Assembly: GCA_010405405.1 (NCBI GenBank)
Contig: MU004231.1
Location: 2,713,923 to 2,777,922, forward strand
Reading direction: 5' to 3'
Source: Microthyrium microscopicum
Taxonomy: Eukaryota
Length of the DNA: 64,000 bases
Shown: piece after piece, positions 1-64,000 of the stretch
Position numbering within the stretch: the first letter of the stretch is position 1
Layout: each line of letters begins with the position of its first letter
Notes under the pieces: model-generated
The model's input: only the letters and a program-made list of their open reading frames with translations
What the model was told of the DNA's origin: nothing
Databases searched by the model: none
Made by a program: the position numbers and the translations under genes

Positions 1-3000
1 GTTATAAGTTCTATTATTTAAGCTATTTTTAATAACTTGCTATAGTTACTAATTAGTATTATATTATTTATTTAATAACCTAAATTACCTTAATACGTAG
101 GTAGGTTATACTAAAAATTATTAACTTTCTAAGTAATAGTCTCTATACGTAGCTTAATAAATATATAGATATACGTAATAAGTTTATCTAAAAATAGCAA
201 TTTTATAGTCTCTATAGCCTAGTAGTCTCTAGAATATTTCCTACCTTAGCTAAGTATAAGGATTTTATACTTATAACTAATACGTAAATAGAATAGTAAG
301 TCGTTAATAAGAAAGAGAATTATCTTACTAGTAAATAATATATATTCCTAGAGGTATTATTAATATATAGTTATAATTTAGTCTTATTTAAAAATATAAA
401 CTTATATAAGGTCTACTCTCTCTATTTTTATTATACTTATATAATCTAGTAAAGTTACTATCTTTTCTTAGCTACTTAGTAAACTTCTATATATCTAGTT
501 TCTTAGTCTTAAGTAATCTTAAGAATATAGAGTTAAATAGTACTAACTAGTATATATCTTACTTAGTCTAAATATTTAGTAATAATATCTTTAACTATTT
601 AAATATAGTAATTCTATACTAACTAATGTAGTACTATATTTAAGTAGTTTTTAAAGTTAGCTAAATCCTATATATACTATATCTAAGAAGATATAAGAAT
701 AAACTTATATTCCTATAGAATTAGTTATACTTAGACATAGTTAGTACCTCTAAGATATTAATTATTATAGTTAGAAACTTAGGTAGCGCCTCTTCTAGAT
801 ATACTTTACAATAATAATTCTAGAGCTTATTACCTATTATACTTTACTTACTAGTACTATTTTAATAATCTAGCTAAGAATCTAAGTTATACTTACTATT
901 AAGAGTAGCTAAGGTTAGTTTATTTATAATTAACCTAATAACTCTATTATTATATAGACCTTAGCTTAGTATAAGTTCTTATTTACTTTTCCTTATAGAT
1001 AAATACAAACCTTATAATAGACTAAATCTATTAATAAGGTTATTAGTATTATAATAATAAGCTTAAAGAGAAATAGTCGTTTAAAGGCTATATATAGCTA
1101 CTAAGATATAAAAATTAGTAGACTAGATTGTATAGATTATAAAGAGAGCCTATCTATATTTATACTATATATAAGGCAATTACTAAGAAGATAATTACCT
1201 AAGCTAGAAATAGATATTTAGTCTATATTAGAAGGTAGCAAGTTATATATTTATACTTATCTTAGTTTCTACAAATAGAAATAACTTAATATAATGTCTT
1301 TATTACTTATAGTTTAAGAAAAGCTATAGTTAAAAGAATCTACTTTAATACTATTATATTAGCTTATATATATAATAAGGTAGAGACAAAATAGAATAAA
1401 AGAGATAGATGCTAGTATATTATATAATACTACATTACCTATTAAGCTTTTCTAAGTAATTACGTTGCTATAACTAATAAGATAAAGAGAAGAGGTTTCT
1501 AAAATAGTCTAAGACTTATATATCTATTAGTATTTATTAGCTTTCTAAATAAATCTAAATAAATAAATAGTAGAAATACTTAGCTATTACTAAAAGACTC
1601 ATTTAAGGTGCTTATAAGTCCTATATTCTAGGTAGCTTCTAGAGCTTCGTTAGAAGTAGCGTTTAATACTATATAAGAATTATAACTTAGTTAACATTTA
1701 ATAAGAATCATTTTTTTAGAAATTATTAAGCTAGTTTTTAGATAGTTAAGTAAGCCTAACTTAGAGTTTAGGGCCTAGAGTTTATTAGTGCCTCTAGATT
1801 TATAAGTACTATTTTACTTAATAATAGTACCTTTAACTTATATTTACCTAGTTAGGTCTAAAAACTCTATCTATTCATCTAGCTAGTAGGCAATTATTAT
1901 ATTAGCTAATGTTTAGTTTAGTAAGTATATTTAGAGTATATTATATTAGTATTAGACGTCTACTTTATAAAGTCTATTCTATTTCGTTTATTACGGCTTA
2001 AAAGGTCTTAAGCTATAGAGTCTTATAATAAAGGTCTACTATCCCTAGTAAAGAAGAATATATAAATTAGAATCTAATAAAAGTAAATTATAGGCTAAAA
2101 AAATATATATAGTAGTTTACTTAGCTTTGCTTCTCTTTATACCTTAACCTTTATAAGCTCTTATAAGCCTACTCCTTATCTTACTTTTTATAATATTACC
2201 TTACCTTACTAAATTCATTATAGTGTTATTAACTTAGTATAGGCTTACCTAAGAGGTTATATTATATATAAAACGTATTATTAGAATTTAAATATTAAAG
2301 TAAAGTAGTAATAAGAATCTAATAAGTATAATATTATAATAAAGATTACTAGGTATATAGGTATTTTAATAGAAATATATAATTAGTAGAACTTTAGATA
2401 AATATAGTAAAGGATAAGAAGCAGATCGCGTAGAATAATAAGGAAAGAAGATAATATTTTAAAAGTTATACTATATAATGCGTAAAAAATATTAATACTA
2501 AAACTAATTTTAATAACGTTTCCTATTACTTTTTAACTCTTAACTAATATAGTATACGCTAAGTATACACAAAGGCTATATTCTTAAAACTTATTTAGTT
2601 ATTATTATTAGTTCTTATTAAATAGGCTATTCTAAAGACTATATAAAAAAGATAAGAGGAAATAAGTCACGTTAAGCTATTTCTACGTTATGCTATATTA
2701 ATATAAGAGGTTAAATTAAGGTAGATTATAGGATTCTATTTAGTTATTACTTTCTATTATTATTAAATCTATTAATTCTAAGGCTACGTAAAAGAAGCTA
2801 GAAATTATTAAGTTATACTAAGTAATTTCTATACTACACTATATTAAAGTAGAGGCTAGGTAGTAATCCTATATTATAAAATTAGGTTTAGCTTACTATT
2901 ATATTTAATTATTATCTAATATGCTAATTATTATATATACTAATTCTTAAGCTATATAAAAAGGGCCTAAGATTATAAGCTTATACTAAGCTATTTCTAT

Positions 3001-3249
3001 ATTTTCTTATATTAAAGTAGAGGCTAAGTATTAATCTATATTATAAAGTCATATTTAGCTATATTAATCTATATTATAAAGTTACGTTTAGCTATTATGC
3101 TAATATATTATTAAATATATAAGTAAGCTTAAGTATTATATAAGGTAGGTAAGAAATTTATAGTTTATAGTTAATAATAATAGAACAAGCTAAATCTAAA
3201 TAGTTAGATAGAAGTTAGTATTAAACTTACGTTATTTCCTATAAGAATA

Positions 3250-4960
3250 TCTTAATTGCTACTCTATTAAGCTACTAAAAGTTTATATTCTTTTTTATTA
3301 CTACTATACCGCTATAATAAGCAAAATACTAATTACTACTATTACTCCTTCTACATAGAATAAGTTAATTATTTACTAAATTATCCTAAGAATATATAAA
3401 TATATTTAGCTACTAATCTTTACTAGCTAAAGCAAGCTTATCCAATTTATATAGGGGGACACTTTTAATAAAAAGGCTAGTATTAAACCTCTTAATTACT
3501 TTATTTAGATAACTAGTCTATTAGTAATTACTATTACGTTATTCTATAGCAACTAGTTTATCTCTCTTAATTATAAGTAAGCTATAGAAGTTACTTTTAT
3601 TACTAATTAAGCTAATATAGAATCTAAACCTATAGAGTCTATAAGTCCTAAAGTACTATATTAATTACTATCTTTACGTATATTAATAAACGATAGTTAG
3701 ATACTAGGCATTACTATACTTATAGTCTATACTTACTTAATAAGTCTAGACCCTTCTATTATTATATAATAGTTTAATTTTAATTCTATATATTAAACCT
3801 AGTAAGATATTAGTTAACTATTATAGTACTAATTATAGGTACTATTCTAACCTTCTATAAATAATTACTTAATCTATATATTATATAACTATCTACTCTC
3901 CTATAAATATAGTAGCAAATACGTTAATTATATATAAACTAGCTATACTTTAATAAGTTATATTAATTCTATAAAAACTTGCTATAAGGTATATAAGAGA
4001 ATACTAAAGAATAGCGTTTTAATAATTCTATAATATATAGATAATCCTTTATATACGTAAGCTTATTAGCTAGTTAGTACTATTAAATAGAACTTAATAT
4101 TTATAGTACTATAAAATACTATTTCTTAATTAAATTTTACTAGTATATAGAGAATAAGTAATACTTTCTAGTTTTATTAGATAAAACTACTAAACTTAGC
4201 TAATATATGCTAAAAGTCTAATTAAGATACTTCCTTAGTATTAGAATTACTAATAGTTATTAACTCTAACTTACTAGATACTACTCTAGAATTAGAGTTA
4301 TAGACTCTTTCTATTATAAAGCTTAAGGCCCCTATTAAATAATTACTAAACTAGAAGTTATAGTAGGCACCTTATTTCGTAACCCCTATTAAATAACCTT
4401 TAGAACTAGAATTATAAGCTTCGTCTATTATAAAGCTTAAGGCCCTTATTAAATAAACTCTAAACCTAAAGTTATAGGCTCTTTTCCTTATAAAGCTTAA
4501 GGCCTTTATTAAATAAGCTCTAAACCTAGAGTTATAGGCTCCTTCTATTATAAAGCTTAAGGCTCTTATTAAATAAACTCTAAGCTTAGAGTTATAGGCT
4601 ACTTCTATTATAAAGCTTAAAGACCTTATTAAATAAGCTCTAAAGTATTTTATTAAAACTAAGTTATAATTATTTCTTTAACTTAAGATAGAGACTAGCT
4701 CTTAAGTTTTACTAAAAGCTCCTATTAAGCCTAATATAGAGCTACCTTTTAATACTAAGCTTAAGGTATTTTTTAAAGCTAGAATAGATACTACTATATT
4801 AGAAACTAAAATATAGCCTAACCCTTAAATATTTAATGAACCTATATTTAATTAACCTATAGTATTATCTACTATCTATATTAAGTAGCTAATAGACTCT
4901 AAACGCTATTAACTTAATAGATATATATAAACGTATTAAGAAAGCAACTAGTTTACTATA
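3250..4960 (-). pseudogene. RIP-degenerate orphan ORF with a 20-aa repeat region
   Basis: Minus frame carries 60-bp repeats (de-RIP ~GAHSTGASSFATEGAHDSGF), then ITISDSDTEEVS-like sequence and a globular-looking region. No family recognised; boundaries approximate. Confidence 0.4.
4290..4645. repeat. ~6 x ~60-bp tandem repeat (coding-type)
   Basis: Unit ttataggctccttctattataaagcttaaggcccttattaaataaactctaaacctagag recurs, with copies differing mostly by transitions. Confidence 0.9.
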
Positions 4961-7900
4961 TAGAAGTAGTAAGATAAATAACACGCCTTAAAGGGTAAGA
5001 AAGTACCTAAATTAAAGCTAGGGTTTAAACTAATACGTATAGGGATTTAATATCTAAAGCTAACCTATCCTACTAGGTTATTAAGATCTAATACTAATTT
5101 ATCTTGCCTAAAGAATGTTTACTTTATTAACTATAAGGTTATAAAGCTAAGTTTTAACCTAGAAATTAGGCATTCTAGTATACCTTAATATCTTACTTAT
5201 AATAATTAATATTATACTTTATTTTAATTATTAATATATTTCTTAGGTTAAAGAGGGAGAGAGAATCTATAATAGTCTAAGGATTATATAGTAATAGATT
5301 ATATTTTATCTCTTAATTTATTTTATTACTTTAAATTTAGTAGTCTATTGCTTAATTAATATAGTACTATTAATCGCTCTATAAAATAAGACCTTACTAT
5401 TAATAGGAGTTCTCTTTATTTAATTGAATTTATAAAAAAGTAAGAACTCTTTATATTGCCTATACTTAAAGAACTCTCTAAAGAACTTAATTATAGTATT
5501 ATAATTTAGAGTATTAGCATTTTTTTTAGAACTATCGTAGCTACTATTTATAAACTTTTTATAGTCTAGAGTATAAATATAGTTACTTACTATCTTATAA
5601 ATATATATTTATATATCTATAACTATTAAGGAGGAGTTAGAGTTTAGAAGTATATATAGCTATACCTTAGGTTATATATTATTATAATCTTAGGATTATT
5701 TTAATTCTCTTAGCCTTAAGCTTTAGAGAGATACTAGTAAAGTTCTATTAGTAATAGACTCTATCTATTATTAATAGATAGTTAAAGTTAGAATAAGGGT
5801 TTACTTACGTATATTCTAAGTTTAAGCTTTTATTTATTTCTATTAGTATATATTTTATTAATAATAATAGACTAATATAAGAAGTAATCTTTATTATTTA
5901 TTCTTATATATAGCTTTATTATATCTTATACTTAGCTAATATAATCTTTTAATATATAGATAGCCTTATTTAGCTAGTAGTTATATACTTAAGTATTATA
6001 TAATATTAGTAATTATCTTTTACTTTCCTTTATATATATTATAGTTATTAAGACTATAGTATAAGTCTTAAAGTCGTTTCTTTATAGCTATAGCTAATTA
6101 GGTATATTTATTTAAGTTTATATTAAGTTATCGTATTAACTCTTTTTTAGTTATATTTAGATACTCCTTTAAGCTATCTTACTATCTAGCTATATTATTT
6201 TCTAAAAGTCTAACTATAATATAAAGGAGTTATTAGGTAGAGAGGATAGTATAAGATTAGAGTTAGAATAGGAAGAATATACTAAAAATTAATAATAAGT
6301 ATATTATAAGAATTAAGAGTCGTAAATTTGTTATAACGTAGAAAGGAGAATATAAGGAAAATATACTATAGTAGTACTTAAATAGTTAGAAACGCATTAT
6401 TATTTAGGACTATACGTTGCTTATAACTAGATTTACTAATTCTAAGAGCCTATATATTAAGCCTATAGATATCTTTACGCTACTAGAAAAAGACTTATAG
6501 ACTTATATCTAAGTTAGTAGCTATAGTTAAGTTATATTTACGTATAAGATATAAAGTAAGTAGTAGTATTTAGCGTTAATAATATAATAAAGTAAATATT
6601 CTTTAAGGTTATATAAAATATTTCTAGAAATTTCTAGACTTATTTAGACTTTCTAGACTTTTCTAGATATATTATTATTTAAGACCTATATATTTTTAGA
6701 GAAGGTTACTTTATAGATACGTCTATAGCTTAGAACTACTACTTTTATATTCTTTATACTATAATACGTAGTACTATAAATTTTATCCTCTAATATAATA
6801 AGTTAGCTAATAGTTATAACTATTCTAATACTATAGAATTATAGCCTTTACGTTACTATGGTTTTACTTTATAACTTATTATTTAATATATTTACTATAC
6901 TTAGATAATAACTAAGTCTAGTATATGAATTCTAAGAAGTAATATTTATTCTAGATATAGTTAAAGTATTTTATACCTTATTATAATAGAGGTCTAAATA
7001 GCAAATTATTCCTAGCCCTTTCTAGTAACTAGCCTTTTATATATTAATATCTTATAAGCTTCTATTATTAACGTAAGGTTTCTAATAATAACTTACTTAC
7101 TAGTCTTATAATTTAAGGAATTATATATTCATAAAATAGACTACACTTACTAGGACAAAGAAAATTATATAGATAGTAGTTTAGACGTTCTAGCTTATTT
7201 ATTATTAGCTCTTTATATTTAAAATGGTTAATAGCTATATAGTTTTACTTATAAGATTACTATCCTTATCCTTATTAAGTTAAGAAATATTAGCACTAAA
7301 AGATATATTATAGTAATAAAGCCTCTAGTTATAATCTTCTACTTTTAAGAGTAAATCTATAGTAATAGCTTTAGGTCTAGTAACTCTAACAAATTAATAA
7401 AAAGATTAGTAATTATTATTATTATTCTATTCTTATTTAAAAGTAAGGTAAATAAATTAAAAGTACGCTATAAAGCTTAAGAACTATCTATAACTACCTA
7501 TACGTAGTTACTACTATATAATAAGTTTATCTTAAGTAAGTATTATTATAGGTTTTAATATAGCTAGTTTGCCTATAATTAGTATTAATTAAATAATAAA
7601 AGGTAGTATAAATAAAATAGAAGTCTAATAGCTATTTTATATAAAGTAGACTTATAATAAGATTACGTCTTTTCTCTACTATAGTAGTTAAAAGCCTTAG
7701 TATATTACCTAAAACGCTACGTTACATTCTAAATCCTATATTATATAATCTATTATAAACCCTATAGCCTTTTATAAACGTAATTCTACTAGGTACTTTA
7801 TTTATAAGGTACTAAAAGTAAGTACTTAAGTACGTATAGTCTTTAATATTTTCTAAGTTATTCCTACTAAGGTAAATAAGAAATATACCTACTTAGAGGT

Positions 7901-10699
7901 AAATAGAAATAATATAAAAAGAAAATATAATATACTTAAATATTTTAAATTTAATAACTCTAGTTAATATTATACTCTCTTAGTAAGAATTAAAGACTCT
8001 TCTATTTTTAATAAATAATAATATTTCGTAACGTAAATTAAATTACGCTAATTAATCTATAAAGCGTATTAACGAAACTAAATAGCAATAATTACTATTT
8101 AGTTCTCTACTTAAAGCGCTAACCTTTTCTATTTTAATTTCTAGCCTAAATATAATTAATAGCAATAATTTAGACTTTTATTACTCCTAAATTATTATAT
8201 TAGCTTAGTTTTATAGCTAATTATAATAGTCTAGTTATTCTCTACCTCTACTTACTACGTCTCTTTTTCTTTTATTTTTTATTCTACTTATTTCTTTTCC
8301 TCTTTTCTCTTCTTTTCTTATTCTTTATTCTTCTTACTTATAATCTTTTTCTTCTTCTCTTTCTTCTTATTCGCTATTTTAAAGTATAGGTAAAGAAGGT
8401 AGCAATAATAGTATTAATATAATAAATAGTTTCATAGCTAAGGCTTATCTTATCTTAGTAAACTCTACTCTTCCTTTCTTAAAGATAATATCTTAACCTT
8501 TATACTAACTAATATACGTTTAATATAAAGATATAGTTACTATAAATAGGAAAAGATAAGTAGTAGAAAAGAGAATAAGAAGCTTTAAAGCTTAGTAGCG
8601 ATTTTAAGTTTAGAACCTTATATAACTTTTTTAATAATTAATTAAATTCTTAGATTTTAAGAGTAGTAAGGTAATCTCTCCTATTAAATATACTTATAGC
8701 TTAAGATTCTATTTCCCTTAATTACTATTTCTAATTACTACCTTTCTTATAACTTATCTTATTATTTACTATATATCTCTTATAGATAAGTATATTTAGA
8801 ACGTTTAAGGTTATATTAGAGAGCTCCCTAATATAGAGACTAGAACCTTTAAAGTAAGAAAGTATAGATAAAGAAAATTATTTAAGCTTTTAGAGCTAAT
8901 ATTATTAATTAACTTTAATATAGTAACTATAAGTTCTATATAATAACTTTTAGTTTCTATCTAGCAAAGAGTATTTTATATCTTAAACTTTAGGCCTTCT
9001 TAGCTTCTTTAGCTACTACCTTAACCTCGTTTTTAAGTATAGTCTTCTTTAATAAGTTAGTAACTTCTTCTACCTTAGTCTTCTTCTTTAATTAAGCCTT
9101 CTTTATAGCCTTTTTTATAACCTTCTTTGCATACTTTTTTATTTTCTTTACATTCTCTAGTTTCTTTACGTTCTTAGTTTTTAAGTAGAGATATAAAATA
9201 TAGTAAGCTCACTCTTAGTAGAGCAAATAATTACATAATTATAGCTCTATATTCGTAGAATAATTAGTCTATGCTTAATTATTTTAGAGAATTATAATTC
9301 TTACTCTTAATTTTATTTATATCTTAAGTATTACTTTGCTCTTCCTTAGATTCCTTAAAAATTAGCCTAGGATACTTTAAATAGATCTAATTAAAGCGTA
9401 GTAGTACCTACCTAAGTAAATCTTAATAAGAAACATAGAAAAGATAGGTCACTATAACTAGAATAGATATATATTAAAGTACGTATTTAAATAAAGTTAA
9501 TTATAAAGAAGCATAATTATAGTTAATATATTAAGATTAAACGCTATTTAAATTTAGATACTATATTAGGTTTCTTAAGGTTTATATATTTATATAAGCC
9601 TATTAGGTTTATAAAAGCTTAACTAAGTTTATAGATTATCTTAGTATAAGAGATAATATAATATTTATAGTTATTAGTAATAGACGTAATACTAAAATAA
9701 ATAAAGATATTAAGCGCAAAGATAGAATTAAATAAGCAAGCTAGGAATTAAAATTAGTAATAGTTATTATAAGTAAGTCTTAGATTTAGGCGGTAAAGTT
9801 ACTTAGACTAGCGATTTATTATTAAGGTTATAAAAGGACGTAGCCTTTCCTATTTAATTAAATAGAACTTAACACCTTAAGTTTAAGCCTTCTTAACCTC
9901 TAGTTCCTTATTCTTATCTTTTTTTATCTCTCCTTCCTTTATTACCTTTTTCTTAGCCTTTAGATATAGACAAAGTAGATAATAGAATTAATCTTAGTAA
10001 AGAGGGTAGTTATATAGCTAGATCTTCTTTAGTTTATTTAAGTATATTAACGACGCTAATATTATAATATAGTATAATTTACTAACCTTCTACTAGTAGA
10101 GATAATAAATTTACTTATAAAAAAGCTAAAGTTAAAGGACTAAACTACTAATTTTTATTTTTAAGGAAGTTCTAATATTATAAATAAATAGAAGGAAGAT
10201 TAATAAAATACCTTATTAGAACATTAGCTTAGATTATTAATTACTTAATAGTATAGATAATATAGCTCTATAATTCTCTTTAAGCTCTTTACCTAAAATC
10301 CTAATAAGAGCTATAGAAACTAATAGTGCCACGTTATTTACTTTATAAGTTAATATTATTAGAGAGAGAGAATACAAGCAGAATAACGTTTATAAATAGA
10401 TATAGCTAAATTATATTTTATAGATATATGCTAAAAAATATTTAGCTAAATAGATATTTTATAGGCTATAAGGCGTTATTATCTATCCTTATTATTCTTC
10501 TATTTCTCTCTAGATTCTTTTAGCTACTAAATATATTTATTAGTTTAGTTAAGATATTTAGATTTACTATAAAGGCGTATTTTACGTATTAATAGTAATA
10601 ATATTAACTTTAAGTATATTTTCTAATATTTTATATTATTAATAATTTAATAATAGTATTTTAACCTTTACTATAAACTAAACTAATTATATATAAAGT

Positions 10700-13600
10700 T
10701 ATTTATTAAATTCGTTATCTTTAGGCTTTATCTTAATTATAATTAAACTCTCTTTAATATTCTAGTATATATTATTTTTAATATTCTTTAAGTATTTCTA
10801 TATCTCTTTTATAAATAGAGAAGCTAGGGCTTCCTTAAATTAGGATACTAGTTTAGTTAACTTAGGCTAAGTTAGTCCTAATTTAAGATATATCTATAAA
10901 TTCTTAAGTCTTATTAGTTATACTACTTAATCTTTAGAATAAGCCTCTATAAAACCTATAGTATTTAACTAAAGCTTATTAATATTCTACGATAGTATAT
11001 TAATTAAATTATTATCTAAGTATAATACATTAATTAAGATATGCTTTATTATATTACTTGCTTAAAGAACTCTTCTAGTACTTTAAGTCTAATTACTTAG
11101 CAATATTAGAATAGATATTATAATTAGATATTTTGCCTACTACTAGTTACTTCTAGTACTATAGCTACTATATATTCTAATTAGAACCTAAATATTCTTA
11201 TTAAAGAGGTATTTACTTATTCTTAATAGCGTTTAACTACTTATAGTAGATTTTAGAATATTTTAAAAGAAGTAATAGATATTAGCTTTATTGCGTAAAG
11301 ATAAGCTAGTTCTTAAATAGCTTACTTTAATTAAAGATAACTTTTTACTTAACGTGCTAGTTTTATTAAAATAAGATACTTAAAGATTAAATTTCTTAAT
11401 TATATATTAAAGCGTTACTATAATCGTATTAGTAGAAGCAGAATACTTTATAATAATTAAGACCTTACTTTATTATAAGCCTTATTTCTTTTACTCTCTA
11501 TTAAGAAAGTACGTTTCTAGGTTAGTATAGACCTTTTTAATAATATTTACTACGTACTATATCTAAGTACTTATTTTTAGAAACTAAGGGGCTTCTTTAA
11601 TGAAGAGATTATCCTTAAGCTTAGCTAGTTTCTTAGAGTTAGGCTTTAGAGATAGGCTACTATTAATTCTTGCTAGCATATAATAAAGATTATCTTTAGC
11701 CTATTCTTTAATTTCCTTTACCTATTTTAATATTAATAAATAAAATACCTTAATAATAGGTTTATAATATATAATCTTAATAGAGGTTTAGTAGACTATA
11801 TAGTTAGCTAGCCTAGCTTATATCTATTTAGCTTAATATAGTTTACTTTTACGCTAAGTAGTAGAGTTATTAATAGTACTTATCCTTAATTTATTTATTT
11901 ACGCTACTATATATTTATTAAGCTTATCTATAAGCTATATTACTTTTAAGTCTATCGTATTAATAATAATAAGCCCTATTTTATTTAGAGGCAGTATAAT
12001 ACACTTTTAACTAAAAAGCTCTATATTTATTATATAGTGAAGTTTAAATAAGATATATATACTAGCTAAAGTAGCGCTTACTTAGGCTTATTCTCTTACA
12101 AGCTATTTCTCTTCTCTTTTATTAAGATACTTATATAATCTTATATTTTTCGTAATAAATATAACGATCTAACTAAAAATAGCGTTAAGTAATAAAGGGA
12201 TAAATAATACGTAATTATTAGTAAAGATCGCCTAATCTTTCTTTAATTTATCTTTAAGAAACTCTCTAATATCTTTATTAGTATTAGAGAAGTAAATATA
12301 TTATATATTTGCTAAGTAAGTAATTAGGTTTAGTTAGCTTACTATAATATTATAATATATTCTAAATTAACCTAATATAGTAGCTTTAGACTATATACTA
12401 TAATAGTACTCTAGTAGTATATAACTAGGTATATAGGTTTCTCTATTAATATTAGAATAAGTTAGGTTATTTAGTATTTAATATCTATAAGACTTATCTA
12501 AGACTAAGACTCTAATTATAAAGTATTTTTAACTATATAGGCATTTACTTCTATTTACTATTAATTCTATATTAGTATAGAGGTAGTTCTTAGGTTTTAG
12601 AATTTTATAATATCTAGTTTTCTATTCTTCTAACTATACTTATAAAAGTCTTATAATTAATTATAAGACTTAGAATATATATGAACCTAATATTATTAAT
12701 ATAATAATACTAGTCTACTTAAGTATTCTAAAATTAGTTTTAAAATTAGTAAAAAGTCTACACATATAAAAGACTTTGTTTAAGAATATAAACTTAGGTT
12801 TTGTGCTTAAATAGTTAACGTAAAGGATAAATACCTAGTTAGGCTTACTTTTATATTTTGAGATATTAATTACCTTTTCCTATTCGTCTAACTAAACTAA
12901 GATTATAAATATAATTATTTATATATAGTTTATACTAATAGTAAGAGTACTATACTAGTAGTTATTTAAGTTAATATAGGTTATAGTAGATTTTAATTAT
13001 ACTAGCAATTTCTTAAAATAATAGCATATTACAAGTTAGTTAAGACTTCTTAACTACATATAAGAACCTTTCTTTTTATTCTTAGAGCCCTAATAACTAG
13101 GGACTTAAACGTCTAATAGATATCCTTTAAAAAGCTTAGGTTTCTCTTCCTTTATAAGGCGCTACTCCTTTATATATATTATTATATTTTTAGTCTATTA
13201 ACTATTTATCTAAATAGTAACTAATATCTAGATAGTCTTCTTTAAGCCTAAAACGTTTATAATATAAAGGTTTTATATAAGAATAATATACTTATATATA
13301 ATTATTACTCTAATAGCTTAATAAATTTAAACGTTAACTTTAAATCTAAGAATAATAAAGTTTAATATATTATTCTTATCTTTGTAATTAAAAAATACAT
13401 ATATTTTTCTCTAATCTTTAAGTATTAAGTACTTATAAGTTTTACTTTATAGTAGTCTCGCGTAGAAGCTTATAATAAAGGAAGCTTTTAAATCCTTATC
13501 TTTAATTATTCTAAACTCTCTATATTCTATATATATATTATAAAATAGTTTAGTTTATAAAGCTTTAGTATATAGAGCTTTACCTATTATAGAAGACTTA

Positions 13601-15700
13601 AGTATAATAGATCTATATTTAGTATAGTTAAAGTAGTTAATAAGGAAACTAGTTCGTTCTTAGATATATTTATTTTTAGAAGTCTTTAATATATAAAAGC
13701 TAATAGTATTAAGTATTAGTTTATATATATTAAATAGATAAGGTTTAATCTATTTCTTATAAGCTTACTATATATTAATTCTTACGTTGCTATCTTTATT
13801 ATTATAGTTATACTATTACTTATCTTTATAAGGTTATAATTCTTAAAGGTATTTTATTTCTATACTACGTAACGTATTTACTTTATTTTATAAAGAAGAT
13901 AGTAAATTTAATAACTAAGGTTTAAATAGCGTAGTAACCTTTTCTATAGTTAAATTATTTACTTTAATAGCTATAGAGTCGTCTAGTATAGCAATATCTT
14001 TCTTAATTAAGTCTTTAGCGTTTATAAGAACGTTTACTATAAGTAGTAATAATTCTAAGTTATTAATAGTAAGATTAATAACGTCCTTAGCATTAGTAAA
14101 ATTAATAACGCGCTTAAAGAAACTTAAAGGTTTAGTATAGCTAAAAGAAGATAGCTTATTTTAAGAAGATGACGTAGTTAGAGAAGCTAGCGTACTTAAA
14201 GAGCTATAGCGTTTTCTTAAGTAATTAAGAAAGGGTTTAGCTATTATTAGATAACTTAATTTTCGTAGAATAAAGAGTAATATAATACGATCTAAAGTAG
14301 TAGAATTAGGTCTTTATAAACGACGTATTTTAGATAGATAATTAATATCTATAGAAATTAGCGCTTATACTTTACCGTCTTCTATTTATATATTGCTAGT
14401 AAAAAGCTTAAGGCTTTAAGGCTACGTAAGTCTATCGCTATCTAGAAATAGTACTTAATCTTATTATATACTCTCTATCTCTAGCTTAACAACGCGCTCT
14501 TTAAGTCCTTAAGAAGATATAATAGTAGTATCTATAGATTTAGCGCTATCTAGAAGCGATACTTAATCTTATTATACGCCTTCTATCTCTAGCTTAACGA
14601 TACGCTCTTTAAGTTCTTAAGAAGATATAGTAATAGTATCTATAGGTTTAACGCTATCTAGAAGTAGTACTTAATCTTATTATACGCCTCCTATTTCTAG
14701 CTTAATAATATACTCTTTAAGTCTTTAAAAAGATATAGTAGTAGTATCTATAAGTCTAGCGCTATCTAGAAGTAATACTTAATCTTATTACACGCCCTCT
14801 ATTTCTAGCTTAATAATGGGCTCTTTAAGTCCTTAAGAAGATATAGTAGTAGTATCTATAGGTCTAGCGCTGTCTAGAAGTAGTACTTAATCTTATTATA
14901 CGCCCTCTATCTCTAGTTTAATAATATACTCTTTAAGTCCTTAAAAAGATATAATAATAGTATCTATAGGTCTAACGCTATCTAGAAGCGGTACTTAATC
15001 TTATTATACGCTCCTTATCTCTAGCTTAATAACGCGCTCTTTAAGTCCTTAAGAAGATATAGTAATAATATCTATAGGTTTAGTACTATCTAGAAGCGGT
15101 GCTTAATCTTATTGCACGCCCCCTATCTCTATATTAGTGGTAGTATTCTAAGGTTACGATATTTAGACTAATAAGCTTAGAAAAGTGTAATATTCTTAGC
15201 TACTATTCTTATTAATCACTTCTAAAATTAGAGCTAATTTTACCTTCGCCTCTTTACGTTTAGACTTACCTTCGTTTTTCCTACTAGATAGGCTTATTTA
15301 TACTAAAGTCTATTATTCTTTATAATCGCAAGAATTAGATTCATTCTTAAATTTCTTTCTATTTATAAATACTAAAAGATTATAGTTACTACTAACTCTT
15401 TCTATATCGTTCTTATCGTTATAGTACTTTTACTTTATTTTATTAGGCAGTACTAGCGAAAATTCTAAGTCTTCCTCTTTAGAATTATCTAGATTACTAT
15501 TTAAATTTATTTTAAAATCCTTAACTAAGCTATCTTTAAAATCCTTATCTAAACTATCTTTATTATCTTTAGTAACCTTACTATCTTTATTATCTTTAAT
15601 AATCTTACTATCTTTATTATTTTTAGTAACCTTGCTATCTTTATTAAATTAGTTAGAAATAGAATCTTTATACGTATTACGTTTACATGTTAATAGTTTA
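10700..15700 (-). pseudogene. RIP-degenerate SNF2-family (SF2) helicase/ATPase
   Basis: All motifs lie in one minus frame. INVLGLKKTI* (13,260-13,228) de-RIPs to xDVPGLGKTIQ (motif I). VLDKSY (~12,490-12,505) gives DESH (motif II). YSTRSN***AKYLII...T*STRRVL*AS (11,165-11,055) gives GTGSNWQQA..LI...QSAGRVLRAG (Helicase_C motifs V/VI). The N-terminus is long, acidic and repetitive. Confidence 0.85.
14431..15130 (-). repeat. ~6.5 x 108-bp (36-aa) tandem repeat in the SNF2 N-terminus
   Basis: Anchor gctatctaga at 14437, 14545, 14653, 14761, 14869, 14977, 15085 (period 108), in frame with the SNF2 motifs. De-RIP unit ~AGPMDTAAMSSQGLEERVVEPETGGVQQDQAPLPDS. Confidence 0.92.
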
Positions 15701-16249
15701 GTAATAAAGATAAATTAAGTAATTAACTAGGAATCTATATAAGGTTAAGTATAAGGTTTCTTATTATATCTATTTTAAAATAAAGAAAAAGAGCTTAGAG
15801 TAGAAGCAACTAAAGCCTTACGCTTTTGTTTATTAATACAAGTTTTCTTTAAGAAAGATTTAATCTAAGTAACCTTAAAAGTAATCTTTCTTAGCCTATA
15901 AGGATTATTATAGGCAACTCTAACAAAATTATATATATTTAAACTTATTAAAATAGTTTAATTATCCTATACTTAACCTATACTATAAATTATATCTAGA
16001 CTTTTAGATAGATCTAACTTTAGGCTTATTATACCTTTAAAGTATCTTATACTAATCTTAACTACGCGTTTATAAATATCTATATTTATCTTAGATAAGT
16101 TAAAGAGGCTTAGTTTATATATATCTTTTAGGTCTAATATAACCTATTTTTATAAAGAGTCCTTAATAAATATTAGTATAATTATATTAAAGTCTTTGCT
16201 ATTCTAAGTATTAGTTTCCTAAAAGGCGAATAAGGACTATTAGGTTTTA

Positions 16250-18180
16250 TAGTATTTCTTTAAAGTAAGCTTTTTCTTTTTTAGTTATATACGTATAAGA
16301 GAGTCTAATAAAGCTAAAGAAAGTGGCTAGGTAAATCTAGATAGTATATAGCTATTACTAGAGATATATACGTAAGATTAGGAAGGGTCTAGTAAAGCTA
16401 AAGAAGATAACTAGATAAATCTAGGTAGTATATAGCTATTATTAGAGATATATATATAAGATTAGCTATATTATAGCGTATTACTATAATAACCTCTTAA
16501 GGTACCTTAGAAGAAGTTATTATTACCTTTATTAGCATAGCTTAACACTATATTCCTACTAGTATTAAATTGCTATAGAGTTTAATATAGGCTATAGCTA
16601 TTAAGACCTAGCTAAGGCGAAATTATACCTCTAAATCTAAACATTATAAAGTTATACTAAGTTAGGTTACGCTATATAGATAATAGAAGTTATATTCCGT
16701 AATAGCTAGGCTACTACTATAGTTAATAATAAATATTACTATTCTAAAAGCCTAGTAGTAGCATTATATAGCCTTAATATCTATATTAATTAAATAAAAA
16801 ATAAGACGTAGCTAAACTTAGACTATTACTCTACAGTTATAGTACGTTTAGTAATACGCCATTAATAGAGTTTAGATAGTAAATATAATTTCCTTACGAT
16901 CTATTTATAGTCCTATAAGGCTAGTTAGGAAGCTAAGAATAGTACAGCTAATATTCTTTAAAAGTAGAATTACTATGTATGTCTTTATTATTAAACATTA
17001 TAAACGCTTAGATTATTTATAAAATAATTAGAATTATATTTAGCTTTAAAGTAAAACGATCATATAGATTATAGGGCTATTTTTACTACTTACGTCATTC
17101 TTAACAAGCTTATTTATTATTAATAAGATATTGCGTACATAGAAGTATAATCTAGTCTAGGGCTTTATAAGAGGGGATATTAAATACTAATAAGATAATA
17201 ACTTAGGAGAATTATAAATTACGTTTAATAACTTTAATATGTCTAAGATTATAGCTAATAGTATTAGTAGGCTATCTAATCGCGCTAAATTAGTTAAGAA
17301 TATCCTTTTTTATAACGAAGATAACATTAAGGACTATTTTATTAGTATAATAGCCTAATTCTATATAAAAATCCACCTTAGTTACGTTATTCTTAGCTCT
17401 AACTATCTACTTAGCCTACTTACGATCTCCTTAATTATACTTAGAGTTTACTCTATAAATTGTCTTTACTATATTATCTATAAAGTTTAGTATAGATTTA
17501 TTAATAAAGTTAATAACGCTAAAAAAAGAAGATTTATTAAATATAGTAAATTAGTAGTAAATTAGAAGTAAAGAGTATTTAATAAGGATATATTAAAGCT
17601 AATAAGTCAAGTTAGCCAAAATATTTATTTAGTACCTTTAAGTAGTATTATATTATACCTTTAAAGTTAGCTATTATAAAATATTATACCTATAAACTAT
17701 TACTAGCTAAAAGTAAGGTTTATACTAAAGGAGAGCTAGTTTTAGAGGTCTATATATAAAATACTAAAACTTCTTAAAGTAAAGATACTAAAGAAATAGC
17801 TTATCTAATATTATAATTAATTTATAAGGAGGAATTATGCCTAGAGGCTTTATTAAAGGAATAGTTAAGCGTACAAAAGCCTTAAGCTATAGAATTAAGG
17901 ATACTAATTCGTATCTCTAACTTAAAGGAAAGGATTTAATATCTATAGAACTAAACTAAAGTGATTATTAAGTATATAAAATACTAATAGCTAAAGAATA
18001 AACGAATTAAAAGAACTTATTTAATTTAGTAATTATAGAGAAGTAGTAAAGTAGAGATATAGTAGTAAAAAAGGAAATATTAAAGGCCTAGAGAAAGGAT
18101 ATTTTAAAGTAGTAAAGTAAAGCTTAGCTAATATAAGCTTAAACTTAAAAGGAAGTCTTAGCTTATATAAAATTAGCTAA
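16250..18180 (+). pseudogene. RIP-degenerate orphan ORF, divergent from the SNF2 gene
   Basis: Long protein-like frame (e.g. TFNNFNMSKIIANSISRLSNRAKLVKNILFYNEDNIKDYF from 17,221) with RIP-type stops and an 84-bp duplication at ~16,300-16,465. No family recognised. Confidence 0.4.
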
Positions 18181-18299
18181 GTTCCTAACTTAGTAGTTAT
18201 AATATAAGATTTAGTAATAATTATAATAGAATAAGAAACTATAATTAACGCTTATATCTATACTTAATATTTAAGAGAGAAGGAGTAGTCTTTCTTAAC

Positions 18300-19480
18300 C
18301 TTAAGAGCTATATAGTTATTACGTATAGGCTTTAGTAAGGTTTCTACCTATTCAACTAGAAGATTCTATACTAAAAGAAAGAATATTTCTATCTTTTTAC
18401 TACTAAATCTCTCTTACTACTATTCTCTTACTACTATTCTATAATTACTAGATTAAATAAGTTCTTCTAAATCTATCTTATACTTAGTTATTATATATAG
18501 AATAGCGTAGCTTTATAATAACTCTATTAGTAAATAAACTTTTAGTTATATCTTTAATAAAGAAAGTAATTTTTTACTTTATTTTTATAACCTCTCTCTT
18601 ATTACTACCTCTTTCTCTTACTACCTTTTATAATCGTAAGAATTAAATAAGTCCTTTTAAATAATTTTTTAAGTTTATCCTTTTATAGATAGTATAGCTT
18701 AGTAACCTAAAGTTTAGGCTAAATAGCTAACTTTTAGTAATTACGTCTTTAGGCTTTAATATAACAAGTAAGTTATTATTTTTATTATTATTATTTATCT
18801 TCTCTTCTTAATACTTCTTTTTTTTTAAAGAAAATACTACCTAAATTCTTTATATCTTCTATCTCTTCCTTAGCTCTTACTCTACTTATTATAAGCATAG
18901 CTACTTATAATGCTTTATATACTTAGCGATTAATATATAATTATAATAGCTAAATCTATAGCTAAGATATAGGTAAAGATAAAATTCCTACTAAGATCTT
19001 TAGCTATCTAGCTATTATAATCCTAAAATTTCTTCTTAATTAGTATAAAACTTGTGCTCTTTATAAAGATAGTAAGCTAAATAATTCTAAGGCTATTAAA
19101 ATATAAGTTTAAAGAAATTTATTCCCTTATCCTTAACTAATTACTCATATAGACTAGATTCTATAGTTATCTTTACCTATCTAGCTAAAGAGGATCCTTT
19201 ACCTATATTCCTAGACTTAAGTAAATAAAATCCTAAAATTAAGAATAAAGGCAAAGCAAAAGTCTAGAATAGTCTAGAAGCCTCTAAATATACCTTTATA
19301 TTAACGCCTTAAATAGATCCTAAGAATCCTTAATATATTATCTATGATCTTATAGTAAATCTATCTAATAGTAAGCCTTTAATCTAGTAGATCTATAACT
19401 TATAAGTATATTTAAGTAAGCCTTATTTAGAAGATATACTAAAGAAAAGTCTAAAGGTAGCTCTTAGTAGAAATAATCTA
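18300..19480 (-). pseudogene. RIP-degenerate orphan ORF, possible zinc finger
   Basis: Protein-like minus frame. YLYLSYRFSYYNYILIAKYIKHY (~18,975-18,905) can de-RIP to CPYPSCGFSH...IAKH..HC. Ambiguous because TAT can derive from Tyr, Cys, His or Arg codons. Confidence 0.3.
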
Positions 19481-21287
19481 GTTAATAAAGTAAATTAATA
19501 CTTAAGTAATAGCATTAATAATAAAGTTAATTAAGATAGCACTACTAGTAAGCCTAAATATATATATAGATTAAAAAAGAAGTATTAATAAACTATAGTT
19601 TCTAATATTAAAGCGTAATTCTCTATAATAAAGAATAATAAATAGGTTACCTAGTTTATATTAACTTTAACTATCTACCTATATCTTAAAGATAAGAAAA
19701 ATACTTTTAAAGTTAATAAGAACGAAAATAATATATAGAAAAATATTATAATTCTAATAGTTAAAACTATCTACTTCTTACTAAATAATCTAATTATAGA
19801 GAAGAAAAAAATAGACTAAATAGTTACTAAGTTTTCTATAGTTATCTTAGAAAAGCAACTTATCTAATTAGCTTATAAGATTAATTAAGACATTAAATAC
19901 TATAGAAGTATACTAGCTATAAGCTATATAACTATATTTATTATTAAGATATACCCTAATCTATTAAATAACCTTTTTTAAGTCTACTCTACTATAACTA
20001 GTAATTTAATAGTTAGTAGTAAGGATACTAAATTTAACCTACTTCTCTACTATCTCTAATATACTATTTAGAATTAATACCTTATAGTCTTCTAGTTCTT
20101 TAGGATTAATGCTAGCCTAGCTATACTTATAGAAAAGAATCTTCCTTAGCTAATTTCTTAAGATATATAAACTAATTTAGATATTATTCTTACTAACATT
20201 AATTATCTATTTATAAATAGTGTCTTTAGCCTATAGAAGAGTTATATCGCTCTCCTAAATAATTATAATAATTTTATAAAAGTAAAGAATAACGGAATTA
20301 TAAGTTTATTACGTATAGTCTATCCTTTAGTCCTATATCTATTTATAGCTTAAAGTATAAATCTAATAGAATAGCTTTATTAGGCGTATAAGTAAAATAA
20401 GGCTCTTTATAATACTATATTACGCGCTACTAAAATACTAGAAAGCAAAGACTATAAATTCTTAGTAAGCCTTAATTTCTATATTATAGTAAATAGACGC
20501 GAATATCCTTATTTTTAAGAAAGTAACGTCTATATAATCTAACTTAAGCTAGAAACTAGACTTAAAAGCTCTTAATTTACTACTAAAATTATTAACTAGG
20601 ACTATAATATTTAAGCTACCTATAACGTATTTATAATTATATACTATCCTTTTATTATACCTAATAATAAATATACTAATAATACTTAATTCTCTTTATT
20701 TTAAATCCCTAAAGAAGTTATTATTCTTCTAGACTATAGCTAATTAATTAAGAATCTACGCGAGGCCTTCTTTAAACTAAAAGGGCTAAAGGTTAAAGTA
20801 TATATATATAATTTAGATAAGCCTATTATATATTAAATAAATAATCTTAACTAGGCGTAGTTAAGATAAAAAGAATATAACCTAAATCGCTACTTTACTA
20901 TAGTACTTAGCTCGTACTTAGACTTCTTAGAATATTAGCTTTTATTAAAGAAGATTTTTACTATTTATATCTTACCCTCACTTCTTAGAAAGATAAAGTT
21001 TAACGTTATATTAAAGCGTACTAAAGAAGTATTAATAAACGCTAACGCGCTAAAAAAGTTAACTATAAAGGTTAATAAAATATAAGAGGATGCTCCATTA
21101 AGCGGCTCGTTCTTTAGTAATATTAAGAACGACGCGTTAAAATCTTTAACTAGTTAGACTAAAGAAACTTTAAAGAAAATAAGTGATAGTTTTACTTTAT
21201 AAAAGCTAATTAATAAGTTACTTAATCTAGATTTATTTAACTATATAACTAAATCTTAGTTTAAATAAGAATTTAAAGCTAATAATA

Positions 21288-21683
21288 ATAGTATTTCTTA
21301 TCCTTCTTCCCTCTCTATCTAAGATAACGTTAATATAGAATCCTTAGATACTACTATAGTGGCGCTTCTCTATTCTACTAACAATAGTACCTCTTAGCCT
21401 TCTCACCCTTCTATCTAAGATGACGTTAATATAGAATTCCTAGATACTACTATAGTAGCGCCTTTTTATCTTAATGATAATAGTACCTCTTATCCTCCCT
21501 CCTTCTCCATCTAAGATAATATTGATATAGAATCCCTAGATACTACTATAGCAGCGCCTTTTTATTCTACTAATAATAGCACTTCTTATTCTCCCTCCTT
21601 CTCTATCTAAGATAACGTTAATATAGAATCCCTAGATACTACTATAGCGGCGCCCCTCTATTCTATTAATAATAGCACCTCTC
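21288..21683 (+). repeat. 4 x 96-bp (32-aa) tandem repeat within the SF1 helicase ORF
   Basis: Anchor tagaat at 21336, 21432, 21528, 21624. De-RIP unit ~DSTSHPPSFSIQDDVDMESPDTTMAAPLHSTD. Confidence 0.92.
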
Positions 21684-21736
21684 CCTTTATAGAGTCTTAA
21701 GCTTAGGATTAATAGACCAAGCTAGAAGTTACTAAA

Positions 21737-22035
21737 GCTAATAGTGAATAAGGTTAGTAATTAAAAGCAGCTAATAACGAATAGAGTTAGCAATTAAAAA
21801 CAGCTAATAACGAATAGGGTTAGCAATCGAATATAGCTAATAACGCTAATAATAATAATAATAATAATAATAATACCTATAAAGATATACTTAAAAATAT
21901 TTCTAATTCTAATAAATAGTTAGACAATAAGATCACGCCTATAAAAAACACTAATAATATTAATAATAGTAATACTAATAATAATAATAATAATAATAAT
22001 ACTACTAATATTAATAATACTAATATTAATAATAA
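21737..22035 (+). repeat. 3 x 33-bp repeat followed by (AAT)n tracts
   Basis: gcta anchors at 21737, 21770, 21803, 21836. In-frame AAT runs at ~21,845-21,875 and ~21,955-22,035. Confidence 0.85.
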
Positions 22036-24779
22036 TTAGTACTAATTGCTAAGTACTTTCGTAGGACTAGGCATAGCTATTTCTATATAATTACTAAAGA
22101 CTAACTTTAGAATTACCTTAGAAGAGATTTAAAATCTTATAAAAAAGGTAGAATAGATTAGTATTATAAAGGCTCTTTATAAAGATTAAAAAGAGTTTAT
22201 TAATATTATTTTCTTAAAAGGCGGTAAGGGTAGACTTAATATCTGCTATACTAGGCTAAAATATAGTAAGACTAAAACTACGAAAGCTATAATAGTAATA
22301 TTAATCGTCTTTATAATATTCTATTTTAATTTTAAAATAAAGATTTTAGCTATATATACTACAAACGTATAATTAAACAACCTTATTACTAAGTATATAA
22401 ATATCTATATAGAAGTTAATTCTATAAATCTTTTACGATTTTTTACTATTTAAGAATACTTAATTAAGATAAAGAAATCTATTACCTTAAGGAAATTAAA
22501 AGAGGTATAAATCTAAGTCTACTAAAATTAAGGTCCTAGTACGTAATAGTAGAATATAAATAATATAGATAATTATAGTACTAATATTTTAGATACTAAA
22601 ATAGTATTACTTACTAAATAGCATAGTACTTACTATTTATAATAACTCTACGTAAATACTAAATATTAAGACTTTAAAGGTATCTATAACCATCGTATTA
22701 AATATCTTAAATACTTATTTAGGGAATTTATAGATTAAGCTAGTAAGATAATTAGCGTAATTAACTTAATAATAGGAAAGCAAGAATATAATATAGATAT
22801 AGCTACTAAAGAGTCGCTTAATTATACCTTTAACCTTTAAATTCTTAATAAAAAGTATTATAGTAAAGAAAAGCTCTTAAAGTTAGAAAGCGCTAATTAT
22901 AGTAAACTACTACTAAATATAAAGCAATATTATTTATAATTAATAATTACTTTTCTTAGTTTTATAAACTATAACGCCTTATAAGAGCTTTTCTAAGTAA
23001 ATTTTATAAGTATTAACTTATAAATTTGTAATAAAGTAGTAGTATTATATAAATCATAGATAATAGCTATTATATCTCTATATAAACCTTAAACAATTAT
23101 ATAGACTAGAGATTTATTCTAGCCTAGATTTATTTATAATCTTAAACATAAAAAAGCTACGTTTTATAATAGTTTTTAAGCACTATTAATATGCAACACT
23201 ATAGCGAACAACTTTAGCTAAACTATACTAAAATAAGTATTTAGATTTAATTCATCGTACTATAATCTTCTTAATAACATAGGCTATAAAATTCTTAAAT
23301 ATACTAATAACGATAACCCTAAATTTAACTAACTATAATATATTATAAACTAACTTTTTCTATTCTTAGAACGCAGAAAAGACACGCTACTTATAATATT
23401 TATAAATATTAAAAATAGTAAAGTTAAAAAGGACGTTATTAGTTTAAGTTCTAATACTTATAACGCCTATATTATAGCCTTTATATAGATTAAACTTCTA
23501 CTATAAATATAATTAAAAGGCGTTAATACTATAGTTATTATTCCTTACCTTACGTAAACTAGCCTCTATATTGAAACTAAAGGTTAGCTACTTAAATAGG
23601 TTACTATGTATATTTAGGATAATTATACATATACCTAGTAAGACTATTAAGATATACCTTTATAATTTAGCTAGGTTCTAATAACTACCTATAATAATAG
23701 CTCTAGTACTAAGCGTAATTAGAATCTTATTAATCTTATTTAAAAAGATTATATTAGTTTCCTTATAGAAAACTTATAAATAAATGCTATAGCATCTTAG
23801 GGCCACTTATCTTTATTCTTTAGTAACTTAAAGCTTTATAGTACTATAATAGCCCTTAGTGCTAAGAGATAGAAAGAGTTTAAACAATCTATACTTAGTA
23901 GATTATTAAAGTATTTTATTAATAATAGCTATATATAGTATATACTATTCGTTAACAATTATTCTCGTTAAAATCTAGAGAAACTTAATATTTCTAACTT
24001 TAATAGGATAGTTTCTTATCGTAAGAAAGAGCTAAATATATATAAAGAGATTAAAACTATTATACTTAAAGAACTAGAGGTAATTAGAGATCTTATAAAA
24101 CTAACCTTACTTTATAGTTTTAAACCTAAGGGTAAAGAATTTAAAGCTAATAAAGCTAATAAAGAAGGTAAAGTTAGTAAAGATTAGTAATAAAGAATGG
24201 TAATAAGAAAAAGGATAGCAAGAAGGTTTAAGTTTAAAATAAGGTTTATTTAGCTAATTAATTAACTAACTTAGATAGTATAATAGTTAGTACTAAATAG
24301 AAAAAGGGTTTAGAATAAAGGAGTTATATAAGTAGGAAAATTTAATAAAAAAGGATATATAAGGAGGTTAGACTAAAAAGGTAGATAGAATAGCACTATT
24401 ACTAGAAAAGTTAACTTATTAAGCTAGTAATTAATAATATAAAGTTACGCAATGCGTCTCTAACGTAATATTATAACTTATTAGTTATATAAGATTAGTT
24501 AGTATCCCTACTTAGTCTTAGTATTAGCTATCTAAAATATCTAGAAATATCTAGCACGTCTAGAAATATCTAGTAAGTAAAGGTATATTATATATATAAC
24601 AAAATATTATTAGGTAATATTCCTAGAAGTTAACTCTATTACTTAAGCCTTAAAATACTAAGTAAAATTAAACGCTAATTATTGCTAGTATAAATTTAAT
24701 ACTAGATTTACTACTTATATATTAAGGATGTACTTATATCTTTAAAAGTTAATAAGAACGAAATAGGTATAGAAGTTAA

Positions 24780-27700
24780 TATACTAGCGTAATCTTTTTA
24801 GTATTATATATAATAATAGAGAAAGGTAATTAGATATAAATATATCTAACTTATACGTTTTAGTTTCCTAATATATATTTAACCTAAATAAGTTATATTA
24901 CTATTCTTATAGACTAATCTTCTTAAACGTAGGTATATTAAGTTTTCTAAACGATATATAATTCCTCTTTACTACAAACCTTTATAATTATCTCTAAAGG
25001 CCTTTTAATTAAGTATAAAGGTTAATACTAGTAATAGAAACTCTAGTAAGAGAACCCTTTATAAATAGTCCCTCTATTAGTATAAGATTTACCGCTTATC
25101 TTAATTATAACTATGCTACGTCTAAAACGCCTATAATAAAAAATAAGATAATTGCGCCTTTTGCTATATCCTTATCTTTAACTACCCTTAAAGCTATAGA
25201 AAGAGTTACTACTCTAATATAGTACAAACCTAGTTCGTAAGACAAGATAGATAAGGCTAATAAGTCTTAAAAGTCTAAGAGTAGTATATAATATATAGTT
25301 AATAAAGTTATTATATACTTATAATAAAATCTAGGATATTTAGTAAATATACCTATACTAGCCTATAAAACTAATAAAAGCTACGACTAAATTAATAAGC
25401 GTAAGTTACTACTCTAAGATACTATTAAGATAGAGTACTAATATTATCGTTTAGAAAGAGAAAAGCTTTATAAAGAAGTAAAGCTATAGAGTTAACTAGA
25501 GAAAGAACTAAAGTTTACTAGTTAAGTAGTTTCTAACAGTGCGTTAAAGAATAAAATAAATAAGTTATTCTAAGGAATAGCCTTTAGAAGTAAAATATAT
25601 AACTTACTTAATTAGAAGGCAAAAGATTATAAATTACTAATAGAAAATATTAATAACCTTAAAGGCTTTATACCTAGCTAGTAGGAAGTAATACTTAAGG
25701 GGCTACTATATAATAAAATAAAAAGTATTAAAAATCTTTTAGGTAATAAAGTTAAAGTATACTTTTAAAGTATCTTAAAGGTTATTAAATTCTTTATTTC
25801 TTATAGGCCTTTTACTAAAGACCTCTACTTTAAGCCTATAATATAAAAAGATAAAAATAGCAAGTATATCTATACTAATACTTAATTAGTAGAAAAGTAG
25901 TAAGAATTATAAAATAAGATTAATTTAGGTATTATGCTTATCTCTATTTACTAAGAATTAGATAAGACTATAATATCTAAATAACGTAGTAATAACTATA
26001 TATAAGCTTACTATATAACTATTTTTAATTTATTAGAAAGTATTAGAAAAGCTATAAGAAGACTAGAATTTCTCCCTATTATAATACTCTCTAGACTAAA
26101 AGGTATAGACATTAATAGTAAACTTAAAATATTTTATAACGCTATAGATATTATATTTAAAGGTTTAATACTACGCATTTAAGTATTATAGAGCTATTTA
26201 CTAATAAAATATAGAACTTAGAATAGTCCCTAAGAGTAGTTACGTTATAGCGACTACTAATAACTAATTTTAAAAGTATCTTTTAATTCTTACTTATATA
26301 AGCATAAATTATAAAGAGCTTATTATAATTATAAGTATCTAGTCTAAATATTACTATCTTATTTACTTAGTACTATAACTATATTAGTAAAACCTTATTA
26401 GTAAATAGGCTTATTAGACTTATATAACTTTATAAGAAAATATATTAAAGTAAAAAATACTTTACTACGCTAATTAAAAAAGAGAGTATACTAAGTAGCT
26501 TACTACTACTAATAATACTAAAGGTAAAGACTATATCTATAAAATTTATAATTTTACTTAGAATTATTCTTTATTAAATATTTATATAGTAATCGCTTTT
26601 AATCTACTATATATATTCTTTTTAAATAGACTNNNNNNNNNNNNNNNNNNNNNNNNNNNNNNNNNNNNNNNNNNNNNNNNNNNNNNNNNNNNNNNNNNNN
26701 NNNNNNNNNNNNNNNNNNNNNNNNNNNNNNNNNNNNNNNNNNNNNNNNNNNNNNNNNNNNNNNNNNNNNNNNNNNNNNNNNNNNNNNNNNNNNNNNNNNN
26801 NNNNNNNNNNNNNNNNNNNNNNNNNNNNNNNNNNNNNNNNNNNNNNNNNNNNACTTTCTAGCTATAAGTTATATAATAAGAATATACTTAAATATATATA
26901 AGTCTATTTATAAATTATAGAATATACTAAAATAGTAATATATAAGCATAAGACTTCTTAAGCTAGGTTTAAAAGGCTTAATTTCCCTAAGTTCTATAAC
27001 TTAATCTATCTTATACTATCTATTTATATATTTAGCACTATAGATAAAACTAGTTCTAGTATTATAGAAAAGTTATATTAAGAGTATACTATACTAGTAA
27101 TAAAATAAACTAACTTTTAATCTAGTTAGTACGTTTAGATAATCTATTATCTTACTAATCACATTAAGAATATAATCTAGAATAATAATAATAACTATAA
27201 CTATTAAGTCTATAATATTACTAAAAAGAAGATTACGTCTAAAAGAACTCGTCCTATAATTATTCTATTAAGTACGCCTAAATATAGTTTATAACTCTAA
27301 TTATATTATATAGACAAGCTACGTAATAAGGGTATTTATAAATCTAGTATATTTCTTACTAAAGACGTTAGTAAATAAGCTAAGCTTAATAACCTTAAGG
27401 GTTATTTATATAGCTAGTTAATTAATCGCTATAAAGAAGACTTTAAGAAGCGCTAATCTTTTCTAAAGCTAATACTATTATATATATAAAATAAAGAAAT
27501 ATACTTAGATAAAGATCTTATTAACAATGAACTAGACTTTATATACTCTAGTAAAGTATTATATCTTAACGCTTTCTAGCTAAGTTACCTTATTATAATA
27601 CTATATAGCAACATAATCTATATAATAGATAATAATAAGAATAATATACAACCTTTTATAGCTTACTATAAATAGGAATAATAGAAAGGTAAGAATAATA

Positions 27701-28440
27701 GTTAATAATATAGCAAAGTCTTAACTAAGAACTACTAGCGACGCGACTTTATATAGGCTTAGGCCTATCCTATATCTAAGAAAGAGCTTAACGATAATTT
27801 TAGTCTTTTAAGTTAACTTCTTATATAATTACTTATTATTTATATAGTATATAATATAAATTAAATAATAAGAGATTTTAAATTATAGCATAGATACATT
27901 AGATTTTTTATAGCTTTAGTTTAGAAGTATATACTAATCTTAGAAAAAGCTATAGAACTTATATTTAATAGGCTATTAGGTCTTATATTATTTAAGCTAA
28001 CTATAAAATTAAAAGTATATAAACTAAATAAACTATTAACTATTATATATATAGTTCCTTATAGGGACTTAAAGTATCTTAATTACTATTAGTTAAATCT
28101 ATACCCTAATTATAATAATTATACTAGAATATATAACCTAGTTACTTTTAATAAATAAGGAATTAAGGTAGCTAAGACTAAAATTATAGCAAGACGTAAA
28201 GCTTTAGAGAGAAAGAATAAAAAGCTCTATAAAGCTTAGATTAAAGTTTATCTTAAGAAGCTTATTAATAAAGTAAAGAGAATAAAACGTAATAATAAAA
28301 AAGAAGTAGAAAACAAAGAGAATAAACTAAATAGTAATAAAGAGAGTAAGTAGAAGACTAATAAAGATAGCAAAGAAGAGACTAATAATAATAGCAAAGA
28401 AGATAGTAGTAATAATAGTAAAGATATATAGTAAAATAGA
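24780..28440 (+). pseudogene. RIP-degenerate Plavaka-type (CACTA-related) DDE transposase
   Basis: De-RIP of ~25,790-26,090 gives FISHRPF.KDL.FEP...DENG.RIYTDTWSAEKWWELQ.KIDPG.MLIPIYWxSDKT.MS..RG...MWA.YMTIFNLPESVRK, matching the Plavaka WW..Q / SDKT / YxTIxN signature. Then PILA...DYEE...GI....CPIC.VP (~26,280-26,375) and AFDPLH (~26,595). After the gap, LNFPKFHNLIH...FG.....EKLH (~26,975-27,080). Acidic C-terminal tail. Probable introns near 24,830 and 26,165. Confidence 0.88.
26633..26852. other. Assembly gap (220 N) inside the transposase; further 10-N gaps at 35,060-35,069 and 40,809-40,818
   Basis: Runs of n in the sequence. Confidence 1.
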
Positions 28441-31400
28441 GGTCTAATAAACGTTTTATTACTTAAGAGTTATATATTTTATAAACTACTAAGTATTGTT
28501 ATTATTATTATAATATTATCTCCTAAGTAATTTAGTTTTATTAGTATTAGTTATAGACTTAAATATAATAGTTAGTATAATATAGAATGCAATAGAACAA
28601 ATTAACCTAGGAACTTTAAGAATATATATTTACGTAGAATAATATATATATAAGAGATAAAATTATTTATTCTTTTTAATAGCTTTTAATTTGTAATTCT
28701 TTAAATAAAATAATAGGCTATTAATTTTAAATCCTTTTTCTTTAGTGCTTATAATAATCTAAACTTATTTTACTTCTTTACCTTACTTCTAATATATATA
28801 TCTTTTCTATACTTTACCTTAAGCTTCTATAGAGAGTTTATCTAGTTACTAGACCTAAACGTTACCTAATAATTATTTACTACTTATAGTAATAATTAAA
28901 ATAGTAGTTATTTACCTTTGTTATATATCTTTATTATCTTAGTTTCTAATAACCTTCTTTATTTATAATAACTTGCTTAGTTAATTAATAGCTTTACTAC
29001 TACTTATTACAATACTATTATATCTTTCGTTTAATTCTACTATAAATTATATACTATAGTCTTTAAGATAACTAAAAACTATACTTAACTCTCTTAATAT
29101 CCTTATTTAAAGCACGCTCTTATCTAAAAAATATAAATTATAAATACCTAAAATCTTAGACTACTCCTTAACTCCTTAAAGCTATTATGCTAGCTAAATT
29201 AACCTCTAAGCTAGAAAAAAACAATAATAATACCTTAGACTTAGACGTAGAATTTTCCTTAGAAACTAATTAAACTAAACTTAAGTATAAAGTCTATCTA
29301 GACTTCTATACTACTTATTAGTAAAACCTTAGTTTTACTAAATAGACTACTAGCCAACTTATAAATACTATATTACTAGACTCTCCTTAGTAAGATATAG
29401 TCTTAAAAGTAGATAAGTAAGTTATTACTATATAAGTACGCAAAAATTAGATCCTTAAATAAGGCCTTAGTATTCTTCTAAAAGCAGTTAGGCTATTAAT
29501 ACTAGTACTAACAATAAAGAAGAAGATATAGGCGTAGTATTTTAATATATATTAAGATATTTATAAAGCGCTAAATCTATAGCTATCTATATAATATATA
29601 CTATATTATAGTCTAATTAAAGTATAATAGAAATCTTCTTTTCTTAGCTATAAATAATAAAGCTTATAATAAAAAAATAGTCATTATATAAAGATGTAAG
29701 GTATCTCTTTTTAAATAAATAGAGAGAAAGGATAAGATATAGATATAGATAATACGTTATTTAAGAGAAGTAGAGATAAGAGTTTAATATAAGCCTAATA
29801 AAATTTATAGTTCTATTAGAATATCTTTAATTTCTCTATCTTTAAGTAAGTAGGACTTTATAATTAAAGCTTTTAAATTTACTCTTTGCGTCCTAGTAGA
29901 TATAAAGCTAGGTTTCTTTTAGTATAATACATTCTAGATATTAGCGCCTAATTTTCTTAAGTCGTTATAGATAAGTATATTAATATTGGTTAATTAGCTC
30001 CTATCTTACCTCTCCTACACGTTAAACCTACTTTACTAGTACTACTTATCGTCTTTTAGCTAGCTCTTAATTAATAATTACGTTAACTTTAGCAACTAAT
30101 TAATTCTTATCTTATTATAGATAGCAATACTTCTTCTACTTAACGCTATAGATATAGTAGAACTAATTAACTATATTTATAACTAATTTTCTAATATATT
30201 AGTATAAGATAGAAACTTAAAAAGCATAGCTTACTATATATAGTAGTAGCTAGTATTTAGTTTAATTATTAATTTATAAGCATTATAATACTACTAATTT
30301 ATCTTTATAGCTAGTATAAGTATAGCTTATAAAGCCTTATCTTTAAGATAGTTACTATACCTTATTAGTCTAGAATTATAATATCCTAGCACGCGTTAAA
30401 GAGATAGTATCTATTATTTAGAATACTTCTAAAATAAGATATAGGAGTTGTTAATAAGGATAGGAGACTCTAGAGGTTTAAGTATCTTTCTATATTATAT
30501 TATTAAAAAGATATAATAACTAAGCGTCTTACTTAGTATGTTTAGCTTTCTTATACTAAATATATATCTAATAGAAGTATTTATTATACGTTATAACGTT
30601 AAAACCTAAAGCTATAGGTAGAGTAAGGAATTTTCTATAGCCTAATTTACTATAATAAAGCTAGTTCTTAGTAGTAAACTTAATAGCTACTAACTAGAAA
30701 GCGTTTAATTTTTTAAATAATAGAACTAGCGTAATAAGCTTAATTACAACTTTTTATTAATAGTAATATAAAGGGAAGTAGTTTTCATCTTTAGTAGCTA
30801 GTAAGAAGAGCTTTTTTAAAAGATTTAGAAGTTATTATTCTTTAATAGCTTAATAATAATATCGTAAAAGCTTTTAGTAGCTAAATAGAGAGGAATATTA
30901 GATAGTATTATTAATAGGTTTAGGGCTAAATATCTCTAAAGTTACGACTAAACTAAAACTTACTAGAATATTACTATTATTAAACTAAACTTAACTTTTA
31001 TACGCCCTATCTTTTACTAATATTTTTAATATATCTCCTATACTCTACTATACTCCTTCTTACTTATACCTATAGCTATTATATCTTATATTATATTTAA
31101 ATATTTATTACTATTATTTAAATTAAATAAGTAGCTATCTATAGTAGCTATAACACGTAATAAACTTATAACTAAAATTAAGCTAAACTATATACTAAAG
31201 TAGAAGGTTATTAAGATTTTTAGACTTATTAATACCTTATTTAATATACTCTAGCTTACATTTATTAGTACTATATTAGAGCACTAGAGCGCTAAAGCTA
31301 GACCTTCTTTCTAACTCTCTTAATTTTTTACTACTAGGATATAGGCTCCTCTCTATCTTTAAATAAGTTTAAGCAATAACTTATAAAACTTAAGGCAATA

Positions 31401-33399
31401 TTATATTAATAATAAAATAGTATTAACGTAATATTATTTTCTTAGAGAGTTAACATATAGCTACTATAAAGGTAGAATAGCCTTAAGATAGTACTATAAA
31501 AGAGCAATTATGGCGCTAATACTAAGATAAACGTTACTATATTACCTTAATAGTATTCTTATAAGTATTATACTATAAGTATATACTAATTATATAATAA
31601 TAATAATAATAACACGTAGTAGCGTACTACTAGAATATAGATTCCTCTCTCTTTATAAATAAGTTTAAGTAACAACTTATAATACTTAAAGTAGCATTAT
31701 ATTAATAATAAAATAGTATTAACGTAATATTTTTCTTAATAAGATTTTATAAAAAAGAAATAGTATATTAAATAAGAAGTAGAAGACTTATTAGTAATAA
31801 TAGTAATTTATATAGATAATAGAATTTTACTTTAAAGTTACTACTCTAATATCTTTATTTATTATTTAAGAGCTTAGTAATATTATAGTAAGTACTACTA
31901 CTATACGCTCTATAAACCTAATTTATAGAACGTTATATACTTATACTATAGTTTATTATATTATAGAATATACTAAAGTTAGCTCTAGTAGTTTAAATTA
32001 AGTCTTTATAAATATTCTTAGACTTTTAAGTATATATAAACCTATATTTACTTATAAAGTAGATTAATATATAGATAATTATTATCTTATGCCTGCTTTA
32101 TCTCGTACCTACTATATAATTATTCTTATTACGAATCTATATTATTAAAGCAATTTCTAAAGTTAAGGATAAAGTTAAAACTAGGCTAGCTATTCTATCT
32201 AAGTAATATCTTATACTTTAGTACTCTAAGTATAAAAGATACTTTGCTAATATTATTACCTACTAGGATAGTATATTAGAAAGATAATACAAAATGGCCC
32301 TTAATACTAAACTTCCTTAACTTTATAAATTATATAAAGGGCTCTATCCTATTAATAATACTATTATAAGCCTTCTATATATAATACTCGTTATTATAGC
32401 TAAATGTCCTTATAGTTTCTATTCTACTAGCCTCTAAGATACTAGCTATAAAGGTAACTATTACTTCTTAGTATTTATATAAAAATAGCTTACTATTTGC
32501 TATAAGAATTAAGACTTTAGTTATATACTAATAGAATATATATACTATAAAAAATTATAGACACTAAATAAAGTTCTTAAAGTAAGTAATTATATATCTA
32601 GTAATAGGGCTACTATTTTTAAACTATTAAGTAGGATATTAAGAAGGATTTTAAATACGTAACTACTCTTAATAATAATAAAGATTAACTTAACACCTAT
32701 TATACTCTACCTTAATATTTATTATTACTTACGCTATTACTTACGTACTTATTAGTCTTAGTCATTTCTAAATAGATTACCCTTATTTTAAGCTTGCCGC
32801 CTAAAAACTAGTCCTTTACTATTACTTTTATTATTATAGATAATTAATATACTACTAAAGAGTATCCTTAACTAAAGTAATTACGCGTTTACCCTATTTA
32901 TTTAGCTTATATTATCTTATAATAGACCTATATTGCTAAAATATAAAGTTAGAGTTTATAAAGTTAATAACAATATTATTACTCCTTAAGATACTTAAGT
33001 AAGGCTTTACAATTAGCTTTAACTAGCTTTACTACCTATATTCTAACCAACCTATCTAGAATAATAATTATAATAATATTAAACTACTAAACTCCTCTAT
33101 TAGTATAGAAGCTATATCTAGTATAAAAGTAATACTTTTAACTTAATATATATTACTATAAAAGAAAGCTATTACTACCTAGCTTTCCTAAAGAATACTA
33201 TATCTAGAGACTATTATTACTATATATAGCTACGTTACCTTTTTTTACTTATACTTCTAAAGTACCCTAGAAGTTTAGGAACGTTTAAAAAAGTACTTTA
33301 AGTATTTACTACTTAGTACCCTTTATTTTTTATAAAGTCTACTTTATATAAGAGAAAATTAAAGATATTATAATAGTACTTAATATACTACTTTATCTT

Positions 33400-33975
33400 T
33401 ATTACTATAGAAGTTACCTCTATAGCTACTATCTTAGTTCTTCTATATCTTTACCTTAACTACTATAGAATTTACCTCTATTATTATTACCTTTTTCTTT
33501 ATCGTCGTCTTAACTATTATAGAATTCGCCTTTATTATATATTCTATATATCTTAAAGCCTTTAATATTTTAGTTAGCTTTATAAGTAAAGTAGTAGAAT
33601 TATATTAAAGTTTAGAAGTAATAAGAAGAAAGAAGATAGAAATAAAAGATATAGCTAGGTTATTATTAGAGCTACTAAGTAGATATTAAAGGAAGCGTAA
33701 TTAATAATAATAATAATCGCTACCTTCTTCTTTATTAAATTTATTTTCGTATTAACTACTATAGAATTTACCTTTATAGCTGCTATCTTCTTCTTTATTA
33801 AATTTATCTCCACCTTAACTACTATAAAATTTGCTTTTATAGCTATTACCTCTTTTTTTATTAAATCTACCTCTACCTTAACTATTATAGAATTTATCTC
33901 TATAGCTACTACCTCCTTTTTTATTAAACTTATCTTTACCTTAACTACTATAAAATTCACCTCTATAGCTACTAT
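33400..33975 (-). repeat. ~60-bp (20-aa) tandem repeat in a RIP-degenerate minus-strand ORF
   Basis: Unit ttaactactatagaatttacctctatagctactaccttcttctttattaaatttatctccacc recurs. It gives rise to track ORF 33655-33960. Confidence 0.8.
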
Positions 33976-35380
33976 AATTATTATAGTAAGACATAAAAGG
34001 CTTATTAAGTTAAAGAATATAGAAGTTAAAGTAGTAAGAAGATAAACTCTAGGCGAAGATTATTCTTAATTATATTAGAATAGCAAGTATCTAAAGATTT
34101 AGTAATTATTAAAGTAGTTACTAAAACATAATAATCTTTCCTTCTTAATTAAGATAGTGCTCTTTCTAAATCTTTTCTTTAGCTTTAACTTAATTTAACC
34201 TTTTTTCTTTCTCTTTACTTTGCTTTCTACTTAATTTAAGTATAAAAAAAGCGCTTATTAAAGTTATTTTAACGGTTTTTATATAGTATAATACTAAAAT
34301 ACTACTATACCTAAAAAAATACGTTTCCTTATAGCTACTTAAGACTTTAAACCTTATATATAAAGTAAAAGAAACCCTATTTTCTTATATTATAGATACT
34401 CTTTATATAGGAAATAAAAAAGATTAATAGCTAAGTATAAGTAGCTTATTTCTTTTCTTTATTCTACTTTTTATACTTACTTAGTTCTTTTAAATTAATT
34501 ATATAAAATATATATCTACTTTATAGTCTCTTTCTTTATAATAAATATAATAAATAGGGTTCTAAGCGACTCTTACTTTCTTAAATTAGTAATAGACTAT
34601 ATATATTTATATATCTATCTACTATAAAAACGTAAAGAAGTTATAAAGCTCTATTTTATTTACTATTTAGTTAATATTATACTATTATATATAATAAGAC
34701 TACTTTCTATAGACTTATATTTATTAAAATATAGAAGTAGCTATATAGTTTTATATAAGTAAGTACTATTCTTTACTTATATATACTTAATAAGTAATTT
34801 TAGTTATATATAGTATATAGATAGTATATATATAAATATTTAGTATAGCTATATAACTTTTATACTATTAGAGTTATAGATATTAAGTAGTTTAGTAATA
34901 TATTTACTACTAGTAGATAAAAAGAAACGTTTTAAGTATACTTTTCTAGATTAGAAGTTAACTAAGTAAGTTTATTATTCCTAGACTATAGTCAACTTAG
35001 TAGAGTAGTTAAGGATATAGATTCTTAATACTAGGAAGTACTTACTAATAAAATAGTCTNNNNNNNNNNTATCTTAAAAGAATTCTTTATTAGGCTAGTA
35101 AATTATAGTAGAGTTATAAAGAGCTAAGAGATTACCTTTAGCTACTACTCTCTATAATAAATATCTTAATAGCTATTTAGTTCATATTAATTAAGATAGT
35201 ATCTAACGCTAGCTATAATAATTAGCTAACTCTTCTTTAACTTCTTAATATATTCTTTAACTACTTTTGTTAATCTAACGTAAACGTAGCTATAATTAGA
35301 CTACGAAAAGTCTTTTTATTTATTAAAGCTAATCTATAATAGCTTTATCTTAATAGCGGCTTATTAGCTCTTTAAGGATA

Positions 35381-36100
35381 CTATATTAGTACTTAACTTA
35401 TAACTTTCTATATATTAGTTAATATTAACGTTAGTAAGGTAGCTTTCTACCTTAGTAAGCTACTACCTAAGCTTATAATGTCCTATTAGGGTAATTATAG
35501 TACTACTAATATGTATAAATTAGCTTAGTTCTCGTTTTATATTTACGTAAAACTAACCTATCTAAAAGAGTAAAAGAATAAAGCTAGCTAGGTAGTTATA
35601 TAAGCGAAGAGTATATATAGCTTAGCCAACGTTAATAATAACTACTTCTCTAATAAGAAGTTATTACCTAATCCTAATCCTATACTCAGAGAACTAATAT
35701 AAAGTTTCTATATTTAGTATAAGCTACAACTACCTACTATTTATATTAGTACTTAACTTATAACTTCCTATATATTAGTTAATATTAACGTTAGTAGGGT
35801 AGCTTTCTATCTTAGCAAGTTACTACCTAAGCTTATAATATCTTATTAAGGTAATTATAATACTATTAATATATATAGATTAGCTTAGTTCTTATTTTGT
35901 ATTTACGTAAAACTAACCTATCTAAAAGAGCGAAAGAATAAAGCTAGCTAGGTAGTTATATAAGTAAAGGATATATATAGCTTAGCTAACATTAATAATA
36001 GCTACTCCTCTAATAAGAAGTTACTACCTAACCCTAATTCTATACTTAGAGAACTAACGTAAAGTTTCTATATTTAGTATAAGCTATAACTATTTACTAT
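35381..36100. repeat. Tandem duplication, 2 x 360 bp
   Basis: ctatattagtacttaacttataact at 35,381 and ttatattagtacttaacttataact at 35,741. The copies align throughout and differ by transitions. Confidence 0.92.
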
Positions 36101-36479
36101 CTATAGATTATTATCCTTATCTAGCAATCTATTAATAACTAGCTATTCTAGCTTTACTATATTTATAATAAGAACTTAAATATTTTAATAGAAGCTTATC
36201 TTCTTACTCTTAAGAATATACTTAATAGCTATAATTTCTTTATATACTTATAAAAGCTAGCTAGGCTAAGAACGTTAGGAAGCTATCTAATTGCTAAGTT
36301 ATTCTTTACTATCACTTATTTAAGCTTCTAAAGCACTAACTACTATACCTACTATAGGAATATTTAAAGGCTATAATCTTATTACTAAAGCTTTAGGTAA
36401 TAATACTAAAAATAAGTTTAGTACTTAAATAATCTTAATTATATTAGAGTTAAGGTAAACGTAATTATTATTGCTATAA

Positions 36480-39400
36480 ATAATTATTTTAAGTATCTAA
36501 TCTACCTATCTATAAATAAAGTTAAGGTAGTCTTTAGCTACTTCTTTAATAAGTTAGGAATATAGATATATTTATTAACGTAATTACTTAGTTTTATACT
36601 TTAACTTTATAAGAATATATACTAAATACTTAAAAGGAAAGTGAAGTTAATAAGAGATAGACTTAGTAGTAAAAAGTATAGAATATATAAACTCTTTAAC
36701 TACTTTAGTTAATAAATTAACCTCTATAGTTCTTAACTTAGAAAGTATAACTTATAAGTATATAAGATTTATTAGTAATTAGCTAATATATATTCTAGAA
36801 ATATTACTTACTAATAAATGCTTTAGAGTCTTAAAATTCTCTAATTACTTTATTACTAAAACTAGTACTTAGCTTATAAGAATCCCTTATAGTACTATAA
36901 TTAAATTACTTTTAGCACGTTAGTAAATTAATAACTCTAATATTATTAGATATTCCGCTTTTCTTTATAAAAGCTTCTCTATTACCTAATTTATTTATTA
37001 GTCTTAGACTAAGAAAATACCTACTACTACGAAGTAGGCTTTCCTATCTTAATAATTAGTATGCTTTTGTTAACTTAAGAATAGCTACTTTTCTTAATAA
37101 TATTTATTAGATTACTAAGTCCTTACTAATATAAGAATTATAAAGATACTAAATCCTTAACTCTAGCTTTATATAGTATTCTTTAACTATATCTATTATA
37201 GAGGAACCTCTTTCTTTATTTTAGAGGAAGAGCCTATATAGGACGCTACTAAAATATTTAAAGAAATATTTAAAAAAATCTAGTCTATTTACTATTACTT
37301 TTATTATTATAATTAACTAATACACTACTAAAGATACTATTACCTTACCTATTCTTAATATCATTACTACTTTATCTAGGTACTAAATATATCTAAATAT
37401 AATAAAGGTTGCTAGTAAGCAACATTCTTATACGTAGTAACGACTCCTAGACGACTATTATTACTTTAAGTATCTAATCTACCTATCTATAGACAAAGCT
37501 TAAGGTAGTCTTTAGCTACTTCTTTAACTAGTTAGGAATATAGACGCATTTATTAATATAATCGCTTAATTCAACTATAAAGACGATATACTACTCACTT
37601 AGTAGAGCATAAAATATAAGAATAACGCTATCTTAACTAGGAAGGAAAGGTTATTACTCCTTAGTAACTACTTTAATAACTACTAAGTCCTTAAATACGA
37701 CCCTAGCTTTACACAGCGTTCTTTAACTATATCTATTATAAGGGAACCCTTTTTATTATTTTAGAAGAAGAGCTCATATAGGACGCTACTAAAACAACTA
37801 AGAAAACATTTACCTACTTAATATCTCTATCATATCACTTAAGTATCCTTACCTAGTTTAATAGCTATATAATAGTACCTTTATTAGACTAGAAATAGTA
37901 AATAAATCTCTAACTCCGCTAGTTACGTAAAGAGATAAGTAGTACTATACGATTAAAATAATAACTAGGCTGCTTTTAGCTTAATTTATATACCATTTAC
38001 TATTACTCTTATTATTATAGTTAATTAATACACCACTAAAGGTGTTATTACCTTACCTATTCTTAATATCATTACTACTTTATCTAAGTACTAGATATAT
38101 TTAGATATAATAGAGGTTACTAGTAAGTAACGTTCCTATATATAGTAACGACCTTTAGATAACTATTATTACTCTAAGTATCTAATCTACCTACCTATAG
38201 ATAGAGCTTAAGGTAGTCCTTCTTTTACTATATCACTTAAGTATCTTTATCTAGTTTAACAGCTTATTAAAGGCATTTATAAAGGCTTATAGTATATTAA
38301 ATATTTCTTCTCATTATTAAGCAAAATCGTACTAAAAATATATTCTATCTAATAAATTCTTTAGACTTTAAATCTAATACGCGTATAAATTACTAGAGTT
38401 AAGAACGCTACTAGAAGCTTCTTAAGTCTAGCTTAACAAACTATATAATAGTACTAGATATAGAAATTTTTAAAGGAAACTCTCTTATTCCTATAAAAAA
38501 GACAATTTAAGAAAGAAAGAAGTTAATAACGCCCTTTAAGTAGCGTAGGGTAAGAAAGACTTCTTTAGTATACTATAACTAATCTTTAATATTAATCTCT
38601 ATTAGATTAGGAATAGCAAATAAATCTCTAACTTTGCTAATTACACAAAAGAGTAAGTAGTACTATATAATTAAAATAATAACTAGGCTACTTCTAGCTT
38701 AATTTATATATTACTTACTATTACTCTTATTATTATAGTTAACTAATATACTACTAAAGGTACTATTACCTTACCTATTCTTAATATCATTACTATTTTA
38801 TCTAGGTACTAGATATATCTAAATATAATAAAAGTTACTAATAAGCAACATTCCTATACGTAGTAATAACCCTTAGATAATATATAGTATTAAGAGTTAT
38901 AAGGCTTTATATAGAATTTTTAGAGTATATTATAAGCGTAATTAGATACGCTAAATAGATTTACTATTATAGACGCTAGTTATTACTCTAAGTATTTAAT
39001 CTACTTATTTATAGATAGAGCTTAAGGTAGTCCTTCTTTTATTATATTACTTAAGTATCCTTACCTAGTTTAACAGCCATATAATAGTACTAGATATAGA
39101 AATTTTTAAAGAAAACTCTCTTATTTTTACGAAAAAGATAATTTAAGAAAGAAAAAAGTTAATAATATTTTTTAAGTAGCGTAGGGCAAGAAAGACTTCT
39201 TTAGTATATTATAACTAGTTTTTAATATTAATCTTTATTAGACTAGGAATAGTAGATAAATCTCTAACTTTACTAGTTACATAAAGAAGTAAGTAGCACT
39301 ATATAATTAAAACAATAACTAGGCTACTTATAGCCTAGTAAGAGTAATATCTTACTCTTAGCATAATAAATATACAAAACCTTATCATAAAGAATTATAT

Positions 39401-40420
39401 AGTATACAAGACAAGCAATGCCTTAAAGCGTAGAGTAGGATTAAAAATAAAAGTCCTAGGTACAGGCGTTAGTAATACTATAATTAATAATAATACTAAG
39501 ATAATAGTTACTATTATAATCTATGTCTTAGAGACTAGTAGGATAAAAGCAGGTATAATAACACTTTATAATAATAAGGAACGTTATACGCAAACTTAGC
39601 TTAATTTATATACTACTTACTATTATTCTTATTATTATAATTAACTAATATACTACTAAAGATGCTATTACCTTACCTTACTTTACCTACTCTTAATATT
39701 ATTACTACTTTATTTAGGTACTAAATATATTTAGATATAATAAAGGTTGCTAGTAAACAACGTTCCTATACGTAGTAATAACTCCTAAACAACTATTATT
39801 ACTCTAAGTATTTAATTTACCTATTTATAGACGAAGCTTAAGGTAGTCCTTAGCTACTTCTTTAATTAGTTAGGAGTATAAACATATTTATTAACGTAAT
39901 TACTTAATTTAACTATAAAGGTAATATATAGCTTACTTAGTAGGGCATAAGATATAAAAATAGCGCTATCTTAACTAAAAAAAAAAGGTTATTACTTCTT
40001 AGTAACTACTTATAGTAGTAACTACTAAGTCCTTAAATACTTCTTTAGTTAGCTATAACGAATATAAAAGATATATCTTTCTACTAGGTCTAGGAGATAA
40101 AAGCCTAATTATATATCCTACTTATAACCCGCTAGAACTAGAATGATAATATTAAAGGCTAATTAGAACATTTAAAAAAAATAGACTATAAAGGCAATAT
40201 ATAGCTTACTTAGGGCGTAAGATATAAAAATAGCAATATCTTAACTAGTTAGAAAAGGCTATTATGCCTTAGTAGCTAGTTATATAGTAATCTTTAATCC
40301 CTTTTCCTAAAAATTATATTTTCTATCTAAAAATCATAACTACTTTATCTAAGTACTAAACATATCTAGACACTAATATCTAGATATATCTAGACATATT
40401 TAGACATATTTAGATATATA
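36480..40420. repeat. Mosaic of shuffled 100-250-bp repeat modules (subterminal region)
   Basis: Module taagtatctaatctacctatctatag..aagcttaaggtagtc at ~36,490, 37,467, 38,175, 38,988, 39,805. Module attactctttattattatagttaactaata...ccttacctattcttaatatcattactactttatctaggtac at ~37,295, 38,000, 38,720, 39,620. Confidence 0.85.
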
Positions 40421-40507
40421 GAAAGTTACTAGTAAGCGTTATTTATATCCTATTATACGTAGCTCTAGCTATAATAAATTTACTTAAGTATAGTATAAGC
40501 TATACTT

Positions 40508-41030
40508 AAATAACTACAATATACTTAATAAATTTAAAATATTTTAAATAGTTTTATAATATTTCTAATAAAGTATATAATATCTTATACGTATTTAATA
40601 TCTTTATAATAAGTTTAAAATAACTATAATATACCTAATAAGTTTAAAATATTTCGAATAGTTTTATAATATTTCTAATAAAGTATATATTATCTTATAC
40701 GTATCTAATATTTTTATAATAAGTTTTAAATAACTACAATATACCTAATAAGTTTAAAATATTTTAAATAGTTTTATAATATTTCTAATAAAGTATATAT
40801 TATTTTATNNNNNNNNNNTACCTAATAAGTTTAAAATATTTTAAATAGTTTTATAATATTTCTAATAAAGTATATATTATCTTATACGTATCTAATATTT
40901 TTATAATAAGTTTAAAATAACTACGATATACCTAATAAGTTTAAAATATTTTAAATACTTTTAAAATATTTCTAATAAAGTACGTAATTATCTTATACGT
41001 ATCTAATATCTTTATAATAAATTAAATATA
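40508..41030. repeat. >=5 x 110-bp tandem array next to the terminus (contains an N-gap)
   Basis: Anchor taacta(c/t) at 40511, 40621, 40731 and 40918, with ~20-bp internal sub-periodicity. Confidence 0.9.
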
Positions 41031-41159
41031 ACTTTTCTAGTATAATACGTAGTCCAATTTACGATGCATAATAATTTTTTTACGATGTATTTTGTGCCCT
41101 CTAATTTTAATTAGGCTATTATTTAGCTTCTTGCGGGTTGAATATACTACTACTAACGT

Positions 41160-41183
41160 TTATTTTAAAACGAGAGAGCAGTG
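41160..41183 (-). repeat. Candidate right terminal inverted repeat (5'-CACTGCTCTCTCGTTTT on minus strand)
   Basis: Plus strand reads aaaacgagagagCAGTG|tgtctagagg. CACTG/CACTA is the canonical CACTA (En/Spm) terminus. The site coincides with the break in the Copia pol frame. Partner TIR not seen. Confidence 0.65.
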
Positions 41184-43533
41184 TGTCTAGAGGTGGATCA
41201 CGAACATAGGCTTTTAAGCTAATAATTTAGACTAACGAGAGATTTAGCACTTGTTTAAACACTATCTTAAAGGGTGTTCTCTAGTTTAGCTACTTCTTTA
41301 GGATCCTATTAAGTAGATATATTACTAAGCGAGCGAGTTTAGGCTATAACGTATCTAAAAGGCTACTTTATTATTTTAGTGCCCTTATAATAGATATTAG
41401 GATTTGTCCTAATACTTCTATAGAACTATTTTATAAAGCGATGTAAGGTATAGATAGTTCTTTAATAATACTATTTAGCTAGATCTCATTATTCTACTTC
41501 TTACCTATTATAGCCTTATAATCCCTATAGATTTAAAGGACCTTATATTTAATATTATCTACTTTATAATCTATATTCTTAATAATAGCAAGTACGTAGC
41601 GTAGGAATTAAATATAGTTTTCTTATATCTTTTAAGGAAGTATTTCTAATAGATAGAACTTTATAATGGTATAGTAAGTATAGATAATTTAGTAATCATT
41701 ATTATAGCCTTTCTTAACCTAAATTAAATTGATATAAAGCTTCTTAAAAGGCTTTAAGCCTAAATCTATTAGTTAATAAAAAATCTATTTTTTCTACTTT
41801 ATTTTAATATAGATTTTATAGAAATAGTCATTATTTTTAGTATCTTTAGAAAGGGTAACGTTTAGAGTAATTTTTATGCCTTTAGTAACGTATTCTATAT
41901 AAGATATTATAGCTTTACTAATATAACCTATTTATTAGTACTATTTAGATATAGAAGCTATAAAAGTATAAGAAAGTAATAATATTATAGAGAAAGTATA
42001 GTAAGGATTGTTTTTAAAAAGGAAGTAAATATTAGAAAGGATAATCTTAGTTAGAAGCTTTTCTATTTTAATGTGCCTAATCTAGCCTATTTTGTTGTTT
42101 TAGCAATATCTTATAGCTTTTATTCTATAATAGAAAGCTAAATTCTTATAGAAGCTAGGTATATAAGCAACGTTATAGAGAGTAACTATTTAGTGTCCTT
42201 TAGGGCCTAAAATAGTAATATCTATATTGCTATATCCTATAACTTATAAGGAGACTCTATTATAGATTAAAGAACTAAGAATACTCTTATATATCTTAAA
42301 ATAAGATTTATTATTATAAATATATATATTTACTCTAGAATTAAGAATAAACCTTCTATTAGGAGATATTTTAACTACTATAGACATTATAACTCTTATA
42401 ACTACTATTCTAATATTTATATATTTAATTATTTTAAGTAGTTAGTTATTATTATTATGCTCTTAATTATAACTTATTTTAAGGATATAATTAACTCTTA
42501 CTTTAAGCTAAGGATTCTTAAGGCTTTCCTTAATTTTTACTTCTACTTTAAGGTTAGGATACTATCTATTTAGATATTTATTAGGTTAAAGATAGAAATA
42601 ATTATTATAATATTCCGTCTTACTATAAAGATAAGAAAAAACTATCTTTTTATTCTTTTAAGAACTCTATAATCTAGACGTTAAGGAAGGTTAATAAGCG
42701 TTTATATTTAAGGAAGTCTTCTTAAATTAAGATATCTCTTTCTAAATCTTTTTATTAAGGGTAGTTATAAAAGTAATACTAGATTATAATACTAGTATAG
42801 TTTTCTTACTATAAATAGTCTAATACTTCTTAATATACTCTAAAAAAGTAAGTTATTTACTTTTTATATAATAATAAGTAAACTATATCTAGGTACTAAA
42901 GTAGAAAGCTTAAGTAGCATCTATAAAGGTATTTATAAGCTATTTCTTAGAAATTTCATCCTTATTATAAAGAGAACTTTTTCTTTAAAGGAATATCTAG
43001 TAAATTAGCTAAAGTTATAGTTCTTATTATTTATACCCCTTCCTTAAGGTATTAAATTCTTTATCTAACTTTAAGATTATGCTAGTTTAGGAAAGATAAA
43101 TACCTTTCTAAAGTACTTAAAGTATATCTTAAGCCTTAAAGATATTAGTAACGTAATTTTAAAAATTTTTAGATACTATCTTATTTAGGAAGTCGTTAAT
43201 CTTAACTATAGCGTTTTTAGTGTTTTAGTACTCTTAGTAGTCTAAATTATATATCTATAATAGGATATTATATTCTTAAGCAAGAATTAACTCTACTATT
43301 TAAATAAGTTAATCCTTACTATTCTCTATAGATACTTAAGAAATAGTAAATTCTACTAAGCGTATTTTAGATAGACGTACTAGTTCTTTTAGAAGAGAAC
43401 TAGTTCCTTCTAGATTAATATAATCCTACATATCTAGAGCGTATACTTACTATTTTATAGAGTTAATCTAGATATACTAGTTATTATTATTCTTTAATAT
43501 AACTATTATAAGGAGATCTCTAATAGTTACTAT
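41184..43533 (-). pseudogene. Copia gag-pol (gag, protease, integrase), RIP-degenerate and interrupted
   Basis: Motifs as listed for the element. Probable start codon (ATG>ATA) at 43,533. Confidence 0.8.
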
Positions 43534-45332
43534 TTTTATTAATTCTTCTATAAGATTTATATAGTATACTTAAGAATAATACCTAGCTTTCTATAAGGAC
43601 TAATATCTTTAATATCGCTCTAATTAAGAGGTAGGAACGCTACTACTATATTAAGTTATTATAGCTTATTCCTTTAGCTTAGTAGGCTATTTTAGAGATT
43701 CTTCTAATTTAGAGGAATTATCTTAATATATAGAAGAAGAAGAAGAAGAGGTAGAGAAAAAGAGAAAGAAAGTATTTTATACCCCTAAGGATTAAGGGAT
43801 TACCTATTTAGATAATTTACATTAAGTCTATTTAGAAAGAGTATATATAAGCTTATAATAAGTACTTCTTAGTAGGTTATTACTTCATTTAGGAGATACT
43901 ATCTTAGTGTCTCTATACTTTTATTTAAGAAATACTACCTTAGTATAGAGAAAGAAGAAGAAGAGAAAGAGAATAAGTAAGAAAAGAAAGATATTTATAC
44001 CTTTTAAGCCTTTAAGATTTCCTCTTTAGGTAGTTTAGGCCTAGCGTTATATCTCTCTACTTAAGAATAGAATATAGAATAATTAGATACTTATATATCT
44101 TTACTAAATACTTTTTCTACTCTACTTAAGAATAAAACATAGAATAATTAAATACTTATATATCTTTACTAAATATACCTTCTAGTTATAGCGTACTAAG
44201 CCTAGACTAAAGTGCTAAGGTTAAGTTAATAGTAGTAGAATTACTAATAATATTCTATAGAAATTTAAAACGTACTTAAAAGTAGTATAGGTTTTAGTAC
44301 TACTATAGCTAAGATAGTAAAGAGGTTAAGTCCTTAAAGTTAAGGAATAATAATAACGATTTATATAACACTAATAGTAAGTTTCTCTAAAAAACCTACT
44401 TAGTAGCTTAAGTCTATAAGAAAGAAAGCAGTAAGTATAGTAATATAGTCGCCATTAAAGAGTTAAAAGGCGTTATCTAGTACTACTAATACTAAGGCTA
44501 TTAGCGTACTAAGATAGTAAAGAGGTTAAGTCCTTAAAGGTAAGGACTATTAATAGTTAAATCCTTAAAATTAAGAAAGCGATAGTAATAAAAAAACTAT
44601 TAAAGACTAGAGGACTAAATAGTAACTAAAAATAGTAAGAAGTATTGCTTATACTTTACCTCTATAAATACTAAGGCTATTAGCATATTTTAGTATTACT
44701 AATGCTAAGGCTATTAGCGTATTAAGAGTTTAAGGGAGTAATAGCTTTTAAAAAACTATTAAGATTAAGAATATGTTAGAAACTTAATAGTAAAGGTTAT
44801 ATAAACGCTAAATATAGTAAGAAGAGTACTAGTAAAGGCGTAAAGCTTAAAGTACGTAATAAAGAAGAGAAGAAGAAGAGAAAGAGAGAAAAGGATTAAA
44901 AAATATTTATACCTTTAAGATTTATAAAATTACCTTTTTAGGCGATTTTCTAATTTAATTTACTAATTCCTTACTCTTTCTTACTATTAAATAATATAGT
45001 AAGGTTTTCTTATTACTTCCTAATAATTTAAATAAGTATTATAAATAGTAAAGTAATAGAGAGAAATATAAATTACTATAGAAGAAGATAAATAAAGTAA
45101 AGTGCTTCTTAACTTTAACCTAAAGGAGTAGTAGCTCTAAAGAGTAGTTCTAGCTTTAGTAATAATTATAAGTTTAGAAGTAACGTTATAAATTGATTCA
45201 TAACTTAATAAGTAAGTTTTAATATTAAAACTAGTATATAGTAATAGCTAAAATTTAGGAAATTATAATAATATAGTTTATAAAAGATTTACGTATAGAA
45301 TAATAAAATAATAAAAATATATTAGAATATTA

Positions 45333-45637
45333 GGCTTATAACTAACGAAATATAATTTATATAGCTTAGGAAATATAGAATTAGTAAAAGGAATATTAAA
45401 GAATCTAATTAACTAACTACTATAATAACTATAGTATTTATATCTTATTAAAAACGTAAAACGTATTTTCTTAAAGCCTAGAATTTAGGCTATAATAAAG
45501 GTAAAAGTAATATATAGAAAGGGATAGAAAAGGCAAAAAGATATAATAGCCAATAGAGGCCGAATTTTAGTGTTTCCGCTTCCTAATCCTAGATTAGGAC
45601 TAGCGCAGATCTAGGGTTTGGAACGAACCTTCTGTCA
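45333..45637 (-). repeat. Probable 5' LTR (~45,345-45,637) and primer-binding site (45,333-45,344) of the left Copia
   Basis: Minus strand tagttataagcc de-RIPs to TGGTTATGAGCC, a Copia-type tRNA-Met PBS. Candidate LTR start TGACAG at 45,637, where composition changes. No second LTR is available to confirm. Confidence 0.55.
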
Positions 45638-45648
45638 TCTGGATTCAC

Positions 45649-45668
45649 ACGCGTTGGCCTGTGACGTA
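45649..45668 (+). promoter_or_regulatory. MCB-like ACGCGT and CRE-like TGACGT upstream of NDC1
   Basis: ACGCGT at 45,649-45,654 and TGACGT at ~45,663, about 200 bp before the NDC1 ATG. Motif match only. Confidence 0.35.
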
Positions 45669-45858
45669 GGAGAAACTGAGCTAATCTACAAAGAGTAAGT
45701 AGCTTACACGCTAGTACCCTAGCTTCAACCTTAAATCCAGGACAGCAACACCACCAAACTTTTGGTTGCTCCCAGTAAACACGACTTGACGACCTTCACA
45801 AACCATGACTTTGCCATAGACTTTCTCCCACAACATCTCTCTTCGCATCCCTCTCACG

Positions 45859-48070
45859 ATGGCTCCACCGCCTGGTGTCAAACCTCGGCCCTATCGCAAC
45901 TTTCTCCTCCCCGCCCTTCATCGACAATATGTGCACGCCGCGTTATTGTCCCTGGCCGCATGCTATCCTCCCGCAGTTGTGTTGAACAATGCCGAGTCCA
46001 GTACGTCTTAAACCGACAATACATCTAGCATAAATCGCTAATAGGTTCGCAGTGTTCTGGCGCATAGTACCGTCTGCTATATTATGGACTTTCATTGTTT
46101 TCATCGTTGCGAACATGGGCCTCTTTCTAGTTCGCCTGGAAGCGATGCAATGTAAGTCCATCTTCACCTTCCGTGCTTCGAAGCACTAACATTTCCCAGC
46201 AGGTCCAACTACATTGTCTCTACTCCAACGAATTCGAAGCTCCATCTTTACCCGCGTTCCATACCTTACATTTGGCTGGTACCTCTTTTCTGCAGTCGCA
46301 TTTGCCGAACTCTACGTTTTGTCAGCTCCTACTGAGAGCAAACTATACTTTGTGTATGAAGGACGGCACAATGAGCGCGATCAACTAAACGAAGGTGGGA
46401 TCTTCTTCAGATCTCTTTTTCCCATCCTGGCTTTTGTTCAAATTGCAATGCATCTGTGGTACAAGCAGAGCCAACTCGACTTGCCCTTGGACAAACTGGA
46501 CGTGACCGGACCCAAGACTGCATCACAAATTGTTAATATCAATACTGTGCTCAGCATAGGTCTCGAGTCGCTAACCAAAAGCGCTATGGCTGCTGGAATT
46601 GGCATGTTCAGCTACTTCGCATTTACCCGTCAATCGTTGTTCGAGTTTTGGTTGAACATTTTCAGATTTCAGGGATGGAACTTCTCCAGAAATGTCTATC
46701 CGAGGGGTGTAGACCATATCCACGTAGTTCTGATAAGATTCATCTTTGCTGGGTTCATGCTCACCTTCCTATGGGCCTTTACAAATCGCGCATTTTCAGC
46801 CTACATGGTAGAACAACCACTAAAAAAAGGCCAGCCTCTGACAAACGACTCTAAGGATCCAAACGGAAGCTTGATTCAAGGTCTAACTGAGAGACGTGGT
46901 CGGTTTAGGGTAAGCCTTCTTCATAACGCGAGTAGAGCTAGTCACTAATGACAACAGAGTCGAGCTTTCTGGGAGCTTTCCCTTATCAGCAATCAATTCG
47001 AGGCGCGCCGCAAGACCATATTCACCGAACTCGATCGCACTGGCAAAAGCTCATGGTCGCAAATCTACACTATCTGCACCGCAGAAATCAAGGATATCAA
47101 TGCCCGCATTGGAGCTTACAACGCATCACTTCAACCATCTACCCCAGAAAAGCTTCCGGAAAAGGAAAGACTTCCCGCATATGTCAAGAAGACTGCTACA
47201 AAAGATGATGAACTCTATTCAAAAGCAATAATGCGTAAGTCACTAAGCGAAAGTGCTGGAGAAAAGCTTGGGAATATTGTCAAGGGAAACAGTCCAGGGG
47301 CCGCCAATCCGGCTCTTCAATACGCGGACTATATGCTGCCAGACAAAGCGCGTGCAGAATTGAATCCAGAGGCATTAAGAGAGCGTGCCAGCGGATGGGT
47401 TGCATGGCTTCTTCGCACTCGCTATGCTGCTCCATTCGTCCAGACCTTCGTCATGAAAACCACTGCAATTATATGTGGCTCACCGGAAAGCAACGCAAGC
47501 ATCATCATTGATGCCATCCAGGCCATAACCGCCCTGGCTCAGCACAGTATTTCCGAAGACTCACCTGGTCAGGTTCAAAAAGACCTTCCCGCTCTTGCTC
47601 GGCTCCTGGCTGAGACCATTACCAATATCCAAACCTTCCTCAGAACCGCATCACCGCATTGGACAGACGTTAATTTCTATGAAGCCCAGCGGCAGCAAGT
47701 TACTGAAGTTGAGACGGTCGTGGCCGCCCTTAGAGAGGGTCTTGAGACCATCATTCGCTCTTTTGGTGAATACTTTGGAACTCTAGGGATCAAGCCCAAC
47801 GAACGAAGAGATTGGACCCGTCTCCTTGGTGACTCGGAGCTCTTGGAAACGGCTCGCTCGCGTGGGCCTAGCCAGCCCATTGCTGCAACACGGACGCCAT
47901 TGAAGGAACGCGTTAGAAATGCGTATCGTTCTCGATCCCGTAGTCCGGCTCGAGCGCGACACCCTCGGAAGCCACCAATGGAACAAGTAGAGCCTGCGCC
48001 TGCACCACGACGAGGTCAAGCGCCAACTGTAGAGTCGGAGCTTGAAGAAGATCCGTTCTTGGCTGCATGA
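45859..48070 (+). CDS. NDC1: Nucleoporin Ndc1/Cut11 (4 exons: 45859-46000, 46053-46151, 46200/46203-46909, 46958-48070)
   Basis: N-terminal RPYRNFLLPALHR, several TM helices, PLKKGQPLTNDSKDPNGSLIQGL, AFWEL..IS......R..IF and SISEDSPGQVQKDL. GT-AG introns with CTAA branch sites join the track ORFs in frame. Confidence 0.93.
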
Positions 48071-48394
48071 ACGGAAAAATGTACGATGTGTAGAGATGAC
48101 TGTCTGTGGAATATTCGCTTCGCTCAGGAACTTGTTTATGGCATAGCGGGCGGAGTCAAAATGTTATTTATGTAATTGTATGAATGGCAATCTGACATCT
48201 TGCGTTCACCAAAGATCGCGTCTTCCATCACAGGCACCAGCCTTATCACCATAAACGCAATGAACGCCATCAAGTATCACACAGTGTGCAGCAGACATGT
48301 CTCCGAAACAGATTGATATCAAAAGCATTTACATTCAATACCCAGCATCGAACCACATTAACTCCAACCAACTATTTCAAACTCCCTCAAGACT

Positions 48395-49015
48395 TCAATC
48401 CGGCAAATTATAAACACTCAAATCCGTCCCCAACCCAGCACTAGCCCACACAATCCCCGTCTTATCCGGCCCAAACATCAACAACTTCCTCTCCCCCCGA
48501 TTCTCAAATCCCAACTTCTCCGCCACCCTTGCACTAGCCGCATTCCTCTCGTTCACAAACGCCACAACCCCCGGCAACTGCAACTCACCAGTAACATAAT
48601 CTAGCATCGCCTTTGCGCCCTCCGTCGCATAGCCCTGTCCATTATATGCTTCTAGTACGCTGAACCCAACATCGGGAATCGTGAGTGCTTTGTCGTCGTC
48701 TCCGCGTACCATGCTTATCAGACCGATTGGCTCACACTCCTCCACAGGGGTGTTGTGGGTGGGTCTAAGAAACATGAGACAGCGTCCATAATGGTCAGCA
48801 TGATATTGCGGGACACAGCGCGCGCGGATGAAGGCGGCTGCTTTGGCGGGTGTGTCGAGGGTCGATTTTCCTTCATATTTTGCGAAGAGGGGCTCGTTGA
48901 ATAGTTTCACTAGGAAGGCGGTGTGGATTGGGTTGTCGGGGTCGATAAATGTTAGATATGTCCTAGGTGTGGAGAGGAGAAAGGGGGGGATTGGTTTGGA
49001 GGCCGGTTCTGTCAT
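48395..49015 (-). CDS. GNAT N-acetyltransferase (RimJ/RimL, Acetyltransf_3)
   Basis: 206-aa ORF with PDVGFSVL..YNGQGYATEGA and NERNAASARVAEKLGF motifs. Confidence 0.9.
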   Translation of the reverse strand: MTEPASKPIPPFLLSTPRTYLTFIDPDNPIHTAFLVKLFNEPLFAKYEGKSTLDTPAKAAAFIRARCVPQYHADHYGRCLMFLRPTHNTPVEECEPIGLISMVRGDDDKALTIPDVGFSVLEAYNGQGYATEGAKAMLDYVTGELQLPGVVAFVNERNAASARVAEKLGFENRGERKLLMFGPDKTGIVWASAGLGTDLSVYNLPD

Positions 49016-49325
49016 GGTAGTGATTATCGATGGTAGTGGCGTTGCCGTGTCTAGTTCTTAGGAGCTGGGGAGAATGCGAGTTATATCAACTTTCCAGCTT
49101 TATATGGGACGATACTTGTGTGGCCGAGAGTTATACCGAGATTGTGGACGTAGAGCGATTGGGAGGGGGATGGCACCAGGGCTTGATCGTTATTCACAGG
49201 ATATGTTACCTGAAAGTGACTTAGAAATCCTTCGAAATCCTTCGAAATCCTTTCTTTCGTTGGTCCTTCATGTAGTGCAAATCGTGCACGTTATTATTAG
49301 ATATGTGGTGTGACGGTACCTTTAC

Positions 49326-51566
49326 CTACATGGCTGATCCTGGAGGCAGATCACCAGAAGTCTGGCGACTAGGAGCCTTTTGCACTTTCAGTGGTTGTGG
49401 AATGAGATATCCAGTAGTCGGACTGTCTACTGTTTCAGACAATCGAGTTTCCTCGGAAAGCTCGCCATAGTCCGAAGGGCTCCGTATAGGTGCCATGTCC
49501 TTGGACTTTGTATCAGTGTCTTGAGAATATGCTTGTGGTTGTGAATAGGGACATGGTGCTTCTTGAAGACCTTGAGGTGACGGGATCTGATAATACCCTT
49601 GCAGTGGAGAGATAAGGGGAACTAATGCGGAGGGCGATTGTGGTCCTCCTGGAACCTGATAAGCTGGATGTGTATAAAATTGCACCAGAGTGCCATTGGG
49701 TGGTGGGTTCTGATGGTCGAAAAGAATGCGGTTTGGAATGTTCTGCGGCTCTGGTGGACGATTGTCTGGAGAGTCGGACTGATCCGAATTCAGTGACGGA
49801 TATGCCGCGGACGGCGATTTCTGTTCCATTTCCACTGGCGGCTTCCCATCTTGTACCTGAACTAGGTTGTTGATATCAGGTGTAATGCTGGTTGGCAATT
49901 CTTGCCTAGAGATATGCCCTGATCTCAAGAATTTGGATGGCCTCCGGCGACACAGGCAGCAAACCGCCAAAGTTATAAGGGACAGAAAGAGTATTCCGCC
50001 TATCACTGATCCGGCAATGACTCCTGATCGTCTGGATCCTGTGAGAGCTGCATGATCTGACGTACCAGTTGCTGAGGGTATGACACGAGTTGCTGTCCTG
50101 CTTGCAAAATGAGGTATTCGCGAGAAATACGCACCCAAATCTCGATTATCCCAGTTCAGCGGTTTTTGAAGAGTAGCGCCTCCTGAAGGCCTGTTCGTGT
50201 TAGCCATTGATCACTTCTTAAGTGAGTGATGAACTCACCCGCCCCCAATCTTCGCTATGACTTCTGAAGGGACATGATACTCAGTAAGATTAGGATAATA
50301 CAAGTCCCATACACTATCGCCAGGGCCGTTCTTTCCAAGATTGAGATTTCGTGTACCCCAAATATTTGGTAAGTCACAGGACGTTGGATCAGCGTCTGGT
50401 AACTGACCGCCGATGACAATCATCTGGAAGGGTTAGACAGGAACTCCGAAGCATATCGATTTCAATTACCTGTGTACGATTGATGACATTACAACTCATG
50501 CTGTGACGCGGATTACTCGGAGAGTTGGACCACCATTTTACCCAAGTGAAAGAAGGAAGCGAAAGAATATAGACATCGTCAAAGCCAGCTCCGTTTGGAG
50601 GTATGCCTAGCCCGCCATAGAGATATATATTGTACGAGCTGTGATCATTTGCCCAGGTGGCCCCAGCACAGAACCGTCTCCTCATATCTGGTATGTCACC
50701 AGAGGCGTTTTGAGAAATCCATTTGGATGTGATCAGGTCATAAACCCATATCGTATTCATTGGCGATCCGACCATTGTACCATTTCGGAATTGGTCAATG
50801 ATCCCACCAAAATGAATCAGCATGCCATTGTCAGAGGCGGGAATGAATACCAAAACACCTTCAGCTCGAGCGTTCATGTCGGGTCCGGAAGTATTTGTCA
50901 TTTTTCCAGTATTGAAGTCAAAGCGAATCAATCCTGGAGTCGCCTGCTGGCCAACAAAACCTGGATTTGTGCCGTTGTTGATCCATCCCCCTAGATAATA
51001 GCCTTCTCCTCGCTCTTCTGCAACTGCCGATGCTCCCCAAGACGTTTGACGGATAGACCATGGTGCTTTGGTATGATTCCATCGGTTCAATACCAAATCA
51101 TATATCGACAGACCATCTGCAGCCGTTACAAGGTCTTTACCGGAAGATTCGCCTCCAAATTGATATAGAAATTTGTTAACGCTGTCACCCCATAGCGCTC
51201 CACCTGTTACGGACAAGTCGGTCCGGTTTTTGGTAAGGTTACTGTATAGTTGTGGCATGCCATTCGCAGAGTTCATCGTAGTAAGGTCATTGTATAGAAG
51301 ATATCGATCTGTTATAGTTAGCATCTGAGAACAAGAACATCAGGACTCTAACTGGTCATATTTCGGAGAACGCCATTGCTTTGTGGCGAATAATTAACAA
51401 TACCCCCATTGATGTACAGCTTATGGTCGACGACCGAAGTTGAATGACCAAATCTTCTGCAAAAGCTGCTCAACGGGTCTCCTTGCCACCCCCGGCCTCG
51501 ATCGTTTCCATCGCATGATATCAAAGTAGATAGAACCAAGAATACAAGAGCGGAAAAAAGCATCAT
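49326..51566 (-). CDS. Secreted kelch/galactose-oxidase-repeat, single-TM cell-surface protein (exons 51566-51353, 51308-50470, 50423-50239, 50190-49326)
   Basis: Signal peptide, FCRRFGHSTSVVDHKLYINGG, kelch-like GG repeats (YQFGG, YYLGGW, RRRFCAG, IYLYGG), TM segment VIAGSVIGGILFLSLITLAVCC-RRR and a Pro/Ser/Gln-rich tail. Canonical introns link four track ORFs in frame. Confidence 0.88.
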
Positions 51567-52626
51567 GCTCTATACATGACCAGATCACACTGTCGGCGAA
51601 GAGAATGCCAGAAAGCTGCGCAGGGTCACTCAGAAGAAGTTGGCGTTCGGAAAGTGAGGACATGTCGAAGCCATCTCCAACGTGCAGAACGGGAGGCGCC
51701 ATACTGCCGGGAAATCATAGGTAGCACAGTTAAGATAGACAAGGCAGGACCAGAAATTTGTCGGACTTCTGTGCTCTAAACGATTCGGTCTTCGCCGTGC
51801 AAGTTACACAAAAGCACCACCATCGGAGCAGCAATTGGCCTAGATTGCTTCACAGGGTGGTTCGTAACACTCGCTTAGAGAAGTGCCGTGGTAGTGTTCA
51901 ACCTGTCCGTTCCACTGGAATGTGGTGTTAAGCGATGTACTTGCGTTATGCTTATAATACTACCAGGACTACCCAACTGGTGAAGAAGTTGAAGGCTTTA
52001 GCCGTTGTGCCTTCCATACCAAACAATAGGATTGTTGAGGCCACGTCTGATGGGGTAAACTTTTCTGATTAGCCTTGTACAAATATCTCTAACCACTTTT
52101 TACTGAATACGGATCTTGGCCGCCTTACAATTACAACCTGAGTTGACTTGGAGCAAAGAGGCTTAGAGATGAGTGTGATGTTTCCGGTAGTCTTGTGTGA
52201 GGACATTAAACTTCGCCCCGTAAGCATCTTCGTCATCTTGATTCATAAGCACGAAGTGCTCGAGGTTTCAACATGGGATGTAATCTCCAAAGTAGCCAAG
52301 TGCCCGTCCCGTGGTAAGAATCCGTACTTGACACAGCAATTCTGCCATCGAAAGCCGCCCCTGTAGAGCGATGTACCCCTCTTCTCTCAGTTGCCACTAA
52401 TTGCGCAGTATAACCTGCTGAAGAGACAACCTGGATTACAGCTGTTGTGTGCGATGTAGTTCATGAGCAGTTCCTTGCCGAAATTAATAGGGTTGATAGC
52501 GTTATGACAAGTTCGATTAGGGGACATCCCAGTTAGATATATTTTGTCCTTGGGGAACCGAAGAATGAGCCTAACAGCCGGATGTTATAGCCATTGATTG
52601 GCTATGATACTGGATGGCAGGTCTAT

Positions 52627-53919
52627 TCATGGACTCTGCAACAGTGGGACGGGTAGCAAACAGTCCAACTCATGCGCCAACTCTGCTATAGGTGCTGCTT
52701 CTAATTGTGGATCAAGTCGAGATGCGTTCTGAAGTAACTTTTCCCAACTTTCAATTCGGTGTAGCTCTAGTTCCTGAGAGCTGAGATCCAAGGCCACGTA
52801 GCTGGTATTCGATGGGATCCATTGTAAGTCCACGACAACGCCGTGCTTCACGCCAAGCTTAAATTCACCCTTCATAGGTTAATAAGGTTTTCTTATGGCA
52901 CGCGGCAGAGAAGCACTTACCATGGCTTTGGGATTTATTTTCAACCAAAATTGCGGTGTTTGCAAATATCTCCAGCTGTCCGACTTGACAAAGGTTAGTA
53001 AACGAGTAAACGTGATACTTGCCGTGTATACCTTGAGCTCTCCATAACCCTTCTCCACGCCCTCGATTGAGAGGCAACTGTCATCGACATCAATAACAGG
53101 ACTATCTGTCGTGCTGACTTCGTGTTGCTGACGAAACTCTGCTTCTACGATCTGAGAAAACAGTTTCCCATCCATTCCAATATTGGTAACCGGGGACCTC
53201 ACACTGTCTATGCCCTTCGCTTCAATCCATCCTTTCGCTGGAGATCGCAAAAACCAGGATATTTGTCCGAGATTTTTTGAGTCAAGCAGAGCAGTCCCGT
53301 GATGAAGCGCACGTTTTCGGGCAATTTTGAATGCGGAACCAGAAACCTTAAACGGTGTCGCTTCGGATCCAGTATATCTTGTGACGTGTGTGTCGTCTGC
53401 GTCCACGAGTTGTGCAGATTTGCCTTGATCCAAAACAATATCGTGCCTTTCATTCACGCGAGAACGTTCGATTCCTTGTCGTCGGAGAGCTCGAACAACC
53501 ATCTCGGCGGAGGTGTCGCGAGTGAAATCTTCAATATCGCAGGTCACGCTCCAATTGACATTTCCATGGTCGTGGAATACTGCTCCACCGCCAGATCTTC
53601 GACGAACAAAATCAAAGTCCATTCCATGTGGAAGCTTGCCTTCTCGGTATGCGTGCAGGTTGATCTCAAGCCATGGGTTCTGATTTCTGCCGATGATCAC
53701 ACAAGGTCTGTTGACGTAGAGAAAAAGAACTCTTGTGCCTCTCGGCGCATTTTGAAAAATGTAATGTTCAATGGAAAGATTGAGAAATGGGTCATCAGAA
53801 AAAGATCTGAAAACAAGTCCAGACAGCTTTGTCTCACTAATTGATGACAGGGAGGAGCTATAGCGCACCCTCTGGCGCAAGGAGATCGTTTTCACATTCC
53901 GAAGTATCGATGGAAACAT
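52627..53919 (-). CDS. AIM22: Mitochondrial lipoate-protein ligase A-like / lipoyltransferase (exons 53919-53032, 52983-52921, 52869-52627)
   Basis: DPFLNLSIE, CVIIGRNQNPWLE, RRRSGGGAVFHD.GN, KVSGSAFK, HHGT and SVRSPVTN motifs, with a basic mitochondrial-type presequence. Introns predicted from GT/AG and branch sites. Confidence 0.9.
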
Positions 53920-54239
53920 CTCATCCTGCTTGCCGACCAGTAAAATGTTTGATTAAGAGACGTTGAAAAAAGTCAACGCGATTGACATTGAACTGGAACG
54001 GGATGTGCACGGGCTTAACGTGGCTCATAAGCGCTAGCCAATCAGATCGAACCCTAGCCTTTTTTTCAGCCTTATTGACAAACGCATCTAACAGCCTCGA
54101 GAACCGCAGCCTCGCGATGCACCTTGGTCTAGAATCGGAGCATAAAGCGGTCAAATACGGTTATGAATCCAAAAGCTTTACATTATATTCAGGATATCTA
54201 TCATTGGACTCATAGAGGATATCATTAGATATCCTCCAA

Positions 54240-54701
54240 TCAAGAGGGAGGAGCTGCTGCTGGTGCTGGCGCAGCTGGAGATGGGGCTGATGCTACTCAC
54301 GGATCATTAATACTCTTCAGTGACTTAGGTAATGTGGATGTAGAAGAGGCTCTTACCAGCGTCTGCGCCTGGTGCTTGTCCTTTTCCATGGCGCTTTCCC
54401 TTGCCATGCTTTCCTTTGCCGTGCTTCCGGTGTCTCTTGCCCTTGCCTTTGCCGTGTTTCTTGCCAGTGAAGCCGCCTGGTGGGCCACCAGCAGCTCCAG
54501 CGCCTGGAGCGCCGAGACCAGCAGGGACAGTGGGGGTATCTTGACGCTTCTCGATGGTTTGGCTTGTCATTTCGTCCCGGGCAACAACGTTACCTACACA
54601 GTCGATCAGCCTTCCGATACAGCCTGTCAAGTTTAACCAGAGAACATACCAGCGATGACAGCTGAGGCCAAGATGGCGAGAAGGAATGATTTAGCAAGCA
54701 T
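54240..54701 (-). CDS. Small secreted Gly/Lys/His-rich protein, ~113 aa (exons 54701-54650, 54593-54357, 54292-54240)
   Basis: Spliced: MLAKSFLLAILASAVIAG-NVVARDEMTSQTIEKR-QDTPTVPAGLGAPGAGAAGGPPGGFTGKKHGKGKGKRHRKHGKGKHGKGKRHGKGQAPGADAASAPSPAAPAPAAAPPS*. Introns GTATGT..TAG and GTAAGA..TAG keep the frame (342 nt total). Confidence 0.8.
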
Positions 54702-55885
54702 GTTGATGGTTTGAAATGACTGTGATGGAAATAAAAAAGAGTGACTGCGCTTGAAGGGAAACTTTTAACAGTTGCCGAGTCGTAAGCATACACTTTATAC
54801 TATTTTTCTGCAAACTATGAACGTAACAATTTCTCCCACTAACGATCAACTCCCGCAAAAGCTTTTGACAGCAGTCTGAATCTGCTGATCCCCATCTGGG
54901 GATGAAAACCCGTCGCCGGGATCTTTTGATATGTTCCATTAACAACATATTAACTACAGATGCCTGCTAATGATGAAGCAAACCCTTTAAGCAGGCTGCC
55001 AGCTCAGTGATTGACGGGAGTAAGGTGGCTGCGTTTCAAAGTTCGTTCCGCCCCCCCTTTAAGCAAGGCATGGACATTCCGAATTCCTGGTATAAATTTA
55101 ACAGGCCCTTACCAAAGTGCTCATTTCGTGCAGAAATAGGCCTGAGGACCTGCTTTATTGGAGCAAATGAAAGACTCTAGCCCTACGGGCCTTATGCCAA
55201 GTATCTATTTTAACCTATATACCACTCGAAAAGATAAATAACAGTCTGTGACTGGTGGGTCAACACTGGAAAAACTATATTACAACCGCCTACCTGTCCT
55301 CCGATCACCAAAACCCGGCTCTCATCATGCACTGCAAACTATTGAGCTTAATAAAACTTTGGCTCGTGGCAGCTCTTGTACTGTTCAGGAAACTTTTCAG
55401 TTATATTAAATTCACAACCCTCTAAAGCGAATCTAAGCCTGTCTTCTAGACCAGAACCACAGGCGTCGGGATATAAAGACATAACAAGCTTTAATGAACG
55501 TTAGCTGTCTAATCAAAAATAGATCGCACGAGACAATATCTAGTCCGACGAATTCTGGTTCAGCCTATGATATCAACGATACTATAGCTTTAGTATACAG
55601 TGTTCAACATCGTATCGTTAAGATGACTACTATCAGCAGTAAAACAAGTACCCCAAAGATCTACGCTACAGTGCACATCTCTGTTCATGCTGAAGCTATA
55701 TACTATTCAATAATATGATTTTGCGACCTGGGGAACATACTATTCGGAGTTCCCTACAGATAAATCCACCTGTTGAAACCCTGGCCATACACCTTTTGCT
55801 AAATCCAAATGCCTCCTGGATATGCTAATCTCGGTTCAGATAAAGTGAAACACAAGAGAAAACACTAGATAACGCATAATTTCTG

Positions 55886-56848
55886 TCAAGCTTCTATCAG
55901 ATCTGGCACCGGAGGTCCGACCCCTCGTAAAAGAACAATTGTGTTTCCGGTCTGTACAACATCCCCAAGCTTCTCTGAAAAGTCGACAAGTCGCCCACCT
56001 TCCACATGGAAGACTCGTAACCTCTCCTCCTCTCCAACGACCCGATTATTGATATTTTCAACCTGCAGTGCCTTAGCCGCCACATCCAAAACTCGGCCTA
56101 CACTCCATTCCTTGGAATAGAAAAATTTGCCAGTGGGGTATTTGGCCTTTGTTGTATCCGCCGAGGCTTCGACATGCAAATATACGCGCTTGTCGACTGG
56201 CACTTTGGCATCACCTTTGGCAGCAGTCTTCAAGGCGTTGGTCGCAGCAAGATTTGAAGCTGCGGACTTTCTGGAGGTTGACTTTGATAGAATAGGAAGG
56301 TTGGTAGTGTTGGACATGGCGGCTTTCTTATTCAGACCCCACGACTTAAGCTTGGTCAGTGCTGCCATACCTTTTTCCTTCTGTGCCGATGAAAAGGTTG
56401 GCGGTCTTGCGCCCAGTGGTGTGAGTTTAGAGCAGCCATGGTCCTCTTTCATTCGGTGTTTTAAACAATATCTCCGGTTACAAGTTTGGCAATGCACTCC
56501 GGGTGTAAGTGGAGTATCTACCAATGTCTTGCAAGTTGTAGCGGCGCATTGCTTTTCATGATTTAAGATGTTGGGCTTTGGACTGCTGCTGGTGGAAGAA
56601 ACGGTGCTTCGCCCTGTTCTCGCCTTTGCCCACGCGCCGGCTTTTGAGCATTTGTGGGAAGTCTCTAGTCGATGATCCAGACAGTATGTCCCATGGCAGG
56701 AATCGCAGCGGAATGGGAGAAAGTCCAGCTGGTTGCAGTACTCCATCTGGCAGTGCGCGCCAACCGCTTCAACATCTCCAACGGCCATGGCGGTGTAGCT
56801 TGTTCCTTCAGAGTTCTTGTCTGGGAGGTTGGAAGCGTTGAAGGCCAT
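55886..56848 (-). CDS. CUZ1: AN1-type zinc finger protein with C-terminal ubiquitin-like domain (Cuz1/ZFAND1-like)
   Basis: Two AN1 fingers (HCQMEYCNQLDFLPFRCDSCHGTYCLDHR..SHKC and CQTCNRRYCLKHR..DHGC), plus AKGD..VP..KRVYL and WSVGRVLD.AA. First ATG at 56,848. Confidence 0.88.
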   Translation of the reverse strand: MAFNASNLPDKNSEGTSYTAMAVGDVEAVGAHCQMEYCNQLDFLPFRCDSCHGTYCLDHRLETSHKCSKAGAWAKARTGRSTVSSTSSSPKPNILNHEKQCAATTCKTLVDTPLTPGVHCQTCNRRYCLKHRMKEDHGCSKLTPLGARPPTFSSAQKEKGMAALTKLKSWGLNKKAAMSNTTNLPILSKSTSRKSAASNLAATNALKTAAKGDAKVPVDKRVYLHVEASADTTKAKYPTGKFFYSKEWSVGRVLDVAAKALQVENINNRVVGEEERLRVFHVEGGRLVDFSEKLGDVVQTGNTIVLLRGVGPPVPDLIEA

Positions 56849-57571
56849 GGTAATGCTTTTGCAGCCCTTAAAAGGGCACACACGGTTGACGAACGTTGGC
56901 GTTAGGCTGACGAGAGGCGTCACTGTCGCGAAGGAAGAGTGATAATCAATGTAGAAGATGCTAGCAACGGCTACAACGGTCTAAGCCCGCACTGATCTAG
57001 CGCCAAACTTGGCCAAAGAAGGTGCGGGCCGAAAGCTTAGTCAGGTCTTACAGCCAATCAGCGATGGTTTATTGCTTCGACAAGGCTGAATTATCTTGAT
57101 TGAATGTACATGGAATCTTGCGCTCTTTAACTATTACTATAGAATAAAATCTTATGTATTGAGTGTATGTGGAGCGTGGTGATCAGAAAATGACCAATCA
57201 GAGTCTCCGATAAGCGAAGCACGACCAATTGTTCGCTTTCAGCTGTTATTCTACTTATGTTATGAACATCAGCTCCACATCTCTAACAAATGTCGAGACC
57301 TAGGCTTTTTCAATCCAAAGTTTAAGCCGGAGATGTGGGGAAGTAGCCAATGGTATCTGAGGAATGCCACATCTAACAATCCGAATCCTCAGGCCACCAT
57401 GGACTGTCACACAAAGCTGCGGAATGCATTGTCATAAAGTTGTTATGCATGTCTCATAGCTCGGGGCCCCATCTCAACCCATCCTCAACCTTCCTCCGAA
57501 TATCCTCGATGTGACATCGATTTTGTTTTTACGTTTCTCACCCTCGACCACCTTATCGCTATCAGATCAGG

Positions 57572-58793
57572 ATGGCCGATAACAACCCCTCTAGCTTTGG
57601 CATGGGAAATCTGGGTCTTATTACGACTGTTTATATCGCCGAGATCCTCTTTACGTTTGCTGGAATAGCTCTTTACAACACTCTTGAGCTAATTGTACTG
57701 ATTCTGGTCACCTTCAAGCGATACAATGGCATGTACTTTTGGTCATTGCTGCTGGCAACGGCGGGCATCATCCCATACACTCTATCTTTACTCTTCAAGT
57801 TCTTTGAGGTGATCAAAATCAACATGTTGACAATTGCATTTGTTGCTCTTGGCTGGCAAATGATGGTTACGGGACAGTCACTTGTCATGTACTCAAGGCT
57901 TCATCTGGTCACGCAAAACCGGAAGTATACTCAATATGTGCTTTATATGATCATTGCCAACTGGTTCATCAGTAATGTTCCAACCACGGTTTTCGTTTTT
58001 GGTGCCAGCAGTAACAATCCCGCACCGTGGTCCAAGATATATGCTGTCTGGGAGCGCCTGCAACTCTGTCTGTATTTTGTCCAGGAGTCCGTTATTTCCG
58101 GTCTCTACGTCTGGTCTATCATGGGCATGCTATCAGACACCCACAGTCACGAAACCCATATACGTAAAATGGCGTTTTCATCCAGGAGACTTTCAATGGC
58201 AGACAAGTCGAAACGGGTACTAAAGCATCTCATCTACGTCAACGTCATCATGGTCCTGCTCGACATTTCTTTGCTTATCACCGAATTCATTGGACATTAT
58301 GAGATACAGGTTCTATATAAGGTTAGTTGTGGTTTCCAGCTTGGCGTTGCTCTCTCACATACTCTAGGGAGCTTTATACAGTGTAAAATTGAAGATGGAA
58401 TTTTGGATCCTCAATCAGCTCACGGACATTGCCTCCTCAAAATTGAGGCAGTCTCAAATGGAGTCTGGATTTTCGGGCGAAGTGTTCTCGCCAGTGGGGA
58501 CAGTCCAGCCGCATAGCCCCTTAGCAAGCCCGTTTGCAAGCCGAATGTCAAAACCAGAAACCGAGGGTAGCGATTATATCACTTTTAAGAGCCCGTGGAT
58601 GAATGCTGAGGGAGGCCACCGCAATACGCTAGTTCCTGAAGACTCCCATGGCCAGTCACATACCAGCTTGAAGACGGAAATGCTCTCTCTAGATCCTCTG
58701 GCTCCCAATGGCGTCGATATAGGTATGATCGCACATGAAAGGGAACAGTCTTCGCAATCTGGCAAGCAAAAGCTCTCTTTGGATCCAACCTGA
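57572..58793 (+). CDS. Fungal multi-pass (7TM-like) integral membrane protein, DUF7703-like (intron 58322-58367)
   Basis: YNTLEL..I..TFKRY.GMYFWSLL and MVTGQSLVMYSRLHLV. Splicing restores YKGALYSVKLKMEFWILNQL. Confidence 0.85.
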
Positions 58794-58800
58794 TAATCTA

Positions 58801-59376
58801 TTAAATCTTGGGTAGCGACGTCAGAACAAAGATTGCACGACACTCTGCTAGAGTATCTCCTTTGCTATTCTCCAATCGCGCATTCAGGAACTTTTTCCGG
58901 GCTTCTTGCTTGACTGGTAATACCACCACACAAACGGTCTGAGGAGTCAAGACCGGACGGCGATAAATGGTCGTCAGCTCGACTGTCATGGCAGCGCCCT
59001 TGCTTGGAGCCTCGACCTTCTCTTTTGCCAGCTTAATCTGTCGTGCCACGAATTGGGAACCGGCGACGCCCATGACTTCATCAAACAGCAAAGCTATTAA
59101 ACCGCCATGACAGACGGCCGGATAGCCGTTGAGACCAGGCTCCAAGGTGACTAGACAGCGGACCTCCTCGATCAACTTGTTTGGTGCGGGCTTCTTTATG
59201 AAGGACAGACATCTAGAGATGGTTTCATGCGTGTTGAGAATTCTGCCAAACAACTCGTCCTCCGTTGATGGCTTTGGAGTCCTGGATCCTGTGGGAATGA
59301 CTTGCCATTCTGGGTCGCCGATCCATTTGTTGCACCACGATAGGGACCGGAAGTACTCGAGATCAGGTTCCGGCAT
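58801..59376 (-). CDS. Hotdog-fold acyl-CoA thioesterase (PaaI/THEM4-like)
   Basis: GLNGYPAVCHGGLIALLFDEVMG and TVELTTIYRRPVLTP motifs. Confidence 0.9.
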   Translation of the reverse strand: MPEPDLEYFRSLSWCNKWIGDPEWQVIPTGSRTPKPSTEDELFGRILNTHETISRCLSFIKKPAPNKLIEEVRCLVTLEPGLNGYPAVCHGGLIALLFDEVMGVAGSQFVARQIKLAKEKVEAPSKGAAMTVELTTIYRRPVLTPQTVCVVVLPVKQEARKKFLNARLENSKGDTLAECRAIFVLTSLPKI

Positions 59377-59949
59377 GACTGAAAGCCTGAAATTGATGTC
59401 CAGGTAGGAATGAAGTAAACTTTAACACGAGACTTAATTGGAAAATCTTCCCTCCAAGTTTCCCTTGAGATACCGATGGTAGTCTTTGAAGTGTAAGCGG
59501 TACAAGAAAATCCACCCGTACCTAGAGTCGATCTTACCTCGGCATAACAGGTACTCTTGGCTCAGATAAGAGTACTTTCCATCTAATCTGATCGAAGAAG
59601 ATGCGACTCCAAAACGCGTTCCCTCAAATATCTTTTCTCTCTCTGATGCAACGACCGCACTTACAAATGGCTCCTTTGAAGTAACCTTCATCATAATAAA
59701 CTCTTGCACAATCACATATCCTCCATCAAGCGATTTCGACGATCCGGGTCGCGCTTGCGCAGGTACCACTCGCTGATATGGCTCTTAGTTTTGGCATGCC
59801 GAACTCCTCATGTCACTCTGCTCACGCCAACGATTATGTGTCAAGAGAGTCCAGGATCTATCATGAGTTTAGTTCGATGCGTACAACTTCTTTGACCGTT
59901 TTCTGGCATTCCATGAGAAGGTTCTTATTTATGTTATTTACGTGTTTAC

Positions 59950-60930
59950 CTAGTCTGTCAATACCACAAGCTTCCCTCCTGCTTTGTTGGAATCCATTAA
60001 CTCATGAGCCTGCACGATCTCATCAATCCTGAACACCTTGCCAATCGGCACCTTGATATCTCCGGACTCAATATCCTTCAGGAGTTGCGTGAGTGGAGTC
60101 TTTTGGAAATCCGTTATGCCTCCAGAGTATGCCGTCAGCTTGACGGCATGAGGAATCAATTCCATCGGATTCACTCCATCCATCGTCCACTTGTTGCCGA
60201 CGATGCCAGTCATACACACTGTACCACCCTGTTTGGCGCATTTTAGAGAGTCTTCGAGTGTAGTGACCCCGATCAGCTCCAGCACCTTGTCGACACCACC
60301 ACTTGTCGCTGCCTTGACATCATCCGCGATGCTACCATTGTCGACAAAGACTGTGTCCACGCCATTGGCCTTGAGCAGGTCCGATTGCGCTTCACGGCGT
60401 GTAGTAGCTGAAACGCGAGCACCCAGCTTATGGGCTATATTAGCTGCAGTCAAGCCAACGGAAGTAGTCCCGCCTCTGATAAGCAAATGCTCGCCTTTCT
60501 TCAGATCGAGAGCCGTGAAAAGAGAACCCCAAGCAGTCTGGAACATTTCCGGAATGGCACCAACAGTCTCCCAAGGAAGGGTCGTCTCGATCTTCTGGAC
60601 ATTTTCTGCCGAGACACAGGTGTATTGTGCATAACCACCGTCAAAAGCTCGACCCAGACCACCCATGACTGTAGCGACTTTCTGGCCCTTGTTGAATTCG
60701 CCGCCAGGAGCGCTTTCAATTTCTCCAACTGCTTCGATTCCTAAAACTCTGGGAAACTTGACATCGGGAGAGGCACCTTGCCGTGTGAACATTTCTGATC
60801 GATTGATACCGAAAGCTCTCACTCGGATGAGGACTTGGCGTGCTGCTGGGGTTGGGATTGGAATATTCTCGAGTTTGAGAACCTCAGGACCTCCAGCCTC
60901 ATAGATTCTGACCGCTTTCATAAGAGCCAT
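59950..60930 (-). CDS. MDR-family NADPH:quinone oxidoreductase-like protein
   Basis: [49 protein letters not shown] and [16 protein letters not shown]. Intronless. Start could be 60,945, 60,930 or 60,921. Confidence 0.92.
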
Positions 60931-61570
60931 TTTGATGCTTGTCATGAAGTAATCGGTACAAATAAGTGTTCGGAGGAAGATAGTATGTTATCTGATCTGT
61001 TGTTGGTTTAGTTCCAAACAGTGCCTGCCAAGCGGACTTTATAGTGTAATTACCTGGCATCAAAAAAGGGTTGGCGGAATCTATTCCTTACCCGGGTAAA
61101 GAGTAGGTTGTCAGCGTTGGTAATCGACGTCTCTTGTATAATATGTCGGTTTCAGCGAATTAGCCTTACAGAAACGACCTTAGCTGCAGGATGGAGAACC
61201 TCAAAATTGACTCAACCATTAGGCTGCGACTGTTGATAAGCAGGTATGCATATGTCGGGAGCCAAAAGATACAACGTTTTGAGAGTCAGCGAGGCTGGAA
61301 TTATTCAGCCGGCCTTGTGTATGAAAAATGGCACTAATCTCCGGAGTGGAGTGTATTCCGCGATTGCTAAAAAAACAGAGCTCCGCTTGATAACACCAAC
61401 CACAAATCTGAAGCTCAACATGAGCGATAATTTTAACTGCAAGAGTCGTCACGCTACTCTATTGCTTCAAGCCTTCTAGTAAATTACGAAGCTATTTTGC
61501 GGTTCACATAACTCTTTTGATGTAGAGAGCAGTGAAACGACTTATACCGTATTTCTTATTAAAGGTGCGA

Positions 61571-64000
61571 TGTGAAGGGATGGCAGCCGCATAATGGATT
61601 ATGTAATCAGATGGGGTTAAGACCTACTACCTAACGGTAGGACTCTATCGCTTCTAATCTAACTTTGTTATCCTAAATATTTCCTTTATTAATAGGTTAT
61701 AATAACCCTTTTGAGCCTCTTCTATTAATAAATTATTAGATTTATATTTAATCTATTAATTTTCTATTAGCTACTACTAATTTATTATAAAAATAAGCTT
61801 GCTAATTATCTACCTAGCTCTAATTATTAAAACTTAACCCTATAAATTAATAGCTTATTAACTAATATTAATTTTTATTAAAGTTCTATTATCTATTAAT
61901 AGTTTGCCTTATTTTATTAGTAAGTAACTATCGTAAGTAATTATACCCTATTATCTTTACTTTATCTTATTCCCTTACTACTCTACTATTATATTAATAT
62001 TTAGAGTTAACTAGAGTAGTATACCTAAGCTATTAGCTAATAGTAATAACTTTATTAAATAGTATATATCCTAAATATATATTCTTAAGTATAATAAGTA
62101 CTTTAATATTATTAAGAAAAAGCCTACTAATCTTAATAACGTTATTAATAATAATATTAATACTAAAGCTATAATAATACTACTTAGTAGCATATATAAT
62201 AAATACTAGCTAATAATTACTAGCTTTAAGTTTGCTACTAACGCCTAGTAATAGCTAGTAGCAAAATATAATTAAGATACTAATAATAATACTATCTTTT
62301 AATTTTGTACGCTTACTAGCCTACGTTATAAAGATAGTAAAAACTTAATAGACTACCTTAATAACTTCTATTAAATCTAGACTTACTTATATAAGAAATG
62401 TATTACCTTATTATAGCTTGTTACTAAAGCTATAAAAGCAATTTTTAAAAGCAATAAGGTAAAAGGCTTATTCTTTCTAATAATACTACTAGATACTATA
62501 AACAACGTTATTAATAACTTTAATATAAAGAATATCTTAAAGTTTACTACTATTAAGCTAAAGATCCTTAATATTACTAAATGCTACTTTTTTAACTTTA
62601 TTTAGAGTATAGCGTACTATAGTAAGAAGACGCTTAAAAGCTTATTATTTAGTAAGTAAAAAGTCTATACCTAGTACTAAAGTAAAGGTTTTACTTTTAT
62701 TAGCTACTTTTACTTAGATTATAAATATTTTACTAAGTATAAGAAAAAGAAAGACGTCTTTAATAATAGTAAATTAAAGACCCTTGCTAATAAATCTAAA
62801 GCTTCTAGTAAGATAAAAAAACTATTAGAAAATTGCTAAAAGAAGCCTAGAGCCTTAGTAAGGCTTACTAAGGATTCTAATATTAAAAAGGTCTATAGGA
62901 ACGACTCTAAAAATAATATCTAGATTGTTACTACCTTTAGCGTAGTAATATATATTAACGTAAATAGTAAACGCGTATATATAAGTTTTCTTCCTAGTAA
63001 TAAAATTAAAATACTTTATCTTATTAAACTAATAATAATTCTACTAAAAGCTACTACCCTAGCTATATACCTTTATATAACGCTATAAATTTTTAATATA
63101 GGCGCATTTAGATATATATTTAGATTTATTAAAGATTTTAATAGTATAAGAAAGTATACTAGTATAGTACGTATTATTAATAGTATTAAACTACTAATCT
63201 AAGAAATTAAAAATATCTTACTATATTATTATTTACTTAATAGGTTAATATCCTTTATTAAACTAACTAATACTATCTATAGTTATAAATTTATTAATAC
63301 TAGATTACTAAGCTAGACTTACGTCTATAAAAACTTTTGCCTAATAGTAGAGAATAATAACCTATTTATTTTCTTTCTTACTAGAATAGTAGTTTAGATA
63401 AAGTATAAGGCTAAATCTCTATAGATCTAGCTTTAGTAAGAGACGTATACTACTATATAAGTAGTAATATAACTATTCTTATTATACTAGGAATTTTATA
63501 AGGCTATTAAATATTTAAATATTAGTAATGCTAAACGCCTATATAGTAACTTTAAAGCTATCCTAAAAATACTATATAAGTTTTACTATAAAGCGTATAT
63601 TACTATAAACTTAAAGCATATAATACTAAAATTGTTACTAGAGTAACTAAGCTCTAAACTATTTAACTTTATCTATTCTAATCTATTTAAATAACTTCTA
63701 AAGTCTATTAGTAGTAACTAGTACTTCTTTATCTTTATTAATAACTATATATAATACTCCTAAATCTTTTTTATTAAGAAAAAGTCTAATATTATAATAA
63801 TTATAGCTTACTTTATTACTTAAGTAAAAACCTAATTTAGTATTAATATCCTAGTATTTATTAGTAATAATAATAGTAAATATATTAATATAAAAACTAT
63901 AACTATAATTAAGGATAAAGGAATTAAAGTTATCTATTTACTAACTTACTTCTATAAAAGTAATAGCTTACTAGAATAATTTATCTAAATAGTCTAGAAT
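61571..64000 (+). mobile_element. Ty1/Copia LTR retrotransposon, RIP-degenerate, continuing beyond the window
   Basis: De-RIP protease WIFDTGAxRHM (~63,085-63,118), H.AIGHLN (~63,500), CEAC (~63,588), PFDFIHSDL (~63,660), YFFIFIDD (~63,725), SDNGGEY (~63,865) and ESNGLPER (~63,960). PBS-like ggttata at ~61,695. LTR start uncertain (61,521, 61,571 or 61,602). Confidence 0.88.

Follow-up and report, generated by a model that had tools for sequence, protein, structure and literature searches.

A RIP-inactivated Plavaka/EnSpm-clade transposase relic in a repeat-rich, many-copy AT-rich block of Microthyrium microscopicum

The window analyzed here, a stretch of 64,000 nucleotides of contig MU004231.1 of Microthyrium microscopicum, contains a long AT-rich block (1-45.6 kb) adjoined by ordinary housekeeping genes with 47% GC (Table 1). 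Across positions 1-46000, each of 23 two-kb bins has a GC content of 0.185-0.294, a TpA/ApT ratio of 1.47-1.79 and a (CpA+TpG)/(ApC+GpT) ratio of 0.07-0.37, versus ratios of 0.63-0.96 and 1.15-1.42, respectively, in the eight bins of 46001-62000. Repeat-induced point mutation (RIP) was recognized by TpA/ApT above ~0.89, (CpA+TpG)/(ApC+GpT) below ~1.03 and copies differing by C>T and G>A; the AT-rich block displays both index values as well as transition-type copy differences, in agreement with an earlier reading of this DNA (hereafter, the sequence-only reading) that held the whole array to be RIP-mutated. RIP has left the block as dead, many-copy DNA, and three N gaps lie inside the 41 kb that had been proposed as one element.

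Table 1. Position, strand and supporting evidence of the features of the AT-rich block.
Feature	Position	Strand	Evidence or remark
RIP-mutated AT-rich block, per-bin GC 0.185-0.294	1-45600		Composition and RIP indices
Tract A, ~1800-codon reading-frame relic	10801-16200	-	Codon-class score 103 bits; 58.8 without tandem repeat
Tract B, codon-periodic, same frame as Plavaka domain	19802-26632	+ (strand call soft)	96.6 bits; 38.4 for 22052-26632
Plavaka-type (EnSpm/CACTA clade) transposase domain relic, many in-frame stops	25730-26167	+	PF18759
Scaffold gap, 220 N, ~0.47 kb downstream of last matched Plavaka-domain position	26633-26852
Short codon-periodic tract	26854-28953	+	25.6 bits on + vs 23.3 on -
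~90-bp unit matching, in inverted orientation, the array units 37611-37698, 39949-40042 and 40219-40278	34085-34174
Gap, 10 N	35060-35069
Dispersed/tandem repeat array with units of ~100-430 bp, beside right end	36464-41033
Gap, 10 N, within repeat array	40809-40818
Proposed right terminus ...CAGTG (CACTG on other strand)	41179-41183	+	Copia frame starts directly right
Relic of a Copia-type LTR retrotransposon, spanning gag to integrase and truncated at its integrase end	41184-45600	-	Pol_BBD, by-eye integrase tail

In six-frame Pfam scans of 1-46.2 kb, the sole transposase-type signature is a match to PF18759 (Plavaka) with E=7e-8 and 32.5 bits, above the curated cut-off of 26.3, which was given by each of two overlapping read-through pieces of 400 amino acids and bears out the Plavaka-type relic already claimed for this DNA. 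The alignment spans profile positions 37-195 of 325 only, in a RIP-mutated frame that runs into the 220-N gap, and no reverse transcriptase, integrase or other retroelement domain is found by the six-frame scans in 1-41 kb. Judged by its profile match, the transposase relic belongs to the Plavaka/EnSpm-CACTA (CMCT) clade.

Further to the right, the copies within the 4.6-kb repeat array are 76-92% identical in four letters and 92-100% identical as purine/pyrimidine, and their differences are therefore transitions. The inverted unit upstream of the array aligns to its three counterparts with purine/pyrimidine scores of 76, 65 and 40, compared with a control maximum of 57. Beyond the array, the minus strand right of CAGTG reads, by eye in the translations, as a Copia-type integrase tail (...AYVRDPPLDT), and both this tail and the Copia coding signal end at the 41183/41184 boundary. 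A Pol_BBD match at 42133-42345 (E=5.9e-5, 23.8 bits) lies under the cut-off of 27, and within the window the Copia relic shows no reverse transcriptase, RNase H, RVT_2 or rve match and no second LTR; LTR-like distant direct repeats are absent even in purine/pyrimidine space. These observations confirm the ~5 kb of subterminal repeats and the CAGTG end cutting a Copia frame that had been proposed, and support a right boundary that interrupts a Copia relic. On the left, the last 20, 40 or 60 nucleotides have no inverted copy in the block with all transitions allowed, a single loose 20-nt inverted match to the right end occurs at 61452, past the gene island, and neither a left end nor a readable target-site duplication is present in the window.

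A RIP-proof scan of purine/pyrimidine codon classes, comprising 300 windows with 20 local shuffles as control, reaches at least 12 bits in 19 windows (shuffle mean 0.05), with the main codon-periodic tracts at 10.8-16.2 kb on the minus strand and 19.8-26.6 kb on the plus strand; orphan reading frames on both strands, as previously suspected, are thereby corroborated. Tract A includes a tandem repeat of 108 bp (36 codons; 6.5 units, 14430-15131) and gives no match in Pfam, PDB, a 5.8-billion word search or a 1.84-billion phmmer search. In tract B, a tandem repeat of 96 bp (32 codons; 21279-21682) occurs along with a (TAA)n run, and neither tract has an identifiable homologue in Pfam, PDB and sequence searches. 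An ankyrin-like repeat signal is seen on the minus strand at 21280-21699 (E=1.2e-3), being weak, repeat-inflated and absent from Pfam. The short tract past the 220-N gap, which has no Pfam or PDB match, may be a continuation of the transposase gene. Periods that are a multiple of three occur at 12 of 15 tandem-repeat loci and, together with the two codon-periodic tracts, fit the presence of large genes inside the unit.

The sequence-only reading had gone further and proposed a single element of at least 41 kb in which the Plavaka transposase was accompanied by two cargo genes, one for a SNF2 ATPase and one for a Upf1-like helicase. Neither helicase could be recovered: SNF2_N, Helicase_C, AAA_11 and AAA_12 have no match in six-frame read-through Pfam scans of all of 1-46200; tracts A and B and neighboring frames match no PDB helicase at E<=1; and a RIP-closure motif scan, with the reversed sequence as control, finds GPPGTGKT, DEMGLGKT, DEAHxxKN, LTGTPLQN and QAxDRAHRIGQ at zero mismatch in neither sequence nor control and, at up to one mismatch, no more commonly in the sequence than in the control (19 versus 31 for GPPGTGKT, 1 versus 2 for DEMGLGKT, 6 versus 8 for DEAHxxKN). 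Plavaka relic, right end and multicopy status are nevertheless all real, the two long tracts could conceal degraded helicases, and RIP leaves Pfam poorly sensitive here, as no rve match was obtained for a Copia integrase that the eye can recognize; set against the three null searches, such a helicase-bearing element is still very improbable.

Copy abundance was surveyed for 6601-26600, at 80% identity or more, in contigs from a single sample sequenced in four DNA runs (X1-X4). Per run, ~3400-3540 contig pieces match this interval in X1-X3, diverged contigs cover all 30 of its bins, and the summed depth per bin is 370-915 in X2 and 1181-2543 in X3, versus ~26-65 and ~64-164, respectively, for single contigs. 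This amounts to roughly 10-20 copy equivalents of 6.6-26.6 kb with little variation along the 20 kb, depth being an indirect measure and not a copy number. Nearly all differences from the window are transitions: X1 shows 995 C>T, 888 G>A, 649 A>G and 594 T>C changes, with 27 transversion places in all. The multicopy part of the earlier claim of a multicopy mobile unit thus holds for 6.6-26.6 kb, whereas 1-41183 as a single mobile unit is unproven, because the window lacks a left end, an inverted terminus and a target duplication, and also because the survey contigs (~0.3-1.2 kb) are too short to link distant parts and three N gaps interrupt the sequence.

The block might instead be a mosaic AT-isochore in which unrelated RIP-dead repeats (an ordinary-size Plavaka/EnSpm element, further unclassified repeats such as tract A, satellite-like arrays and Copia) lie side by side or nested, with no giant unit, and RIP-affected AT blocks of ascomycetes are usually mosaics of transposable elements. 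The lack of a left end or inverted terminus in the window agrees with this, as do the inverted array unit at 34.1 kb, which hints at internal structure, the five-fold spread of summed depth between bins in X1 (1230-6485) and the longer contigs of X4, where 29% of matched contig sequence continues into unlike sequence and loose ends are many (24 listed and 571 more); this run-on could reflect fragmented or mosaic copies. However, depth spreads only ~2-2.5-fold across the 20 kb in X2 and X3, the six-frame scans reveal no second transposase, reverse transcriptase or integrase signature in 1-41 kb, LTR-like direct repeats are missing in purine/pyrimidine space too, and the Copia relic is not resumed left of any candidate internal boundary, 28.8-33.3 kb being free of minus-strand coding signal. 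We consider a mosaic quite possible.

In Pezizomycotina, a DUF3435 captain is the defining feature of Starships, which are giant tyrosine-recombinase elements and for which NLR-type cargo has been described. The Plavaka relic could be a passenger in another large repeated unit, either a Starship-type element with its captain beyond the left edge of the window or a segmentally duplicated chromosome block, or the assembly could be a scaffolding chimera; the left boundary lies outside the window, continuity rests on scaffolding across the three N gaps, and the ankyrin-like signal recalls Starship cargo. That signal is nonetheless weak, inflated by repeats and not seen in Pfam, an EnSpm-like terminus sits directly at the Copia break, and DUF3435 is without a match in all six frames of 1-46.2 kb, a stretch that does not reach the block's left end; we judge these explanations improbable. 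With Starships, the proposed element shares a size of tens of kb, multicopy status, cargo genes and occurrence in filamentous ascomycetes; it differs in having a DDE-type Plavaka domain and, within the window, no captain, which is consistent with the proposed distinction between the two.

Fungal EnSpm elements with Plavaka-like transposases have CAC..GTG termini and have been described from rusts and mushrooms (PMC12730594). These EnSpm/CACTA (CMCT clade) elements resemble the locus in their Plavaka-model transposase, ...GTG end and repeats beside the end, and differ in that only one end is seen here and the element at this locus seems far larger; neither sizes nor RIP-dead ascomycete copies of these families are given in the available part of that account (PMC12730594). 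In red algae (Bostrychia), giant Plavaka elements measure 17.4-19.1 kb and contain accessory genes and repeat arrays (bioRxiv 10.1101/2025.02.11.637652). They too are large, have multiplied strongly and have for the most part decayed, and they combine their transposase with additional genes and with internal arrays of tandem or inverted repeats, whereas the host here is a RIP-competent fungus, the possible size is ~2x theirs, and the accessory domains reported in the accessible portion of that work (DNA methylase PF01555, SET PF00856, ParB-like and 2OG oxygenase) have no match at the locus. PlavakaA (TGT..ACA) and PlavakaB (CATCA..TGATG; PMC12730594) and the Plavaka elements of the ascomycete Tuber (truffles; CATAC termini; PMC12581995) belong to the same transposase family and make 2-3-bp duplications, but their termini are unlike the ...CAGTG found here. 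As far as the consulted parts of these sources go, the red-algal giants (bioRxiv 10.1101/2025.02.11.637652) and Tuber Plavaka (PMC12581995) weaken the novelty that had been claimed for a giant element of this kind in an ascomycete.

Overall, we tentatively favor a large EnSpm/Plavaka-clade element that RIP has killed and that carries extra reading frames of no identified family, helicase cargo being left out of this reading. At least part of the block would then represent a large EnSpm/CACTA-Plavaka DNA transposon of the cut-and-paste kind, with a DDE-type transposase gene on the plus strand at ~24-26.6 kb, probably extending past the N gap to ~28.8 kb, and a right arm running through 4.6 kb of internal/subterminal repeats to the ...CAGTG terminus at 41183. 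Such an element would have inserted into a Copia retrotransposon, within its integrase region, presumably by DDE cut-and-paste excision and insertion that duplicated 2-3 bp of the target, as other members of the family do. We infer both the union of these pieces in one element and its size, which would be at least 15.5 kb if transposase and terminus belong together and ~21 kb if all of the same-frame tract B is included. The even abundance at which 6.6-26.6 kb is repeated makes plausible a unit of at least 35 kb that takes in the opposite-strand tract A. It is rather unlikely that the whole of at least 41 kb represents one giant DDE (EnSpm/Plavaka-clade) family that carries at least two very large genes, repeat-containing and unassigned to any known family, and that had reached ~10-20 copies before RIP killed it in this RIP-competent ascomycete.

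As it stands, the evidence supports well a RIP-dead Plavaka/EnSpm relic in a repeat-rich block, but no novel kind of element. Relics of this sort readily escape classification, which makes the finding useful for annotation, and the purine/pyrimidine codon-class scan, which retrieved reading-frame relics where similarity searches failed, may serve elsewhere. AT-rich compartments shape gene evolution in many fungi. If the unit spans 35 kb or more, CACTA/Plavaka-clade DDE transposons could reach Starship-like size in filamentous ascomycetes and could seed entire AT-rich genome compartments; were the reading of at least 41 kb true, the element would be a cut-and-paste counterpart of the tyrosine-recombinase Starships, ~2x the size of the red-algal giant Plavaka.

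The AT-rich block that fills the window from position 1 to ~45.6 kb (GC 0.185-0.294 per 2-kb bin) carries the imprint of repeat-induced point mutation (RIP) throughout, as had been proposed from the sequence alone: in 23 of 23 bins TpA/ApT lies at 1.47-1.79 and (CpA+TpG)/(ApC+GpT) at 0.07-0.37, as against 0.63-0.96 and 1.15-1.42 in the eight bins covering 46-62 kb. Three runs of N (26633-26852, 35060-35069 and 40809-40818) fall within the claimed element (1-41183). The gene island to its right encodes ordinary proteins, namely an Ndc1 nucleoporin, a GNAT acetyltransferase, a Kelch protein, a lipoyl ligase, a ZFAND1-like protein, a DUF7703 protein, a thioesterase and a zinc alcohol dehydrogenase. 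Ndc1 is split across two open frames; its profile is matched from position 72 onwards, and this point coincides with the edge of the RIP block, which places the start of the gene at or inside the RIP boundary. The second AT-rich block gave no Pfam match, and shares with the first only a (TAA)n-like stretch (21944-22041 vs 62117-62222).

Features of the window, with the values on which each assignment rests
Feature	Position	Strand	Values
Tract A, reading-frame relic	10.8-16.2 kb	-	103 bits; 58.8 minus its 36-codon tandem repeat
Tract B, reading-frame relic	19.8-26.6 kb	+ (soft)	96.6 bits; frame is that of the Plavaka domain at its end
Plavaka transposase, PF18759	25730-26167	+	E=7e-8; 32.5 bits (cut-off 26.3); profile positions 37-195 of 325
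Copia-type Pol beta-barrel domain	42133-42345	-	E=5.9e-5; 23.8 bits, under cut-off of 27
Gene island, ordinary genes	46214-60945 (~15 kb)		between two RIP blocks
Second RIP-type AT-rich block	~61500-64000		GC 0.21; TpA/ApT 1.77

The sequence-only reading had recognized a Plavaka transposase relic and suggested profile searches for this family and for DUF3435. A Pfam scan with complete coverage of 1-46200 (six-frame translations, X at each stop) recovered the former above its cut-off, and found no match to DUF3435, RVT or rve in any of the six frames. The integrase tail of the Copia relic is legible by eye in the Copia-frame translation while Pfam gave no rve, which indicates that the sensitivity of these profiles is limited at this level of RIP. 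A 34-residue match to ArgoL1 (PF08699; 35349-35450, plus strand, E=5.9e-5, 23.1 bits, cut-off 22) is short and lies inside a 360-bp tandem repeat; it is probably due to chance and was set aside. The 128 stop-free fragments of at least 40 aa gave chance-level matches only (best E=0.013). A word-indexed protein search returned 0 of 8000 candidates for the Copia relic and is therefore blind at this level of RIP, a limit that applies equally to its 0 of 6255 candidates for the Plavaka region and 0 of 7999 for tract A.

The helicase cargo, a SNF2 ATPase and a Upf1-like helicase, was not reproduced. Canonical motifs of the SF1/Upf1 and SNF2 families are GPPGTGKT, DEMGLGKT, DEAHxxKN, LTGTPLQN and QAxDRAHRIGQ, and these were sought in a scan that admitted every residue reachable by C>T or G>A at each position, with the reversed sequence as control. 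None of them occurs without mismatch in the block or in the control, and with at most one mismatch the block does not exceed the control (GPPGTGKT 19 vs 31, DEMGLGKT 1 vs 2, DEAHxxKN 6 vs 8). SNF2_N and Helicase_C, as well as AAA_11 and AAA_12, were likewise without a Pfam match in the six frames of 1-46200, and searches of PDB with the frames queried returned no helicase at E<=1, all of these being negatives whose sensitivity is limited by RIP.

Coding relics were sought with an eight-class purine/pyrimidine codon model, chosen because transitions leave that codon pattern unchanged, which was trained on the ten open reading frames of the window and applied to six frames. In the right frame, real genes reach 12-21 bits per 300 codons, and 19 of 300 windows of the RIP block attain at least 12 bits, whereas 20 local shuffles average 0.05 such windows. 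Reversing the sequence, which preserves periodicity, still gives 13, so that the periodicity is real and the strand call soft. Read with this softness of strand, tract A and tract B agree with the earlier description of frames on both strands. Lesser signals were obtained at 26.9-28.9 kb and in the Copia relic, and none in 1-10.8, 28.8-33.3 and 34.2-41.4 kb. Tract A has 0 matches in phmmer against 1.84 billion representative proteins, in Pfam and in PDB (phmmer; queries 12.0-16.2 kb and 10.8-13.2 kb), and tract B has 0 matches in PDB by phmmer. A 96-bp (32-codon) tandem repeat at 21280-21699, read on the minus strand, is weakly ankyrin-like in PDB (best E=1.2e-3, seven chains with E<=1), with no Ank match in Pfam; the plus-strand reading of the same DNA is part of tract B. 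This weak similarity apart, the remaining four phmmer queries gave 0 matches in PDB.

Comparison of the window with itself by BLAST revealed local repeats only and no long-range duplication, a +1/-1 scoring having been dropped for its composition artefacts (57% identity across tens of kb). Since RIP makes transitions only, the comparison was redone on purine/pyrimidine-reduced sequence with the reversed sequence as control, and the identity of local repeats rose from 76-92% in four letters to 92-100% (90.4% to 100% for 35382-35745 vs 35742-36105), from which it follows that the copies diverged by RIP after duplicating. Such repeats form a mesh at 36464-41033, corresponding to the subterminal array described previously. 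No LTR-like distant direct repeats were found in the window. Tandem-repeat periods are divisible by three at 12 of 15 loci (33, 60/120, 108, 24, 9-54, 84, 96, 33, 3, 24, 63 and 360, at loci within 3029-36105), a proportion expected by chance at about one in three, the other three loci being at 8.3 kb, 40.5-41.0 kb and 44.1 kb. Several of the loci with multiple-of-three periods sit where the codon-class scan detects no frame.

The right end reads ...gagagCAGTG, with CAGTG at 41179-41183, and is followed directly by tgtctagaggtggatcacgaacatagg, whose minus strand translates by eye to ...AYVRDPPLDT, the tail of a Copia integrase. To the left of 41.4 kb the coding signal of Copia weakens, and the RT, RNase H and second LTR of the Copia relic were found nowhere in the window. 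A CAGTG terminus cutting a Copia frame, as originally read, is thereby confirmed. Inverted copies of the last 20, 40 or 60 nt are absent from the block, purine/pyrimidine space included, the sole loose 20-nt inverted match being at 61452, past the gene island; the left boundary either falls beyond the window or has no long inverted repeat. The ~90 bp at 34085-34174 match three units of the array in inverted orientation, with scores of 76, 65 and 40 against control maxima of 57 and 64. They hint at a small element at 32.3/34.1-41.2 kb, a reading that was rejected for now, as neither an inverted terminus nor a continuation of Copia lies to the left of it.

Evidence on copy number comes from four DNA sequencing runs (X1-X4), all from one sample and one study, which contain 0.53-0.72 of the sampled words from 10801-20800; the assembly may itself derive from these runs, which therefore do not provide independent support. 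When their contigs were aligned to 6601-26600 at >=80% identity, X1-X3 yielded 3397-3542 aligned pieces per run, covering 30 of 30 bins. Pieces of X2 were spread over all identity classes (792 at >=99%, 904 at 95-99%, 1264 at 90-95% and 582 below 90%), and X1 differed from the window almost only by transitions (C>T 995, G>A 888, A>G 649 and T>C 594 places vs 27 transversion places), which bears out the multicopy status of 6.6-26.6 kb. Summed depth per bin (370-915 in X2, 1181-2543 in X3) set against single-contig depth (~26-65 and ~64-164) suggests roughly 10-20 copy equivalents with a 2-2.5-fold spread across the 20 kb, an approximate figure, as depth is not copy number. In X1, ~1240 positions of 6601-26600 that are A or T in the window carry G or C in another copy, as against ~1880 G or C positions with A or T elsewhere; the former being few, the copies seem to share most RIP changes or to be saturated with them, which limits any pre-RIP consensus, and this may stay poor. 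Contigs of other copies depart from the window sequence at 7924 and 9135; at 7924 the foreign flank is GC-normal (255 letters, in X1 and X4), which marks a truncated copy or the boundary of one copy beside unique DNA. Joints linking distant places (8647>26551, 12367>24169, 17767>25506 and others) were discounted, their matching sides measuring only 21-42 nt; a rough calculation of ours puts the number expected by chance in AT-rich DNA at about a dozen.

If the transposase and the terminus are parts of the same element, its minimum length is 15.5 kb; tract B would bring this to ~21 kb, and with 6.6-26.6 kb evenly abundant a length of 35 kb or more is plausible. It is unproven that 1-41183 formed one mobile unit, and a patchwork of several dead repeats competes seriously with that reading. 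Of the material aligned in X4, a run with longer contigs, 29% continues into unlike sequence, and this may reflect fragmented copies or a failure of alignment in strongly diverged stretches.

Plavaka has been grouped with EnSpm/CACTA in a "CMCT" clade, with termini TGT..ACA and 2-bp duplications in PlavakaA, CATCA..TGATG and 2-3 bp in PlavakaB, and CAC..GTG with 3-bp duplications in fungal EnSpm families that have Plavaka-like transposases, the type that the CAGTG end fits (PMC12730594). EnSpm is of limited distribution in fungi (PMC5751038), and Plavaka with CATAC ends and 2-bp duplications is reported from the ascomycete Tuber (PMC12581995). In Bostrychia, giant Plavaka families measure 17.4-19.1 kb and combine three accessory genes with tandemly arrayed inverted repeats, and the preprint that describes them refers to giant elements of the Plavaka and Mutator types in Chondrus (bioRxiv 10.1101/2025.02.11.637652). 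Among the matches listed in the Plavaka literature (titles and abstract openings) there was no giant Plavaka in RIP-ing Pezizomycotina, and a search joining CACTA, repeat-induced point mutation, AT-rich DNA and transposase found no literature. Giant cargo-carrying Plavaka and ascomycete Plavaka are both already reported, and the element is therefore not of a new kind. The observation made by the sequence-only reading is largely real, and its interpretation is partly supported, as RIP-dead multicopy DNA with a DDE element, probably a large one, of the EnSpm/Plavaka clade.

Follow-up and report, generated by a model that had tools for sequence, protein, structure and literature searches.

The window examined here, meaning the whole 64,000-nucleotide stretch of Microthyrium microscopicum DNA that was analysed, corresponds to C2:2,713,923-2,777,922, where C2 is the numbering of the contig that holds it. 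From 1 to 45,500 the window carries a RIP signature at 16-29% GC, ordinary fungal genes follow at 46-61 kb, and a second AT-rich, RIP-mutated block begins at 61,600-64,000. RIP together with the genes points to a filamentous ascomycete. The first block contains two nested elements: positions 41,090-45,637 (minus strand) hold the 5' half of a Copia element, and positions 1-41,087 are the window's part of a 43,454-bp PlavakaB-like element, which as a whole occupies C2:2,711,556-2,755,009 and extends 2,367 bp past the left edge of the window.

The interrupted Copia element

Fungal Ty1/Copia elements have TG..CA LTRs and the order protease, integrase, SH3-like domain, RT and RNase H, and both nested insertions and RIP are familiar among them. 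The Copia element in the window has the same LTR termini and domain order, and differs in carrying a 195-bp deletion and a 43.5-kb insert and in flanks that point to a TSD of 4 bp where 5 bp is usual. It is a Ty1/Copia element by its paired TG..CA LTRs and by an integrase that precedes the RT, with matches to PF22936 (Pol_BBD, E 1e-4) and PF25597 just below cut-off. The half in the window comprises LTR, gag region, protease region and integrase. The 278-bp 5' LTR lies at 45,360-45,637 (minus strand) and its partner, of equal length, at C2:2,709,001-2,709,278; the two are separated by 44 transitions and no transversions, and the 4-bp flanks of the element, TCCG and TCTG, by one base. With the insert taken out, the element is 7.1 kb long.

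The preliminary description of this locus had predicted that the RT, RNase H and 3' LTR half of the Copia element would lie beyond the left end of the giant element, and this is where it was found. Used as the query, the downstream portion of an uninterrupted Copia copy finds the continuation at C2:2,711,555 leftward, on the same strand and at the matching base and frame; Copia restarts 2.37 kb left of the window, exactly where the match of the window part ends. Left of the insert the pol frame is in register, and RT and RNase H motifs can be recognised by eye, while a Pfam search of this half returned no RT (RVT_2) match. The Copia element was already present before the giant element inserted.

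The 5' region of the Copia element (43,700-45,300) contains plus-strand purine-rich repeats and a 65-bp duplication at 44,055-44,184, and gag was not recognised there. About 550 bp separate the end of the 5' LTR from a gene for the nucleoporin Ndc1 (PF09531; window 45,638-48,070), counted to its first recognised exon. Elsewhere in the genome, three further Copia copies are likewise interrupted, by other inserts some 7-9 kb long, at C4:383,952/391,671, C2:4,387,062/4,395,834 and C7:998,070/991,120.

The supposed CACTG terminus and the pol deletion

A genome search with window 40,900-41,600 as the query, in which 40 of 43 candidates were scored, divides the query into three parts by the family matched. 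From 41,600 to 41,195 it aligns with other Copia copies; from 41,194 to about 41,090 it aligns with Copia copies again, after an offset of 195 bp in those copies; and from about 41,088 down it matches a different repeat family. Sixteen Copia loci were fetched, 15 of which span the site of the offset (L016 stops earlier), and one further spanning copy was taken from C7. The extra 195 bp is carried by all 15 spanning loci and by the C7 copy (16/16) and is lacking only from the window copy, where an in-frame deletion of 65 codons has its junction at 41,194..41,195 on the minus strand, with an uncertainty of 1 bp. In the undeleted copy L004 the 195-bp segment falls inside a match to the SH3-like PF25597 (E 5.5e-06, 26.6 bits, just under the cut-off of 27), and the deletion takes out most of the SH3-like domain behind the integrase.

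In the preliminary description this junction was taken for the end of the giant element. The minus-strand Copia frame was said to read ...IISLKAYVRDPPLDTLLSRF, which a re-reading of the sequence bears out (the frame also reads ...IISLKAYVRDPPLDTLLSRFKINVSSSIFNPQEAK), and then to enter foreign DNA at a CACTG at 41,183, or alternatively at CACACTG at 41,185, as a terminus of the CACTA type; the RIIGSK given there was an interpretation, the actual DNA giving XIISLK. Such a reading draws on the presence of the 5-mer, which is the sole minus-strand CACTG between 25,541 and 46,050, and on the KLxxR..G.LIGY segment expected after the integrase, which is indeed absent from the window copy; its absence, however, marks the 195-bp deletion and not the point of insertion. 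The 13-mer CACTGCTCTCTCG at 41,183-41,171 (minus strand) lies within Copia pol, and the same site is present in 14/14 other Copia copies, as transition variants only and in none as the exact 13-mer. Copia goes on for another 95 bp beyond the supposed end, the window being 74-85% identical to 14/14 copies over 41,194-41,089 and only 37-45% identical over the next 60 bp, and the CACACTG also lies within this Copia-matching sequence. Because the site occurs in 14/14 copies and Copia identity runs on to 41,089, the CACTG is Copia sequence with its CpA and TpG retained, and the junction there is an ordinary deletion. The true boundary is at 41,087/41,088, about 95 bases away, and 11/11 other right ends of the giant element stop there as well, the left end being CATCG; a terminus at CACTG or CACACTG has next to no likelihood. 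Both observations named in the preliminary description as speaking against its own reading, the presence of the site in other Copia copies (here as transition variants) and a different end in other giant copies, have thus been made. A second CACTGCTCTC at 61,525-61,534, whose match ends at 10 bp, was taken as chance.

The RIP signature was described earlier as locally weaker at this junction, and the index (CpA+TpG)/(ApC+GpT) agrees, reaching 0.65 at 41,001-41,200, the highest value of any 200-bp bin in 36,001-45,600. At variable columns the window copy retains C/G at 27 of 29 positions in 41,300-41,195, where 14 other copies retain 12-20, and at 30 of 42 in 41,194-41,089, where they retain 12-26. 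As the window copy also retains more C/G than nearly all other copies at 41,600-41,301, the weaker RIP is partly a property of the whole copy; near the junction, it may also result from the shortness of uninterrupted homology there.

Between the deletion and the TSD of the giant element remain 105 bp of Copia sequence (41,090-41,194, minus strand). A link between the two events is conceivable because they lie only about 105 bp apart and the deletion, found in 0/16 other spanning copies, is unique to the window copy; the loss would then be a scar of the insertion or of its repair. This is unlikely, as the TSD and TIR are clean, the 105 bp between are intact Copia, and the deletion junction shows microhomology of 1 bp at most. 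Nor does the lost segment have intron ends: its removal as a spliced intron was rejected, GT/AG being absent on both strands. The deletion and the insertion are most likely separate in origin.

Ends, copies and short derivatives of the giant element

At the true boundary, the TA at 41,088-41,089 abuts a right TIR of 20 bp (41,068-41,087, minus strand) beginning CATCG, and the second copy of the TA is at C2:2,711,554-2,711,555; uninterrupted Copia copies, which supply the empty site, have a single TA. Outside to inside, the left end reads TA followed by CATCGTGAAAAAATTATCAT and the right end, inverted, TA followed by CATCGTAAAAAAATTATTAT, with 18 of 20 bases equal between the arms and both mismatches transitions. 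The short TSD anticipated earlier is therefore one of 2 bp, and the junction, as had also been expected of it, gives the size of the insert, 43,454 bp as assembled, including about 2.5 kb of N runs. The earlier view that a CACTA-like giant element interrupts the Copia copy holds as far as the interruption by a CMCT (CACTA-clade) element is concerned and fails in the terminus, since CACTA/CACTG termini are not present and the ends are CATCG.

The genome contains 12 right and 12 left ends with CATCG termini in common and different flanks. The 11 right ends other than that of the window agree with it from CATCG (41,087) inward and lose the match at about 41,088; their flanks are unlike the window, and among themselves the flanks have a repeat in common in a single pair only. 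When ends are paired, eight full-length copies of 42,722-49,401 bp result, leaving four right and four left ends unpaired, 4/8 of which have a contig end within one element length. The other seven full copies align collinearly with that of the window at some 90% identity, and no intact giant copy was found in the genome. In the longest copy (L121/L120, C2:304,059-353,459; 49.4 kb), which contains many N runs, roughly 7.3 kb of additional DNA sits close to the left end. One left end (L064, C12:1,328,839), for which no partner was found, is more diverged (84%) and possibly belongs to an older subfamily.

Repeat analysis of the giant element revealed a subterminal tandem repeat with a 110-bp unit at 40,508-41,033. 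Internal repeats also occupy 35,381-40,000, in the form of a 360-bp duplication and a dispersed block with 708-912 bp spacing that has another copy number in the C7 copy, and arrays of 60, 108, 96 and 63 bp, periods divisible by three, are found at 4,284-4,644, 14,430-15,131, 21,279-21,682 and 33,720-33,974.

Nine short elements of 0.7-0.9 kb have both giant ends. A family of about 0.87 kb (L080-L089) shares with the giant element its TIRs and 70-90 bp at either end, several of its copies being richer in C/G at the ends; it is found at C14:53,128-53,999, C2:3,458,426-3,459,297, C2:4,069,345-4,070,216, C2:2,669,742-2,670,614, C7:713,711-714,584, C3:13,040-13,911, C3:2,842,057-2,842,929 and C5:11,262-12,133. 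Another copy of the same Copia (L086, C7:710,214) carries a 0.87-kb element at a different site from the insertion in the window, and the same TIR family has therefore entered the Copia family twice.

The 2-bp TSDs of the giant copies are exact in 7/8 (TA five times, GA and TC), the eighth being GC/AC with a G/A difference, and those of the short elements are exact in 8/9 (TA six times, TT and AA). Over all 17 end pairs, 15 TSDs are exact, one has the G/A difference and one pair, of a short element, is unmatched. Since TA flanks the window copy and 11/17 of the two-ended pairs, a TA-specific transposon (Tc1/mariner, ESTA or PHISTA type), or an insertion without TSD of an element with ACATCG ends, might be considered. 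Both are very unlikely: the four exact pairs other than TA (GA, TC, TT and AA), together with the near pair GC/AC, indicate that insertion is not TA-specific, the base outside CATCG is not fixed, and the transposase is that of Plavaka. An excess of TA would in any case be expected if the targets were AT-rich, RIP-mutated DNA.

In pairwise comparison, the copies differ by 2-33 transversions and 2,005-3,394 transitions per 22-33 kb, a pattern which argues for recent spread followed by RIP. It could be proposed that the 43-kb unit was non-autonomous, a composite whose own genes were dead before the spread and which a smaller, active Plavaka elsewhere mobilised in trans. That the ends are mobile in trans is seen from the 0.87-kb derivatives, and in four ORF stretches, where 300 codons bear a stop, 259 do so in all seven copies compared. 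However, independent and near-saturating RIP predicts 249.5 such codons, and the observed number therefore gives no sign of a template that was dead before it spread; furthermore, an intact Plavaka was not found in the genome by a search that is itself insensitive. Movement in trans of an already inactive composite is thus improbable, and spread of the giant element followed by separate RIP of each copy is preferred.

Transposase, accessory frames and relation to known elements

The transposase relic lies at approximately 25,640-28,250 on the plus strand, in two frames, which are taken to be two exons by comparison with intact relatives. When its stops are translated as X, the stretch 25,733-26,077 of the window matches PF18759 (Plavaka) at E 1.3e-05, and the same segment matches in 8/8 copies, at best with E 1.4e-10 and 41.4 bits against a cut-off of 26.3; the C-terminal segment by itself gave no Pfam match. 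A profile of the copies' transposase segments retrieved 34 proteins without a name at E values of 0.001 or lower, the best being 1.7e-12, and between the RIP-damaged transposase and the nearest intact relatives identity amounts to 20-30%. With a RIP-aware matrix, the first part reached 146-149 bits, the controls at most 37; scores for the second part were 162-187 bits in four copies and, in the window copy with its gaps, 101, the controls reaching at most 26; by RIP-aware scoring and DDE alignment, the middle segment is in frame with the C-terminal part. The first D of the DDE triad is retained in 5/8 copies, the second D in 5/8 and the E in 7/8, the remainder being N or K, one G/A transition away. 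Between D and E, the C(2)C and H(3-4)H positions are Tyr in 8/8 copies, as RIP would produce from Cys and His codons. Genome-wide family searches with PF18759 returned 0 candidates and missed even these copies, and one with PF02992 (Transposase_21) was null, both being insensitive to RIP relics. A metagenome scan reduced 79 pattern matches to two loci, one of which (L153:3,392-6,151) has an intact two-part Plavaka transposase with the break placed as in the window relic; a helicase-sized ORF or TIR pair is absent from the 9.6 kb of L153. By its PF18759 match and 2-bp TSD, the giant element is classified from sequence as a RIP-killed PlavakaB-like element.

Asymmetry in stop codons marks two more frames of about 1,600 codons each. 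ORF A (19,202-24,085, plus strand) displays motifs of SF1 (UPF1/DNA2-like) helicases by eye and was ranked with an SF1 profile built from the genome's own SF1 helicases, used as a plain HMM and in three RIP-aware settings. It is the top-ranked place in every setting, by small margins: E is 0.07 with the plain HMM, and the RIP-aware scores are 43-49 vs 35 bits and 27-34 vs 25-27 bits. Pfam, PDB and homologue searches with ORF A were null; the motifs and the ranking lend weak support to a cargo gene, probably for an SF1 helicase. ORF B (11,101-16,002, minus strand), which includes a 108-bp repeat, has SNF2-like motifs by eye; SNF2 profiles in all settings scored it not above controls, in tests limited by RIP damage, and Pfam, PDB and homologue searches were again null. 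No frame of at least 150 codons is free of stops common to all copies.

Starships are elements of tens of kb with several genes in filamentous fungi, and the giant element is alike in size and in carrying several genes. It differs in its DDE-family transposase, symmetric TIRs and 2-bp TSD, and no captain was recognised here, family-model searches having covered a part of the element (Pfam about 14 of 43 kb, in chosen frames).

A closer likeness is to the PlavakaB lineage of the CMCT clade, which has 2- or 3-bp TSDs and CATCA..TGATG ends according to the available text of Kojima 2025 (PMC12730594). The features shared with that lineage, as far as this source presents it, are a PF18759 transposase (PF18759 also serves as the Plavaka criterion in the part available of PMC8290104), 5'-CATC termini, a varying 2-bp TSD and short non-autonomous derivatives. 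The CATCG ends agree in four of five bases with CATCA, and PlavakaB-1_AuCo in the supplement likewise begins CATCG. The differences are the RIP-active fungal host and the size, 42.7-49.4 kb here compared with about 2-24.4 kb among those entries of that supplement that were covered here (longest 24,396 bases), the window element being about 1.8 times the longest Plavaka found in print; a TET/JBP gene was not recognised here, recognition being limited by RIP. In the red alga Bostrychia, Plavaka elements of 17.4-19.1 kb are called giant (bioRxiv 10.1101/2025.02.11.637652, available text); they are similarly large, with several accessory genes and tandem repeats, whereas the accessory genes described there are methylase/SET and ParB/oxygenase and not helicase-like. 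Plavaka from Tuber, in the accessible portion of PMC12581995, shares the ascomycete host, 2-bp TSD and TIRs and differs in its TIR motif, CATAC; an ascomycete host is therefore not new. The Styx/IS3EU group was rejected, as a 6-bp TSD would be expected by the text available of PMC10853768 and the TSD here is 2 bp.

The sequence of events that very probably produced the locus is that of a Copia insertion, a 195-bp loss and the insertion in one piece of a 43.5-kb PlavakaB-like cut-and-paste transposon. The 7.1-kb Ty1/Copia element would have inserted first, and the window copy would then have lost, in frame, the 195 bp of pol whose junction was noticed earlier; this order, like the independence of the two events, appears likely. 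The 43.5-kb element would subsequently have entered pol some 105 bp further along, at a TA, doubling it and moving the RT half 43.5 kb away. By analogy with the CMCT family, the element's own transposase would have acted by cut-and-paste, binding the TIRs and subterminal repeats (the 110-bp array), excising the unit and inserting it with a 2-bp staggered cut. The family would have spread recently to at least eight full-length sites, after which RIP would have killed each copy separately.

From the nested insertion come the size, the TSD, the two ends and the empty site, and with them an AT block erased by RIP becomes a definable element, a Plavaka-family transposon of approximately 43.5 kb, which has moved as a single unit on at least eight occasions. 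What is new is the size, well above the 17-24 kb found in print in the portions available of the sources above; no Plavaka of about 43 kb was found in the literature searched, and Repbase, subscription journals and other supplements may hold one. Screens for TIRs that stop at 20 kb, such as the one in the available text of PMC5751038, would miss an element of 43.5 kb, and the 20-bp TIR together with the 0.87-kb derivatives offers a direct handle on unmutated relatives. It is tentatively suggested, as a possibility with the balance still somewhat against it, that the element represents, as type member, a subgroup of giant Plavaka in filamentous ascomycetes, 43-kb DDE elements with an SF1 helicase and an SNF2-type remodeller as a standing module, which move intact with 2-bp TSDs. 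If this is true, such elements would constitute a Starship-sized gene vehicle that operates without a tyrosine recombinase.
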